A stretch of DNA of 40,114 nucleotides. Origin: a virus. Lineage: Duplodnaviria > Caudoviricetes. Below, in pieces: positions 1 through 40,114 of this stretch; within the stretch, counting starts at the first letter, position 1; every line of letters begins with the position of its first letter. Where the stretch lies: positions 1 to 40,114 of the IMG/VR virus record IMGVR_UViG_3300042814_000132; one strand, given 5' to 3'. The notes below the pieces were generated by a model. The model did no database searches. It worked only from the letters and a program-made list of their open reading frames with translations, and was not told the DNA's origin. Both the position numbers and the translations under genes were made by a program.

Positions 1-684
1 GTGCGTAAGTTCTGTAGCAGCAGGTGTTACGGCCACTGGCTACGCGAGAACCTTGTGATAAGTGCCGAGACACGTGCGAAGATCAGCGCGACTACCACTG
101 GTAAGCCGAGGCCGAATCAACAGCGGAAACTCACCACGAACTGTGAGCAATGCGGCAAACCATTCACCTTTCCGCCGTCACAGAAACGCCGCTTCTGCTC
201 AAAGACATGTTCCGGGAAGTGGCACTCACTCCACGCAGCCGAGGTAAACAATCACTTTCGCGGGAAGAAAGCTCATAACGCAAAAGAGTACGTTGCGCTC
301 ATCTGTCCCACCTGTGGCACTACGTATCACGCCAAGCCATCGCACGCACATCGCCGGCGTTATTGTTCATATGGCTGCATGGCCGAGGCATATACGGAAA
401 TGACGGGCGAACGAAGTCCGTCATGGCGTGGCGGGACGATCAAATACTACGGCCCTTCGTGGCGTAAGGTATCGCGGATGCTCCGCAACAAGTACCCCGG
501 TTGCCAACAGTGCGGCAAGACTCGTGAGGAGAACGGACGCGAACTTGACGTACATCACCTTGTCCCGTTCCGCACATTCGGCGTCGCTCGACATCTTGAA
601 GCCAACGATCCCGCCAATCTCCTCGTACTCTGCCACACCTGCCACATGGAAATGGAAGTGGAAATGCGCCAAGCAGGTGGTTAG
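1..684 (+). CDS. HNH endonuclease with N-terminal zinc-finger repeats (probably 5'-partial)
   Basis: Repeated CxxC...(F/Y)CSxxC units, then CQQCG...LDVHH...N...NLLVLCHTCH; antisense to the structural operon. Confidence 0.85.
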   Translation: MRKFCSSRCYGHWLRENLVISAETRAKISATTTGKPRPNQQRKLTTNCEQCGKPFTFPPSQKRRFCSKTCSGKWHSLHAAEVNNHFRGKKAHNAKEYVALICPTCGTTYHAKPSHAHRRRYCSYGCMAEAYTEMTGERSPSWRGGTIKYYGPSWRKVSRMLRNKYPGCQQCGKTREENGRELDVHHLVPFRTFGVARHLEANDPANLLVLCHTCHMEMEVEMRQAGG

Positions 685-734
685 TGGGCCTGCTCGGGGT
701 CTTTGCCGGTGTACTTGTAGGCGATGTCTGCCAT
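681..734 (-). pseudogene. 17-codon N-terminal remnant (MADIAYKYTGKDPEQAH*) of a tail-region gene interrupted by the HNH
   Basis: Strong GGAGG SD at 741-745 and ATG at 734; the frame stops where it meets the HNH 3' end. Confidence 0.55.
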
Positions 735-744
735 GGTATGCCTC

Positions 745-966
745 CTACTTGAGTCCGAGCGCGCCGTTCCGCCGCCGCTTTTTCAGCAACGCCTGATGGA
801 TGGCGTCGACCAACGCATCCGGAGATGACAGAGCGCCGTGAATGTGGATATGGATCTCCTGTGGCTGTTCACGTGGAGCGAGGATGCCGAGCGGCACAAC
901 GAAGCCATCCATCTCACCGAGCCTGAACGGTTGCCTGACGACGCCACCTGTCGCCACCTTCGCCAT
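745..966 (-). CDS. Hypothetical small tail-region protein
   Basis: ORF co-oriented with the operon, GGAG SD. Confidence 0.55.
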   Translation of the reverse strand: MAKVATGGVVRQPFRLGEMDGFVVPLGILAPREQPQEIHIHIHGALSSPDALVDAIHQALLKKRRRNGALGLK

Positions 967-993
967 GCGGAAGCTCCTTTGTCAACGTTGGGA

Positions 994-1446
994 CTAGTAC
1001 GCGAGGGTGGTGGTGTAATCCTCGACCACCCGCAGTTCCCACACGCGCTGCCTGCGTACGACGCTCCCCATCTGGATATAGGCAGGCGCACTCTGCGATG
1101 CCATCGTCGCGCTATGGACGGTGCCTTGTCCGAGGGATTGGTCGCCGTGGAATGCCCCCTCAATGGCATCGCACAGGCTGAGAAACAATGCCTCCGAGGG
1201 GTCGTCAGGAGTGCGCACCCACAGACGCACCTGGAGATAATGCGTGCGGCGCATCAAGGTACCCGCGCGTAGCTCGTCCTCAGGGTAGAGATGAAGCACG
1301 TAGGCATCCACATCCTGCGTGGCGACCAACGTGAACGGTGCCGCCTTGCCAAACACCACATCGGGTGTGACGATCCCCGCACACTGGATCGTGAGGCGAT
1401 TCTTTGTCGCATCCACGATAGTGTTTAGCGGCAATGCGACCATCAA
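994..1446 (-). CDS. Putative tail terminator/tail completion protein
   Basis: Size and position directly after the HK97 gp10-like gene. Confidence 0.55.
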   Translation of the reverse strand: MMVALPLNTIVDATKNRLTIQCAGIVTPDVVFGKAAPFTLVATQDVDAYVLHLYPEDELRAGTLMRRTHYLQVRLWVRTPDDPSEALFLSLCDAIEGAFHGDQSLGQGTVHSATMASQSAPAYIQMGSVVRRQRVWELRVVEDYTTTLAY

Positions 1447-1805
1447 ATTACCTCGCCGTGGATTGACGACCTCAGATAGCCAGTAACCACATGGACAAGT
1501 GCCTGGGCGCGGGTCTCAAGGAGTTGTGCGCCGGTTTGGAGATTGCGCCGCAGCGCGGTCGTGTCGCCTGTCTCAATAACCTCAACGATGCCCTCGGCAA
1601 CGAGTGCCGCGATTTGGTCAGCGGTCTGCGCTGCGGCGGGTTCAAGATACGGCCGCGCGGACATGCGAGACGTACCCTTCTCGACAAACTCCGCATAGGG
1701 TGCGTCCGCATGGAGGCGGATGCCCGCCGATGAGATTGCCTGCCCAGCCGCGTTGAGGTGTTGGATAAGATCATCCAACCCGACTAAGGTGATGGAGACG
1801 GACAT
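1443..1805 (-). CDS. HK97 gp10-family neck protein
   Basis: YAEFVEKGTSRMSARPYLEPA motif; C-terminal VTGYLRSSI. Confidence 0.8.
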   Translation of the reverse strand: MSVSITLVGLDDLIQHLNAAGQAISSAGIRLHADAPYAEFVEKGTSRMSARPYLEPAAAQTADQIAALVAEGIVEVIETGDTTALRRNLQTGAQLLETRAQALVHVVTGYLRSSIHGEVI

Positions 1806-2171
1806 CTACTGCCCCTCGGTGGCGAGGACGCGGTTCGAGGGGCAGTAGCTACCCGCGAGATCGCCCATGACGGTAAAGATGCGCCCACGCAAGCCGACGC
1901 TCGTAGTATCTGCCTTCATACGCACCTGCCAGCCGGGTGCCACGTCCGTCCCAACGGGAAGCGAGATCGTCCACTGGCCAATCACCTCCGGACGATCCGG
2001 CGCGGTGAATGACAAGGGAGCGCCGGGCGATGCGGTGACACGGCACATGACGCTGGATTGCATGACGGCGCGGGGGGTGGCGGCGTTATAGAGATCGCAG
2101 GTGTCGGGCATCCCCGACTCGGCATGTGCCCGCATCACGCCCAGGCGCGCAGTGAAGGTCGGATTCGCCAT
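1806..2171 (-). CDS. Putative head-closure/head-tail joining protein
   Basis: Position, size and beta-rich pattern (WTISLPVGTDV, GRIFTV). Confidence 0.6.
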   Translation of the reverse strand: MANPTFTARLGVMRAHAESGMPDTCDLYNAATPRAVMQSSVMCRVTASPGAPLSFTAPDRPEVIGQWTISLPVGTDVAPGWQVRMKADTTSVGLRGRIFTVMGDLAGSYCPSNRVLATEGQ

Positions 2172-2195
2172 CGTCGTTCACCCCTTTGACTGCGA

Positions 2196-3044
2196 CTACC
2201 GCGGCCACCGCCCTCCATAGGGATTGCCGAGCATCGTCCACAACGGCTTGTCATGCTTGCGGCAGTTGCAGGAGAGGCAGGCTGGTACAACGTTACTCAT
2301 CGTGTGGTGACCGCCTCTCGCGATAGGAATCAGGTGATCTTGCGTCAACGTCACACCCTCCGCTCCGCAATAGGCGCATACGTGGTTGAAGTATTCCTTC
2401 ACCTCCTGCCATTGCTTCGGGGTGAAGTCGTTCACCGGCACGCCCCGCAACTTTGCCCGCCGTCGCTGAGTATAGGGAATGTCATAACCGGGGTGCGCTT
2501 GACGGTGCCTGCGCTGCGTTGCCTTTAGCCGTTCGGGATGCTCCGTACGATACTTGGCAAGGGAAGCGCAGCGCGGTTCAGGATTCTCTGCGTACCGCCT
2601 GCGAGCCGCTGCGTTAATCTCATCGCGTCGCTTTGCGTAACGAGCATTCCGGTGCGCTTGCACGCGATCAGGATTCTCGTCTTGCCAACGCTTGACGCGC
2701 GCCACGATCTTTGCCGAGTTTTCCTTCCGCCACGCCTTAGATTCTTCGGTATGTGCCCAATAGTAAGTCCGACCTTCTGCCTGAATCCGTTCTAGATTCG
2801 CGGCCCGGTATTGCGCGCGCTGCTCTCGATGCCCTTCGTTGTACTTGCGGCGTCGCTCCTGCTCACGCTCAAGGTTTGCGTAATAGTGGGCTTTGCGCAG
2901 GAGGTTCTTGCAGTCCTTGCACCACGATTCGTAACCAGAGGATGTGACAGAGAATCGTGCGATGGGACGCATCTCTTTGCACTTCGTGCAGCAGCGCATT
3001 TCAGGCGGCGGCATGAGGGATGGCTGAGTGTATACTTCGTCCAT
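2196..3044 (-). CDS. HNH endonuclease; C-terminus fused to the displaced end of the upstream gene
   Basis: CTKC...CKDC finger, helical repeats, CAYCG...DHLIPIARGGHHTMSNVVPACLSCN; GGAGG SD supports ATG at 3044. Confidence 0.85.
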   Translation of the reverse strand: MDEVYTQPSLMPPPEMRCCTKCKEMRPIARFSVTSSGYESWCKDCKNLLRKAHYYANLEREQERRRKYNEGHREQRAQYRAANLERIQAEGRTYYWAHTEESKAWRKENSAKIVARVKRWQDENPDRVQAHRNARYAKRRDEINAAARRRYAENPEPRCASLAKYRTEHPERLKATQRRHRQAHPGYDIPYTQRRRAKLRGVPVNDFTPKQWQEVKEYFNHVCAYCGAEGVTLTQDHLIPIARGGHHTMSNVVPACLSCNCRKHDKPLWTMLGNPYGGRWPR

Positions 3045-3132
3045 CGGACACCTCCAACGTGTTCGATGCGCCCCGGCGGTGTTCGAAGCACCAAAGGGGC
3101 ATTTGCGTGATTCCAATGGGCTAAGTATAGCA
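3031..3132. promoter_or_regulatory. HNH leader: sense extended -10, two hairpins, convergent antisense -10
   Basis: TGCTATACT (minus, 3124-3132); hairpins 3070-3100 and 3042-3068; TATACT (plus, 3031-3036). Confidence 0.7.
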
Positions 3133-3133
3133 T

Positions 3134-3556
3134 CTACTGGCGAAACCGTCCATATGGGTTTCCTAGGAATTTACTCGCGTTTCGATCTGCCCCCCACGCA
3201 TTCGGCGGTGGTTCGGGCGCGGTTGTCGTCAGGACGCCCGAGGCGACGCCCAATGAGCTGACAATCTTTTCCTGCCGCGCGATTTCCGCGTCAACCTGCG
3301 CATACATGTCGCTGAGGTTCTTCGCTCGCCCTGAGAGGCGTTCGCTGTGCTCGGCGTGAATGTCGTAATCCGCCTCATCGCGCCGCGTTCCCATGAGGAT
3401 CGTAATCCCCGAACGCTTCGTGTACAGGTAGACGAGGTAGTTGGACCGTCCCGGCGTACTGTGCGCCTGCCAGAAGGCGGGGAGTTGCGTCGCCAGAACG
3501 CCATCGGGATCGCCTAACTCCGCGATGATCATCGCTTCCGTGAATGTGGCACTCAT
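3134..3556 (-). CDS. Putative head-tail adaptor/head completion protein
   Basis: Position after the capsid genes; helical ~140 aa. Confidence 0.55.
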   Translation of the reverse strand: MSATFTEAMIIAELGDPDGVLATQLPAFWQAHSTPGRSNYLVYLYTKRSGITILMGTRRDEADYDIHAEHSERLSGRAKNLSDMYAQVDAEIARQEKIVSSLGVASGVLTTTAPEPPPNAWGADRNASKFLGNPYGRFRQ

Positions 3557-3574
3557 CAGGCGACCCCTTCGTGG

Positions 3575-3832
3575 TTAGTGGGCTGGTGGCGCGGCGGGCG
3601 GCTTGGCCGGTGGCTCCGGTGGCTCTACCGGTTCCTCCTCATCCTCATCGGGCGCATCGGCGGGGACGATGGCACCCACGTCAACGAGGCGCTGGATATC
3701 GAGGCCGTCAAGGTCTTTCTCAGTCAGGCGGTCGCCCTCGCTCCAGTCGTCGACCTTCGTGTGGGCAACGCGGTATTCTTGCGGCTTCTTTTCCGCCTTC
3801 GCCTTCGGGGCGTCATCCTTCGGTGCTGGCAT
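3575..3832 (-). CDS. Small capsid-associated hypothetical protein with acidic/Pro-rich tail
   Basis: Follows the major capsid gene; GAAGGAG SD before ATG at 3832. Confidence 0.6.
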   Translation of the reverse strand: MPAPKDDAPKAKAEKKPQEYRVAHTKVDDWSEGDRLTEKDLDGLDIQRLVDVGAIVPADAPDEDEEEPVEPPEPPAKPPAAPPAH

Positions 3833-3880
3833 AATGGGATACTCCTTCACTCGCTCAGTAGTCAGCGGTCAGCCACACGA

Positions 3881-4894
3881 TCAAATGGTCATGATGACGA
3901 TGGAGCCAGGATAGAAGATCACTGGCCCGCCGTTCATACCATCGTGGACCTCGATCGTCCTCGGCACCTTCTCTTCGCCGCGGTCGATCACCTTCTGATA
4001 GACACCGGGGCCAAGGTCGGGGTTGTTAGCGTTACGGGTGAGACGGAACGCGCCAATGCGCTGCCCACCCGTGCGCTTGCCGACGAGCACCACCTTGTTG
4101 TTCGGCACGTAGAGAACGAAGGTGCCTGTGTCGTCAAGGTAGCCCTCATCGTAGATCGTGATGGAGGGCAGGCCTTCCATGTTGAGGACGCGGTTCACGT
4201 CCGCGAGTCCCGCGATGGTGCCGAGGCCACTCGGACGCCGCCCGAAGAGGTCATTCGCGTTCGTGTTGCTCATCAGGCTATTGAACGTGGCGCGATTCAT
4301 CACCGCTGTCGCGTCCGTCCCGAACGAGACGCCCTTCCCACGGGAGAGCAACTGCACGGAGCGGAAGTTCGCCAGGGGAACAGCGGTCGCGCTTGTCGCC
4401 CACGTGACACCCGCCGTGAAGGTCTGGGTGGTGTAGGAGTCCGCGACGCGCACCACGCCGTCCTCGCCGGCGACGGAGAAGGTGCCGGACGCGAGGAGTG
4501 CCCAGATGACCTGCTCCTGGCGATCGAGGCGGCGGCCCATCAGGCGCTCCTGCTCCGCCATGACGAGATCGGACACGTCGATCGGTGTGCCGAAGGTGCC
4601 GAGACGCCGGCGGCGGGTCAGGTCGTTCTCATCGAGGACCGAGAACTCACCGTAGACACCGGGCGACATCAGGTACTTCTTGCTGCCGACCTTCTTCACC
4701 CGGGGCGGCTCGCCATTGAGGCCACGGATTGCCTGGAGGCCCGTCCAGTTGTCCATCTGCTCCCATTCGAGCAGGTGGTTGTCGGACTCCTCGAAGGGCA
4801 TGATCGTAAAGCCGAGCCGGTTCTCGACCATGCGCGGGGTCTTCTCTTGCGCGATCAGCGTCAACTCCGCCGATGACGGGAATGCGAACGACAT
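3881..4894 (-). CDS. Major capsid protein (lambda gpE-like)
   Basis: 337 aa; follows protease and decoration genes; RRLDRQEQVIWALLASG and C-terminal GPVIFYPGSI resemble the capsid E family. Confidence 0.8.
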   Translation of the reverse strand: MSFAFPSSAELTLIAQEKTPRMVENRLGFTIMPFEESDNHLLEWEQMDNWTGLQAIRGLNGEPPRVKKVGSKKYLMSPGVYGEFSVLDENDLTRRRRLGTFGTPIDVSDLVMAEQERLMGRRLDRQEQVIWALLASGTFSVAGEDGVVRVADSYTTQTFTAGVTWATSATAVPLANFRSVQLLSRGKGVSFGTDATAVMNRATFNSLMSNTNANDLFGRRPSGLGTIAGLADVNRVLNMEGLPSITIYDEGYLDDTGTFVLYVPNNKVVLVGKRTGGQRIGAFRLTRNANNPDLGPGVYQKVIDRGEEKVPRTIEVHDGMNGGPVIFYPGSIVIMTI

Positions 4895-4988
4895 TGCAAT
4901 GCTCCTTTGTCATGCCGCCCGCAGAACCGGGCAACGAAACAGGGCGGCCGGCGCGGCCGCCCCTCAGATCAGTGTGTGCTGGCTATCT

Positions 4989-5717
4989 TCATCCAAATCT
5001 AACGGTTCCTGTCCCAACGGTGCCGTTCAGCAGCCGCCCCGCCATCAGCGTCAGGGCATTGGCATCGAGGCCGCTCAGGTCTTCGCATCGGAAGGTTCCC
5101 GAGATGAAGGCAGGAACGCTCTTGCGCGTCTCGCCGAAGTCTTGCCCGCCATAGGTGATGTTGCCCGATGCGTCGGTGGACGCCGCGTAGGCAAGGATCA
5201 CCTTCGGAATCTGACTGCCATCGGTCGCGACGGCGGTGTACTGCTTGTAGGTGCCCGCTGGCCCCGCCGTACCGGTGATCGTGGAGGCGTCCGTGATTGT
5301 GCCACCTGTCACGCCCGCGCCGCCTACCGTGAGTACTGTGGGGCGCGGGCCATTGATGGTCGAGGTCAAGGTGAAGGCGGTCGGAGTAGTGAAGGTGCCG
5401 CCCGTGGCGATATAGCCGAGCGGGCCGGGAGTCGCGGCAAGCATCGCGGCCGTCAACTGGGCCGCCGTCGCGTTGTAGGCGATGGCAGCGGTCGTGTTCG
5501 TGCCATCACTGAGCGTGAACGAACCAGCAGAGAGGGCACCGGAGGCGGTGAGCGTGTGGGTGGCGGTCGTGCCCGCGAGTTCACCGAGGATCGTGCCCTT
5601 GATGTACGAGACCGATGCGGGCAGGTTGACGGTGATCTCGCGGGCGTCTTCGGGGTCAATGTACGGTTCCAGGCGGAGATTATTGAACGTTGCAACGGGT
5701 GCAGTCGGCATTGCCAT
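4989..5717 (-). CDS. Head decoration protein (gpD-like) with inserted Thr/Gly-rich domain
   Basis: KGTILGE...YTAVATDGSQIPKVIL...SGTF pattern; lies between protease and capsid. Confidence 0.7.
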   Translation of the reverse strand: MAMPTAPVATFNNLRLEPYIDPEDAREITVNLPASVSYIKGTILGELAGTTATHTLTASGALSAGSFTLSDGTNTTAAIAYNATAAQLTAAMLAATPGPLGYIATGGTFTTPTAFTLTSTINGPRPTVLTVGGAGVTGGTITDASTITGTAGPAGTYKQYTAVATDGSQIPKVILAYAASTDASGNITYGGQDFGETRKSVPAFISGTFRCEDLSGLDANALTLMAGRLLNGTVGTGTVRFG

Positions 5718-5753
5718 GCTCCTTTCAGGGGCAACAGACGAAACGAATATTTC

Positions 5754-7082
5754 CTACTTGGTGGCGATGATCGTCTGACCGAGGGCCGTCTTCGCGAGGA
5801 GCTCCTTCCGCCGCTCCGCCGTCATCTCGCCGGGCTTGGCGGACTGGCTGCGATTGTTGAAGAGCGCCTGCGCGTCCGCATCGGTCAGCAGTTCCTCCGT
5901 GAGCACATGCGGCGGCCGCGCGGCGAAGCGTGCCTTGAGCGCATCCACACGGGTGCCGGTCTTCTCCTCCGTGCCGACCGCGAATGTGACCGTGCGCGGG
6001 TGGGCGGCGTCATCGTCGGCCGCGTCCGTGAAGGCGGCGATCAGGGACGCCTTCTCCGCGGGCAGGGCGCGCTTGGCGGCGATCTCAGCGTCCGCGAATA
6101 CCGCAGCTCTCTCCGCAAGGCGCTCCTTCTCCATCGCGGCGATGCGTGCCATCAGCGCGACCTTCTCCGGATCCGGGACAGCGTCGACTTTCGGCGCCTC
6201 CGCCTTCGGAGGATCGGCGGCGAACTGCGCCGTATCGCCCTCGCCCTCGCCGGCCAGCCATGCCATGAACTTCTCCATCCGCGTCGGTGCCTTCGTGTCC
6301 GTCATGCCCGGCTCCTTGCTCATCTGAGCACTTGCGGGGCACGTCGCCCCTAAACTCACCGCGTGATCATGCACCGCCTGTACGGCGTCCTGATCGGCCT
6401 TGTTGTGTCGCTTGCCCGCGAACTCCGCATAGGCACCGAAGAGCGCGGCATCCGCGACCCGTGGATTGAGGACGAGGCCGTTCTTGGCAATCCGCTTCGT
6501 CGCACGGTCGAAGGCGAGCGACACTTTGAGCGCCGCGCCACCGATCGTGTCATTGAGCCACTTCGGAATCGCGACCGTGCCCATCAGGGACGTCCCATCC
6601 TCTGCCATCTCCACCGCGCGCAGCTCCCCGAGCTTGCCATCGAGGATGGAGGGGCGGTGTTCGATGTCATTGGGAACGGGGGTGAAGGCAGCGACCACCG
6701 CTTTCGCCTCATCTGCCGTGAGGGAGAACGCCTTATCGGGGTACTCGCCTATCTCAAACACCTTCCCGCGGCGAATAACGAACTCGCCGTCATCGGTGCC
6801 ATCGCCAATGGAAAACGCGGCCATCTCCGCGACCTTCACATAGGTCGTCTTCGCAGTGACTTCCGTCGGTTGCCCCCACGTCACATCGCCACTCGCAATC
6901 GTGTAGGTCCGCTGATAGAGCGCGCTGTCATTGCCGCTATATGTCACCGTGGCATCATCAAAGTCGCGCAGCCAGAGATAGGCATCGCGGCCACCGAAGT
7001 CCTCTTGCAGTTCGGCTTCGAGGAACTGGCGAAGGTCGTTGTAGGTATAGCCCTCGGGCAGGCTGAATCGTGCGTGAGGCAT
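5754..7082 (-). CDS. Capsid maturation protease/scaffold (Mu-like)
   Basis: DIEH...G and VSLAF...GLVLNP motifs followed by an Ala/Glu-rich scaffold-like tail. Confidence 0.65.
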   Translation of the reverse strand: MPHARFSLPEGYTYNDLRQFLEAELQEDFGGRDAYLWLRDFDDATVTYSGNDSALYQRTYTIASGDVTWGQPTEVTAKTTYVKVAEMAAFSIGDGTDDGEFVIRRGKVFEIGEYPDKAFSLTADEAKAVVAAFTPVPNDIEHRPSILDGKLGELRAVEMAEDGTSLMGTVAIPKWLNDTIGGAALKVSLAFDRATKRIAKNGLVLNPRVADAALFGAYAEFAGKRHNKADQDAVQAVHDHAVSLGATCPASAQMSKEPGMTDTKAPTRMEKFMAWLAGEGEGDTAQFAADPPKAEAPKVDAVPDPEKVALMARIAAMEKERLAERAAVFADAEIAAKRALPAEKASLIAAFTDAADDDAAHPRTVTFAVGTEEKTGTRVDALKARFAARPPHVLTEELLTDADAQALFNNRSQSAKPGEMTAERRKELLAKTALGQTIIATK

Positions 7083-7091
7083 GGCAATCTC

Positions 7092-7253
7092 CTATTGCGT
7101 CAGCAGCAGGCCGAGACTGACGAAGAAGAGCGCAAGCGTCAGGACGCGCGGATGCCACGCCGCGAACGGTTCTCCCGCCCAGCCGAGGAGGAAGGCGAGG
7201 GCGAGGATAATCGCCGCGATGGCGAAGCAAATGCCAGCTTTGGTCGTACTCAC
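7092..7253 (-). CDS. Small two-TM membrane protein
   Basis: GTG overlaps the portal stop; two hydrophobic segments in 53 aa. Confidence 0.6.
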   Translation of the reverse strand: MSTTKAGICFAIAAIILALAFLLGWAGEPFAAWHPRVLTLALFFVSLGLLLTQ

Positions 7254-8746
7254 GGGTTCGTCTCCTTCTGCCCATCGGGTGCCCTCTGGGCGGGTGGCGG
7301 TTGCTGTGGTCCATCCTGCGCGCCGGGCTGCGTCATCACCGACGGTTGCGCCGCACGCTGCTGCAACTGGATCAAATCCCCCTCGGAGCGCGCGCCCATG
7401 CCGAGCATGCGATCCGCTTCGGGCAACTGCGACGGGCTGAGGGTGTAGCCGACGCTCGAGAATGCCTGGATCATCGCGTTGACATCCTGCGCCTCTACCG
7501 CGCCAAGGGAGGCCGTCGGCACCAAATGGTCGGCATTGGCGAAGTTGTAGCGAACCAGGGGGGTGAGGATGTCGCGACGGAGCATCCGGCAGACCCACTC
7601 TTTGTACTCGAGGATGATCTGTCCCAGGATGTCCTGATGCACAGCGGCCTGCGCCCGCGATGCGTGCTTCCCCTCATTGATTGCCAGCGTCTGGACGATG
7701 ACGGCCTTCGCCATCTCGCTGTTGAAGAACTCGAACGCCGCGAGGTAGACATCGCCCCCGGTGCCCGCCTGCGGCTGAATAGCGGTCAGAGTCGCGCCGA
7801 AGGGGAGGACGATGTACGAGCCGTTCTGAAAGCCCGCGACCGCCGTGCCCAGGTATTCCTGCGCCGTCATCATCACCGTGCCCGTGCTCGTCGCCACGGG
7901 GACATCCTGCGCACTCTCTCCCACCGTCGCGACAACGGACGGGGTGGCGAACTGCGCGAGATACCGCTGGTAACTGAGGAGTGCTTGCACTTTGAGATTC
8001 CACGCGCCATAGGCGGGACGCAGGACCGAGCGGCCGCGCGGATCGCCGTCCTGCGGCTCGTGGGTGAGGACGGCGAACTTCTCGCGCGGCAGGATGTTCG
8101 GGATGTCCTTCGGGTCGCTGGAGACCGCCGAGGGGATGATGCCGATCGCCTGTCCGGGTCGCTGGCCGAGGAGGCCGATCACATTGTTGAACGGGTCGAC
8201 GAGGAATGCCGTCGACCGTCGCGGCTTGACCTTCAGGGCGGTGAGGACGAGTTGATTCTCTCGCAACGCATAGATCTGTTCCGCGACCTTGCTGCCCATT
8301 GTCAACGCATCGAGGAGATTGCGCAGCACATCCTCGATCGGCGTCGTCAGGTTCGCCATCACCTCTGTGCAGAAGTCCTTGATCTCCTGGGCCTGTTTGA
8401 AATCCGCCTCCGCTTCGTCCGCGACGGGCGAGGCGAGCGAGACGCCCTCGCTGAGGATGGCGGACTTGAGGAGGCGCATGATCGCGGCAATCTGCCCGTC
8501 GCGCTGCATCCGCTCGTAGATGTCGTCCGAGAGTTCGGACGTGAGATCGTCGATCGCGTGCGGCAGCGTGCGCAGGACGTTGCCCGCGAGATAGCGTGCG
8601 TTGGCAACATACTCATCGGTGGCGACGGCGCGCAACTGGACAACGTTGCCTGCTTTGCCGGGCATCGTCGTGCCGCTACCGGTCTGCGGCGACACGCTCC
8701 CGACGCGCACGGTGGATGTGATGTCCTTCGGCTTCGCTGCGGGCAT
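7250..8746 (-). CDS. Portal protein (Mu gp29/DUF935-like)
   Basis: Follows terL; IYERMQRDGQI, PRGRSVLRPAY, ASRAQAAVH motifs. Confidence 0.85.
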   Translation of the reverse strand: MPAAKPKDITSTVRVGSVSPQTGSGTTMPGKAGNVVQLRAVATDEYVANARYLAGNVLRTLPHAIDDLTSELSDDIYERMQRDGQIAAIMRLLKSAILSEGVSLASPVADEAEADFKQAQEIKDFCTEVMANLTTPIEDVLRNLLDALTMGSKVAEQIYALRENQLVLTALKVKPRRSTAFLVDPFNNVIGLLGQRPGQAIGIIPSAVSSDPKDIPNILPREKFAVLTHEPQDGDPRGRSVLRPAYGAWNLKVQALLSYQRYLAQFATPSVVATVGESAQDVPVATSTGTVMMTAQEYLGTAVAGFQNGSYIVLPFGATLTAIQPQAGTGGDVYLAAFEFFNSEMAKAVIVQTLAINEGKHASRAQAAVHQDILGQIILEYKEWVCRMLRRDILTPLVRYNFANADHLVPTASLGAVEAQDVNAMIQAFSSVGYTLSPSQLPEADRMLGMGARSEGDLIQLQQRAAQPSVMTQPGAQDGPQQPPPAQRAPDGQKETNP

Positions 8747-8761
8747 GGGCGATCATCCTGT

Positions 8762-8926
8762 TTGGAAACCCTTTGCCGATCCTTGACCCGATGCACGAGT
8801 GGAAGACCCTTTGCATGTGACAGTACCGGCTGTACACGGCAAAGGGTCTTCCAACCGTCTCTCAGCGGTACGCGGCATCGGGTCAAGGATGTAGCGTCTC
8901 CACGCTCACATGCAAAGGGTTTCCAA
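8762..8926. mobile_element. Three nested copies of a 53-58 bp hairpin mini-element
   Basis: Perfect IR pairs 8762-8776/8912-8926, 8779-8794/8875-8890 and 8800-8814/8839-8853, each enclosing a TGC-ATGTGA-hairpin-TACACG-GCA-like core. Confidence 0.75.
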
Positions 8927-11608
8927 CTACTGGCGAAAGGCGGCGGTGGGGCGGGCGTTGCCGGAGATAGCGACAGCAGATGGCGGCTGGCGGATCACAA
9001 GGAACGCCTGCACCACCGCATCCCCGGCGTCCGTCGAACGCTCCAACCGCTTCGCGATCTGCTCTTTGGATTCGATCTGTATCTTGCCGTTACTGGCAAC
9101 TTTCCAGTGTGGCGCGGTCAAGTCTCCCGTCAACACATCATCCGGTGGCAGCGCCACCGTTGGGCCATAGGTAGGGTCAAGACGCTCTCGCATCCCCCAC
9201 CAGACTTCGGCGCGCATATTGATGAATCCGAGCTCGCCCGTCCGGTCGGTCGCGTCGGAATGCTCGGAGGCGATGAAGGAATGAATCCGCTCGCGTTTGA
9301 ACATCTCCCGAAGACGACTGACGACGCCCGCACCGATTCCGATGCCATCCACCACCGCGTAGGCTTTCGGGTGACGATTCAGGAGTCCCGCCACTCTCCC
9401 TGCGGTCTCCATCGTCTCCTCTTTGGCCGTGTAGCGCAGGGTGTCGATGGAATCGCCGTAGCGGGGCGCTTGTACGGTCCTATCAGTACCGCTATCTGAG
9501 ACATCTACACCAACACAAGTGAGAACATCGCTACCAGGCTTGCCCGCATCTTCCCACTGACGCCAGCGGTCATTGGCGGCCTCGACCCACGCGAGGGGAA
9601 TGACGCCATCCTCATCGGATGATGCGAACTCGCCTTCGACGCGGTTCTGGTAGACCGCCGAGTCCTCGCCCCATTGCCGCTTGCGCTGCTCGGCCCACTC
9701 CGACGAGATGCGCCCTGCACCTATCGCCTCTTCTTTTGTCACCCGCCGCACATGCCAGTCCTCATAACCGGGCTTGCGCGATTGGATGTCATAGAAGCGA
9801 CCCTGCGGTTCGCCGGGCGTCGAGTTGGCGATCGCGAACGCCTCGCGCGGCGTATCCTCACCCGCGCCGGAGAACGCGCCCTCCGCCGCGTCGAAGGTCT
9901 CGGCGGGAATCGTCTTTGACTCGTCGAAGAGGTAGAGGAGCGCATCGGCGTGCGCCCCCTCGATCGTCGCCACATTGTTCGATGCGACCGCGAACGCCTC
10001 ACCCGTCGCCAGGCGGAGCGAGAGCGTGTGCAACTCGGTGCGTCCGCTATACGGCGACCGACCGATCAGGTCCCACCGGAGCGAGCGCGCCCACTTGTGC
10101 ACCTCCGGCCAGAGGAACTTGGTCAGTTGCCGCCAGGCGGAGGCGGTCGTCGGCAGCTTCCAGTCCTCGCCGTCCCGGGTGAGCGCGAACCAGTGGATCA
10201 CCCACGCGTCGAAGGCGGTGTTGTGCTCGACAAACTCGGTCAGGAATGTCTCGACGCCGGGCACCGTGATCGCCACCGTGGGCTGATTCTCAATGACGCG
10301 AAGCGATGAGACACGCTCCCATGCGAGGTGTGTTGGCAGGTTCGCGCCGCGCCACTTTTGTTGCTCTTTGACTGACCGCGACCGACACTGCGCCGCGAGT
10401 GCGTCAACCTGCGTCTCTTTGCCGAAGATGCCGACATGCTCGGTAAAGCGCAGGATGTTGGGGGCATCGTGGATCGCGACGGTATGTGCCGCCCCGAACC
10501 GTCGCTCCCCGGCGTGCGTCCACGCGGTTTTCTTTGTCCGCGTCTCTGCATGGACACCGAGACGCAAGAGCGCACGCGACGTGTCCCGTGCGAGCATCGC
10601 GCTTGTCGTCGTGAGACCGATCTCATTTCGTGCTTTGCCGCTCGTGCCGACACCGGAATGCGCCCAACCATCGCAGGCGAATAGCCGCGAGATGAACATT
10701 GCCAACTGCCGGTTGTCCAACCGCCACACCCATGCAGGGAAACACTTGTCGTGTGCTCCGACGCCGCGCATCCCCCATGCGCTCACAAGATCGCGAACCG
10801 GATTCTTGTACTTCCCCGAACCACGAATACCCTTGGTGACGATTCGATAGTCGTACCGATCTATGTACCGCAGTTCAGCACCGAGCGCATCGCAACACGC
10901 GCGAATCTCGTCCAGACTTGCGCCTTCGACTTGCGTGATCCGTAAATTGCCGCCTGTCGTGTTGCCGTCACCGATCAGGTATGCCGCGAGTTTGATCGCC
11001 TCATCGCTCATCGCCAGTGGTTCACACGTCTCGGTACCGAGATAGACCGCAACCGCTGAACCGATGGTTAGTTCGCCCGCCGCGATCCATGACCCTTCGG
11101 GCCGCAGTCGCATGCTGTATTCCGGCTTGCTGTAACGCAACGGCGTCGTATCTGCCCAGAGCGGATGATTGAGCGTCCGCGTCAGCACTCGGCCCTTATC
11201 GGTCGTGATCTCCACCACGTCGCGCGCACCGTTATCCCACGCATGAGCGCGGGCGGTGACGACCCGCAAATCCTTGTCCACCGCCAGCACGTCGAACGAC
11301 TTGCCGATCAGTTCATGGGCTTCAACTATGCTCCCGTCCGCGAGTCTCATGCCATCATTATAACATACGCACTTACCGATGCCGTGCGGGCCGCGAAACG
11401 AGATGCGCTGGTAGCGGATCAGATCGTCCAGTAGCTCGAGCTGGTAGTCGGTCGGTCCCTTCCCCTTCGGGAAATGGATGCAGTCGAGGACGAAATCGAC
11501 GGCGCTATCCCGGTACTTCTCCTGGAACTCCCGGTACGGCTCCGTCTTCGCCGTCAGTGCCGCCAGCCGTGCCGCTTCCCGCTGTTCCTCTTCCGTCCGC
11601 CGGCGCAT
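8927..11608 (-). CDS. terL: Terminase large subunit containing an intein (start uncertain)
   Basis: Walker A GPHGIGK/T split by the intein; Walker B YLFDES; nuclease GVDV and STDAGDA motifs. Confidence 0.9.
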   Translation of the reverse strand: MRRRTEEEQREAARLAALTAKTEPYREFQEKYRDSAVDFVLDCIHFPKGKGPTDYQLELLDDLIRYQRISFRGPHGIGKCVCYNDGMRLADGSIVEAHELIGKSFDVLAVDKDLRVVTARAHAWDNGARDVVEITTDKGRVLTRTLNHPLWADTTPLRYSKPEYSMRLRPEGSWIAAGELTIGSAVAVYLGTETCEPLAMSDEAIKLAAYLIGDGNTTGGNLRITQVEGASLDEIRACCDALGAELRYIDRYDYRIVTKGIRGSGKYKNPVRDLVSAWGMRGVGAHDKCFPAWVWRLDNRQLAMFISRLFACDGWAHSGVGTSGKARNEIGLTTTSAMLARDTSRALLRLGVHAETRTKKTAWTHAGERRFGAAHTVAIHDAPNILRFTEHVGIFGKETQVDALAAQCRSRSVKEQQKWRGANLPTHLAWERVSSLRVIENQPTVAITVPGVETFLTEFVEHNTAFDAWVIHWFALTRDGEDWKLPTTASAWRQLTKFLWPEVHKWARSLRWDLIGRSPYSGRTELHTLSLRLATGEAFAVASNNVATIEGAHADALLYLFDESKTIPAETFDAAEGAFSGAGEDTPREAFAIANSTPGEPQGRFYDIQSRKPGYEDWHVRRVTKEEAIGAGRISSEWAEQRKRQWGEDSAVYQNRVEGEFASSDEDGVIPLAWVEAANDRWRQWEDAGKPGSDVLTCVGVDVSDSGTDRTVQAPRYGDSIDTLRYTAKEETMETAGRVAGLLNRHPKAYAVVDGIGIGAGVVSRLREMFKRERIHSFIASEHSDATDRTGELGFINMRAEVWWGMRERLDPTYGPTVALPPDDVLTGDLTAPHWKVASNGKIQIESKEQIAKRLERSTDAGDAVVQAFLVIRQPPSAVAISGNARPTAAFRQ
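10220..11371 (-). mobile_element. Intein (384 aa) with LAGLIDADG endonuclease in the TerL P-loop
   Basis: Starts CVCYND after GK; TLNHP block B; YLIGDG and LFACDG; ends VEHN followed by T. Confidence 0.9.
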
Positions 11609-12011
11609 CCACTCCAGTTGATCCGCCTCTGGCCATAGGTGCCGAAGCCGCAAGGAAGGCGGCAAGGTCGAGCCTGACCCCCTGCGTCTCCGATTGGAGG
11701 TACTTGAGCCAGTCGAGGATGTCTTTGTCGCTCTGGACATCCTCGTCGTCCTTCACCCGCTGGGCAATGATGCGCTTGACGAGGCGGACCCGCGCGGCTC
11801 GACTACCAAGGCCGACCATAAAGGTGAGCTTGTCCACCTCAGCGGAGAAATCCGGGTGCTGCATCCACCGCGAAACGGTCTTCTCGTTAATGTCCAACGC
11901 CTCGGCGACCGCGCGCTGCGTCTGCCCATCCGCGAGGGCAATGGCGGCAAGGGTTCGCGTCTCCGTCCACTTGAACGGTTGGTGCTCCTGCGGTGCCTCA
12001 TTTTCGGACAT
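11505..12011 (-). CDS. terS: Terminase small subunit (HTH)
   Basis: TQRAVAEALDINEKTVSRWMQHPDF helix-turn-helix immediately upstream of terL. Confidence 0.75.
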   Translation of the reverse strand: MSENEAPQEHQPFKWTETRTLAAIALADGQTQRAVAEALDINEKTVSRWMQHPDFSAEVDKLTFMVGLGSRAARVRLVKRIIAQRVKDDEDVQSDKDILDWLKYLQSETQGVRLDLAAFLAASAPMARGGSTGVDAPADGRGTAGSGTAGGTDGEDGAVPGVPGEVPG

Positions 12012-12032
12012 CGTTTGGACATTCCTCAGCCG

Positions 12033-12248
12033 CTACGTGGGCAGATATTTTGCCCGAATGAGCTCCGCCAGCGTCACTTCCAGCCGTTGTCGAGCGCCGC
12101 GGCGGATCGGTTGCCTGCGCGCCTCGTAGGACGCACGTGGGGTATGCGCCCGGCGCCGCTTCGGTGTCCCCTCGGCACGCGCGATCGCGGCGGTGGCCGT
12201 GGGATCCATACGCGGGACCGTCAGCGGAGGGGCGTAAATGGCTGCCAT
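12033..12248 (-). CDS. Hypothetical protein, first gene of the late operon
   Basis: GGAG SD before ATG at 12248. Confidence 0.4.
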   Translation of the reverse strand: MAAIYAPPLTVPRMDPTATAAIARAEGTPKRRRAHTPRASYEARRQPIRRGARQRLEVTLAELIRAKYLPT

Positions 12249-12279
12249 CGATCGCTCCGTTGTGAGGACGACAGACAAC

Positions 12280-12300
12280 AAAAAAGCACCTGATTGGTGC
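12280..12300 (-). terminator. Intrinsic terminator/attenuator just downstream of the late promoter
   Basis: GCACC-AATCA-GGTGC followed by TTTTTT on the minus strand. Confidence 0.6.
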
Positions 12301-12325
12301 GCTGGTCACAGTTTCGGTTGATGAT

Positions 12326-12395
12326 AGGATAAGTTTCTTCGCCGCACATGTCAAGATTGCGCGTTTGACAAGGTATGGCGGGCGATTCTTGTCAA
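12326..12395 (-). promoter_or_regulatory. Putative late promoter with upstream inverted repeat
   Basis: TTGACA (12349-54)-17 bp-TATCCT (12326-31); IR TTGACAAG-N15-CTTGTCAA at 12365-12395. Confidence 0.6.
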
Positions 12396-12418
12396 GGGCT
12401 TTCCGAAAACACCACTTC

Positions 12419-12868
12419 CTACAACTCCCAATCCTCCAGGTCGGCCACCTGCTCTCGCATCTCATTGTACGTCTTGCGCCCTTGCTGCCCGTACCGCTCC
12501 ACCGTCTCGTCCGAGAGGTGATAGTATGCCGCTACTTCCTCCACAGTGGGGTATCGCTTCTTTGGCTCCTGCGTCGCGGGGTGCGGGCGGAAGATGCCGC
12601 GCTCGTCCTCGACCCAGCCGAGCTCGAGGGCGACGAAGACACGCCAAGTCTGCCTGGGTAGAGCACGCTTCGTGGCCGCGAGCAGATGGACCTCACGTCG
12701 GTCGTCCACGCGGTCCATCAGGTTGCGATGCACGTCCGAGATCGTCACCTTGCGATGATCCTCCTGCTCGTACTCGTGCTGCTCGACGCGCTCATTCGTG
12801 ATCGCCATCAGCCGTCGCACCATGTTGGCATCCACGCCCCTCCCGTTACCCGCCATCGCCCCCACCAT
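12419..12868 (-). CDS. Putative late-gene transcription regulator (C-terminal HTH)
   Basis: PTVEEVAAYYHLSDETVERY HTH; directly upstream of the late promoter. Confidence 0.6.
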   Translation of the reverse strand: MVGAMAGNGRGVDANMVRRLMAITNERVEQHEYEQEDHRKVTISDVHRNLMDRVDDRREVHLLAATKRALPRQTWRVFVALELGWVEDERGIFRPHPATQEPKKRYPTVEEVAAYYHLSDETVERYGQQGRKTYNEMREQVADLEDWEL

Positions 12869-12973
12869 CCTCTTCTCCCGGCTTTGGCGGCAGCGCCGCG
12901 CCCCACCGCCGTTGCTCTGGAACGGGCACCGAGCCCGCGTGCTGGAGAATGCTCTCTCGGTCAGGTTGCGGCA

Positions 12974-13252
12974 TCACTGCAATCCTTCCTGTCGCTCCAA
13001 CTCCTCCCGAAATGCGTCCGCCCGGATGCGGCGCGCCGTCTCGATCGCCATGCTGCCCTGAGGGCTCCCGGGGTCGGGCAGCGCCGCGGGTGCGGACGCG
13101 GACTCACGGCACATCGCCGTCACCGCGAGCGCCACGACGATGAGCGTCAGGGCGACGCCGAGCCGCGTGTCGAGCCGCCACGTCCGATAGAGCGCGTATC
13201 CACTCGCACCGAGGGCGACGAGCGATGCCAGGCCATGAATCCGCTTACGCAT
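12974..13252 (-). CDS. Small membrane protein
   Basis: Two hydrophobic segments; GGAGG SD. Confidence 0.6.
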
Positions 13253-13814
13253 GACCGATCTCCTCCCAAAGGGGCAGCGTGGGCGCATTCACCGCATCGC
13301 CGTGATCGTCCGGGAAGTTCAGGATCGCAAACTCCCCATGGATGCGTCGCGCCGCCGCGTCGTAGGCGCGAGCAGCCTCCTCGCGCGTGGTGAACGTGCC
13401 AAGCCGCACGATGCGATTGTTTACCGAGATGCTCGCCCGCCACTTCCCGCCCCTCGGAACTGACCCCACGCCGCGGAAGCCGCTCTTTGACGGCTTCTTC
13501 CGAGCATTGGCTGCGTTTTGCGTCCGATCTGCCAGACGGATGTTGCACCTGCGGTTGTCGAGCCCGTCGTGGTTCTCGTGATCCACCAGCACGCCCGGAG
13601 GCGCGCCGAGGAGAAAACGGTGCATCCGCATCGTCTGCGGCTTCGGCGATCCGGGAACGTGGAACCACGTCGCCGCATAAAACCCGCCGCATGCACTGTT
13701 GGCGGGATAGGGGCTCCACCGATATTTCGACACGCGCTCGTAGTCCTCTTCGTCAATGAGCGCAAAGAGCCCGGGATACTTGCGGCTGTGCAGGGGAATG
13801 CGGACAATGCCCAT
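13245..13814 (-). CDS. HNH-AP2 endonuclease
   Basis: [17 protein letters not shown] plus AP2 domain (FRGV...WRASI...[15 protein letters not shown]); GGAGG SD. Confidence 0.9.
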
Positions 13815-13914
13815 CTCAGGCCTCCTCGGAAGGTCTGGGCGCGTCCCGGACGGTTGCAGCCGTGTTACCGGGACATCGCAGCGATTTGACTGTCCCCATT
13901 GTCGCATTTTCCGC
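13803..13914. promoter_or_regulatory. HNH leader (sense -10, two hairpins, antisense -10)
   Basis: GCGGAAAATGCGACAAT on minus; GTCCCGG..CCGGGAC and CTCAGGCCT..AGGTCTGGG hairpins; GACAAT on plus at 13803-08. Confidence 0.65.
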
Positions 13915-13920
13915 TCCGCT

Positions 13921-14556
13921 TTACAAGCAGTTTGGCGCATCGCAATCGCCTAAATCCAACATCGGAGAGTTGATGCGGGCCATCCATCTGCGGATTTCCG
14001 GTACGTAGCGGGACGGCCGATATTTGATCGTCGTGCCGTCCGCGCTCTCGCAGCCGAGGCCGGCGGCATAGGCGAGGCGCTGCCATGAGTTCACCCGGCC
14101 CATGTGCAGCCACTTCCCGTGCGCCAACGCATCCGCTGCCGCCTGCCGGCCCTCGTCGCCCAGCTTGAATGCGTCGTCGCCGCCCATGAGGACCGCATCG
14201 AATGCATCCCACTCGATCGGATCGGGCTGCCAGCCGTTCTGCGCCGCGAGGGCGACCCGATAGCCCAGCGCGCGGATGCGCGGCAGCATCGATTCTGAGC
14301 GCAGCCAGGTGAAGAAGGCGCTCCCGACGACGTCCGGGGCGACGGCGAAGAGGCAGCCCGCCCGGTCGCGCCCATCGAGCCAGGTGAGGAACGCGTCATC
14401 ACCGACGTAGCGGTCACCGAAACAGCCGTTGTCGGCCGCCCACGGCATCCCCGCGGGGACGGCCTTGGATGACGCCGGCGAGAGCATCATGCCGATGCCG
14501 GGCACGTCATGGAGGCGGCGGTGCGCGGTGCCGGTGAGATACAACATCAGCGCCAT
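13921..14556 (-). CDS. DpdA/TGT-like transglycosylase (putative 7-deazaguanine DNA insertion enzyme)
   Basis: TGT-fold motifs in the expected order: ADNGCF, APDVVG, AQNG, LMGG, LHMG, SADGT; QueF-like gene nearby. Confidence 0.65.
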
Positions 14557-15071
14557 GACCTCCCATGCACGATGTCGCCTATCGTCGAGGGCCAGACGCT
14601 AAACTCAGCCGCCAAGTCCTTTTCCATTTCGCCTGCCTCGCGCCGGCGTCGAATCTCCTCCACTTGCGCGCGGGTCAACTTCGCCCCTTGATTGCGCTCC
14701 CCGATAGCGCCATTCGCGCGGCCCTTCTCTTGGCAGTCGAGCCGATTGTCTGCATTCGTCCCCGTGAAGAAGTGCGCGGGGTTGACGCATTTCCGGTAGT
14801 CGCAGCGGTGGCAAACGTTCAGGCCATCCGGCACGGGGCCGTTGGCAATGTGGTAGGAAACGCGGTGTGCTAACCGGGTCGCGCGCGTGCCATCCGTCTG
14901 CGAGCCGACGATGAACATGCCGTATCCATTGGGGTTGATATACCCCGTCCACTCCCAGCAGTGACCGAGTTCGGGGCAATGCGCGGGGATCGGGCCGTCT
15001 TTGTTGACCTTCGCGAAGAAGCGCGCGAGTAGTGACGGCGTGACGGCAAAATGGGTAGACTTGGAATGCAT
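14547..15071 (-). CDS. HNH endonuclease with C-terminal HTH
   Basis: CWEWTG...GYG...AHRVSY...VCHRCD...CVNPAH...DN, then AKLT...HTH. Confidence 0.9.
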   Translation of the reverse strand: MHSKSTHFAVTPSLLARFFAKVNKDGPIPAHCPELGHCWEWTGYINPNGYGMFIVGSQTDGTRATRLAHRVSYHIANGPVPDGLNVCHRCDYRKCVNPAHFFTGTNADNRLDCQEKGRANGAIGERNQGAKLTRAQVEEIRRRREAGEMEKDLAAEFSVWPSTIGDIVHGRSWR

Positions 15072-15165
15072 CTCAGACCTCCCGTGTCTGGGTGCCACGT
15101 CGGGGGGTGCTGGTAACACCGCCCCGGCATTCGTATTTCGCTCAGCCCATTGTAGCATTTTCCGC
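15056..15165. promoter_or_regulatory. HNH leader (sense -10, two hairpins, antisense -10)
   Basis: GCGGAAAATGCTACAAT on minus; GGTG-N7-CACC stem-loop; CTCAGAC..GTCTGGG over the SD; TAGACT on plus at 15056-61. Confidence 0.7.
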
Positions 15166-15235
15166 CCCTTCTCACAAACGATTTAGGCCATTGTGACGCT
15201 CTAAAGTCACACCGTACCCGCGCCCGCCTTGCCCT

Positions 15236-15562
15236 TTACGCCAGCGCCTCGACGACGAGCACGACGCCCGCCTTCTCGTGATGCGTCACCGTCATATCGA
15301 CGAAGTTCGGCTCGCACACCGCCCACATCGCCGCCCTGAGCGCGACCGCCAGCCCTTCCGCCGTGATCGGCTCCGCCGTCAACTCCTTCACTTTGGCGGC
15401 GAACCATTCGATCGTCACGCAGGTCACGTCCGGCTCGTACGTCGCCTCGATGTCGAAGGCGCACGTGTCCTCGACGAGCGCGCACCGGCCCGGCACGGCC
15501 TGCATTTTGAGCGTCGCCTGACTGATACCCGGATTCTTAAATGTCTCGATGATTTCTGTCAT
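15236..15562 (-). CDS. QueF-like T-fold protein
   Basis: IETFKNP start, conserved Cys (GRC), YEPD..CV and AE pattern resemble QueF; the NADPH-binding QueF motif is absent. Confidence 0.6.
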   Translation of the reverse strand: MTEIIETFKNPGISQATLKMQAVPGRCALVEDTCAFDIEATYEPDVTCVTIEWFAAKVKELTAEPITAEGLAVALRAAMWAVCEPNFVDMTVTHHEKAGVVLVVEALA

Positions 15563-15572
15563 CGTTCCCCCT

Positions 15573-15629
15573 TCGGTTAACCCGATGCCGTGTACCGCAC
15601 TCCACGGTCACATGCATCGGGTCAACCGA
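15573..15629 (-). mobile_element. Hairpin mini-element copy (57 bp)
   Basis: TCGGTTGACCCGATGC-ATGTGA-CCGT.GGAGT.GCGG-TACACG-GCATCGGGTTAACCGA. Confidence 0.75.
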
Positions 15630-15630
15630 T

Positions 15631-16104
15631 TCATCGCGGCGGGTAGCCAAATGCTGCCTGCACCGGTTTCGGCTGCTCGCTCGGCGTGCCGCGGACGCGC
15701 AAGGCGCGCTCGACGTAGGTGAGCGCCCGTCCGTCGGCGATCATGTCTGTCGTCACGCGGATGACGAGCCATCCGAGAATGGCCGCCGTTGAGTGCTTTT
15801 CGCAGTCGTTCTCGACGCCCGCCCCGCGCACATGCGCCCCCTGGATCCACGTGCCGCCGTCGATGTCGATCGCGACCTTCACGCTCGGATATGCGAGGTC
15901 GTACCGCCACTGCCGCGCCGGCGCCGCGAACCGGTGTTGCCGCACTGGCTCGGACAGCCCAGCCTGGTGTATCTGGCCGAAGAGTGAGTCTTCGAGACAC
16001 GTGCAGACCCTGTGCCCACATGTCCGGCAGGGTGCCTTCGGATTGCGCGGCAACCGGTCGTGCTGCGGGGCATTCGGGATGTCGGCGAGCGAGATGCTGG
16101 GCAT
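15631..16104 (-). CDS. PD-(D/E)xK endonuclease (Vsr/DUF559-like; possible resolvase)
   Basis: QHRF...WRYDLA...VAIDIDGG...H...DCEK...LGWLVIRVT. Confidence 0.75.
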   Translation of the reverse strand: MPSISLADIPNAPQHDRLPRNPKAPCRTCGHRVCTCLEDSLFGQIHQAGLSEPVRQHRFAAPARQWRYDLAYPSVKVAIDIDGGTWIQGAHVRGAGVENDCEKHSTAAILGWLVIRVTTDMIADGRALTYVERALRVRGTPSEQPKPVQAAFGYPPR

Positions 16105-16589
16105 CAGGATTCGCCCTCCGAGAAGTTGAGTCGCGCGAACCGACCGAAATACTTGAGCGCCGCCGCGTCATATGCGCGGGCTGCTTCCTCGGCGGTGCTG
16201 AATCTGCCGAGGAAGATGAGCTTTCCGTCCACCCTGATACTCGCTTGCCACGCGCCGCTCCCCCGCTTATGCCGCGAGACCCCCTTGAAGCCGGATGTAC
16301 CGCTCCGATTCGCGCTCCTGTTGTGTCCGTTTTGTCGGGGTGTGCACACGCGCAGGTTCTCGCGACGGTCGTCGAGCGTGTTCCCGTTGCGATGGTCAAC
16401 GAACGCGCCCGGGGGATCGCCCATGAGAAAGCGGTGGAGGCGGACCGTTCGGGTGCCGTCGCGCCGTGCCGCGTACCAGTTGCCGCTGCCTTCCTTCGCA
16501 TGCCATCGATAGCAGAGCACGCGCTCCGCATCGTCCGCGTCAATGATGGCGACCTTGCCATGTGTGAGGGGTACGCATACAGTAGCCAA
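16104..16589 (-). CDS. HNH-AP2 endonuclease
   Basis: VDHRNGNTLDDRRENLR plus AP2 (FKGV...WQASI...EEAARAYD); AGGAGG SD before TTG at 16589. Confidence 0.9.
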   Translation of the reverse strand: MATVCVPLTHGKVAIIDADDAERVLCYRWHAKEGSGNWYAARRDGTRTVRLHRFLMGDPPGAFVDHRNGNTLDDRRENLRVCTPRQNGHNRSANRSGTSGFKGVSRHKRGSGAWQASIRVDGKLIFLGRFSTAEEAARAYDAAALKYFGRFARLNFSEGES

Positions 16590-16685
16590 ATCGGACCTCC
16601 TAAACAGGTTCGATGACGCCGGGCGGTGGCTCCAATCACCGTTCCGGCATTCGCTATTTATCTGCATAGATTCTACCATTTTCCG
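16578..16685. promoter_or_regulatory. HNH leader (sense -10, two hairpins, antisense -10)
   Basis: GCGGAAAATGGTAGAAT on minus; CGGTGATTGGAGCCACCG stem-loop shared with the 36.3 kb leader; TACAGT on plus at 16578-83. Confidence 0.7.
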
Positions 16686-16718
16686 CCCCGCTGTCATAGC
16701 GTTTTTCCGCATTGGGAA

Positions 16719-16808
16719 GCCGCACTTCGGGCATGGCGCTTTCGGGAGGCGCGGGCGCTTGTCCTTCGGTATCGCCTTCACGATGTCCTGCAGCGACAGG
16801 CTGACCAC
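16719..16808 (-). pseudogene. Displaced original N-terminus of the 15631-16104 nuclease
   Basis: 17/30 aa identical to that protein's first 30 residues; has its own GAGGAG SD. Confidence 0.7.
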
Positions 16809-16819
16809 GGCATCGCTCC

Positions 16820-17464
16820 TCAGACTTCCGGTTCGCTTTCGTCCGCCGTTTCGTCCTCGGTATCGTCCTCGCCCTCCGGTGCCGCCTCGTCAACTGGATC
16901 CGGTGCGGAGTAGAGCGGCAGCGGCGCCTGAGCGAATGCCTTCTGCGCCCGGCGCAGCGTGCGGTTCCACGGCCCCATCACCTCGACCGTGCGCATGAAG
17001 GTGGAGACATCCGGGGCCCGGATCTTGAACTTGTCTTTCTCCGAGTTGTATTCGATGTGGTACAGGAGATCGAACACCAGCGCGCGCATCTCCCCGGGTG
17101 TGATCTGCGCGAGACGGCAGTTATCCGCCGCGACCCAGATCGTGAACTCGGTTTCGCTGTAGTAGATCGCGATCGCCGGTGTGCGCTGGCACATGCCGAG
17201 CTGCGCGCCGCCGTCCTTCATGCCGCCCTTCATCCGCCACAGGTAGTCGATCTTCGCCATGTCGTGCCGCGGGAAATCGCCCGGGAACTCGAAGATGAGA
17301 TCCTTCGCGATCTTGGCGATCTCCGGCGCCTCGAGGAACTCCCCGCCCTCGAACTGGCTGTCGTCGGGCACCTTGAAAGGTCGCTGGAGCGCGAAGCCGT
17401 CGTCCGTCGTCGGGTTCGCGTTTGCCGTGTCAGTCTCGTCCTGGGTGATCGTGTCCACTGCCAT
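16820..17464 (-). CDS. Phage metallopeptidase-like protein, HExxH degenerate
   Basis: IDYLW...LGMC...FTIWV...ALVFDLLYH pattern. Confidence 0.6.
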   Translation of the reverse strand: MAVDTITQDETDTANANPTTDDGFALQRPFKVPDDSQFEGGEFLEAPEIAKIAKDLIFEFPGDFPRHDMAKIDYLWRMKGGMKDGGAQLGMCQRTPAIAIYYSETEFTIWVAADNCRLAQITPGEMRALVFDLLYHIEYNSEKDKFKIRAPDVSTFMRTVEVMGPWNRTLRRAQKAFAQAPLPLYSAPDPVDEAAPEGEDDTEDETADESEPEV

Positions 17465-17504
17465 CCTCTACCGCTCCCTTTCGTGCCTTCCGGCTACCGA
17501 TCTG

Positions 17505-17906
17505 CTATGCCGTTCTTACGAGCGCCCATCGCTCGCGCGCCGCCGCCACTTTCGCTTCCCAAGCGGCCACCACCGCCGGATCGCCCTTGTTCGGGCACGC
17601 CTCCCAGGCACGTGCCGTGTGCAATCGCATCACCGCCTGCTCGTCCGGAGAGGGCAAGGCGCGCAGGTGGTACGGCGTCTGTGCCTCGTCCCGCAGCGTC
17701 CGCATCTCGTCCGCGAAGCGCCGGAGCGTCCCCGGCAGCGGAAAGTGCTCCTCCTCGCGCATCGCCCGGTGCACCGTGGCGCGGTAAATGTCATCGGGCA
17801 TGTCGCTCAGGGATGTCCACCACAGGTCCTTCGTCTCCTGTGCGATCTCCTGCCGGTAGTGCACCTGCATGAGCGCCATTCCCCGTGCGTACGTCTGGGG
17901 TGCCAT
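17505..17906 (-). CDS. Putative helicase loader/inhibitor (G39P-like)
   Basis: LWWTSLSDMP...FPLPGTLR; directly downstream of the initiator. Confidence 0.55.
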   Translation of the reverse strand: MAPQTYARGMALMQVHYRQEIAQETKDLWWTSLSDMPDDIYRATVHRAMREEEHFPLPGTLRRFADEMRTLRDEAQTPYHLRALPSPDEQAVMRLHTARAWEACPNKGDPAVVAAWEAKVAAARERWALVRTA

Positions 17907-18762
17907 TGCCTCTTTCCTCCATCGCCGCGTACCGCGCGGCGTCGGCCTCGACCGATCCGAGAATGCGGGCGTTCTTCGCCTCCGCCCGTTCGAGGCTCGT
18001 CGTGGGTGAGCCACGGGCCCCGCGGCCCGTAGCGGGCGCGGGTGCCCTCTGGGCGGCATGGGCAGCATCGCGTTTCAGGTAGTCCCGCGCCCACGCTCGC
18101 AGGTCCGGCAGCCAGTCGGCACGGCTGCGCCCCTCCGCCAGTCGGCGGTCCGCCCACTGCGGGATGATTTCGCTCGCCAGCTGTTCGGGCGTCGTCCCGA
18201 TGGCCGTGGCCTGGGTGGCGAGGTCGGCGTCAGAAAGCTGAGGAAAAGCCGGGGCGAACCGCTCGCTCGCGCGCGGGCGCTCGCGTGTGGGTGCGCCCGC
18301 GGGGGAGTTAATCTCTCTCTCTGGTATTCTTAATGGGTCTTGTTCAGTGGGTCTTGTTAATTGGGTCTTGTTCCGGTCTCGGAGCGGAACTAGTTCCGGT
18401 CTCGGAGCGGAACTAGTTCCGGTCTCGATTTGAGACTGGTTCTGATTCGAGACTAGTTCCGGTTTGGGACTAGTTGAGACCGTGACAATGTGATAACAGT
18501 TGCTCGCCCGCTTGCCTGACGTGATCGTCACGAGGCCCGCGTCAACGATTTTCTTGATCGCGGTCGCCACTTGGCTCCGGCCGCAGCCGAGCTCGCTTTG
18601 CAGCTTGCTGTACGAAGGCCAGGAGTCGCGCTCGCCGTTCGCGTGGCGCACAATGCAGGCATAGACTGAGAAGGCCGTCATGCCGATCTTCGGCAGATAT
18701 TCATCAATGACCTCGTTATCGATGTGAAACCAGCCGCGTTCGCGATCGTCTACGATCCTCAT
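17791..18762 (-). CDS. Replication initiator (N-terminal winged HTH)
   Basis: WFHIDN...VYACI...SWPSYSKL...LV...NCY; internal repeat region. Confidence 0.8.
   Translation of the reverse strand: MRIVDDRERGWFHIDNEVIDEYLPKIGMTAFSVYACIVRHANGERDSWPSYSKLQSELGCGRSQVATAIKKIVDAGLVTITSGKRASNCYHIVTVSTSPKPELVSNQNQSQIETGTSSAPRPELVPLRDRNKTQLTRPTEQDPLRIPEREINSPAGAPTRERPRASERFAPAFPQLSDADLATQATAIGTTPEQLASEIIPQWADRRLAEGRSRADWLPDLRAWARDYLKRDAAHAAQRAPAPATGRGARGSPTTSLERAEAKNARILGSVEADAARYAAMEERGNGTPDVRTGNGAHAGALPAGDRTGDEGPVVDIPERHAR
18310..18480. repeat. Iteron cluster, probable replication origin inside the initiator gene
   Basis: GTTCCGGTCTCGGAGCGGAACTA at 18370 and 18393, partial at 18416; TGGGTCTTGTT three times at 14-bp period; adjacent AT-richer tract. 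Confidence 0.75.
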
Positions 18763-18786
18763 TGACCCACCCGGCCCTTCCACAGA

Positions 18787-18816
18787 CAAAACGGCGCGGG
18801 CCCCGCGACCCGCGCC
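18787..18816 (-). terminator. Possible intrinsic terminator after bet
   Basis: GGCGCGGG-N8-CCCGCGCC followed by GTTTTG on minus. Confidence 0.45.
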
Positions 18817-18824
18817 ATAGCGAC

Positions 18825-21017
18825 CTAGCTCTGTGCTGACTCGCCCTCCGGTCCCGCCTCGCGCACGATGGGCGCGCCGTCGCCCGTGTACGCGACGACG
18901 AGCCTGCCCTCGAAGATGCCGATCAGTTGGTCGTAGTCTGCTTTTGTGAGCACGTAGAGGGAGACCTCGCCGCGGGCCGGGTCGAGCTTGTCCGGATGGA
19001 GGAGGTGCATCGTTTCGCGCTTGGCGTCCTTGGTCCAGCCCTCATCACTGCCGGTCGCCCAGAAGAGGGCGATCTGCTGCGCGTTCGGCTTCCACGGCTC
19101 GATGCGCTCCGCAGGCGGCGCGGGCACGGGCTCCGATTGCGATGGAAGGGGTGCCGATGGGGTGACCACGCCTGTGCTCCTCACCTCCTGGCGTCCGGTG
19201 ATGATGAGCTCTTTCGCCTGCTCCAGCGTCAGGCTCTCGATGTGATCCACGCCCAGGGCGGCGAGTCGGTCTGCCAGCGGATAGCCCTTGTCAGCGAGCG
19301 CGCGCAGCTGGGCGTGCTGGTGGAGATTGGAGCGTGCAGGCGTGGGTGGTGCGGCGATCTTCCCGTCCACGATCTCACCGGCAGCGATCGCCGCGGGGCG
19401 CACGGCCGTCGCACGCCGGGGCCGCTCCTCGTTCTCCGCCTGCCCCATCTCCTCCTCGGTGTAGATGCCCCGCGTCTCGTTCGGGAAGGCGGCCCGGATT
19501 GCCTGACTCTCGGCGCAGTTGCCGCAGAGCATTGAGAAGCCGTGCCGACGTACCACGATCACGCCGGAGGGAACCGTGACGCACCAGACGCGCCCGCCCG
19601 CGTTGGGCTGCAACTCAAGGCCTGGGTGCTTGCGCGTGGTCGTCTGCGGATTCGGGTTGTGATACTCGCGACCCCATCGCACCACGGGAATATCGTCACG
19701 CCCGCTGATGGTGACGTGGTAATTCGGCTGCGCGCTGATGTCTGACCAGCGCGCGGTGCGCTGGCTGACCGCGTACCCCGCGATGACCGCAGCGAGCTCG
19801 AAGGCCTCGATGTGATCGGGCCGTGACGAGTAAAAACGCCGGACGCCCGTTCGCTTGTTCGTGCTGCCGTCGAACGCGACCAGTGTATCGATCAGCAGCC
19901 GCGCCTGGTCACGGTTGAGGGAGAGCACCGCATCCCGACCGATGCGCTTCCCCTCATCGCAGAGGTACGCAACTGCCGCGCGCGGATAAGAGAATCGCAT
20001 CTTGTCCAGCCGCGTTGTGATCGTCCGCGCCGGCGTGACGGCCACCGCACCTGCCGCAGCGCGGCGCGTCTCTGCGATGTAGCTGCCGATCTCGCGGAGT
20101 CGCGCGACCTTTCCGGGACGCGATACCTCCACCGCGATCGTCCTGCCCGGGCGATCAGTGCCGTCCGCGAGGTAGGCGGCACTGATGGCAATCTCCGTAT
20201 CCGTCACCGGTGCGGCGGATTTGAGCGTCGTGACGAGACGCGGGATGCGAAACATGGCGCGGGTGCGCGCCCGCTCGTACATCACGCCCGCCTCGATCTT
20301 CCCTGCCGTTGTCACCATGTCGTGATTCGGCGTGACGCTGAAATTCAGATCGTCACTGTCGAGCGTCACCATGTCGCCGTTGTACGCTTGCACGAAGGGG
20401 CGTGCATTCGTCGGTTCCAACCCCCTAGCCGTCACTTGCAGCACGCGCCCTGTCACCGCGTTGAAGGGTTGGAACCCCTGATCCGTGAGGACTTCCGTGT
20501 CCTCGCTGAAGCACTTGGCGAGCATGTGATCCGGCATCTTCTTCCAGAGCGAGACCGGGTTGCCCTCCCGGTCGGTCTGGACGAAAGCGTCGTAGCGGAC
20601 CGTCGCCCAGAGGGTTTCTGACCAGTCCGTGCGTTTGACGCCGACACGCGCGGCGACGGGCGGATCGCTCTTCAGCCAGACATCGGTCCAGACACCGTCC
20701 GCGCCGCACCAGTACGGCCCGATCCTGCCGGCATATATACCTGTCCGCTCGGCGATCAACCGGTACCCATTGATCGACGTCTGGATCCGCAGAGCTTCCT
20801 CCCAGTTGCCCTGCGCGTTCTTCACCCGTTGCTTGATGGGATAGAACTGCTTGTCGAAGAGCGAGAGGCCGGTGCGTCGCTCCACCGCGGCGACGAAGTC
20901 CAGTTCGACGTCCGTCAATCCCGGTGCGATGCCGTTCCGGATTGCCTGGAGCTCATCGCCGAAGACCTCGGCGGCGAGCGCGCCGGCCTCGCGAGTGACC
21001 AGTGCGTCACTTGCCAT
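18825..21017 (-). CDS. bet: Bet/RecT single-strand annealing protein containing an intein
   Basis: TGLSLFDKQFY, QTSINGYRLIAERTG, WKKMPDHMLAK/CAESQAIRAAFP...GIYTEEEM. Confidence 0.9.
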   Translation of the reverse strand: MASDALVTREAGALAAEVFGDELQAIRNGIAPGLTDVELDFVAAVERRTGLSLFDKQFYPIKQRVKNAQGNWEEALRIQTSINGYRLIAERTGIYAGRIGPYWCGADGVWTDVWLKSDPPVAARVGVKRTDWSETLWATVRYDAFVQTDREGNPVSLWKKMPDHMLAKCFSEDTEVLTDQGFQPFNAVTGRVLQVTARGLEPTNARPFVQAYNGDMVTLDSDDLNFSVTPNHDMVTTAGKIEAGVMYERARTRAMFRIPRLVTTLKSAAPVTDTEIAISAAYLADGTDRPGRTIAVEVSRPGKVARLREIGSYIAETRRAAAGAVAVTPARTITTRLDKMRFSYPRAAVAYLCDEGKRIGRDAVLSLNRDQARLLIDTLVAFDGSTNKRTGVRRFYSSRPDHIEAFELAAVIAGYAVSQRTARWSDISAQPNYHVTISGRDDIPVVRWGREYHNPNPQTTTRKHPGLELQPNAGGRVWCVTVPSGVIVVRRHGFSMLCGNCAESQAIRAAFPNETRGIYTEEEMGQAENEERPRRATAVRPAAIAAGEIVDGKIAAPPTPARSNLHQHAQLRALADKGYPLADRLAALGVDHIESLTLEQAKELIITGRQEVRSTGVVTPSAPLPSQSEPVPAPPAERIEPWKPNAQQIALFWATGSDEGWTKDAKRETMHLLHPDKLDPARGEVSLYVLTKADYDQLIGIFEGRLVVAYTGDGAPIVREAGPEGESAQS
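19518..20513 (-). mobile_element. Intein (332 aa) with LAGLIDADG-like domain in Bet
   Basis: Starts CFSEDTEVLT; VTPNH block B; AYLADG and LVAFDG; VWCVTV block F; ends CGN followed by C. Confidence 0.9.
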
Positions 21018-21092
21018 GTGTCTGTCCCTTCTTGATCTCTGTGTCCTCCGCGGCCTGTGCCGTCAGCCGGGCGAGGCGCGTCCAGCGCCGTC

Positions 21093-21677
21093 CTATTCTT
21101 GCCATGCAATCCCTCGCACAATGAGATTGACGCGGCGTTGCGTGACGCCGTACGCCCTCGCCAGCGCGCGCTCCGTGAATCGGCCGGTGGCATGACTCGC
21201 ACGGATCTCCCGTACGGCCTCCCACGTCAGCTTCGCCGCGGGATGATCGACGCCCCGGACAATCTTCTCGGGATGCGTGCGGACGCCGCTGCGGTCGCCG
21301 CAGGGCCGGCATTCCGGATGCATGTGCATGCCGTGGCGTTCGCCCTGCGCGTTGCGCCCCTTGGCGATCATGTCCGCCTTGTTATCAGCGTCCGTCCCCA
21401 GCCAGAGGTGTCCCAGCCGGGGATGGCGGACGCCGTTCACTTCGTACCAGCCCGCATCGTCGTTCCGCACACACGCGGGGTTGTCGCAGGTATGGAGCAC
21501 CTGCAAGCCGTCGGGTATCGGCCCGCACCGGAGTTCCCATGCTGCCCGATGCGCCCGTACCGACTCGCCGTTGCGACTGATGCGCCCATACCCGTTGCCG
21601 ATCGTGCAGCCCGTCCAGAGCCAGCACGTATCCGTCTTGTCCACCGCCGCCCAGAACCGCATTGCGAACGCTGTCAT
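21093..21677 (-). CDS. HNH endonuclease with C-terminal HTH
   Basis: CWLWTG...GYG...AHR...VLHTCDNPACV...HLWLGT..DN; translationally coupled, no hairpin leader. Confidence 0.9.
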   Translation of the reverse strand: MTAFAMRFWAAVDKTDTCWLWTGCTIGNGYGRISRNGESVRAHRAAWELRCGPIPDGLQVLHTCDNPACVRNDDAGWYEVNGVRHPRLGHLWLGTDADNKADMIAKGRNAQGERHGMHMHPECRPCGDRSGVRTHPEKIVRGVDHPAAKLTWEAVREIRASHATGRFTERALARAYGVTQRRVNLIVRGIAWQE

Positions 21678-21970
21678 CACTGGAGCGTCCCTTCCCGTGC
21701 GATCGAGGCGCGCATACGCGTCAGCAACTCGGCCAGCCGCTCGACGAGCAGCGACCCCGCTTCGCAATCCTTGAGCACCCACCGCTCACCCTTCGTCACG
21801 AGATCGAGGAAGGTGCCGAGCTCCGTCAGTGCCTCGCCGCGGAGCCGCGCTTGCAGGTCCTGCTCCTGCTCGACGGGATTCTGGATCCCGTCCCAGTGCG
21901 CACCCAGCGTCCGATCCCGGTACCAGTTCGTGTCCGTCGGCTGCGGCCCGGCCGGTTCCTTCACGCCCAT
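21677..21970 (-). CDS. Hypothetical protein
   Basis: Coupled ORF in the early leftward operon. Confidence 0.55.
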   Translation of the reverse strand: MGVKEPAGPQPTDTNWYRDRTLGAHWDGIQNPVEQEQDLQARLRGEALTELGTFLDLVTKGERWVLKDCEAGSLLVERLAELLTRMRASIAREGTLQ

Positions 21971-22194
21971 GGCATGCGTCCGGCATGTGCGAGGATGACG
22001 GCGACGACGAGCGTGATGAGGCCGATCATGGCAATGGCTGACAGCCCGAGCACCATCCGGGTCGTGTGCGCTGGCGCGGGTTCGCCGTCGTCGTACCCGG
22101 CGCCGCCCGCATGCGCGATCGCGGCCGGTCGCCAGCCGGTCGCCGCGTCGATGTCGGCCTGGGTGAGGGTGCGCGCCCTATCGTTCATACTCAT
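21961..22194 (-). CDS. Small protein with C-terminal TM helix
   Basis: Coupled ORF with a hydrophobic segment. Confidence 0.5.
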   Translation of the reverse strand: MSMNDRARTLTQADIDAATGWRPAAIAHAGGAGYDDGEPAPAHTTRMVLGLSAIAMIGLITLVVAVILAHAGRMPWA

Positions 22195-22442
22195 CGCTGC
22201 ACCCGCCCACGCGGTCCGGCGAGTGATGAACCGTTTGCATGTGACCGTTCATTGCGGTACACGGCAAACGGTTCATCATGCACTGGCGGCGCGATCGTCC
22301 AGGCGAGGAGACGCGCGGCGTGCGCCGTCACCATCCCCGGTGTCACCTCATTGATCGGCACGTCGTACCACTCCGCGGTCAGCCGAATCAGTTCGGCGTC
22401 CGGCGATTGCTTGTTCGGTTGTTCCTGGTCGTCCCATATCAT
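22191..22442 (-). CDS. Hypothetical protein with a mini-element in its 3' part
   Basis: Coupled ORF (MIWDDQ...). Confidence 0.45.
   Translation of the reverse strand: MIWDDQEQPNKQSPDAELIRLTAEWYDVPINEVTPGMVTAHAARLLAWTIAPPVHDEPFAVYRNERSHANGSSLAGPRGRVQR
22224..22278 (+). mobile_element. Hairpin mini-element copy (55 bp)
   Basis: TGATGAACCGTTTGC-ATGTGA-CCGT.TCATT.GCGG-TACACG-GCAAACGGTTCATCA. Confidence 0.75.
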
Positions 22443-22720
22443 GCAGCTGCCTCGCAATCTGCGTCGAGGACGCGGGCGTCCCAGACATCCCACGCATTGA
22501 TGGTGTGCTCGATGCCGTTCTCGCTGGCGACGCGGATCCACTCGCGCCCGACACCCACGACCGCGACAACACCCGCGCACTCCGCGTCCTCGTCGTCGAG
22601 CCAGACAAGCTCGACCGGCAGGCGCTGCGCTCGTGCAGCCTTCGCCAGCATGCGCAGGCAGAACGGCGGGTCGGTGTGGCGGTAATGGCTGATTTCTTCC
22701 TTGACTACGCTGGTGGCCAT
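22439..22720 (-). CDS. Hypothetical protein
   Basis: Coupled ORF, GAAGGAAG SD. Confidence 0.5.
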   Translation of the reverse strand: MATSVVKEEISHYRHTDPPFCLRMLAKAARAQRLPVELVWLDDEDAECAGVVAVVGVGREWIRVASENGIEHTINAWDVWDARVLDADCEAAA

Positions 22721-22748
22721 TGGTACACTTCCTTCGATCTCCACAAGA

Positions 22749-23054
22749 TCAATCCGCCGCGACCGGTTGTTCAGAACCGTTCGTCGGCATGTCCTCCAGC
22801 GGTTCGACCGCCAGCACGTTGTTGTGCAGGTCGCGCAGGTTCTCCCTGAGTTGTCGCCAGTACGAATCCGTGATCCGACCGTGGGCCAGAATCTGCCGCG
22901 CCGTGCGGTCGATCATCTCCGCGGATTCCGTCATCACCAGTTCCGCCGCGTGCAGCCTGAGCACGTCCAGCGGCAGGTGCATCAGCCGCATCTGTCGGCC
23001 GATTTCCGCAATGGCGTCGTTCGCGACTTGGATTGCGGGCTTTCGATATGCCAT
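22749..23054 (-). CDS. Hypothetical helical protein
   Basis: Strong GGAGGAG SD. Confidence 0.55.
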   Translation of the reverse strand: MAYRKPAIQVANDAIAEIGRQMRLMHLPLDVLRLHAAELVMTESAEMIDRTARQILAHGRITDSYWRQLRENLRDLHNNVLAVEPLEDMPTNGSEQPVAAD

Positions 23055-23273
23055 CTCCTCCCCTCACCCCCTTCCTTCCCGCAGTCGAGGCGTCCGTGGA
23101 CGCCCGGTCAAAACGATTGCGATGCATCGCATCGCAGCTATCGGCTATAGGGTGAGCGCGCGTTATGCGGATAGTCGTCATCGTGTGGGAGATGATTCGA
23201 TGCCAAACCACCTGCTCCTCGCGATTGCCGAGACATACACGTGGCGCCGGGCCGCTTGTGGTGATGATCACCA

Positions 23274-23546
23274 TCACTGGTTCCCACCTTCACACATCGT
23301 ATCGCGTATTTCAGTACGCACATCATCCAAAAAAAAGAGCACCTCCGGTTCGCAGCCCAGCAGCCGTGCCGCGGCATCGAGGAATCCGCGTGTCGCCGAA
23401 CGGCGGCCCGACTTAATCTGCCGCACCGTGTTGATGGAGTACCCGACTTCGCCCGCGAACCACGTGAGCTTTCGCCCCTCGCGTTCGAGTCGCGCGAACA
23501 GTGGCGCCGGGTTCATTCGCTGCTCGTGCTCGATCATCGTCGCCAA
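23274..23546 (-). CDS. Cro-like XRE HTH regulator
   Basis: LTWFAGEVGYSINTVRQIKSG HTH; divergent from the repressor; AGGAGG SD. Confidence 0.8.
   Translation of the reverse strand: MATMIEHEQRMNPAPLFARLEREGRKLTWFAGEVGYSINTVRQIKSGRRSATRGFLDAAARLLGCEPEVLFFLDDVRTEIRDTMCEGGNQ
23303..23320. promoter_or_regulatory. Putative repressor operator
   Basis: CGCGTA-N6-TACGCA palindrome; 16/18 match to the reverse complement of 26141-26158. Confidence 0.55.
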
Positions 23547-23560
23547 TGTGCCCTCCTATG

Positions 23561-23606
23561 CGCGTACTTTGCAATGCATTATGCGGCCCGTATTCGCAGT
23601 TGTCAA
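23561..23606 (-). promoter_or_regulatory. Early leftward promoter with operator
   Basis: TTGACA (23601-06)-17 bp-CATAAT (23578-83); operator CGCGTACTTTGCAATGCA at 23561-78. Confidence 0.7.
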
Positions 23607-23691
23607 CCTTTTCCTGTGCATTTGCGCTACGTTGTGCGTAGCGAACGCATGGGCCTGGGCGATTGCATCAGCGCCAAGGGGCAGAAAAACG

Positions 23692-24057
23692 ATGGCGAAG
23701 GACGCCGCGGACACCGGCAACCGCTTTGGGGAATGGCTCAGAAACGAGCTGAGTAGGCATGAGTGGTCGCAGCGGATGCTGGCGGAGAAGGTTGGCGTCT
23801 CGTCGGGCGTCGTCTCACGCTGGGTGCGCGGCCTCGACATCCCGAGTTCGCCGAGCATCATCGGGATCGCCGCCGCGTTTAAGGTGCCGGCGCAGGTAGT
23901 CATGAATCAGATCGGCTCGGCCCAGAGCGCCGAGCAGCACGATTTCTGGACCATGCTCTCGAGTGAGCTTGACACCGAGGATTTACGCGATGTGCAGGAC
24001 TTTATCGACTATAAGCGTGCGCAAGCCAGGAAACGGAAAATGGACGCGAAGTCATAG
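23692..24057 (+). CDS. CI/ImmR-like XRE repressor
   Basis: FGEWLR...WSQRMLAEKVGVSSGVVSRWVRG...P. Confidence 0.85.
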   Translation: MAKDAADTGNRFGEWLRNELSRHEWSQRMLAEKVGVSSGVVSRWVRGLDIPSSPSIIGIAAAFKVPAQVVMNQIGSAQSAEQHDFWTMLSSELDTEDLRDVQDFIDYKRAQARKRKMDAKS

Positions 24058-24079
24058 CATTCGCACCGAGGGGTGACGG

Positions 24080-24520
24080 ATGGAGATCAGCATCGCCTGC
24101 GCGAAGGCGGTTCGCCGCCTCACCGGTCCCGGTCCACTCGACGCTGAGGCCGTGTGCGCGCTCTATGGCGTCGAGGTTGACACCTGGCACTTTCGCAAAA
24201 ACCTGGAAGCGCTCTACGCGTCCGGCAGCATTGCCGTGAAGCTGGGTCTCGCCCGCCCGGTTCGCGAACATCGCATCCTTCACGAACTCGGCCATCACCT
24301 GATACATGGTGACCACTCCGGCGTCCGTTTCTGGAGCACGCGCGATGCGCAAATGCTCTCGAAGGCCGAGCATCAGGCGGAGATGTTCGCCTATTTCGTC
24401 GCGTTGCCGTCGAATGAGCTGGCGGTGCTCCTGCGCGGGCGTGTCGAGATCGAGGAGATCGCGAGCCGCTATACGCGGACCGAGGAATGGGTCCGCGAAC
24501 GCATCCGCCTCGAGGGCTAA
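24080..24520 (+). CDS. ImmA/IrrE-family metallopeptidase (anti-repressor)
   Basis: HELGH (HExxH) and E.QA..FA motifs; lies between repressor and integrase. Confidence 0.9.
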   Translation: MEISIACAKAVRRLTGPGPLDAEAVCALYGVEVDTWHFRKNLEALYASGSIAVKLGLARPVREHRILHELGHHLIHGDHSGVRFWSTRDAQMLSKAEHQAEMFAYFVALPSNELAVLLRGRVEIEEIASRYTRTEEWVRERIRLEG

Positions 24521-24527
24521 CACTGAG

Positions 24528-26036
24528 ATGGGGATCGCCCGCGGCTATGTGCGCGTTTCGACGCGGAAACAAGAGGCCGGTGTCTCGCTCGACACGCAGC
24601 GCGACGCAATGCGCGAATACGCGGCCGAACACGCCCAGACGCTCACGCTGTACGAGGATGTGGAAAGCGGCCGCAATGTCAACCGGCCGGCCTATCTGCG
24701 GCTGTTGAGCGATCTGCGCCCGGGCGACGTCGTCCTCGTGTGGAAGCTCGACCGCGCCGGCCGCAACGCCGAGGAAGCGTTGCGGTTCCGCCGCCTCATC
24801 CAGGAGCGGGGCGCGCGGCTCATCTCGATCACCGAGCCGGGAATGCAGGAACCGCTCCTCTACGGCGTCAACGCCGTCTTTCACGAGGAGTTCTCGCGCG
24901 CCCTCGCAGCGAAGGTCGTCCCAAATATGGAGCGTGTTGTCACGATCGAGCGGCGCTGGGTCACGAAAGCGCCGCACTGGTATCGACTTGATGTCAAGCC
25001 ACGTGTCGGCAAGCAGCGCCGGGTATTCTCAGAAGGGGAAGGGCGACTCGTCCCGAACGAAGACTATCCCGGACAGGCCCAGGAGTGCTGGGAGATGCTC
25101 CTCGCGACGAATAGCATTTCCGGCACCGCCGCGGCGTTCGATCTCACGTATACGAAGCTCGCGCGCATGATCAATAGTCCGGCGTATGTCGGCGATACCC
25201 TCTGGCGCGGGATCCTCGTGACCGGCACGCATCCGGCGATCGTCCGGCGCGAGACGTGGGAAGCGGTTCGCACGCAGCGACTGGAGAATCCGTTTCCGTC
25301 GCCGCGTCGCACGGAGGGGCCGCGACTCCTCACGGGCTACGTCTTCCGGGCCGATTCCCAGCATCGGATGTATCACCGTGTCCGCAACGAGCACACACCG
25401 TATGCCCGCCCCTACTACAAGACGGCCGATGTCGTCCCTCGCCCTCCACATGCGGCAATCCCTGCGGATGAACTGCATGAGGCAGTGATCACAACACTCA
25501 AGACGCTCGACCTCTCGCCCGCGGAGGTGCGGACGCTCGAGCGCGATGCGCGGCGCGCGGTCCGCACCGACCCACATGCGAAACGGCGCGCGCAGCTGCA
25601 GCGTCAGCTGATCGAACTGGAAGCCGAGCGCGATGCTGCGACACGCGCACTCCTCCGCGGCGCAATCACCGACGCCGAGCGTGCCCGGGCGCGCGAGCGG
25701 CATGACCGCGAGGAGGTCGAGTATCGGGCAGGACTCGCCGCGTTACCGCCGCTGCCGGATGTCGAAGACGTACAGATCCGTTCCCGCGGCCGGATCGGCA
25801 TCGCGCACCTGATTGATGAACTCTGGCGCCAGTTCAACGGTACCGATGCTGAGATTGCGCGTCGCGCCATGTATGACATTCGCGAGCTGCTGCGACTGTA
25901 TGTGCGCCGGATCGAGGTATGGGGCGCAGAAAACGAGGGGCGCTTCGGCGGAGACCAGGCAGTGTGGCGTCGCGATCATCCGCCCCGTATTCATATCGTT
26001 TGGCGCGATTCGCCTAGCAATAACGAGGAATCGTAG
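24528..26036 (+). CDS. Large serine recombinase (integrase)
   Basis: YVRVST catalytic motif, SG..VNRP, WKLDRAGRN, Y.G...GTHPAIV, coiled coil. Confidence 0.9.
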   Translation: MGIARGYVRVSTRKQEAGVSLDTQRDAMREYAAEHAQTLTLYEDVESGRNVNRPAYLRLLSDLRPGDVVLVWKLDRAGRNAEEALRFRRLIQERGARLISITEPGMQEPLLYGVNAVFHEEFSRALAAKVVPNMERVVTIERRWVTKAPHWYRLDVKPRVGKQRRVFSEGEGRLVPNEDYPGQAQECWEMLLATNSISGTAAAFDLTYTKLARMINSPAYVGDTLWRGILVTGTHPAIVRRETWEAVRTQRLENPFPSPRRTEGPRLLTGYVFRADSQHRMYHRVRNEHTPYARPYYKTADVVPRPPHAAIPADELHEAVITTLKTLDLSPAEVRTLERDARRAVRTDPHAKRRAQLQRQLIELEAERDAATRALLRGAITDAERARARERHDREEVEYRAGLAALPPLPDVEDVQIRSRGRIGIAHLIDELWRQFNGTDAEIARRAMYDIRELLRLYVRRIEVWGAENEGRFGGDQAVWRRDHPPRIHIVWRDSPSNNEES

Positions 26037-26110
26037 GCTGAATCAGATCATTCGGCGTACCCACCAATACAAAACAGCCTAAGCGGTCGCGTGGATTGCA
26101 CACGAAAACG

Positions 26111-26247
26111 TTGACAAGTCGCGTACTTTGCTATACAATATGCGTACTGAGATACGTGTTCTATCTCATAGATTGCCCCCGCAATGCATCACCATCGCGA
26201 GGGCGAGCAACCAAAGGAGTTAGCCCTATGGTCGCCAGCGCACAGTA
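26111..26247 (+). promoter_or_regulatory. Early rightward promoter with two operators and a hairpin/antisense leader
   Basis: TTGACA (26111-16)-17 bp-TACAAT (26134-39); operators 26120-37 and 26141-58; hairpin about 26175-26204; TACTGT on minus at 26242-47. Confidence 0.7.
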
Positions 26248-26638
26248 CATCACCCACACCTTCACGGCAACCGTCAGCGTCCAGATTCCGCGCACCATCA
26301 CCGCGGACACTGACCCGCAGACCGTCGAGCACGCGCTCCACGCCTTCTACCGTCGCGCACACGATGAGATGCAGCACAGCGGCGGCCTTTTCCCCTTCGA
26401 TTCGCTGAAGATCGTCGCCGACGCGATGGCCGACAGCGGTGCGGTCACGTGCGAGTACACCAACGATGCGGGCATCACGCGGGCGCGCACCCTCTTCCCC
26501 TACTCCATCCACCTTACCGACGCACGCAAGATCGAAGTCAAGGCGTACGACACGTTCCGGCAGGCGACACGCTCCTTCCGGCTCGATCGCATGCAGGGCG
26601 CGCACCTCGTGACCCTGCCCTGCGATCAGGCGGCGTAA
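26228..26638 (+). CDS. WYL-domain protein
   Basis: EYTNDAG..RARTLFPYSI...AYDTFRQATRSFRLDRM. Confidence 0.8.
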   Translation: MVASAQYITHTFTATVSVQIPRTITADTDPQTVEHALHAFYRRAHDEMQHSGGLFPFDSLKIVADAMADSGAVTCEYTNDAGITRARTLFPYSIHLTDARKIEVKAYDTFRQATRSFRLDRMQGAHLVTLPCDQAA

Positions 26639-26642
26639 CGCG

Positions 26643-26927
26643 ATGCCGACACTCCGTTTCTCCACACCAACCATCGTCGCAACACCCGGCGCGCTCTCCC
26701 TCATGGGCGCGCACGGGATCGCGGGCACCGACCTCATCCGCCGCCACTTCGCGGGCGAGTGGAACGGCCAGCCGGACAACGCCATCCGCAACGAGGAATA
26801 TCTGGCGAGCGGTGAGGGGATGCTCCTGAGCGTCTTCCCCGCGGGCGACGAGACGATCTGGGTGATCTCGCACGTCGGCTACGGAGAGGACTCGTACACG
26901 ACCCTCCTGCTGCCTGAGGAGTATTGA
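26643..26927 (+). CDS. Hypothetical phage/plasmid-type protein
   Basis: ATPGAL...RHFAGEW...LLSVF...IWVI...TTLLLPEEY pattern. Confidence 0.7.
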   Translation: MPTLRFSTPTIVATPGALSLMGAHGIAGTDLIRRHFAGEWNGQPDNAIRNEEYLASGEGMLLSVFPAGDETIWVISHVGYGEDSYTTLLLPEEY

Positions 26928-26930
26928 GCC

Positions 26931-27365
26931 ATGCGACTTGCTGATGCCCTTACCTACACCCACAAGGCCGGGTACGCGCTCCCCTCCGGGGGGTGCGTGA
27001 CCGTCTGGCACGAGTTTCGGGAGGGTGTGCAGTTGCACATTCGCATCCGCCGCGGCGCTGCGGGTGAGAGCGAATGGCACTTCGCCAATACTCTGGCAGA
27101 CGTACCGGTGACGATCGCCATGCAGGGCATCCACGTCCCGCCCGATGCGTGGGAGCACCGGCTCTACGTCGGGAGCACGACCGCGCCTCATAGCATCGAC
27201 CGGCTGGAGATCATCAATGCCGTCGCCGCCGGGCAGGTGCCTCGCTTCTTCGCCGACCTCCTGAGCGATGCGACCCACGCGGGCATTCTGCGGGTGAAGG
27301 AGTGCGCGGAGATCGCCCGCACCGGCGCCGTTGCCGCCTGCCTGCCCCCCGTGGTGTCGGCGTGA
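26931..27365 (+). CDS. Hypothetical protein
   Basis: GAGGAG SD; closely packed in the operon. Confidence 0.55.
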   Translation: MRLADALTYTHKAGYALPSGGCVTVWHEFREGVQLHIRIRRGAAGESEWHFANTLADVPVTIAMQGIHVPPDAWEHRLYVGSTTAPHSIDRLEIINAVAAGQVPRFFADLLSDATHAGILRVKECAEIARTGAVAACLPPVVSA

Positions 27366-27595
27366 GCGCGCCGAAGCCGGAATACACCGTCACCTGGCGC
27401 GAGAAGGGTAAGCGGCAGCAGGAGGGGCCGTTCACGGACTTCCTACAGGCCGAGGGACGCGCCCGCACGCTCTCGCGCGAGCACCGCACGCCCATCTACA
27501 TCACATCCGTCGTGCATTGCTTTCATGCCCGGTGGGAAGGCGAGAAGCAAACGCTCGGAATGGCGATGCATTTGCCAATCGGTGAGGAGCCGTAG
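27362..27595 (+). CDS. Hypothetical protein whose C-terminus is duplicated beyond the HNH
   Basis: GTGA overlap; last 33 aa match 28093-28194. Confidence 0.6.
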   Translation: MSAPKPEYTVTWREKGKRQQEGPFTDFLQAEGRARTLSREHRTPIYITSVVHCFHARWEGEKQTLGMAMHLPIGEEP

Positions 27596-28096
27596 ATGCA
27601 AACGGAGAGTAAACTGTTCGGTCTCAATGCCGCGCAAATCGCACGCTTCTGGTCGAAGGTTGATCGGAGTGGTGGAGCGTCCGCGTGTTGGGAATGGCGC
27701 GCGCATCGCAATCACCATGGCTATGGGCAGTTCGGCACCGGAAAGCGGAGGAGCGGCAGCAAGGGGACGGCACTCGCACATCGCATTGCCTATGCGCTTT
27801 CCTATGGTGACTTCCCTGCCACGCTCGATGTCTTGCATCGGTGCGACAATCCGTGCTGCTGCAATCCAGCGCACCTCTTCCTCGGCGATCACGACGCCAA
27901 CATGGCAGACATGGCCGCAAAGCATCGCATTCCCTACGGCGAATCCCACTATCACGCAAAACTTACCGATGCTCAGACGCGGGAAATCCGCAGGCTGTAC
28001 GGCTCCGGTCGCATGCTCCAGCGTGAGATTGGGCAGCGATACGGGATCGCGCAACAGACGGTCAGCAAGATCGTCCGCGGAAAGAACCGACGATGA
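27596..28096 (+). CDS. HNH endonuclease with C-terminal HTH
   Basis: RFWSKVD...CWEW...GYG...AHR...VLHRCDNPCCCNPAHL...AN. Confidence 0.9.
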   Translation: MQTESKLFGLNAAQIARFWSKVDRSGGASACWEWRAHRNHHGYGQFGTGKRRSGSKGTALAHRIAYALSYGDFPATLDVLHRCDNPCCCNPAHLFLGDHDANMADMAAKHRIPYGESHYHAKLTDAQTREIRRLYGSGRMLQREIGQRYGIAQQTVSKIVRGKNRR

Positions 28097-28194
28097 AGAT
28101 CGAAACCGTGGTGCGCCGCATCTGCGCGCGCTGGGAGAACGACACGCAGACGCTCGCGCGGGTGCTGCACCTGGAGATTGGTTCGGACTTGTAG
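28093..28194 (+). pseudogene. Displaced C-terminus of the 27362-27595 gene
   Basis: 14/33 aa identity, ungapped, same stop position. Confidence 0.7.
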
Positions 28195-28209
28195 GGGGAA
28201 GGAAGGGAC

Positions 28210-28458
28210 ATGGCACACCCGCCTGAGCACACCACGATCCGCACGTGTCCTGTCTGCGGCAAGGAACTCACCCTCGGCTTCATCTGGGAACCTGGAGACG
28301 AGGGCGTGGGCGTCTTCGCGGGCTGGATCCCCGGCATCACGATCGAGGACGAAGCCTGCGCGAACCACATGACGTGGGATCAGCGCCAGGCCGTCGAGGA
28401 CTCGGCACTCGCGGATGCACCGGTCGAGCCGAATCCCAACTACGAAAGGGCACTGTGA
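28210..28458 (+). CDS. Hypothetical protein (CxxC)
   Basis: Purine-rich SD; coupled. Confidence 0.55.
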   Translation: MAHPPEHTTIRTCPVCGKELTLGFIWEPGDEGVGVFAGWIPGITIEDEACANHMTWDQRQAVEDSALADAPVEPNPNYERAL

Positions 28459-28814
28459 TGGAAGTCGAGATCGTCGCCTATCGCCGCACGCTGGAGAAGC
28501 CGAACCTCGGCGCATGGCCACTCATGCAGAAACTCACCCACTTCCGCGCCGAGGCACACGTGATCGACGGCATTGCGTTCGTCGAGATCGATTTCCGCTA
28601 CGACGGGCTGATGTACTGCGCGCGGATCGATGCCGAGCAGCCGAGCGACGTGCAGTGGTCGAAGCAAGTGCCCGATGACAGCGACGAGTGGGAGGAGGTC
28701 TCCGCCGAGACCGTCGCCACGATCGACGCGGGCACGCCGCTGCCGATGAGCGACATCGATCGCTTCGCCCGCCAGTTCGCCGAGTTGCACTTCTGGAACG
28801 ACGAGGAGGTGTAG
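28458..28814 (+). CDS. Hypothetical acidic protein
   Basis: TGATG coupling. Confidence 0.55.
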   Translation: MEVEIVAYRRTLEKPNLGAWPLMQKLTHFRAEAHVIDGIAFVEIDFRYDGLMYCARIDAEQPSDVQWSKQVPDDSDEWEEVSAETVATIDAGTPLPMSDIDRFARQFAELHFWNDEEV

Positions 28815-28816
28815 AG

Positions 28817-29149
28817 ATGACGACGGCGCCTGCCCCGTACACGTACCACAAGCTCCTCCCCGACGTTGAGCCGTGCATCACGGATGCGAACCATCGCGTC
28901 ATCTGCGACATGTATGTGCGCGACGATATGGACGCGACCGGCGCACTCCTCGAGGCCGCACCCGATCTGCGCGACCTCGCAACACTCGTACGAGACATGC
29001 GGATGGCACAGAAGGCGTACTACGCCAAGCGAGTTCCGCCCAGCGAAAAGCGCGATCTCCTCATCGCCTCGCGCGAACTGGAGGTCAAGGTAGACAAGGC
29101 GACCGTCGCTGTCCTCGCGAAGATCGGCGGCGACAATGGCAGCCACTGA
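28817..29149 (+). CDS. Hypothetical protein
   Basis: GGAGG SD. Confidence 0.6.
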   Translation: MTTAPAPYTYHKLLPDVEPCITDANHRVICDMYVRDDMDATGALLEAAPDLRDLATLVRDMRMAQKAYYAKRVPPSEKRDLLIASRELEVKVDKATVAVLAKIGGDNGSH

Positions 29150-29435
29150 AGAACGGGCCGCGCGACTCCCCGATCGCCTGGAGCGCATCGTCGGCGAGTT
29201 CGCGGGCGAGCGTGGTGCCCGCGTCGCTGCGTACGCCCCCGTCGAGAAGCAGCGGGCCTATTTCATCCTGAGAGCACGCACCGGTAGCGAGGAGACATTG
29301 TACTTCGCTGCCCTGACCGCGGCCACGCTCCGGATCGAGCCGGTCGTCATCTCCGAGCAGCTGCCGACCCTCATGGCCGACCTGATGGCGCTGGTGAAGC
29401 GGGCGAACGACCCGACGTGCGTGGCGGTGGGGTGA
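29136..29435 (+). CDS. Hypothetical protein
   Basis: Coupled ORF. Confidence 0.5.
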   Translation: MAATEERAARLPDRLERIVGEFAGERGARVAAYAPVEKQRAYFILRARTGSEETLYFAALTAATLRIEPVVISEQLPTLMADLMALVKRANDPTCVAVG

Positions 29436-29905
29436 TGGCTAAGTACGCCGAGGGCACGACCGTCAAGATCGAGACGACGCAGGCGGAGATCCGGCGTGTC
29501 CTCATGAAGTACGGCGCGACTGGCTTCATGATCGGCGAGGCTGAGCAGATGGCGCAGATCGAGTTCGAGATGCACGCCCGGCGCATCCGCTTCCGCCTCA
29601 CCTACCCCGACCCGCAGGCCAGGGAGTTCCGCTACGTCGGCACGTGCACCTACCGCACGCGCACCGAGGCGCAGCGGAAGACCGCATACGACGCCGAGGT
29701 GCGGCGGCTCTGGCGGGCACTCCTCCTGACGATCAAGAGCAAACTGGAGGCGGTGCAGAACGGCATGGCGAGTTTCGAGGAGGAGATGCTGCCCTTCATC
29801 GTGCTGCCGAACAATCGCACCGTGGCACAGTGGCTCGTGCCGCAGATCGAGCGCGCATACACGACCGGGCAGATGCCGCCCTTGCTCGGACCAGGAAGTG
29901 TGTAG
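29435..29905 (+). CDS. Hypothetical phage protein
   Basis: YAEGTTV...AEI..L.KYGA...WRALLL.IK.KLEAV..G...FEEE.LP pattern; TGATG coupling. Confidence 0.7.
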   Translation: MAKYAEGTTVKIETTQAEIRRVLMKYGATGFMIGEAEQMAQIEFEMHARRIRFRLTYPDPQAREFRYVGTCTYRTRTEAQRKTAYDAEVRRLWRALLLTIKSKLEAVQNGMASFEEEMLPFIVLPNNRTVAQWLVPQIERAYTTGQMPPLLGPGSV

Positions 29906-29948
29906 TGGATAGTGTCGTGCCTGTCCCCAAGGACGATTCAACGTCGTG

Positions 29949-30224
29949 CTACATCCGATCCGCGACGAGTAGCATGACGCCACCGCCGATCGTCACCAGT
30001 GCAGCGAACCAGACGACGCCCTTCCCCAGCAACCGCAGGCTGGTCCGGGGTGTCTCATACCACGCAGTCAGGCCGGCGAGCGCCCAGTTGCACGCCGCGA
30101 GGATGGCGAGGCAAAGGGCGTCGACCGCCCTCCCGTCGACAAGCTGGCGGGCAGAGAGTGCGACGAGACCGAGCGTGCCGACGAACCAGAGCAGCAAGAG
30201 GCCCGCACGCGCGTCGTTGGTCAT
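29949..30224 (-). CDS. Small three-TM membrane protein (moron-like)
   Basis: Three hydrophobic segments; opposite strand to its neighbours. Confidence 0.5.
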   Translation of the reverse strand: MTNDARAGLLLLWFVGTLGLVALSARQLVDGRAVDALCLAILAACNWALAGLTAWYETPRTSLRLLGKGVVWFAALVTIGGGVMLLVADRM

Positions 30225-30362
30225 ATTGGGCAAGCCCACTCGCCTCCTTGTGCCAGGGTGCAAGGCTATCGCGCACATCGTATGAGACAAGGTGGACACC
30301 TAGCCATCGCCATCGTCGAGCGCGGCTGAGAATGTATTCAGCCCCGTGGCAAGGAGGACTCT

Positions 30363-30776
30363 ATGCTCTTCACGCCCGCACTCGTCGCGAAGATCCTCGC
30401 GGGCGAAAAGACGCAGACGCGCCGTGTCGTAAAGCCAGTCTTTGAGCGGTGGCCGATCGAGCACGTCGGTCTGCGACCGATCTCCTCAGTACGGCGCAAC
30501 GGCCGCTATCTCTGGCGAGTTGGTCGCGTCTATGCGGTCCAGCCGGGCCGGGGCAAGCACGCCGTTGCCCGCATCCGCATCACCGCGATCCGCTACTGCG
30601 CGCGGGCGGGGGACATCTCCGAGGCGGATGCGCGGGCGGAGGGGTTCGAGAGTGTCGCGCAGTTCCGCGAGGTCTATGCGAAAATCAACGGCGCGGCGGC
30701 GCTGGAGCGGCCGTGTTGGGCGCTGACATTCGCGGCGGTGAGGTTAGATGGCCGATCAACCAACTCGAATTCCTGA
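30363..30776 (+). CDS. ASCH-domain protein
   Basis: ILAGEKTQTRR and DISEADARAEGF motifs; AGGAGG SD. Confidence 0.85.
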   Translation: MLFTPALVAKILAGEKTQTRRVVKPVFERWPIEHVGLRPISSVRRNGRYLWRVGRVYAVQPGRGKHAVARIRITAIRYCARAGDISEADARAEGFESVAQFREVYAKINGAAALERPCWALTFAAVRLDGRSTNSNS

Positions 30777-31041
30777 TAACGACGAAATAATCGAAGCGAC
30801 GACAATCAGACTCACTCGCGGGTGGCATCTCGGAACCGAAATCGGCAGTGGGACCTTCGGCAGAGTATGCGAAGCCGAAGGTGAGGACGGCACAGATGCC
30901 GCCATAAAGCTCATAAGGAAGATCCCGGGCGCGGACCGCGAGATGCTGTTTGGATCCGTTACCGGCGCCAACATCATCCCGATGCTTGACTCCGGCGAGT
31001 GGGAATCTTTCTACGTCATTGTCCTTGCCCCCGTCCGCTGA
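30748..31041 (+). pseudogene. Truncated Ser/Thr protein kinase (N-lobe only)
   Basis: IGSGTFGRV glycine loop and AAIK lysine; stops before the catalytic loop. Confidence 0.7.
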
Positions 31042-31119
31042 GATTGATTCGTCTAGTGGCAGTATGGCACACGAGGCAAACGATGCACCCGCAAGAATGC
31101 CCGCAAAAGTCGCGCGGTT

Positions 31120-31190
31120 AAACGCAAAGAGCCCGCCCCGAACGTCCGGGCATCCTCAATCGAGGGATGCTCAGACGCCGGGACGGGTGC
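31120..31190 (-). terminator. Long stem-loop/terminator between convergent operons
   Basis: Extended imperfect IR around GGGCATCC..GGATGCTC followed by CTCTTTGCGTTT on minus. Confidence 0.5.
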
Positions 31191-31216
31191 GAGGAGGGGG
31201 ATGGGGTAGAGGTGTG

Positions 31217-31603
31217 CTAGGGCAGACGCGAGACCGCGCGCTCGTCGTCGGGATCGGGCGGCGTGGCCGGCGGCACGAGGAGTTCGGTGTTGAGCTTGAG
31301 TTCGTGCACGGCGCTCTCGATCAGGCTCGTGATCTGCGCGTCCGTCAGGGTGATGCCTGCCTGCTTCGCGAGGGCGACCACCTGACTCTTCGCGGCGCTG
31401 AACTTGTCGGTGCCGCCCCAGCCCGTCCGGCTGGCGATCTGCTCGACCGCCTGCACCGCGATGCCCGCGATCGTCATGCCGAGCGCGAGCTTGTCCTTCG
31501 ACACGTGCTTGGCGAGCCAGAGCGCGCCCGCGGTAATGAGCCAGGTGGTTGCAGCGCCCACGATGGTCACGACGGCGCTGCCGACGATTTCATTGACGTT
31601 CAT
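31217..31603 (-). CDS. Holin, LL-H family
   Basis: N-terminal TM; AVQAVEQ...G.DK...A...GI.LT..QI..LIESAVHEL. Confidence 0.85.
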   Translation of the reverse strand: MNVNEIVGSAVVTIVGAATTWLITAGALWLAKHVSKDKLALGMTIAGIAVQAVEQIASRTGWGGTDKFSAAKSQVVALAKQAGITLTDAQITSLIESAVHELKLNTELLVPPATPPDPDDERAVSRLP

Positions 31604-31613
31604 CGGGTCTCCC

Positions 31614-31644
31614 TGTGGATAACTTCCGTATTTTCTGTGGATAA
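31614..31644. promoter_or_regulatory. Two perfect DnaA boxes
   Basis: TGTGGATAA (TTATCCACA on minus) at 31614-22 and 31636-44. Confidence 0.6.
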
Positions 31645-31664
31645 GCCTGTGTACGGACGGTGGA

Positions 31665-32927
31665 TTACGCTGCCTTCGGCCACTCCTCCGGGAAGAGCGC
31701 CACAACATCCCACGGGTCCGCGTCCGTCGTCACCGCGAACCAGCCGCGCTGGAACCGCTGTGCGAGCCGACCATCGGGCAGCGTGATCGCGGGTGCCTTC
31801 GCGAATCCCATCTGTGCATAGCCAAGACCGGTCTGGTAGCGTTCAAGGAAGTCAAACCGCGCCCATAGCTTCTCATCCAGCGGCACGGGACCGTTGGGGT
31901 TGCTCGGTTGGATGTAGACGGGAGGAGGCGGCGGCACGACCGGAGTGCTCGGATGCGTCTCTCCCGCGACACCTGGGACCCGTGCCCAGCCCATCACCCC
32001 TGGCGTCTGCATCCCCCAGTTGCGATAGCCGATGCCGGTGCCGTCCGTCAGGGTGCCAAGGAGCATCCCCTTCTCCTTGTCCCAGAAGCCGATATGCCCG
32101 TCACCGAAGCCGTCACCATCGCCGTCCACCGCGTAGAACGACGGGCCGAAGATCACGTGTGCCCCATGCTCGGGCTCGCCGCTCGTCTGGAGGAGTCCCT
32201 GTGCTTGATAGGCATGCCCCTTCGCGGTGGCGCTGCCCCGGTGGGGGATGGACAGGCCAAGATGCTCCGGCACGCGCTCCGCGAAACTCTCGCACCAGAA
32301 CGCCCACGGATGGACGCCATTTACCGGATCCGTCTCGATGGTGCTGAACGCCTGCCCGATGAGCGTGCGGGCGTAGGCGATAAGATCCGATCCATACACC
32401 TCGTTAGCCACGGTGCTGTCTCCTTCCGGTGGGTACGCGGTCAGATACTGCCGATAGTACGTCGCCTTTGGGTGCTGCTCGCCGGCGTCCGCGAGGGCGA
32501 GGCCAGGATTGCCGCGCGTGTAGTACCAGGCAGCACGATTGAGATCACCGCCCGCCACGTTCAGCACGTAGGTGATGTTGTCCGCGAGGGTGAGCCAGAA
32601 GTCCGTCCACGTTGCGAAGGAGCAGTAGGGCTTGCCCCCCTCATTTGCGGGACCGATCGGCCCTGCGGTAGCGCGGCTCTGACCGACGTAGTAGATGCCG
32701 GCCGCGTTGTGGGCAGCGAGGAGGTCGCTACTGATGTCGGTGGCTTGCCGGTTCTCCGAGCGCGTCCAGGCGAGGAGCACGCGGACGTCGAGGTTGCTCT
32801 GACGGGCAGCATCGGTGACGGTGGTGTACTGCGCGAGGAACGGACTCACCATCCCCTGCACACTGCCATCGCGGACCATGTCCGCAAACTGCGCCGCGGT
32901 GATTGGCGTGAAGGCGTAGGTTGTCAT
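31665..32927 (-). CDS. Modular endolysin (lysozyme/glucosaminidase-like + CHAP/NlpC-like + binding domain)
   Basis: LLAWTRSE...HNAAGI; WCESF...GHIG Cys/His pair; Pro linker; adjacent to the holin. Confidence 0.75.
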   Translation of the reverse strand: MTTYAFTPITAAQFADMVRDGSVQGMVSPFLAQYTTVTDAARQSNLDVRVLLAWTRSENRQATDISSDLLAAHNAAGIYYVGQSRATAGPIGPANEGGKPYCSFATWTDFWLTLADNITYVLNVAGGDLNRAAWYYTRGNPGLALADAGEQHPKATYYRQYLTAYPPEGDSTVANEVYGSDLIAYARTLIGQAFSTIETDPVNGVHPWAFWCESFAERVPEHLGLSIPHRGSATAKGHAYQAQGLLQTSGEPEHGAHVIFGPSFYAVDGDGDGFGDGHIGFWDKEKGMLLGTLTDGTGIGYRNWGMQTPGVMGWARVPGVAGETHPSTPVVPPPPPVYIQPSNPNGPVPLDEKLWARFDFLERYQTGLGYAQMGFAKAPAITLPDGRLAQRFQRGWFAVTTDADPWDVVALFPEEWPKAA

Positions 32928-32944
32928 GGAGATCTCCTCGGATG

Positions 32945-33343
32945 TCAGTCGGCGATACAGGCCACCGTATCGAGCCGCACGCGTGGCTTGTCGGCGTGCT
33001 TCGCGGTGATGTGCGAGGCGGGGACGATCTTGAAATCAACGTTGAGGCGGTAGGCCGTCACCATCCACGCGCCGAGCTTGACCTGATCACTGGCGACGCG
33101 CTGCGTGACCGCGCTCATCTCGGTTGCCCAGCGATCCGTGTCCCACTGCGCCACGCTGCCGTAGCGCGCCTCGAACTGCGCGTCCGGGAGGACAACGCTG
33201 ACATCGACATCGCGCGGTTCGTCGCTGTCGAGCACCGAACCGTGCAGGTAGACCGGCGCGCCGAAGCGTATCGCGATCTGACACGCCCAGCCGTGGAGTT
33301 GCAACTTCAGACGGCGCACGCGCTCGTCGGGAGTCTCATGCAT
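32945..33343 (-). CDS. Minimal nucleotidyltransferase-domain protein
   Basis: VYLHGS...RDVDV Pol-beta superfamily motif. Confidence 0.7.
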   Translation of the reverse strand: MHETPDERVRRLKLQLHGWACQIAIRFGAPVYLHGSVLDSDEPRDVDVSVVLPDAQFEARYGSVAQWDTDRWATEMSAVTQRVASDQVKLGAWMVTAYRLNVDFKIVPASHITAKHADKPRVRLDTVACIAD

Positions 33344-33722
33344 CGACCAATGCTCCATCACGCAGCCACCCGTGCCACTCCCCTTCATAGTTGATCGAGG
33401 GGTTGGCAGTGACCTTCGGCGGTATGCCCGTGCGCGTCCAGCCGGGACCGCCGCCAGACGAGGGATGGTCGATAGGCCAAAGGATTCCCCGCTCCTCATC
33501 TGCACCGTTGCGCCCTGGTAGCTTCACCACGAGACAGCGGCCGTCAGGGCGCTTGCAGGTGTCGGGATGACGACAGCCATCGTCATAGAACATCGCCCCG
33601 ATGGGCATGGTCTTGAAGGTGTATTCGCCTCCGTCCGGGCCGCGATAAATGGGATACGTCCCGTTCCCGTCATCATGCGGACGGTGACCGGCTTGCTCGA
33701 GCATGATGCATTGCCAGGCCAT
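33336..33722 (-). CDS. DUF6527-like protein
   Basis: WTRTG...TANPSI...WHGWLRDG. Confidence 0.6.
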   Translation of the reverse strand: MAWQCIMLEQAGHRPHDDGNGTYPIYRGPDGGEYTFKTMPIGAMFYDDGCRHPDTCKRPDGRCLVVKLPGRNGADEERGILWPIDHPSSGGGPGWTRTGIPPKVTANPSINYEGEWHGWLRDGALVDA

Positions 33723-33805
33723 CAGGAGCCTCCTTCAATGCCAGTGCCCAAGGCATACTTTTCGGGAAAAACGCGGCGAAATCTGCGGGAGTGTCTGTAC
33801 CCTTC

Positions 33806-34048
33806 CTAGGTGCCTTCCTCGGTGTCTTCGATGCGGTTCTCGACCTGCTGCACCCGCGCCTCAACCTCGACCAGCTTGTCTCGGAGCATCTGCAACGCCT
33901 GCCCCGCCGCGTTGATTGCCGCGTCGTTACGCGGGCCGCGTGCGTCGTGCTTCACCTCAGCGATGATGGTGTCAAGCGCCCCATACCCCTTCTCGATCTC
34001 GGCAAACTCGTCGCTGGGAAGGTCGGTCGTGTTCTGCATCTTCGCCAT
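33806..34048 (-). CDS. Small coiled-coil protein
   Basis: AAGGA SD; heptad pattern. Confidence 0.55.
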   Translation of the reverse strand: MAKMQNTTDLPSDEFAEIEKGYGALDTIIAEVKHDARGPRNDAAINAAGQALQMLRDKLVEVEARVQQVENRIEDTEEGT

Positions 34049-34093
34049 CGTTAAGTCCTTTCAGGAATGCCCGTAGACGTCACCAGTGCCACG

Positions 34094-34303
34094 CTACGGC
34101 GTCTTCTTCTCTAGCAGGGCTCGCTCCCCCTCCGGCGTGATCTGCACGATGTCGCCGCCCAGGAAGCGCAGGTAGCCGCGCCGTTGCAGGCTGGCGAGGA
34201 CCGCGCGCTTCACTCCCAGGTCGCGTTCTTTGGCAGTGTTGTATTTTCCTTTGAGCTTGAGCAGCACGGCACGTTCATCATTGGTCATGTTCGGATCGTC
34301 CAC
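34094..34303 (-). CDS. Small winged-helix-like protein
   Basis: LASLQRRGYL...ITPEGERAL; AGGAGG SD. Confidence 0.5.
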   Translation of the reverse strand: MDDPNMTNDERAVLLKLKGKYNTAKERDLGVKRAVLASLQRRGYLRFLGGDIVQITPEGERALLEKKTP

Positions 34304-34306
34304 GCG

Positions 34307-34393
34307 CTACCTCCTGTGCTTCCACCAGTCCCATACGCCCCACAGCAGGCATCCCGTAGCCAGTCCGAGCATGAGAACATCGGAAAAGTGCAT
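34307..34393 (-). CDS. 28-aa single-TM peptide (not in the ORF track)
   Basis: MHFSDVLMLGLATGCLLWGVWDWWKHRR*; AGGA SD; fills the gap between two genes. Confidence 0.5.
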   Translation of the reverse strand: MHFSDVLMLGLATGCLLWGVWDWWKHRR

Positions 34394-34403
34394 CGCGGGT
34401 TTC

Positions 34404-35099
34404 CTATGTGTCCTGCTTCGGCTTGTTGTCCACAACGATCCGCTGCTCCGGTATGCGCAAGGTGGCTTCTATCTCCACAGTCGGCTCCTGGATAGCGGGC
34501 GCTGCATCCACGTGTGTGGCGGCCTCGGTGACGCCGATGCGCTCCTCGTGATCTGCCCGCTGCTCGGCGGCCACATCCGCGCGGTCCTGACTCTCATCGG
34601 CGCGGTGCTCCGCCACATCCGCCCGTGCGACTGCCTCGCGTGAGAGGGCTTCGCTGCGATCATTGCGCCGCTCTTCTGCCGACACCCGCTCCTCGACCGC
34701 GCTTAGGCGGAGGATGACATCCTCACGCTGCTCCGCCGCCGCCGTCCATTGCAGCGTGCCGACGCGCACCAGGCCAGTGAGCACGCCCGCCTCGAAGATC
34801 ACCAGGAGGGCGCGCACCCCGGCGCGATAGACGAAGGGAAGCACGAGGGGCAACCAGCCGAATGTCTGCGCCGCGCCGACGCCGAAGACGATGCCGAGCG
34901 TGGCGAACAGGCCGAAGAATTCCCAACCCAAGAGGTCAGGCTTTCGCCACGGGAAGATGAGCGCGAGGCCCATCGAAAGAAACAATATGGCCGACAGGAC
35001 GATCAGCGCCCTACTGACGGCCGACTCAGGAAGCAGGATCACGGCGATGACGATCAGACAGGCAATGATGGTACGGAAGAATACGCCCCTTCTAGTCAC
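34404..35099 (-). CDS. Multi-TM membrane protein with C-terminal coiled coil (start uncertain)
   Basis: About four hydrophobic helices, then an E/R/A-rich coil. Confidence 0.6.
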   Translation of the reverse strand: MTRRGVFFRTIIACLIVIAVILLPESAVSRALIVLSAILFLSMGLALIFPWRKPDLLGWEFFGLFATLGIVFGVGAAQTFGWLPLVLPFVYRAGVRALLVIFEAGVLTGLVRVGTLQWTAAAEQREDVILRLSAVEERVSAEERRNDRSEALSREAVARADVAEHRADESQDRADVAAEQRADHEERIGVTEAATHVDAAPAIQEPTVEIEATLRIPEQRIVVDNKPKQDT

Positions 35100-35325
35100 C
35101 ACGGTTCTGCCCCTTGTCATCGCTCTCCACGGGTGCGAAGAGGCGGGATGTAAGGTAGTTCGCCCGCCGCTCCAAGTCAAGGAGGCGTCGTGCCCGCCGT
35201 TTGTAGTCTTCTTCCCATTCCACATGCAGCCGCTCACGTGCCGCGACCTCATCATCGGAAAAGAGCGGAACAGGCAGAACCCCCTCCTGCCTGCGACGGA
35301 AGAGCCGTTCGAAGATGCCGCTCAT
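35092..35325 (-). CDS. Hypothetical protein
   Basis: ATGA coupling. Confidence 0.5.
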   Translation of the reverse strand: MSGIFERLFRRRQEGVLPVPLFSDDEVAARERLHVEWEEDYKRRARRLLDLERRANYLTSRLFAPVESDDKGQNRGD

Positions 35326-35636
35326 ACCTTTGCTGCTTTCTCTGCCGCTGCCGCGACGCGTTCCCCGACGCCGAGCAGGGAGTTCGAGAGATCCCGTTCC
35401 TTCGCCATGTCCTCGCGGTATTGTCTGCGCAACTCCACAATCTCGGCGTGCAGCTTGCCGTTTTCCGTGCGCAACTCCGTGACGAACTCATCGTGCGCGC
35501 GGTCGGTGCGTTGCAGCAGGAGTTGCGCGACTCTGCCGAGCGCGAGAAACAATGCCGAGACCGCCGCAACTAACATTGTAATTATGTATGGGCTGTCGGT
35601 GGCGGCAGCAATGACAGGAACGCAGTGGTCATGCAT
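35322..35636 (-). CDS. TM plus coiled-coil protein (holin/antiholin-like)
   Basis: One TM helix then coiled coil; AGAGGA SD. Confidence 0.5.
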   Translation of the reverse strand: MHDHCVPVIAAATDSPYIITMLVAAVSALFLALGRVAQLLLQRTDRAHDEFVTELRTENGKLHAEIVELRRQYREDMAKERDLSNSLLGVGERVAAAAEKAAKV

Positions 35637-35761
35637 CACATCGTTCCTCTTAGCCGAGGGTGGACACGGAGATTGCTCGCCAGATTGGCGCGTGCTGGTG
35701 CCGTTGGTGTTGCTGGCACTTGTCGTGGCGATACTCGTCGCAGATTCCGCATCCCAATGCG

Positions 35762-36247
35762 CTAGGGCCAACCCCCGCACGATTCACGGAGTTTATGCGC
35801 ACGCTCTCGCTGCCTGGCGGCCCTGCATGCACGGCAACGGCGGGCAACGCGCCCGTCCGGTCGGTGTTCGAGATAGGTGTTCTCCGGGGTGAACGCATGC
35901 CCGTGCTTGCAATGCGTCTGCTTCTGCCCGTGGGTTCTGCCCTTCGCCGCCGTGTCCCTGTTATTGTCCGCTACCGTCCCTAAGAAGAGATGTGCCACTT
36001 CATAGCAGGACGGATTGTCACATTTATGAAGCACCCATTGGCCATCAGGAATCGGACCGTTGGCTTGCTCCCAGACGAGGCGGTGAACCCTGACGAGTTT
36101 GCCGTTCTTCCCGCCATACTGGCGCAGGCCGTACCCGTCTCTGTCTCTTGCTTGCGCCCATTCCTTGCACGGAACGCTTCGCCAATCGTCTGCGGGGTTG
36201 TCGGTGAGGGGGAACGCCAACTGATGCACGCGTGCTACACTCGCCAC
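35762..36247 (-). CDS. HNH endonuclease
   Basis: DGYG...VHRLVW...VLHKCDNPSC...HLFLGT..DN; THCKHGH...CRAC; AGGAGG SD before GTG. Confidence 0.9.
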   Translation of the reverse strand: MASVARVHQLAFPLTDNPADDWRSVPCKEWAQARDRDGYGLRQYGGKNGKLVRVHRLVWEQANGPIPDGQWVLHKCDNPSCYEVAHLFLGTVADNNRDTAAKGRTHGQKQTHCKHGHAFTPENTYLEHRPDGRVARRCRACRAARQRERAHKLRESCGGWP

Positions 36248-36336
36248 GTCGAACCTCCTAGATAGGTCTCGACAACGCCGTTCGGTGGCTCCAATCACCG
36301 GGCGGCATTCGCTATTTGACTGCCTACATTATAGCA
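36233..36336. promoter_or_regulatory. HNH leader (sense -10, two hairpins, antisense -10)
   Basis: TGCTATAAT on minus at 36328-36; TGCTACACT on plus at 36233-41; near-identical to the 16.6 kb leader. Confidence 0.75.
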
Positions 36337-36357
36337 GATTTAGCCCATTGGGATGGG

Positions 36358-37032
36358 CTAGGGATGAGATCCGCAGCCCCAGTATTTCGCCGGGTTGATC
36401 GCCTTCAAGAACTGGCTCGTGTAGTACGCCTGGGCAAAGTTGCTCTTGGGATGCACGCCGTCCCAGCCGTACGGGATGCCAATCCAGTAGACCGGCATCC
36501 CCGTCATATCAACGTAGGTTGCCCCGTACTGCTCTGCCTTCGCCTTGTTCACATCCTCCAGCCCCTGCCACACGGCCTGGAAGTCCTGCGCCCAGTTGAA
36601 CGGCGGGGGCTTGACGCTCTGCTGCCCCTGGGCTGCGAGTGGGGTCATGCCGACGACGATGATCTGTGTCGGCTGCACGGCCATTGCGAGGATCGCGGTC
36701 ATCATCGTATCCCAGGCAGCCGCGTAGGTGGTCGGGTTATTGAGGTCATCGGCATAGAAGAAGTCATTCGTGCCGTACTCGATGATTAGCTTGGCGGGCG
36801 TGTACGGCACGATGCGGACGGGGACGCCCGTGGCGCCGCTGTTCCCGGTGATGGTTTGCAGCGTGGTGCCGCCGATTGCGCCTCGGGTGAGGTCGGCCGG
36901 GCTGACTCCCTTGCCGACCCGCGTCCAGCCCATAACGTTACAGACGCCGTCAAACCAGCGACCGCCGCCATAGATGGTTGGATCCATCGTGCTGTCGCTG
37001 ACGCTATCCCCGTAGACTTCAGCCGTCGGCAT
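36358..37032 (-). CDS. SGNH/GDSL hydrolase (probably virion-associated esterase)
   Basis: GDS, GTND and DGVHP blocks. Confidence 0.85.
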   Translation of the reverse strand: MPTAEVYGDSVSDSTMDPTIYGGGRWFDGVCNVMGWTRVGKGVSPADLTRGAIGGTTLQTITGNSGATGVPVRIVPYTPAKLIIEYGTNDFFYADDLNNPTTYAAAWDTMMTAILAMAVQPTQIIVVGMTPLAAQGQQSVKPPPFNWAQDFQAVWQGLEDVNKAKAEQYGATYVDMTGMPVYWIGIPYGWDGVHPKSNFAQAYYTSQFLKAINPAKYWGCGSHP

Positions 37033-37501
37033 CGGCTGCCTCCTGCGGCAGTTGCTCGGCAAAGCGCATCGCCAGATCAAGGAACTGCTGGCGCGTCATG
37101 GGCGGCTCCTCCGGCTGCGGTCGCTCCTCCGGCGGCACATAGGGCAGGACGGGAGCCGCGTGCCGCTCGCCGTCATCGTTCAAATGCCAGTGCCCGCCCA
37201 GTCGCTCCACATGCCCGCGGACCTCCTCCACCGCTCGCGCACGCTTCTTCTTGCCGTGATGGACGCGGTGCGCGACGTGGAGTGCCTGGGCGCCGGGATC
37301 CCCATGCACGGGGACGTAGACGGTGTGCCGCCCGTTCTCATCTTCCACCTCGGGACTGACGAGGAGCGTTTCGTCCAGCCCCAGTTCCGGGTGCCCCGCG
37401 ACCAGGGGAGGATGCGTCCAGTCAGCGATGGTGAATGTATGCTCTACGCCGTCATGTACCATCGTCGCCTTGCCGTGCTTGTCAAGGTCCGTGAACTGCA
37501 T
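37019..37501 (-). CDS. Hypothetical protein
   Basis: GGAGGAG SD. Confidence 0.6.
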   Translation of the reverse strand: MQFTDLDKHGKATMVHDGVEHTFTIADWTHPPLVAGHPELGLDETLLVSPEVEDENGRHTVYVPVHGDPGAQALHVAHRVHHGKKKRARAVEEVRGHVERLGGHWHLNDDGERHAAPVLPYVPPEERPQPEEPPMTRQQFLDLAMRFAEQLPQEAADADG

Positions 37502-37513
37502 CGCTCGCTCCTC

Positions 37514-38470
37514 CTAGAACGTGATCGTATCAACGATGAGCGTCGCTCCGGTGATGAACGTGTCCGCGTTGGCCGCGCTCCCGACGACGTCGATCGTCGC
37601 GAAGGTGTCGCTGAAGTTGGTCACGGTCGGATTGGCGAGGAGGTTGGCTTGCGACGATCCTGTCATGTCAACGATGGGAGCGGCGGGAATCCCGTTCATA
37701 CGGATGAAGGGGATCGTGAACTGGTGATGCTCATTCGTGCTATTGGTACGGAAGCGGCAGTTGAACGGCAACTTCTGGTAACGATGGCGAACGCGAAGCC
37801 ACTCCTCTACCGGGTCGAGCGGCACGTAGGGCACGGGCCCCGGCGTTTGGGTGAGCATGAAGTTGTCGAGGTAGTAGGTGGCATTCTGCTGCGCCACGAA
37901 GCCGACATAGATAATGCTCGCGTTGCTGGCAATCACGCCCGTTGCCGTCAGGGTCGTGAAGGCTCCCAGCGCGGTGACCTGCCCGTTGTAGATATTGAAG
38001 TCATCCTGGAGGAAGACGTAGCCGGACGCGGCCGCCGCGCCGATCACACGCCCGCTCACACTGAGTTGCTTACTGCGGTACTTCTCCACTTCAACGGTGA
38101 TTTGATAGATGGTCGCTCCGCTGCCGTTGCTGTCAAACTTCAGGCTCGTGGCGCTGCCGTCCACCGTGCCCGTGTCTCGCGTGCTGTGCCCACCCAGGAC
38201 GATCCAGCCGTCCGCTCCTGCCTGTGCCTGTGCCGCGCTCCCATCAATGGGGCCATTGCCGCGCTGCCAGATTTCAAAGCCTGGGTTGGTGAGGATATTC
38301 TTCTCGTACTGCGGCACCTGGGAGAGCGCGGCGCCAACGATCTTATCGGTATTGGTCCCCAGGAGCATTTCCTGGGTGTAGCGCCCAAAGTCCAGGATGT
38401 TGTTCCAGTCCGTCGTCGTCACCTGATCATTCACGGCACGGTAGGTGCCCAGGCTAGGTTTGGTGGTCAA
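37514..38470 (-). CDS. Tail fiber/receptor-binding-type protein
   Basis: NILTNPGFEIWQRG carbohydrate-binding-like start and EEWLRVRHRYQK motif; paralog of 39275-40114. Confidence 0.65.
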   Translation of the reverse strand: MTTKPSLGTYRAVNDQVTTTDWNNILDFGRYTQEMLLGTNTDKIVGAALSQVPQYEKNILTNPGFEIWQRGNGPIDGSAAQAQAGADGWIVLGGHSTRDTGTVDGSATSLKFDSNGSGATIYQITVEVEKYRSKQLSVSGRVIGAAAASGYVFLQDDFNIYNGQVTALGAFTTLTATGVIASNASIIYVGFVAQQNATYYLDNFMLTQTPGPVPYVPLDPVEEWLRVRHRYQKLPFNCRFRTNSTNEHHQFTIPFIRMNGIPAAPIVDMTGSSQANLLANPTVTNFSDTFATIDVVGSAANADTFITGATLIVDTITF

Positions 38471-38517
38471 AATCGCACCCCCTTTATCCTATTGTTGTGC
38501 GGTAAACTCGGATGGGT

Positions 38518-38616
38518 TATAATGAAGTCGTTGCCAACGAAATGCCCTCACGTTGCTCTAACAGCGTGAGGGCGCACACCGGAAAGGTGAGTTTCCGATG
38601 CCAGCCAAGGGTAGCA
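38518..38616. promoter_or_regulatory. HNH leader (sense -10, two hairpins, antisense -10)
   Basis: TATAAT on plus at 38518-23; GCCCTCACG..CGTGAGGGC; CGGAAA..TTTCCG before ATG; TGCTACCCT on minus at 38608-16. Confidence 0.7.
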
Positions 38617-39317
38617 TCACCGTCCCCAAGGTGGAATGTCAGTGTGCGCGTTGTGGCAAGACGTACTTCGTCTGGCCCTCCATACTCGCTGCTGGGCGGA
38701 AGAGGTATTGTTCTCGCGAATGCGCACGGGAAAGCCAGAAAAAGCCTGACGGTGAACGATTCAAGACAACCGTCGCCTTCACCTGCGGGCACTGTGGCGT
38801 GACGTTCTATCGGCCCCCATCCTCCCATGCCAAGCATTGCTCTCGCACGTGCTCACGCGCCGTGCAAGTAGGTGAGCGCGCCCCTCGATGGCGCAACGGC
38901 CATTCATTGCCCCACACGTGGACGCGCGTGGATCGCACCTGCGAGCACTGCGGCAAGACGTTCCACGTCAAGGCATCCGCCGTTCGCTATTCAGGTGCGC
39001 GCTATTGTTCCGTCAAGTGCCATAACGACGCGCGCCGCTTGCCCGATGTGGAAACCCATCGGTTGCGCGGCTCTTACCGCTATGCCGCTTGGCGAACCAA
39101 AGTGGTGACGCGCGACCGCTACACGTGCCAGCGATGCGGGCAGACGCGGGGCAAACTGAACGCGCATCACGTCAAGCCGTGGGCGAAGCACCCCGAACTT
39201 CGATTCGATGTGTCGAACGGCATCACCCTCTGCATTCCCTGCCATCGCGCCGTCCATCGCGGCGATAACTGGGCCTACGGCTCACTGACCAGTGTGAGCG
39301 TGTCTTCGATGCTATAG
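38598..39317 (+). CDS. HNH endonuclease with zinc-finger repeats
   Basis: Three CxxC...CSxxC units; RDRYTCQRCG...AHHVKP...NGITLCIPCH. Confidence 0.9.
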   Translation: MPAKGSITVPKVECQCARCGKTYFVWPSILAAGRKRYCSRECARESQKKPDGERFKTTVAFTCGHCGVTFYRPPSSHAKHCSRTCSRAVQVGERAPRWRNGHSLPHTWTRVDRTCEHCGKTFHVKASAVRYSGARYCSVKCHNDARRLPDVETHRLRGSYRYAAWRTKVVTRDRYTCQRCGQTRGKLNAHHVKPWAKHPELRFDVSNGITLCIPCHRAVHRGDNWAYGSLTSVSVSSML

Positions 39318-40114
39318 GTGTCGGTCGTCGTATTCGTGGCAACAATCTCAGCGCGGCACGCGTCCGCGTTGATGTCCGCTGCCGAGTAGCCGGTGACGTT
39401 GTTCCGTGTCCCCGCCGTGATCGTCACCGTGGGCGCCGCCATCATCCGCACGGGATAGATGACGGTCGTGTCACGAAACTCGGTGGCCTGGAGCGTGCGG
39501 AACCGCTGGCTGCTGACCACCTTCTGATAGTGGCGCAGACAGCGTTCAAGCTCCTGATCGGGCGGGAGAGCAACATAGGTCAGACCCGTCACACTGCCTT
39601 CCACGACGATGGCATTATCTGCCGCGAACGCGGTGCTGCCGGAGACAGAGTCAAAGATTATCTGTGCCCAGCCAGTCGTGGGTGCATTATTGAAGGTGAG
39701 TGTGCATTGCAAGAGGGTGAACTGCCCCGCCACACTGCGTGAAGACTGCGCCCCGGCAATGCCGTCATACAACTGCATGTATGCGCCGCCACCTGTCGCG
39801 CAATAGACGAGCGCGGAAAAGGTGAGCGTCCTGCCGGCATACTCCGCAAAGTTCTCGATCTTGTGGACGAGCTGGCAGTTTCCCGTGCTGACCTGGGTAT
39901 AGGTGCCGCTCGCCATGTACTTACTATTGGGCACGGTGGCCGCGCCCTGGCTGACACTGATGGTGCTGGTGGCATTATTGAGAAACCAGCCGTCGGCAGT
40001 GAGCGCCCCGTTCGTCGTGAATGGCCCTGGGCCACGCTGCCAGATCTCGAAACCACCATTTGTCAGGAGGTTGTCATAGTAGCCCTGGACGCCCAGGACG
40101 CTGCCAATGGCAAT
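39275..40114 (-). CDS. Tail fiber/receptor-binding-type protein (5'-partial)
   Basis: Frame is open to the window end; NLLTNGGFEIWQRG and QELERCLRHYQK motifs. Confidence 0.7.
   Translation of the reverse strand: MAIGSVLGVQGYYDNLLTNGGFEIWQRGPGPFTTNGALTADGWFLNNATSTISVSQGAATVPNSKYMASGTYTQVSTGNCQLVHKIENFAEYAGRTLTFSALVYCATGGGAYMQLYDGIAGAQSSRSVAGQFTLLQCTLTFNNAPTTGWAQIIFDSVSGSTAFAADNAIVVEGSVTGLTYVALPPDQELERCLRHYQKVVSSQRFRTLQATEFRDTTVIYPVRMMAAPTVTITAGTRNNVTGYSAADINADACRAEIVATNTTTDTYSIEDTLTLVSEP

Follow-up and report, generated by a model that had tools for sequence, protein, structure and literature searches.

Probable homing cassettes of a soil phage bring a second, diverged version of the gene end they occupy

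Introduction

How can a free-standing nuclease gene lie within the first or last codons of another gene and leave that gene intact? The question is raised by a soil phage (Caudoviricetes; IMGVR_UViG_3300042814_000132), of which a stretch of 40,114 nt, in the following called the window, was analysed. The window carries nine HNH genes, and the longer record G001 carries ten. An earlier note had described five HNH genes flanked by two diverged copies of a neighbouring gene's terminus (pairs a to e) and had read them as cassettes that enter a gene without intron or intein and repair it with a recoded terminus. All five pairs sit where they had been placed, and the layout of HNH genes within the first or last codons of other genes, each with a diverged spare copy of that end, was mostly confirmed. 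Sites a and d are established, sites b and c appear to be of the same kind with the support of homologues, site e is weak, and a sixth case, involving the HNH gene at 1-684, had been missed. Since the cassette supplies a spare terminus, the host gene remains complete, with its old end stranded. The cassettes are likely selfish homing elements. They contain no intron or intein, and we consider it probable that they spread by homing; by prediction, the nuclease would cleave the nuclease-free allele at the junction or close to it and leave the diverged copy uncut.

Results

At site a, all features lie on the minus strand. The host gene (3134..3556, 140 aa) likely encodes a head-tail adaptor, as judged by where it lies and by an Atlas lead, one cluster having PF26075 in 22%, and its last 22 codons (3200-3134) were identified as the replacement end using homologues and a contig from run X2 of another study. 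HNH a (2196..3044) combines a zinc-finger N-terminus with PF01844 by domain search, and the old end of gene a survives as its last nine codons plus stop (2225-2196). The cassette of 975 bp (2226..3200), delimited by the same contig, comprises the replacement C-terminus, a leader and the HNH gene. The contig represents a nuclease-free allele with 0 differences to 3338-3201 (138 nt) and 2225-2083 (143 nt), and joins both flanks, in frame, straight into the remnant. It holds 40 other letters where the cassette stands; 40 nt of the old allele are gone, so this was not a clean insertion. Further, 5/5 homologue ends are closer to the remnant than to the copy in use, one of them marginally.

Site d lies on the plus strand. 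Host gene d (27362..27595, 77 aa) has a replacement C-terminus at 27497-27595, recognised from nuclease-free alleles. HNH d (27596..28096; HNH_3 and helix-turn-helix by domain search) begins right after the host stop without a leader and is followed by the old C-terminus of gene d (28099..28194), in which 31/31 residues equal the nuclease-free allele P0008 by protein comparison. P0008, a protein from a related strain, matches gene d at 44/44 residues upstream and then follows the remnant (31/32) rather than the copy in use (14/32). A second, different nuclease-free contig joins 27496 to 28111, a like joint. The cassette measures at most 602 bp, of which 99 fall in replacement codons and 501 in the HNH frame. 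At both a and d, the cassette lies inside the gene, the old end equals the nuclease-free allele as the earlier note had expected of empty alleles, and the new end is foreign and of full length.

In case of site b, on the minus strand, the last codons of the DpdA-like host gene (13921..14547; domain search and homologues) extend into the promoter and leader region that precedes HNH b. This HNH-AP2 gene (13245..13814; domain search and tail comparison) has a 17-aa tail past the usual AP2 end, in which the old end of gene b probably survives (13292-13245). Among 124 homologue tails, 85 are better matched by the remnant and 28 by the copy in use, with 11 ties. The remnant also fits the C-terminal profile of the family, with 35 of 67,042 window 9-mers scoring as high compared with 75 for the copy in use.

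Site c, likewise on the minus strand, concerns an N-terminus. The putative old start, with its own ribosome-binding site and 30 codons (16719..16808; sequence pair and homologues), continues in frame through a leader (16586-16722) into HNH-AP2 c (16104..16589; domain search and leader model). Host gene c (15631..16104), whose relatives are named Vsr-like nuclease by a source, would begin with 30 replacement codons (16104-16015) and a ribosome-binding-like site, overlapping the HNH stop, as the pair and homologues indicate. Two of three close homologues favour the remnant while the third, P0018, matches the copy in use at 18/27 and the remnant at 16/27, so that the homologues lean towards the remnant as the old start. 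Despite their new ends, host proteins have the normal length of their relatives (d, 77 aa vs 77; a, 140 vs 142; b, 208 vs 207; c, 157 vs 154).

No nuclease-free allele was found for b, c, e or the sixth case. Run X2 showed no joint at b, b2, c, e or h38, which carries no weight given its patchy cover; run X1 may be where the window itself comes from. When viral contigs were searched with genes a, b, c and e, and the metagenome collection with P0008, all matches were to this phage itself or to distant relatives, and a genome collection search gave a single distant capsid match.

The case for site e is weak. On the minus strand, the SGNH hydrolase gene, taken here with 25 nt past its stop (36333..37032), has a possible but unproven replacement end, and HNH e (35762-36247, within 35737..36247) follows a shared leader; both assignments come from domain search and an anchored test. 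At 35779-35737 the sequence is similar to the last part of gene e together with the flank 3' of it. At the DNA level, the segment from -18 to +25 around the stop scores higher than any of the 386 other stops, and the stop codons of both copies align, which speaks for a replaced end. The similarity lies mostly past the stop codon, as a peptide it is equalled by 13/386 other ORF ends, the pair was missed by the blind test, and the downstream stretch looks by eye like the 5' part of the shared leader. We therefore give slightly less than an even chance to the reading that, at this site alone, the similarity is a trace of an older leader or hairpin behind the HNH gene and not a replaced gene end. 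No homologue with which to compare the two copies was found for site e or the sixth case.

The sixth case is made by anatomy only. HNH h0 (1..684, plus strand, domain search) runs antisense to the structural operon and starts just outside the window. Next to it, a 17-codon stub with its own ribosome-binding site (681..734, minus strand; sequence pair of 8/17 aa and 32/51 nt) repeats the first codons of a 70-aa gene located past the antisense HNH gene, outside the window (L009:9698-9910). Blind flank test and inspection found no duplicated end for four of the ten HNH genes of G001: G001:1151-1687; b2 (14547..15071, minus strand, with leader 15068-15205 by ORF map and leader model), whose stop overlaps the start of gene b; h21 (21093..21677, minus strand); and h38 (38598..39317, plus strand), which lies antisense between two tail-fibre-like genes. 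The sites of b2, h21 and h38 may be intergenic.

Identities within the pairs were 6/9 aa and 17/27 nt for a, 4/8 aa and 11/24 nt for b, 16/30 aa and 55/90 nt for c, 14/33 aa plus stop and 62/102 nt for d, and 3/5 aa plus stop and 12/18 nt for e. The earlier count for d stands, and the 17/30 given for c is reached if the GTG start is read as Met. Protein similarity had been said to exceed DNA similarity; in four pairs nucleotide identity is in fact about equal or higher, and in b it is 46% vs 50% aa. Third codon positions are the least conserved in pairs a, b, c and d. Unanchored shuffle tests separate c and d from chance (each 0/300 DNA and 0/200 protein shuffles), which a, b and e do not pass; when anchored at gene ends, pair a outscores 386/386 other ORF ends, and 5/386 score as well as pair b. 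An exact repeat search did not hold the pairs among its 20 largest families. The AT-richness claimed for the copies in use at a, b and d is clear at a (GC3 11/23 vs 0.83 in core genes, P=1e-4) and weak at b (11/18, P=0.025) and d (23/33, P=0.048); the copy at c is not AT-richer (25/30). With 42-67% aa identity to the old ends, the new termini are diverged alleles and not the synonymous recodings that had been proposed.

All HNH reading frames are open. Their domain matches (HNH, HNH_3, AP2, HTH) form three architectures; the HNH_3 score of HNH b is below the Pfam cut-off, and its PHROG 99 match has an E of 6e-35. No characterised (solved) homing endonuclease was among the PDB sequence-search matches. 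Five HNH genes of three architectures have in common a predicted promoter and hairpin leader, so far undescribed. In the leader of a (3041..3152, minus strand), motif search places a promoter-like site whose -35 lies within the replacement codons and whose extended -10 occupies 3132-3124. Folding predicts two hairpins in this leader, and the ribosome-binding site falls within the second. A hairpin over this site is predicted in 5/6 folded leaders (z -1.4 to -2.0), while a consensus fold from the sequence alignment recovered only five pairs of the first hairpin, with almost no covariation. In 96 other HNH loci the leader model gave only two weak matches (E about 0.003) and nothing convincing, and a model built without h38 failed to recover that gene.

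A blind test for duplicated ends in the window was passed by c, d and h0 (3/9 HNH genes) and by 0/33 non-HNH genes. Elsewhere, 7/92 viral HNH loci passed compared with 0/160 same-locus control pairs, whose windows were not gene-centred (Fisher P=7e-4), and in 8/8 loci inspected by hand the copies lie at gene termini. Among cultured phages, SkinnyPete (gp53), Awesomesauce and Misha28 are cassette-bearing. Four further phages have the SkinnyPete cassette at 99% identity, and the same level of identity is seen for one cassette between genomes of 43 and 57 kb. The nuclease-free end in Piper2020 matches the remnant at 64/72 nt vs 44/72 for the copy in use. The spare-end layout looks common in phages. 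Since it recurs in unrelated viral HNH loci and in cultured mycobacteriophages, it is not a speciality of the window phage.

Discussion

We infer that a cassette originates in the repair of a break, for which a distant phage provides a nuclease gene along with part of the adjoining gene. One side would be joined through homology and the other through a short, imperfect match, and a RecT/Bet-type annealing protein could take part. Afterwards, the stranded old end would serve as second homology arm, so that the cassette could copy itself into every nuclease-free allele. The new end would keep the host protein whole and not rebuild the cut site. The predicted promoter and the hairpin over the ribosome-binding site in five cassettes would hold nuclease levels low, and overlap with a neighbouring gene (d, h21) would likewise limit them.

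An unlikely alternative is that the layout is a by-product of mosaicism, in which an intergenic HNH gene and its neighbour's end arrived together from a distant phage by imperfect RecT-type recombination, the old end being a scar and the nuclease cutting elsewhere or not at all. The phage does encode a RecT/Bet-like protein, the new ends resemble natural foreign alleles (P0018 resembles the new start of c), 40 nt were lost at a, and T4 free-standing nucleases are reported to cut hundreds to thousands of bases from their own gene (PMC2988022). Yet the layout accompanies HNH genes only (0/33 window genes, 0/160 control pairs), a single genome has five or six instances of it, involving three HNH architectures, the sequence on either side at a and d equals that of nuclease-free alleles, and a cassette is 99% identical in 43- and 57-kb phages. 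These observations favour homing cassettes.

Far less probable is a duplication on the spot, whereby HNH insertion copied the host end and the used copy changed afterwards without moving. Target-site duplications are usually recognised by direct repeats on either side of an insert. Drift would leave the used copy closer to relatives, but it is the unused copy that equals them, with 31/31 aa at d and 0 differences at a; the used one is 42-55% identical and, at a, foreign-looking in GC3; nuclease-free alleles already contradict this explanation at a and d, and it was rejected. Inteins were rejected as well, and hidden self-splicing introns, with the remnant as true 3' or 5' exon, are scarcely credible: splicing would rebuild the old allele at d almost exactly, but no Rfam family matches at E<=1, cassette d has no room for an intron, part of the old exon is gone at a, and unspliced host frames are already full length.

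Free-standing phage nucleases are described as intergenic and as cutting far from their own gene, while nuclease-free alleles here place them inside genes, where the insertion is tolerated because the HNH cassette brings its own copy of the gene end. Whether this is general we regard as evenly balanced. The spare gene end may be a third route into coding sequence, beside introns and inteins, used by at least 1/13 of 'intergenic' phage HNH genes; it may swap protein termini between distant phages and include a lineage whose shared mobile leader is used by unrelated HNH architectures, and at c the host gene may be translated by coupling to a stub-HNH fusion from the old start. If the survey rate of about 8% holds, many 'intergenic' HNH genes would be of this kind, stub ORFs and odd HNH tails in annotations would be explained, phages would have a route for terminus exchange, and the duplicated segment would by itself suffice to predict a nuclease's target. 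Because a filled and an empty phage are both in culture on Mycobacterium smegmatis, the mechanism is open to direct test.

No phage description of this layout was found in the searched literature, which lay mostly outside subscription journals. The cassettes have no splicing element, as the earlier note had inferred: no Rfam match and no intein match was found on these ORFs, and neither a ribozyme core nor a splicing domain surrounds the nuclease, as it would in group I introns or inteins. The ShiLan hidden HNH of actinophage methylases also lies in a phage gene without recognisable splicing element; it is described as read through in frame in the host protein (PMC11855218), whereas here host frames stop or start beside the HNH gene and the terminus is duplicated. 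Intronless homing of the T4 seg/mob type is similar in having no intron or intein, open frames with HNH and DNA-binding domains, many copies per genome and start/stop overlaps; hairpins over the ribosome-binding site, known from some of those genes, are predicted here. The T4 genes are described as intergenic and as cutting far off (PMC2988022, PMC2993671), and the term 'duplicat' occurs 0 times in either review, whereas nuclease-free alleles here place the cassette inside coding sequence (a and d). Split genes are associated with nucleases in Aeh1, with mobE inside nrdA through nuclease insertion (PMC3653736), and in T4, with mobA at genes 39/60 (PMC2988022). These share with our cassettes a nuclease gene within a coding region without splicing, but yield the host protein in two assembling pieces, whereas here it is made whole from the hybrid frame and the old end is dropped. 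For T4 mobA, the splitting reportedly arose by nuclease insertion.

The closest known systems are the fungal mitochondrial gene hybrids that the earlier note had rightly named as precedent, for which the mechanism is known: Allomyces atp6 and Glomus atp6, atp9, cox2 and nad3, with four in one Glomus mitochondrion (PMC3630166). There as here, a nuclease gene lies in a gene end, a foreign in-frame terminus is supplied, and the native end is left and matches close relatives (PMC3630166). The phage cassettes share the nuclease ORF in terminal codons (a, d), the foreign in-frame terminus with normal protein length, and the native end closer to relatives (clear at a and d; 85 vs 28 of 124 at b; 2/3 at c). 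The fungal elements described encode LAGLIDADG or GIY-YIG nucleases in mitochondrial DNA and concern C-termini only; ours are HNH genes in a phage, at C- and N-termini, sense and antisense. Cleavage has been shown for the fungal hybrids, which occupy conserved core genes (PMC3630166), while here the genes are small and cutting is predicted. By analogy, the phage element seems to work like a fungal mORF hybrid and, being an HNH cassette in a phage, stands beside that class and not within it.

Results

All five duplicated gene ends that an earlier note had described around HNH genes (sites a to e) were found where it had placed them. Only pairs c and d beat unanchored shuffles (0/300 DNA and 0/200 protein shuffles each). 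When anchored at the stop codon, pair a was better than all 386 other ORF ends, pair e beat 386/386 as DNA with 13/386 equally good as peptide, and pair b was matched by 5/386 other ORF ends. Protein similarity had been said to exceed DNA similarity. This did not hold, since nucleotide identity of the pairs (46-67%) was not clearly lower than amino-acid identity (42-67%), and the pairs are thus diverged alleles rather than synonymous recodings. The AT-richer character proposed for the copy in use (the replacement end of the host gene) at a, b and d survives as a low third-position GC that is clear in a and weak in b and d; it is absent at c.

For site a, a 321-nt contig from a metagenome run of another study (run X2) consists of window positions 3338-3201 and 2225-2083, with zero differences, and 40 other letters between them. 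On manual reading of the minus strand, the joining letters keep the frame and lead into the remnant (the stranded old end) NPYGGRWPR. The junctions therefore place cassette a at 2226-3200 (minus strand), where 22 replacement codons and a leader precede an HNH gene to which the final nine codons of the old end are fused. Each of the five gene a homologues ends nearer the remnant, one of them just marginally. In case of site d, a nuclease-free homologue (P0008) is identical at 44/44 upstream positions, 31/32 positions of the remnant and 14/32 of the copy in use, and in run X2 a second, different allele has 27496 joined to 28111. Comparison with the empty allele limits cassette d to at most 27497-28098 (plus strand). 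The expectation that a nuclease-free allele continues into the remnant is thus confirmed at both sites. The ATG of the stranded gene d end (28093-28194, plus strand) overlaps the HNH stop, and this end could encode a 33-aa peptide.

The host gene at site b is DpdA-like, and HNH b carries a 17-aa tail beyond the end point of its paralogue c. Among 124 usable tails from 150 homologues returned, 85 side with the remnant against 28 with the copy in use, and 11 tie; when the 67,042 9-mers of the window were scored on the family profile, only 35 reached the value of the b remnant. HNH b2 separates the DpdA-like gene from an upstream 108-aa gene without family match (13921-15562, minus strand), and the two may form a 7-deazaguanine DNA-modification pair. 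At site c it is the N-terminus that is duplicated, together with the ribosome-binding site. Its stranded start is at the position expected from the operon and continues in frame via the leader into the HNH gene, whose stop overlaps the new start; two of three close homologues favour the stranded start and one the copy in use. Similarity at site e is mostly 3' of the stop codon, the search found no homologue for it, and the odds that it is a genuine case are about even. Both site e copies contain a small hairpin (36340-36356 and 35745-35760, minus strand), with four-base loops that are mutually reverse complement and one stem pair swapped, as seen by eye. A sixth case was missed earlier because half of it falls outside the window: an antisense HNH gene (h0, 1-684) lies between a 17-codon stub (734-681, minus strand) and the full gene (L009:9698-9910), the duplicated gene start being identical at 8/17 residues. 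Flank comparison found no duplicated end at b2, h21, h38 or the tenth HNH gene.

This tenth gene lies antisense in the tail region of an identical longer record (G001:C1:1151-1687, locus L122), with a leader-like stretch upstream; the window itself has nine, and the reading frame is intact in all. The window, a virus record of ca. 63% GC, is from a temperate phage with genes for portal, capsid, terminase, serine integrase, RecT and holin, and both runs containing its sequence are soil metagenomes. Two inteins lie on the minus strand, one in a terminase-like gene (8927-11740) with LAGLIDADG and intein N-terminal matches and one as an intein-like insert parting two stretches of RecT (18825-21017). 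Selfish elements built on a nuclease number about a dozen in this phage. Within its replication initiator gene, 23-bp direct repeats (18354-18469) are likely iterons of the origin.

A leader of ca. 130 nt is common to HNH a, b, b2, c and e, across three HNH architectures (3041-3152, 13811-13954, 15068-15206, 16586-16722 and 36244-36364, all minus strand), with weaker copies at 38481-38601 (plus strand) and L122:1066-1150. Models built from the other five leaders recovered each of a, b, b2, c and e at E <= 2e-7 and did not recover that of h38. The leader contains an extended -10 promoter-like site, whose -35 region falls within the last host codons at a and b, and two predicted hairpins, the second over the ribosome-binding site, with z-scores of only -1.4 to -2.0. 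No covariation was demonstrated in the leader alignment, Rfam gave no match, and 96 other HNH loci held no convincing copy. HNH d and h21 are without leader and adjoin or overlap the upstream stop. The 10-bp motif AATGGSCTRA, a pattern picked after being seen, occurs four times in the window against 0.11 expected, each time in an HNH leader beside the -10 site (3115-3124, 15142-15151, 15183-15192 and 36340-36349); it is possibly a repressor site.

Frequency was estimated from loci related to two HNH types, 105 at the outset. Nine were dropped (two belonging to the same phage, one a duplicate and six matching only in part), as were four more with short flanks. Flank similarity exceeded the best of 276 mismatched pairs at 7/92 loci, their 99th percentile at 8/92 and their 95th at 14/92. 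At the top threshold, controls gave 0/160 same-locus window pairs, which were not gene-centred (Fisher P=7e-4), and 0/33 non-HNH window genes. The test detects just three of the window's own nine HNH genes (c, d, h0), so the 8% frequency, estimated from flank similarity alone and with one locus maybe reflecting paralogous tails, is a floor. The top eight loci, read by hand, have layouts as in the window phage: an HNH tail or head that carries the old end, a stub behind the HNH gene, or an antisense HNH gene. Duplicated termini flank HNH genes, sense and antisense, on unrelated viral contigs (L110, L098, L070, L034, L060, L033, L026, L037). Two of 12 cultured-phage loci, hand-picked among top matches, also pass: the mycobacteriophages SkinnyPete (L128, KU935729) and Megiddo (L127, MN807249). 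Four other phages have the SkinnyPete cassette at 99% identity. The methylase end of nuclease-free Piper2020 (L135, MK494120), an empty allele, shares 64/72 nt with the remnant and 44/72 with the copy in use. In DocMcStuffins, the gene directly behind the HNH gene is annotated as a second methyltransferase.

Discussion

At sites a and d, the cassettes combine an intragenic position, a foreign full-length end, a native stranded end and no splicing element. We consider it likely that the nuclease, which is predicted to cut the empty junction, would spare the diverged replacement end, and that the stranded old end would act as a homology arm through which the cassette homes. The main rival, in which the duplication is a scar of recombination and the nuclease cuts at another place, appears improbable to us; in its favour, the phage RecT/Bet protein could produce such joins, and T4 free-standing nucleases are reported to cut far away (PMC2988022). 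Divergence of the two copies on the spot is ruled out at a and d because it is the unused copy to which relatives are identical.

The accessible parts of PMC3630166 offer the closest system, fungal mitochondrial gene hybrids, in which the proposed working principle is the same whereas nuclease family and host differ, so that the present cassettes fall outside that class. Four such hybrids are described there in a single Glomus genome, and repetition inside one genome is therefore not new. In the parts of the T4 reviews PMC2988022 and PMC2993671 available to us, free-standing nucleases are described as intergenic, and both the hairpin and the start/stop overlaps have precedents there. The layout is absent from the accessible parts of PMC12724721, PMC13096335, PMC10448857, PMC2248197, PMC3653736 and PMC11855218, and a literature search of mostly open-access main texts found no phage report of it. 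Duplicated-end cassettes are real and a variation on a known kind of element. This work contributes exact empty alleles at two sites, five or six cases within a single phage, a leader that several cassettes share, an estimate of frequency with controls, and a filled/empty pair among cultured phages.

What the first reader, a model, noticed from the sequence alone, without database searches (positions are those of the whole stretch)
3031..38616. Conserved convergent-promoter, double-hairpin leader predicts a cis-antisense RNA silencing each HNH
Seen at six HNH genes of different subfamilies (3031-3132, 13803-13914, 15056-15165, 16578-16685, 36233-36336, 38518-38616): a sense -10 (TGn-extended in five, three preceded by GCGGAAAA), a GC-rich hairpin, a second hairpin over the SD/start, and an opposite-strand -10 inside the first few codons (TATACT, GACAAT, TAGACT, TACAGT, TGCTACACT, TGCTACCCT). 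The predicted antisense start falls within about 3 nt of the start codon in all six. Most stem mismatches are G-U pairs on the antisense strand, and in five the anti-SD lies in or at the edge of the loop. Inference: a 55-65 nt antitoxin-like RNA represses each toxic nuclease, as in type I toxin-antitoxin loci. This differs from the T4 HEG arrangement of an RBS hairpin bypassed by a late promoter.
Basis: partly seen in the sequence, partly recalled or inferred. Interest (0 to 1): 0.85.

Follow-up and report, generated by a model that had tools for sequence, protein, structure and literature searches.

The report
SymR-like antisense brake on phage nucleases
Six of the nine DNA-cutting (HNH) genes in this soil phage sit behind the same short two-hairpin leader, which recurs across many phages and bacteria in front of nucleases, integrases and excisionase-like genes and likely makes a ~60-base opposite-strand RNA that would cover the ribosome site and keep the enzyme scarce, in the manner of the known SymR and P22 Sar RNAs.

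Summary
Observation confirmed at all six sites, but 3 of the 9 HNH genes lack the leader, so it is not on 'each HNH'. The leader belongs to a widespread family. In 99 dereplicated relatives, an opposite-strand TAnnnT lies in the first codons in 59, against 8 of 62 control starts; synonymous-codon resampling gives at most 38. Its position tracks the start of the antisense 5' hairpin, and both hairpins fold better on the antisense strand. Targets include HNH and GIY-YIG nucleases, integrases, resolvases, excisionase-like genes and Rha. The layout matches E. coli SymR and P22 Sar. Relatives hit SymR, R1162 and FinP below Rfam cut-offs; the six window copies hit nothing relevant. The family's commonest 3' loop equals the ColE1 origin loops. 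No expression data were available, and toxicity is untested. Verdict: a likely cis-antisense translational brake, a new variant of a known kind; 'type I toxin-antitoxin' overstates it. This scan reported the same family before on other DNA (e1-10212106, e1-5676182, e1-5359496).

The parts
3124..3129 (-). Sense extended -10 (TGC-TATACT) of the HNH starting at 3044
   Evidence: sequence
3043..3104 (+). Predicted antisense RNA 1 (5' hairpin 3043-3067 with anti-SD in the loop; 3' hairpin 3070-3100; short U tail)
   Evidence: R1 35.1 bits by construction; transcription inferred
3031..3036 (+). Antisense -10 TATACT in codons 3-5
   Evidence: sequence
2196..3044 (-). HNH endonuclease, 282 aa (PF01844)
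13898..13903 (-). Sense extended -10 (TGC-GACAAT), preceded by GCGGAAAA
   Evidence: sequence
13815..13888 (+). Predicted antisense RNA 2 (hairpins 13816-13838 and 13839-13879)
   Evidence: transcription inferred
13803..13808 (+). Antisense -10 GACAAT (weak) in codons 3-4
   Evidence: sequence
13245..13814 (-). HNH_3-AP2 endonuclease, 189 aa
15149..15154 (-). Sense extended -10 (TGC-TACAAT), -35-like TTGTGA, preceded by GCGGAAAA
15068..15137 (+). Predicted antisense RNA 3 (hairpins 15068-15095 and 15099-15128; 3' loop CUGGUAA)
   Evidence: transcription inferred
15056..15061 (+). Antisense -10 TAGACT in codons 4-6
   Evidence: sequence
14547..15071 (-). HNH_3 endonuclease, 174 aa
16670..16675 (-). 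Sense extended -10 (TGG-TAGAAT) with ATGACA -35, preceded by GCGGAAAA
16590..16659 (+). Predicted antisense RNA 4 (hairpins 16590-16614 and 16618-16648)
   Evidence: transcription inferred
16555..16583 (+). Antisense promoter TTGCCA-17-TACAGT inside the coding sequence
16104..16589 (-). HNH_3-AP2 endonuclease, 161 aa, TTG start
36328..36333 (-). Sense extended -10 (TGC-TATAAT)
36248..36317 (+). Predicted antisense RNA 5 (hairpins 36248-36273 and 36277-36306); leader 81% identical to that of 16589
   Evidence: transcription inferred
36236..36241 (+). Antisense extended -10 (TGC-TACACT) in codons 3-4
   Evidence: sequence
35762..36247 (-). HNH_3 endonuclease, 161 aa, GTG start
38518..38523 (+). 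Sense -10 TATAAT (no TGn)
38540..38601 (-). Predicted antisense RNA 6 (hairpins 38601-38576 and 38573-38544)
   Evidence: transcription inferred
38608..38613 (-). Antisense extended -10 (TGC-TACCCT, weak hexamer) in codons 4-6
   Evidence: sequence
38598..39317 (+). Zinc-finger HNH endonuclease, 239 aa (PF01844), opposite to its neighbours

Best explanation
Each of the six leaders is a portable control cassette that likely makes a ~60-70-nt cis-antisense RNA of the SymR/Sar/FinP type, which would pair with the ribosome-binding site of its own HNH gene and keep translation low. Shown in the sequence: a sigma-70-type -10 about 80-90 nt upstream of the gene, two hairpins, and an opposite-strand -10 within codons 3-6 placed so that transcription would start at the first base of the 5' hairpin. 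Predicted by folding: the antisense 5' hairpin holds part of the anti-SD in a 4-7-nt loop, and the 3' hairpin ends in a moderately U-rich tail that would act as terminator. Inferred: the 3' hairpin forms on both RNAs; its loop is closed by C.A on one strand and U.G on the other, so both loops stay open and could start pairing by kissing, and the commonest such loop is that of the ColE1 origin hairpins. The mRNA's own hairpin partly hides the SD as a second layer, as in IS200. The result would be a threshold: a short burst of nuclease on entry into a cell without the RNA or during strong lytic read-through, and silence in the prophage. It is a general brake for mobile-element genes rather than a nuclease-specific antitoxin.
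For: Antisense TAnnnT at +4..+16: 39 of 64 viral relatives (3 of 64 at +20..+32) against 8 of 62 control starts; 37 of 56 bacterial-genome relatives (1 and 2 of 56 further downstream); 59 of 99 after dereplication, Fisher p 2e-9, with synonymous resampling giving means of 11-25 and maxima of 19-38, and the hexamer spread over frames 36/20/3. The -10 position tracks the 5' edge of the antisense hairpin: 29 of 58 at 5-9 nt, permutation mean 19, p 0.001, Spearman 0.48. Antisense fold more stable in 47 of 64 (3' hairpin) and 45 of 64 (5' hairpin), against 13 of 62 controls. Changes on both sides of a pair: 47 cells against 20.9 shuffled in 67 matches not used for the model. Loop closure C.A 57, U.G 34, Watson-Crick 8 of 99, though the pattern allowed all four. 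SymR: -10 at symE +14..+19, start +6, two hairpins; silent -10 mutation raised SymE protein more than sevenfold (PMC1891008, section 5 read). P22 record: sar ends at the base before the ant start codon, promoter at +7..+35 of ant. Sub-cut-off Rfam hits of relatives to SymR (E 0.002), R1162 RNA (E 0.005-0.01) and FinP (E 0.035). Modularity: leaders of 16589 and 36247 are 81% alike though the proteins are unrelated (27%, E 0.039), while related proteins 16589 and 13814 (45%) have leaders 59% alike.
Against: No transcript has been observed for any member. The antisense -35 is barely above background in the family (mean 2.5 against 2.25 of 6 matches), and 40 of 99 relatives have no TAnnnT in the tested window (some are false hits or wrong starts). 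Two window -10 boxes are weak. The U tail is only about 45% U. The apical stem, the SD and the YUNNNAR loop were written into the search patterns, so their conservation is by construction; with the loop left free, only 4 of 23 well-stemmed hits had YUNNNAR, and several real-looking ones had other loops. Model R1 does not find symR or sar and scores the finP region only 5.2 bits, so common descent is not shown. Related sequences inflate the covariation test.
Confidence: 0.78

Rival explanations
1. A cis-acting mRNA leader only: the hairpins fold on the mRNA, hide the SD and lower translation, and the opposite-strand hexamer is a by-product of AT-rich first codons.
For: The SD is partly paired in the sense ensemble in all six. 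mRNA hairpins over the RBS are the known control of T4 homing endonucleases (PMC2988022, passages). The -35 is weak.
Against: Enrichment of the antisense -10 survives codon resampling with N-terminal usage (max 26 against 59 of 99), tracks the hairpin edge, and the folding bias is antisense where controls lean sense. No promoter inside the hairpin provides a T4-type bypass.
Confidence: 0.1
2. Convergent-promoter transcriptional interference: the antisense promoter is real but acts by polymerase collision or occlusion, and the RNA is incidental.
For: Two facing -10 boxes only about 90-95 nt apart in all six.
Against: The antisense strand keeps a structured 5' hairpin with the anti-SD in its loop (z below -1 in 40 of 64 against 9 of 62 controls), which collision does not need. 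A sense -10 is seen in only 52 of 99 relatives.
Confidence: 0.07
3. A true type I toxin-antitoxin addiction module: an unstable antisense RNA and a stable toxic-nuclease mRNA kill cells that lose the prophage.
For: SymR, a type I antitoxin, is among the closest Rfam neighbours. Nucleases make up 21 of the 44 downstream proteins with a Pfam match.
Against: The same element fronts 7 recombinases, 5 excisionase-like genes and Rha, which are not addiction toxins. Toxicity and RNA stabilities are untested. This differs from the best explanation in biological role, not in molecular mechanism.
Confidence: 0.03
4. A DNA operator: the pseudo-palindrome at the tip of the 3' hairpin is bound by a dimeric repressor or by the endonuclease itself.
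For: The tip is self-complementary in consensus and occurs in both orientations. I-TevI autorepresses through an operator.
Against: Loop length varies from 6 to 8 nt among the six copies, the lower stems covary without sequence conservation, G-U tolerance is strand-biased, and unrelated proteins share the element.
Confidence: 0.02

Closest known systems
SymR / symE of E. coli (Rfam RF01809; PMC1891008, section 5 and passages read)
   Same: About 70-77-nt RNA opposite the translation start; promoter inside the first codons; two hairpins, with a 3' hairpin tip GUG-UUGGCG-CAC much like the 6-nt-loop window copies; one relative scores 36.1 bits, E 0.002.
   Different: Far below the 61-bit cut-off; window copies do not match; targets are HNH and other mobile-element genes, not symE; the anti-SD sits in a 7-nt loop rather than a long stem; no LexA control was looked for.
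P22 Sar / ant (RF00262; GenBank BK000583 annotation; primary papers seen only as references)
   Same: 70-nt two-hairpin RNA starting at the base before the start codon; -10 at +7..+12, as in three window copies; anti-SD in the 5' hairpin loop; 3' terminator hairpin.
   Different: No Rfam or R1 match; no mnt/arc switch; repeated six times in one genome on nucleases.
R1162-like plasmid antisense RNA (RF00043) and FinP (RF00107)
   Same: Three relatives score 36-37 bits against RF00043 along the whole model, and one scores 30.4 against FinP; finP lies opposite the traJ start with two hairpins. Their translational roles are recalled.
   Different: Below the cut-offs (55 and 45 bits); targets are not rep or traJ; no FinO-like chaperone was looked for.
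IS10 RNA-OUT and IS200 art200 (PMC4513863, abstract and passages read)
   Same: Cis-antisense RNA blocking ribosome binding on a mobile-element enzyme; RNA-OUT acts in trans on all copies; IS200 combines antisense RNA with mRNA structure.
   Different: No sequence or Rfam match; RNA-OUT is a single long hairpin (recalled); the hosts here are free-standing phage genes.
ColE1 RNA I / RNA II kissing loops (RF00106)
   Same: Two ColE1 origin hairpins carry the loop CUACCAA/UUGGUAG, the commonest 7-nt loop of this family (26 of 99).
   Different: RNA I controls primer formation, has three hairpins, and window copies do not match RF00106; convergence is not excluded.
T4/Aeh1 homing-endonuclease RBS hairpins with late-promoter bypass (PMC2988022, passages read)
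   Same: RNA structure over the RBS of a homing endonuclease gene.
   Different: Here the sense promoter lies upstream of both hairpins, so there is no bypass, and an antisense promoter is present; the passages read mention no antisense RNA control of these genes.

Membership tests
SymR (RF01809) | Covariance-model score at or above 61 bits | tested here: not met
   no match at the six sites; best relative 36.1 bits
SymR (RF01809) | Target is symE | tested here: not met
   targets are HNH genes
SymR (RF01809) | Promoter embedded in the first codons, RNA overlapping the start region, two hairpins | tested here: met
   predicted geometry only
P22 sar (RF00262) | Covariance-model match | tested here: not met
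   R1 does not hit P22
P22 sar (RF00262) | Located in an immI region before an antirepressor gene | tested here: not met
R1162-like antisense RNA (RF00043) | Covariance-model score at or above 55 bits | tested here: not met
   relatives 36-37 bits; window copies no match
c4 antisense RNA (RF01695) | Covariance-model match | tested here: not met
Cis-antisense translational repressors of mobile elements (general kind) | Opposite-strand promoter giving an RNA complementary to the RBS | tested here: met
   sequence statistics only
Cis-antisense translational repressors of mobile elements (general kind) | The RNA is expressed and lowers translation | not testable with these tools
   needs RNA data and reporters
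Type I toxin-antitoxin systems | Target protein is toxic to the host | not testable with these tools
   HNH motifs present; toxicity untested; many family targets are recombinases
Type I toxin-antitoxin systems | Antitoxin RNA neutralises the toxin mRNA in vivo | not testable with these tools
   no expression data
T4-type RBS hairpin with late-promoter bypass | Promoter starting inside the hairpin so that late transcripts free the RBS | tested here: not met
   sense -10 at -80 to -89, upstream of both hairpins

The most novel reading that the evidence does not exclude
Free-standing homing endonucleases carry an RNA-level self-test. Each cassette's antisense RNA is sequence-specific (predicted duplex -148 to -164 kcal/mol with its own leader, -37 to -108 with the others) and acts in trans, so an incoming nuclease gene is expressed only in a cell that does not already hold that cassette, the cell where homing pays. 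The cassettes would form one cross-phylum superfamily with SymR, R1162 RNA and FinP, built on a ColE1-type kissing loop and shuffled onto nucleases, integrases and excisionases.
Probability: 0.25. Interest if true: 0.72.

Novelty: new variant of a known kind. Interest (0 to 1): 0.5.

Why it matters
Known control of phage homing endonucleases rests on mRNA hairpins, late promoters and operators. An antisense cassette would explain how a temperate phage carries nine HNH genes, several with their own promoters, without damaging itself or its host. The family spans many phyla, is missing from Rfam at curated thresholds, and can mislead start-codon calls (Gordonia phage Spooky gene 31). Cultured carriers (Gordonia phages, cluster F mycobacteriophages) make it directly testable, and the variants are a natural set of mutually specific riboregulators for high-GC hosts. 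The mechanism itself is textbook, which caps the surprise.

Tried and rejected
Rfam: window at E<=5, six sites alone at E<=10 and 20 relatives gave nothing relevant. Lacto-int, recalled as a candidate, has a different sequence (PMC2864571 supplement passages); passages of PMC5737381 named no such motif (its supplements were not read). Literature: and an exact search for six 15-mer hairpin tips, listed no paper describing antisense control of HNH genes or this motif; I judged these from listings only, and subscription journals and supplements are outside the search. Sequencing runs: no RNA holder listed. Laying four DNA runs showed no contig joining across a cassette, so cassette borders could not be mapped. 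To find a member in an organism with published start-site maps I searched E. coli K-12, pSymA, pSymB, S. clavuligerus pCLA1, a D. deserti plasmid, pAtC58, Nostoc alpha, and phages Fruitloop, Girr and P22 with R1 and three of them with a pattern: no match. SCP1 and RSF1010 were not in the collection. The first pattern scan was mostly chance hits, and the single-protein scans gave few relatives. The YUNR U-turn test was dropped as uninformative, since the central base of a 7-nt loop is a purine on one of the two strands by necessity. Sensing of uncharged tRNA through a UGG loop was considered and judged unlikely because UGG lies on either strand (29 sense, 21 antisense of 99). The host was not determined.


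Full report
Setting. The window is a linear, partial virus record of 40,114 bases, 63% G+C, held by soil metagenome runs. It encodes a serine integrase, repressor-like HTH proteins, RecT, a replication initiator, terminase, portal, capsid and holin, so it is a temperate tailed phage (80 and 76 chosen ORFs of the 235 listed). Nine ORFs are HNH endonucleases. A longer twin contig (G001, 50,285 bases) supplied the DNA upstream of the cut gene at 1-684.

Observation. The six segments are as described: a sense -10 at -80 to -89, two hairpins, an SD, the start codon and an opposite-strand -10 at +7 to +16. A start 7 nt after that -10 lands on the first or second base of the antisense 5' hairpin in all six. 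Antisense folds have z of -1.9 to -4.3. Three HNH genes lack the element. A model built from the six plus 55 relatives finds the six by construction (24-44 bits); its best match elsewhere in the window or the added 11 kb is 15.7 bits, E 0.21. The -10 alone is weak evidence: 5 of 32 other starts in the window have a 4/6 or better opposite-strand hexamer.

Family. A pattern for the tip of the 3' hairpin plus an SD found 95 viral stretches (83 unique, 77 with an extended stem, 64 with a start codon after removing the window's twin) and 120 stretches in bacterial and archaeal genome assemblies of many phyla. I dropped 9 of the 64 by eye from the model seed but kept them in the counts. I gave 100 of the 120 genome loci to the model, which returned 67 matches; 59 full-length ones went to a script and 56 had a start codon. 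Features that the patterns did not select were then tested. An antisense TAnnnT lies at +4..+16 in 39 of 64 viral and 37 of 56 genomic members, but at +20..+32 in only 3 and 1, and in 8 of 62 control starts that have an SD but no such hairpin. After dereplication it is 59 of 99 (p 2e-9); keeping the amino acids and resampling codons gives maxima of 19, 26 and 38 under three usages; the hexamer falls in frames 36/20/3. Its position tracks the 5' edge of the antisense hairpin (29 of 58 at 5-9 nt, permutation mean 19, p 0.001). The antisense strand folds more stably in 47 and 45 of 64 for the two hairpins, whereas controls lean sense (13 of 62). Changes on both sides of a pair number 47 cells against 20.9 shuffled, but the apical stem is invariant by construction and relatedness inflates this test. 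Against: the antisense -35 is near background, the tail is about 45% U, and a sense -10 is seen in 52 of 99 (37 of 99 on the opposite strand at the same place).

Targets and modularity. Of 103 downstream proteins, many cut by locus ends, 44 had a Pfam match: 17 HNH-type, 4 other nucleases (endonuclease VII, GIY-YIG, Vsr, PD-(D/E)XK), 3 tyrosine and 4 serine recombinases, 5 HTH_17 excisionase-like, Rha, ArdC and 9 others, some of them false hits. Conversely, only 3 of 73 HNH-AP2 relatives carry it directly upstream. In the window the most similar leaders (81%) sit on unrelated proteins, and related proteins have dissimilar leaders. Cultured carriers include Gordonia phage Spooky gene 31 and cluster F mycobacteriophages.

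The 3' loop. Among 99 members the loop is closed by C.A in 57 and U.G in 34, and by a Watson-Crick pair in 8, although the pattern allowed all four. These two forms are reverse complements, so the sense and antisense hairpins both keep an open loop, which suits loop-loop initiation (inference). The commonest loop, CUACCAA/UUGGUAG (26 of 99), is the loop of two ColE1 origin hairpins. Loops with U-turn motifs start pairing in other antisense systems (PMC7430163, passages). Caveat: YUNNNAR was in my pattern. With the loop left free, 4 of 23 well-stemmed hits had it, most of the rest look like chance, and a few real-looking members had other loops; 6-nt loops also occur, with an antisense -10 in 8 of 11.

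Mechanism. Shown: the anatomy and its statistics. Inferred: a ~60-70-nt RNA is made from the coding-region promoter, ends after the 3' hairpin, pairs with the leader through the two loops and blocks 30S loading; the mRNA hairpin adds partial SD occlusion. By analogy with Sar and RNA-OUT this would give a burst on entry into a naive cell or under strong lytic read-through, and silence in the lysogen. Five of the six genes lie inside same-strand operons, so they would also be read from upstream promoters. Predicted duplex energies suggest that each RNA is specific to its own leader, with partial cross-talk between 16589 and 36247.

Comparison. SymR has its promoter in the symE coding sequence, and a silent -10 change raised SymE protein more than sevenfold (PMC1891008, section 5 and passages; sequence). 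P22 sar ends at the base before the ant start, with its promoter at +7..+35; PMC2629481 and PMC13397905 (passages) describe it as the antisense regulator of ant. RNA-OUT and art200 block ribosome binding on transposase mRNAs (PMC4513863, abstract and passages). Three of 20 relatives scanned hit SymR, R1162 RNA or FinP at E 0.002-0.035, all below cut-off; 20 others and the window copies hit nothing relevant, and R1 does not recover symR or sar. It works like these RNAs but is not a member of their families. T4 endonuclease genes use a late promoter that bypasses the hairpin (PMC2988022, passages), which is not the layout here. Searches listed no paper on this family; supplements of RNA-motif surveys, which I saw only in part, could hold a related motif.

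Earlier notes of this scan describe what appears to be the same family on other DNA. They are unchecked AI notes and not independent evidence; my Sar reading was stated before and the SymR link came.

Verdict. A real, statistically strong and likely functional cis-antisense cassette; a new variant of a known kind; interest 0.5, limited by the textbook mechanism and the lack of expression data.

Noticed in passing
window 8927-11740 (-): Large terminase-like ORF interrupted by an intein with a LAGLIDADG domain (Pfam PF14528; sequence).
   Followed up: no
window 18825-21017 (-): RecT-like protein split into two matching stretches by a ~330-aa insert whose ends look like an intein (recalled motifs); RecT is an unusual intein host.
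   Followed up: no
window 1-684, 21093-21677, 27596-28096: Three HNH genes without the cassette; two directly follow upstream ORFs, and one has a bare promoter and short leader in the twin contig (L204 near 10060-10105).
   Followed up: partly
window 35762-36247 (-): This HNH has Glu where relatives have the Asn of the C-x-N-P motif, so it may have altered activity.
   Followed up: no
window 26096-26638 (+): ORF with a WYL domain (E 1e-8) beside a near-consensus promoter at 26111-26139, next to the integrase.
   Followed up: no
window 22701-22729 (+) and 23578-23606 (-): Strong convergent sigma-70-type promoters near the HTH repressor genes, a likely lysis-lysogeny control region.
   Followed up: no
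L427 1483-1561 (Gordonia phage Spooky gene 31): The deposited start codon lies 26 codons upstream of the start behind the SD, inside the cassette leader; probably a mis-called start.
   Followed up: partly
L213, L222, L242, L288, L044 around the pattern match: Low-GC variants have A-runs before and T-runs after the 3' hairpin and an antisense -10 not inside a start region, suggesting a longer-leader or attenuating form.
   Followed up: no
L300 1022-1059 (P22 sar terminator hairpin): The tip of the sar 3' hairpin (CUG-UUACCG-CAG) resembles the UUACCAG loop of this family.
   Followed up: partly

Follow-up and report, generated by a model that had tools for sequence, protein, structure and literature searches.

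The terL–portal gap

The window, that is, the whole 40,114-nt stretch of DNA that was analysed, belongs to a soil phage in which 165 bp lie between the genes for the large terminase subunit (terL) and the portal protein. The genes and repeat copies relevant here are the following, the concentric copies in the gap being referred to as the nest.

8927–11740, minus strand: terminase large subunit with a LAGLIDADG intein, 937 aa; upstream neighbour of the nest
8762–8926, minus strand: outer copy, with arms 8762–8776 and 8912–8926; the middle copy interrupts its core between A and CGGC
8779–8890, plus strand: middle copy, made up of a 56-bp unit (8780–8799 and 8854–8889) and one additional junction base pair; carries a variant core, interrupted after the extrahelical G
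8800–8853, plus strand: inner copy, 54 bp, intact, precise insertion; the latest layer
7250–8746, minus strand: portal gene (Portal_Mu match), with its ATG at 8746
15574–15628, minus strand: solo copy of 55 bp with a single mismatch in the stem; 2 nt past the stop of ORF 15631–16104 and just ahead of a Shine–Dalgarno sequence (SD)
22224–22278, plus strand: solo copy, 55 bp, within an open 83-aa ORF (22191–22442, minus strand)

The nest begins immediately (0 nt) after the terL stop and ends 2 nt ahead of an SD-like AGGA (8759–8756), which lies outside it and 9 nt ahead of the portal ATG. A preliminary description had reported three concentric perfect inverted repeats filling the gap, and the recomputed arms are indeed all perfect, pairing 8762–8776 with 8912–8926 (15 bp), 8779–8794 with 8875–8890 (16 bp) and 8800–8814 with 8839–8853 (15 bp); the solo copies that it had placed at 15.6 and 22.2 kb likewise exist. 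Inverted repeats of at least 15 bp within 200 nt number five in the window, compared with none in 19 of 20 Markov resamples and one in the remaining resample, and the fold of the nest DNA has a z score of −14.6. The proposed division into inner, middle and outer copies holds as well, except that removal of the middle layer does not restore the outer copy exactly: once the full 112 bp are taken out, the outer core is one base short, the middle copy consisting of 56 bp plus one added junction base. With this base allowed for, the outer core and loop are identical to those of a solo copy in another contig (G007:17308–17361), and the same junction recurs in three other nests. The inner copy scores 70.6 bits with the family model, of whose training set it is a member.

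Relatives of the terL–portal region in IMG/VR comprise the same phage and sequences of 39–42% identity only, among which no empty junction was found; closer portal homologues, 87% and 77% identical, are known without DNA context. For the solo copy at 22224–22278, no homologue of the host ORF without the insert was found. The terminase intein (residues ~124–507) splits the Walker A motif; intein-free homologues of ~500 aa exist, and one homologue carries Terminase_6N. Elsewhere, the window contains at least eight HNH-type ORFs in 40 kb, and several HNH or HNH-AP2 genes resemble one another in the sequence surrounding their start, which in two cases includes a short hairpin (13884–13940, 15124–15191, 16610–16712 and 36269–36346). 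Three repeats with a 23-bp period and a 14-bp palindrome, located inside an HTH_36 gene (18367–18442), look like a putative iteron origin within a replication initiator. The window also encodes an unusually long RecT/Bet protein (18825–21017, minus strand; 730 aa, two matching stretches) and a large serine integrase (24306–26638, plus strand) followed by a WYL gene.

The same locus in a second strain

A strain ~95–99% identical to the window phage is present in run X2, which comes from a different study. Two X2 contigs, with a depth of 4–4.7 and in mutual agreement, enter the nest from opposite sides. One follows the minus strand down to 8875 and, after five unplaced letters, continues with 8854–8877 of the plus strand; the other contains 8854–8874 of the plus strand followed by the minus strand from 8794. 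The five letters match in length the middle core piece 8795–8799, so that X2, as read from coordinates rather than from the letters themselves, would have the outer and middle layers and no inner copy, the core of the middle copy being uninterrupted and reversed relative to its arms. A library artefact could account for this flip; the loops of some other copies are, however, reverse complements of one another, which points to a real inversion in place. The different number of layers and the flipped core argue against the 165 bp being one conserved RNA, the outcome in relatives that the preliminary description had set against its own account. At the 22.2-kb copy, X2 differs by a one-base deletion and a substitution (window positions 22251 and 22271), both in low-depth contigs.

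Arm swapping had been suggested to give the mRNA alternative folds beside the portal ribosome-binding site. The cross pairs themselves are present, 8768–8778 with 8837–8847 (11 bp) exactly as described and the other, given as 14 bp (8807–8820 with 8906–8919), actually extending over 15 bp (8806–8820 with 8906–8920). The functional part of the suggestion is not supported: the swapped fold is 26.6 kcal/mol worse (−100.5 versus −127.1 kcal/mol), with a probability of the swapped pairs of ~0, and predicted SD accessibility does not change with the number of layers (one to three) and is close to that of the empty state; the mRNA of the nest is predicted to fold as one rod. These calculations also make it very improbable that the 165 bp are a cis-regulatory RNA, a switch or processing site tuning portal translation. 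Such a role would suit the location between the terL stop and the portal SD and the similarity of the inner and outer arms, which suffices for cross-pairing, but the latter is expected from the common ancestry of the copies, X2 differs in both layer count and orientation, no promoter or terminator pattern was found in the nest, and Rfam yielded no match at E ≤ 1 across the whole window. Most likely, the nest is a tolerated passenger at the terL–portal junction, where it may have led to a loss of translational coupling between the two genes.

Long hairpins are prone to chimeras, and the turned X2 core could be one, yet an assembly or library artefact of fold-back sequence is scarcely credible as the source of the nest. 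Its three layers differ in sequence from one another, a single 14.9-kb contig of run X1 (possibly the source) spans it with 0 differences, similar nests occur in unrelated contigs, and both X2 contigs agree. Contigs L193 and G006 are also identical across the nest and possibly represent the same material. The nest is real and mobile, and each of its layers is one copy of a family of hairpins of 53–58 bp.

A hairpin family with a conserved core and free stems

The units of this family are gene-less and consist, in order, of a 13-bp stem, GC, the core half ATGTGAC, a loop of 9–14 nt, the core half GTACACG, GC and the stem partner. We collected 67 distinct unit sequences by peeling the nests in 16 contigs and adding further loci; two of these sequences carry a junction change that stems from the peeling. 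The stem varies in sequence at 12 of its 13 positions, only the innermost T being fixed, and is closed by an invariant T-GC, whereas the core, which contains a 1 × 2 internal loop and one extrahelical G, is conserved and asymmetric. Among 42 aligned copies, the stems contain one G-U pair and one open cell in 546, and in the 67-sequence set, 13 of 871 stem pairs are mismatched (six of them G-T on the listed strand and three on the other strand). Stem pairing served as a selection filter for the collected copies, and these numbers are to be read accordingly. Covariation within the core is not a product of the filter, because the search pattern allowed both halves to vary independently. It fits one register only, with T20–A42, G21–C41, T22–A40, A24–T39 and C25–G38 paired and G23 extrahelical: pairs 20–42 and 22–40 are changed on both sides in nine and five of the 42 sequences, respectively, and broken in none, whereas the alternative register is broken in five of the 42. 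In three variants, each 84 bp long, the loop is enlarged by a further 30-nt hairpin that might itself be another tiny element (L239:13719–13802, L241:7399–7482 and L244:19319–19402).

In IMG/VR, the core pattern occurs at 43 loci and a degenerate version of it at 72, of which 62 have at least 10 of 13 flanking pairs; the other ten, with at most 5 of 13, are chance matches. A metagenome scan with the degenerate pattern, covering 15 of 64 parts, returned mostly chance matches, with five of 119 loci having at least 12 of 13 stem pairs, one of them being the window's own nest. Among 185,579 GTDB genomes, the strict core pattern matched once, at a stemless site attributable to chance, and no true match was obtained; the INPHARED phages and PLSDB plasmids contained no family match either. 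Thus, in the databases searched, the family is found only in phage or phage-like contigs. In the openly accessible literature searched, we found no description of it.

Evidence of mobility

Empty orthologous sites were identified for six of the 56 outermost loci. The best case is the copy G007:17308–17361, which, compared with contigs G009 and G012 at 96.5–98% flank identity, represents a precise 54-bp insertion with no duplication; other insertions added 2–3 bases, and most of the empty sites are only 75–90% identical. Overall, junctions vary among exact joining (0), +1, +2, +3, replacement of one base and −1. Identical copies reside at unrelated sites, namely, at 49853 and 53325 in G001, at 16622 and 16799 in G002, and at 30364 in G005 and in L074. 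Moreover, compared with homologues, a RecT-family gene contains 19 aa of additional in-frame sequence and a small gene of G002 contains 18 aa; copies also leave the reading frame open in genes for a C5 cytosine methyltransferase, a portal-like protein and a head protein. The methyltransferase copy (L241:13325–13378, equivalent to G001 53325–53378) lies in frame about ten codons ahead of the conserved PC motif. The insertion at 16799 of G002 appears to shift a reading frame. Taken together, the empty sites, the identical copies at unrelated sites and the in-frame insertions of 18–19 aa show that the family moves, and there is little doubt that it is a tiny mobile element.

Direct target duplications of 1–8 nt do not exceed chance among 66 copies, a palindromic AT duplication would fit two sites, and no flank consensus was found over ten positions on each side. 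Beyond the 13-bp stem, complementarity extends to the first base pair in 40 of 66 copies, compared with 18.3 after shuffling; the second is complementary in 12 of 66, compared with 16.5. With respect to neighbouring genes, 21 copies are in sense and 18 in antisense orientation, and 11 are ambiguous. Seven of the 56 outermost copies directly follow a stop triplet, compared with 2.4 expected, an excess that selection in packed operons would also produce. Ten element loci are concentrated within ~3 kb of an early/recombination region in G002 (L242:16400–19600); two of them are identical and separated by 177 bp, and one RecT-family gene holds two.

Nesting and probable self-targeting

The 12 nested insertions are distributed over the window (two), G002 (two), G003 (five), G008, L022 and L111 (one each). 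Together with the empty sites and the two-layer state of X2, they support the view, put forward in the preliminary description, of successive insertions of a tiny non-autonomous element. Host copies were entered at the extrahelical G in three cases, at the internal loop between A and CGGC in four, opposite the bulge in two, and at a neighbouring core step, in the loop and in the stem in one case each. Insertion into the conserved core in ten of the 12 cases is significant if the events are independent (P = 2e-4) and not significant if they are collapsed to six site classes (P = 0.07), and stem insertions, being harder to detect, are under-counted. As for the ends of the incoming copies, those ending in TGG sit at the bulged G (3 of 3 nests), those in TCC or TCT at the internal loop (4 of 5) and those in GGA opposite the bulge (2 of 2).

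Self-targeting was part of the preliminary description and is likely, but its strength depends on how much of a phage genome tolerates insertion. The 13 non-redundant contigs examined contain 66 copies, of which 10 are nested; uniform insertion would give 0.6. If all non-coding DNA (19%) were the tolerant space, 3.1 nested copies would be expected (P = 0.001), whereas tolerance confined to 10% of the genome raises the expectation to 5.8, leaving only marginal enrichment (P = 0.06). The same mobile element could, then, insert nearly at random, with nests surviving because they are neutral and two-layer composites moving or converting as units. This alternative, which we consider unlikely, has in its favour the figure for 10% tolerance and the common junction of the four internal-loop nests; further, the outer and middle copies of the window are 79% alike to G002:17752–17863 at a non-homologous site, which together with the shared junction suggests that composites may move or convert as units. 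However, many copies lie in genes, which widens the tolerant space, the four nests have different host stems, loops and inserts, and three site classes recur, each adjoining an unpaired base of the host. Self-targeting of resident copies thus remains our preferred reading, and neutral survival and composite movement may account for part of the nesting.

A proposed mechanism of transposition and the search for a mobiliser

We interpret the 165 bp as three stacked, gene-less mobile hairpins of 53–58 bp from temperate phages, which a trans-acting enzyme probably mobilizes in the form of folded single-stranded DNA, a reading to which we assign a probability of roughly 0.6. Watson–Crick covariation, conserved unpaired bases, unbiased orientation and the lack of duplication favour a single-stranded DNA hairpin as the substrate, and such an intermediate appears probable in its own right. 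Under this model, the enzyme would, while the phage replicates, bind the bulged core in its single-stranded form and cut at a fixed distance from it, the ends being set by the length of the stem and not by its sequence; the constant length and free sequence of the stems suggest cutting at such a measured distance. One end would then be joined to a nicked target, and the 3′ end filled in by folding back on the new flank, which would leave an extra complementary base at the junction. This fill-in step is more tentative than the intermediate itself. Fold-back or template switching could also keep drifting stems perfect and flip cores and loops. Nests would form because the unpaired bases of a resident copy hold the enzyme, or have a nick made next to them, and because an insertion at these positions does no harm.

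For the short dispersed repeats of cyanobacteria, a route through RNA has been proposed, in which the hairpin is transcribed, cut out by an RNase III-like enzyme, copied into DNA by reverse transcription and then inserted. The RNA hairpins of the present family would be very stable (−33 to −40 kcal/mol), their fixed stem length would suit a ruler nuclease, and seven of the outermost copies lie right after stop triplets. This route is nevertheless improbable: orientation is not biased relative to transcription, G-U pairs are almost absent, the scanned ORFs include no reverse transcriptase, and the bias towards stop triplets is equally expected from selection in packed operons.

A Pfam search of the 74 window ORFs and of 254 of 316 candidate ORFs on 15 other contigs (the rest being judged structural) revealed no Y1/HUH transposase, reverse transcriptase, Cas1 or DDE-family protein, and the carriers share no gene besides structural ones. 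A gene-bearing, autonomous version of the element was not found among 100 right-half and 14 left-half loci, nor were long versions with CCC/GGG stems; 73 chance half-site loci gave 0 model matches. As for individual candidates, ORF 15631–16104 (minus strand, 157 aa), which to us looks like a Vsr/DUF559-type nuclease, has no Pfam or NCBIfam match, its only match being PHROG 503 (function unknown), and no homologue in other carriers. HNH genes are not consistently adjacent to copies, and the one GIY-YIG gene seen, in G010 (200 aa), is located more than 2 kb from the nearest copy. The mobiliser is possibly a host enzyme or a rare helper.

A bolder generalization would be a class of ~55-bp phage transposons in which stem length alone defines the ends. 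A single-stranded DNA enzyme measuring from the bulged core would move them and direct them to resident cores, at positions set by the terminal bases of the element. We regard this as speculative and doubtful at present; if true, such elements would form a minimal hairpin insertion system programmable by sequence and would continually supply phage proteins with peptide inserts of 18–19 aa.

Comparison with known elements

Among the closest analogues are the small dispersed repeats (SDR) of the Nostocaceae, reportedly described by Elhai and colleagues in 2008. SDRs are 21–27 nt long and nest in their own copies. The similarity lies in the tiny gene-less hairpin, the compensatory stems and the precise insertion, and the window family, like SDRs, combines a conserved fold maintained by compensatory changes with self-nesting. 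Its members are about twice the size of SDRs, were found in phage contigs and not, with the strict core pattern, in GTDB chromosomes, and lie in frame in phage genes. SDR5 inserts into HIP1 (PMC4390886). By contrast, the window family lacks a fixed target such as HIP1, as judged from the absence of a flank consensus over ten positions on each side. The resemblance to SDRs noted in the preliminary description stands as an analogy only.

Integron attC sites are characterized by RYYYAAC...GTTRRRY boxes, and IS200-IS605 elements by a tetranucleotide target and two different ends. Neither feature is apparent in the stem columns or flanks of the window family, and the extrahelical G is a structural likeness only. 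Miniature inverted-repeat elements (MITE; PMC10969869) resemble it in having terminal inverted repeats, a length below 500 bp and no transposase, but here the terminal repeats are not conserved between copies whereas the core is, and neither a parent IS nor a direct target duplication above chance level was found.

REP and REPIN elements, which are associated with RAYT (TnpA-REP) enzymes of the Y1 HUH type, are likewise non-autonomous long DNA hairpins with bulged stems and a proposed single-stranded DNA intermediate, and they form clusters by insertion into or beside existing copies (PMC3116915 and PMC6006769). For REPINs, an asymmetric intermediate has been proposed to regain symmetry on insertion (PMC3116915), and Y1 HUH enzymes are established to act on folded single-stranded DNA (PMC6006769). 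Nevertheless, GTAG or GTGG occurs 0–2 nt 5′ of the stem in only three of 56 loci, compared with 2.2 expected (the outer copy of the window is among the three), no RAYT gene was detected in the window or in the 254 of 316 ORFs of other carriers, and the conserved centre with freely variable arms is the reverse of the REPIN arrangement; copies are also often intragenic, unlike REPINs. The NTS/SRM hairpins of Ssn (GIY-YIG) nucleases, enzymes that bind folded single-stranded DNA and cut at a distance, are likewise oriented DNA hairpins with a conserved asymmetric part (PMC11893778), but the phage contigs examined contain neither the SRM consensus nor a hairpin-flanked, small single-domain GIY-YIG gene. 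Finally, the Rickettsia palindromic elements (RPE) form in-frame fusions in unrelated genes (PMC10969869), as the window family does; the latter is one third of their size and lacks flanking direct repeats.

Thus, the family works like SDRs, REPINs and, in its in-frame habit, RPEs, yet falls outside the definitions of MITE, REP/REPIN and SRM. It adds short peptides to phage proteins and, without its enzyme, is a well-described element rather than a new system. The usual rule of small transposons is inverted in it, the ends being free and the middle conserved. For the question of how gene-less hairpin repeats shorter than 100 bp spread, the family provides material of unusual clarity: highly similar alleles with and without a copy are available, one locus exists in two- and three-layer states, junction types recur, and the fold deduced from covariation indicates which bases an enzyme should need.
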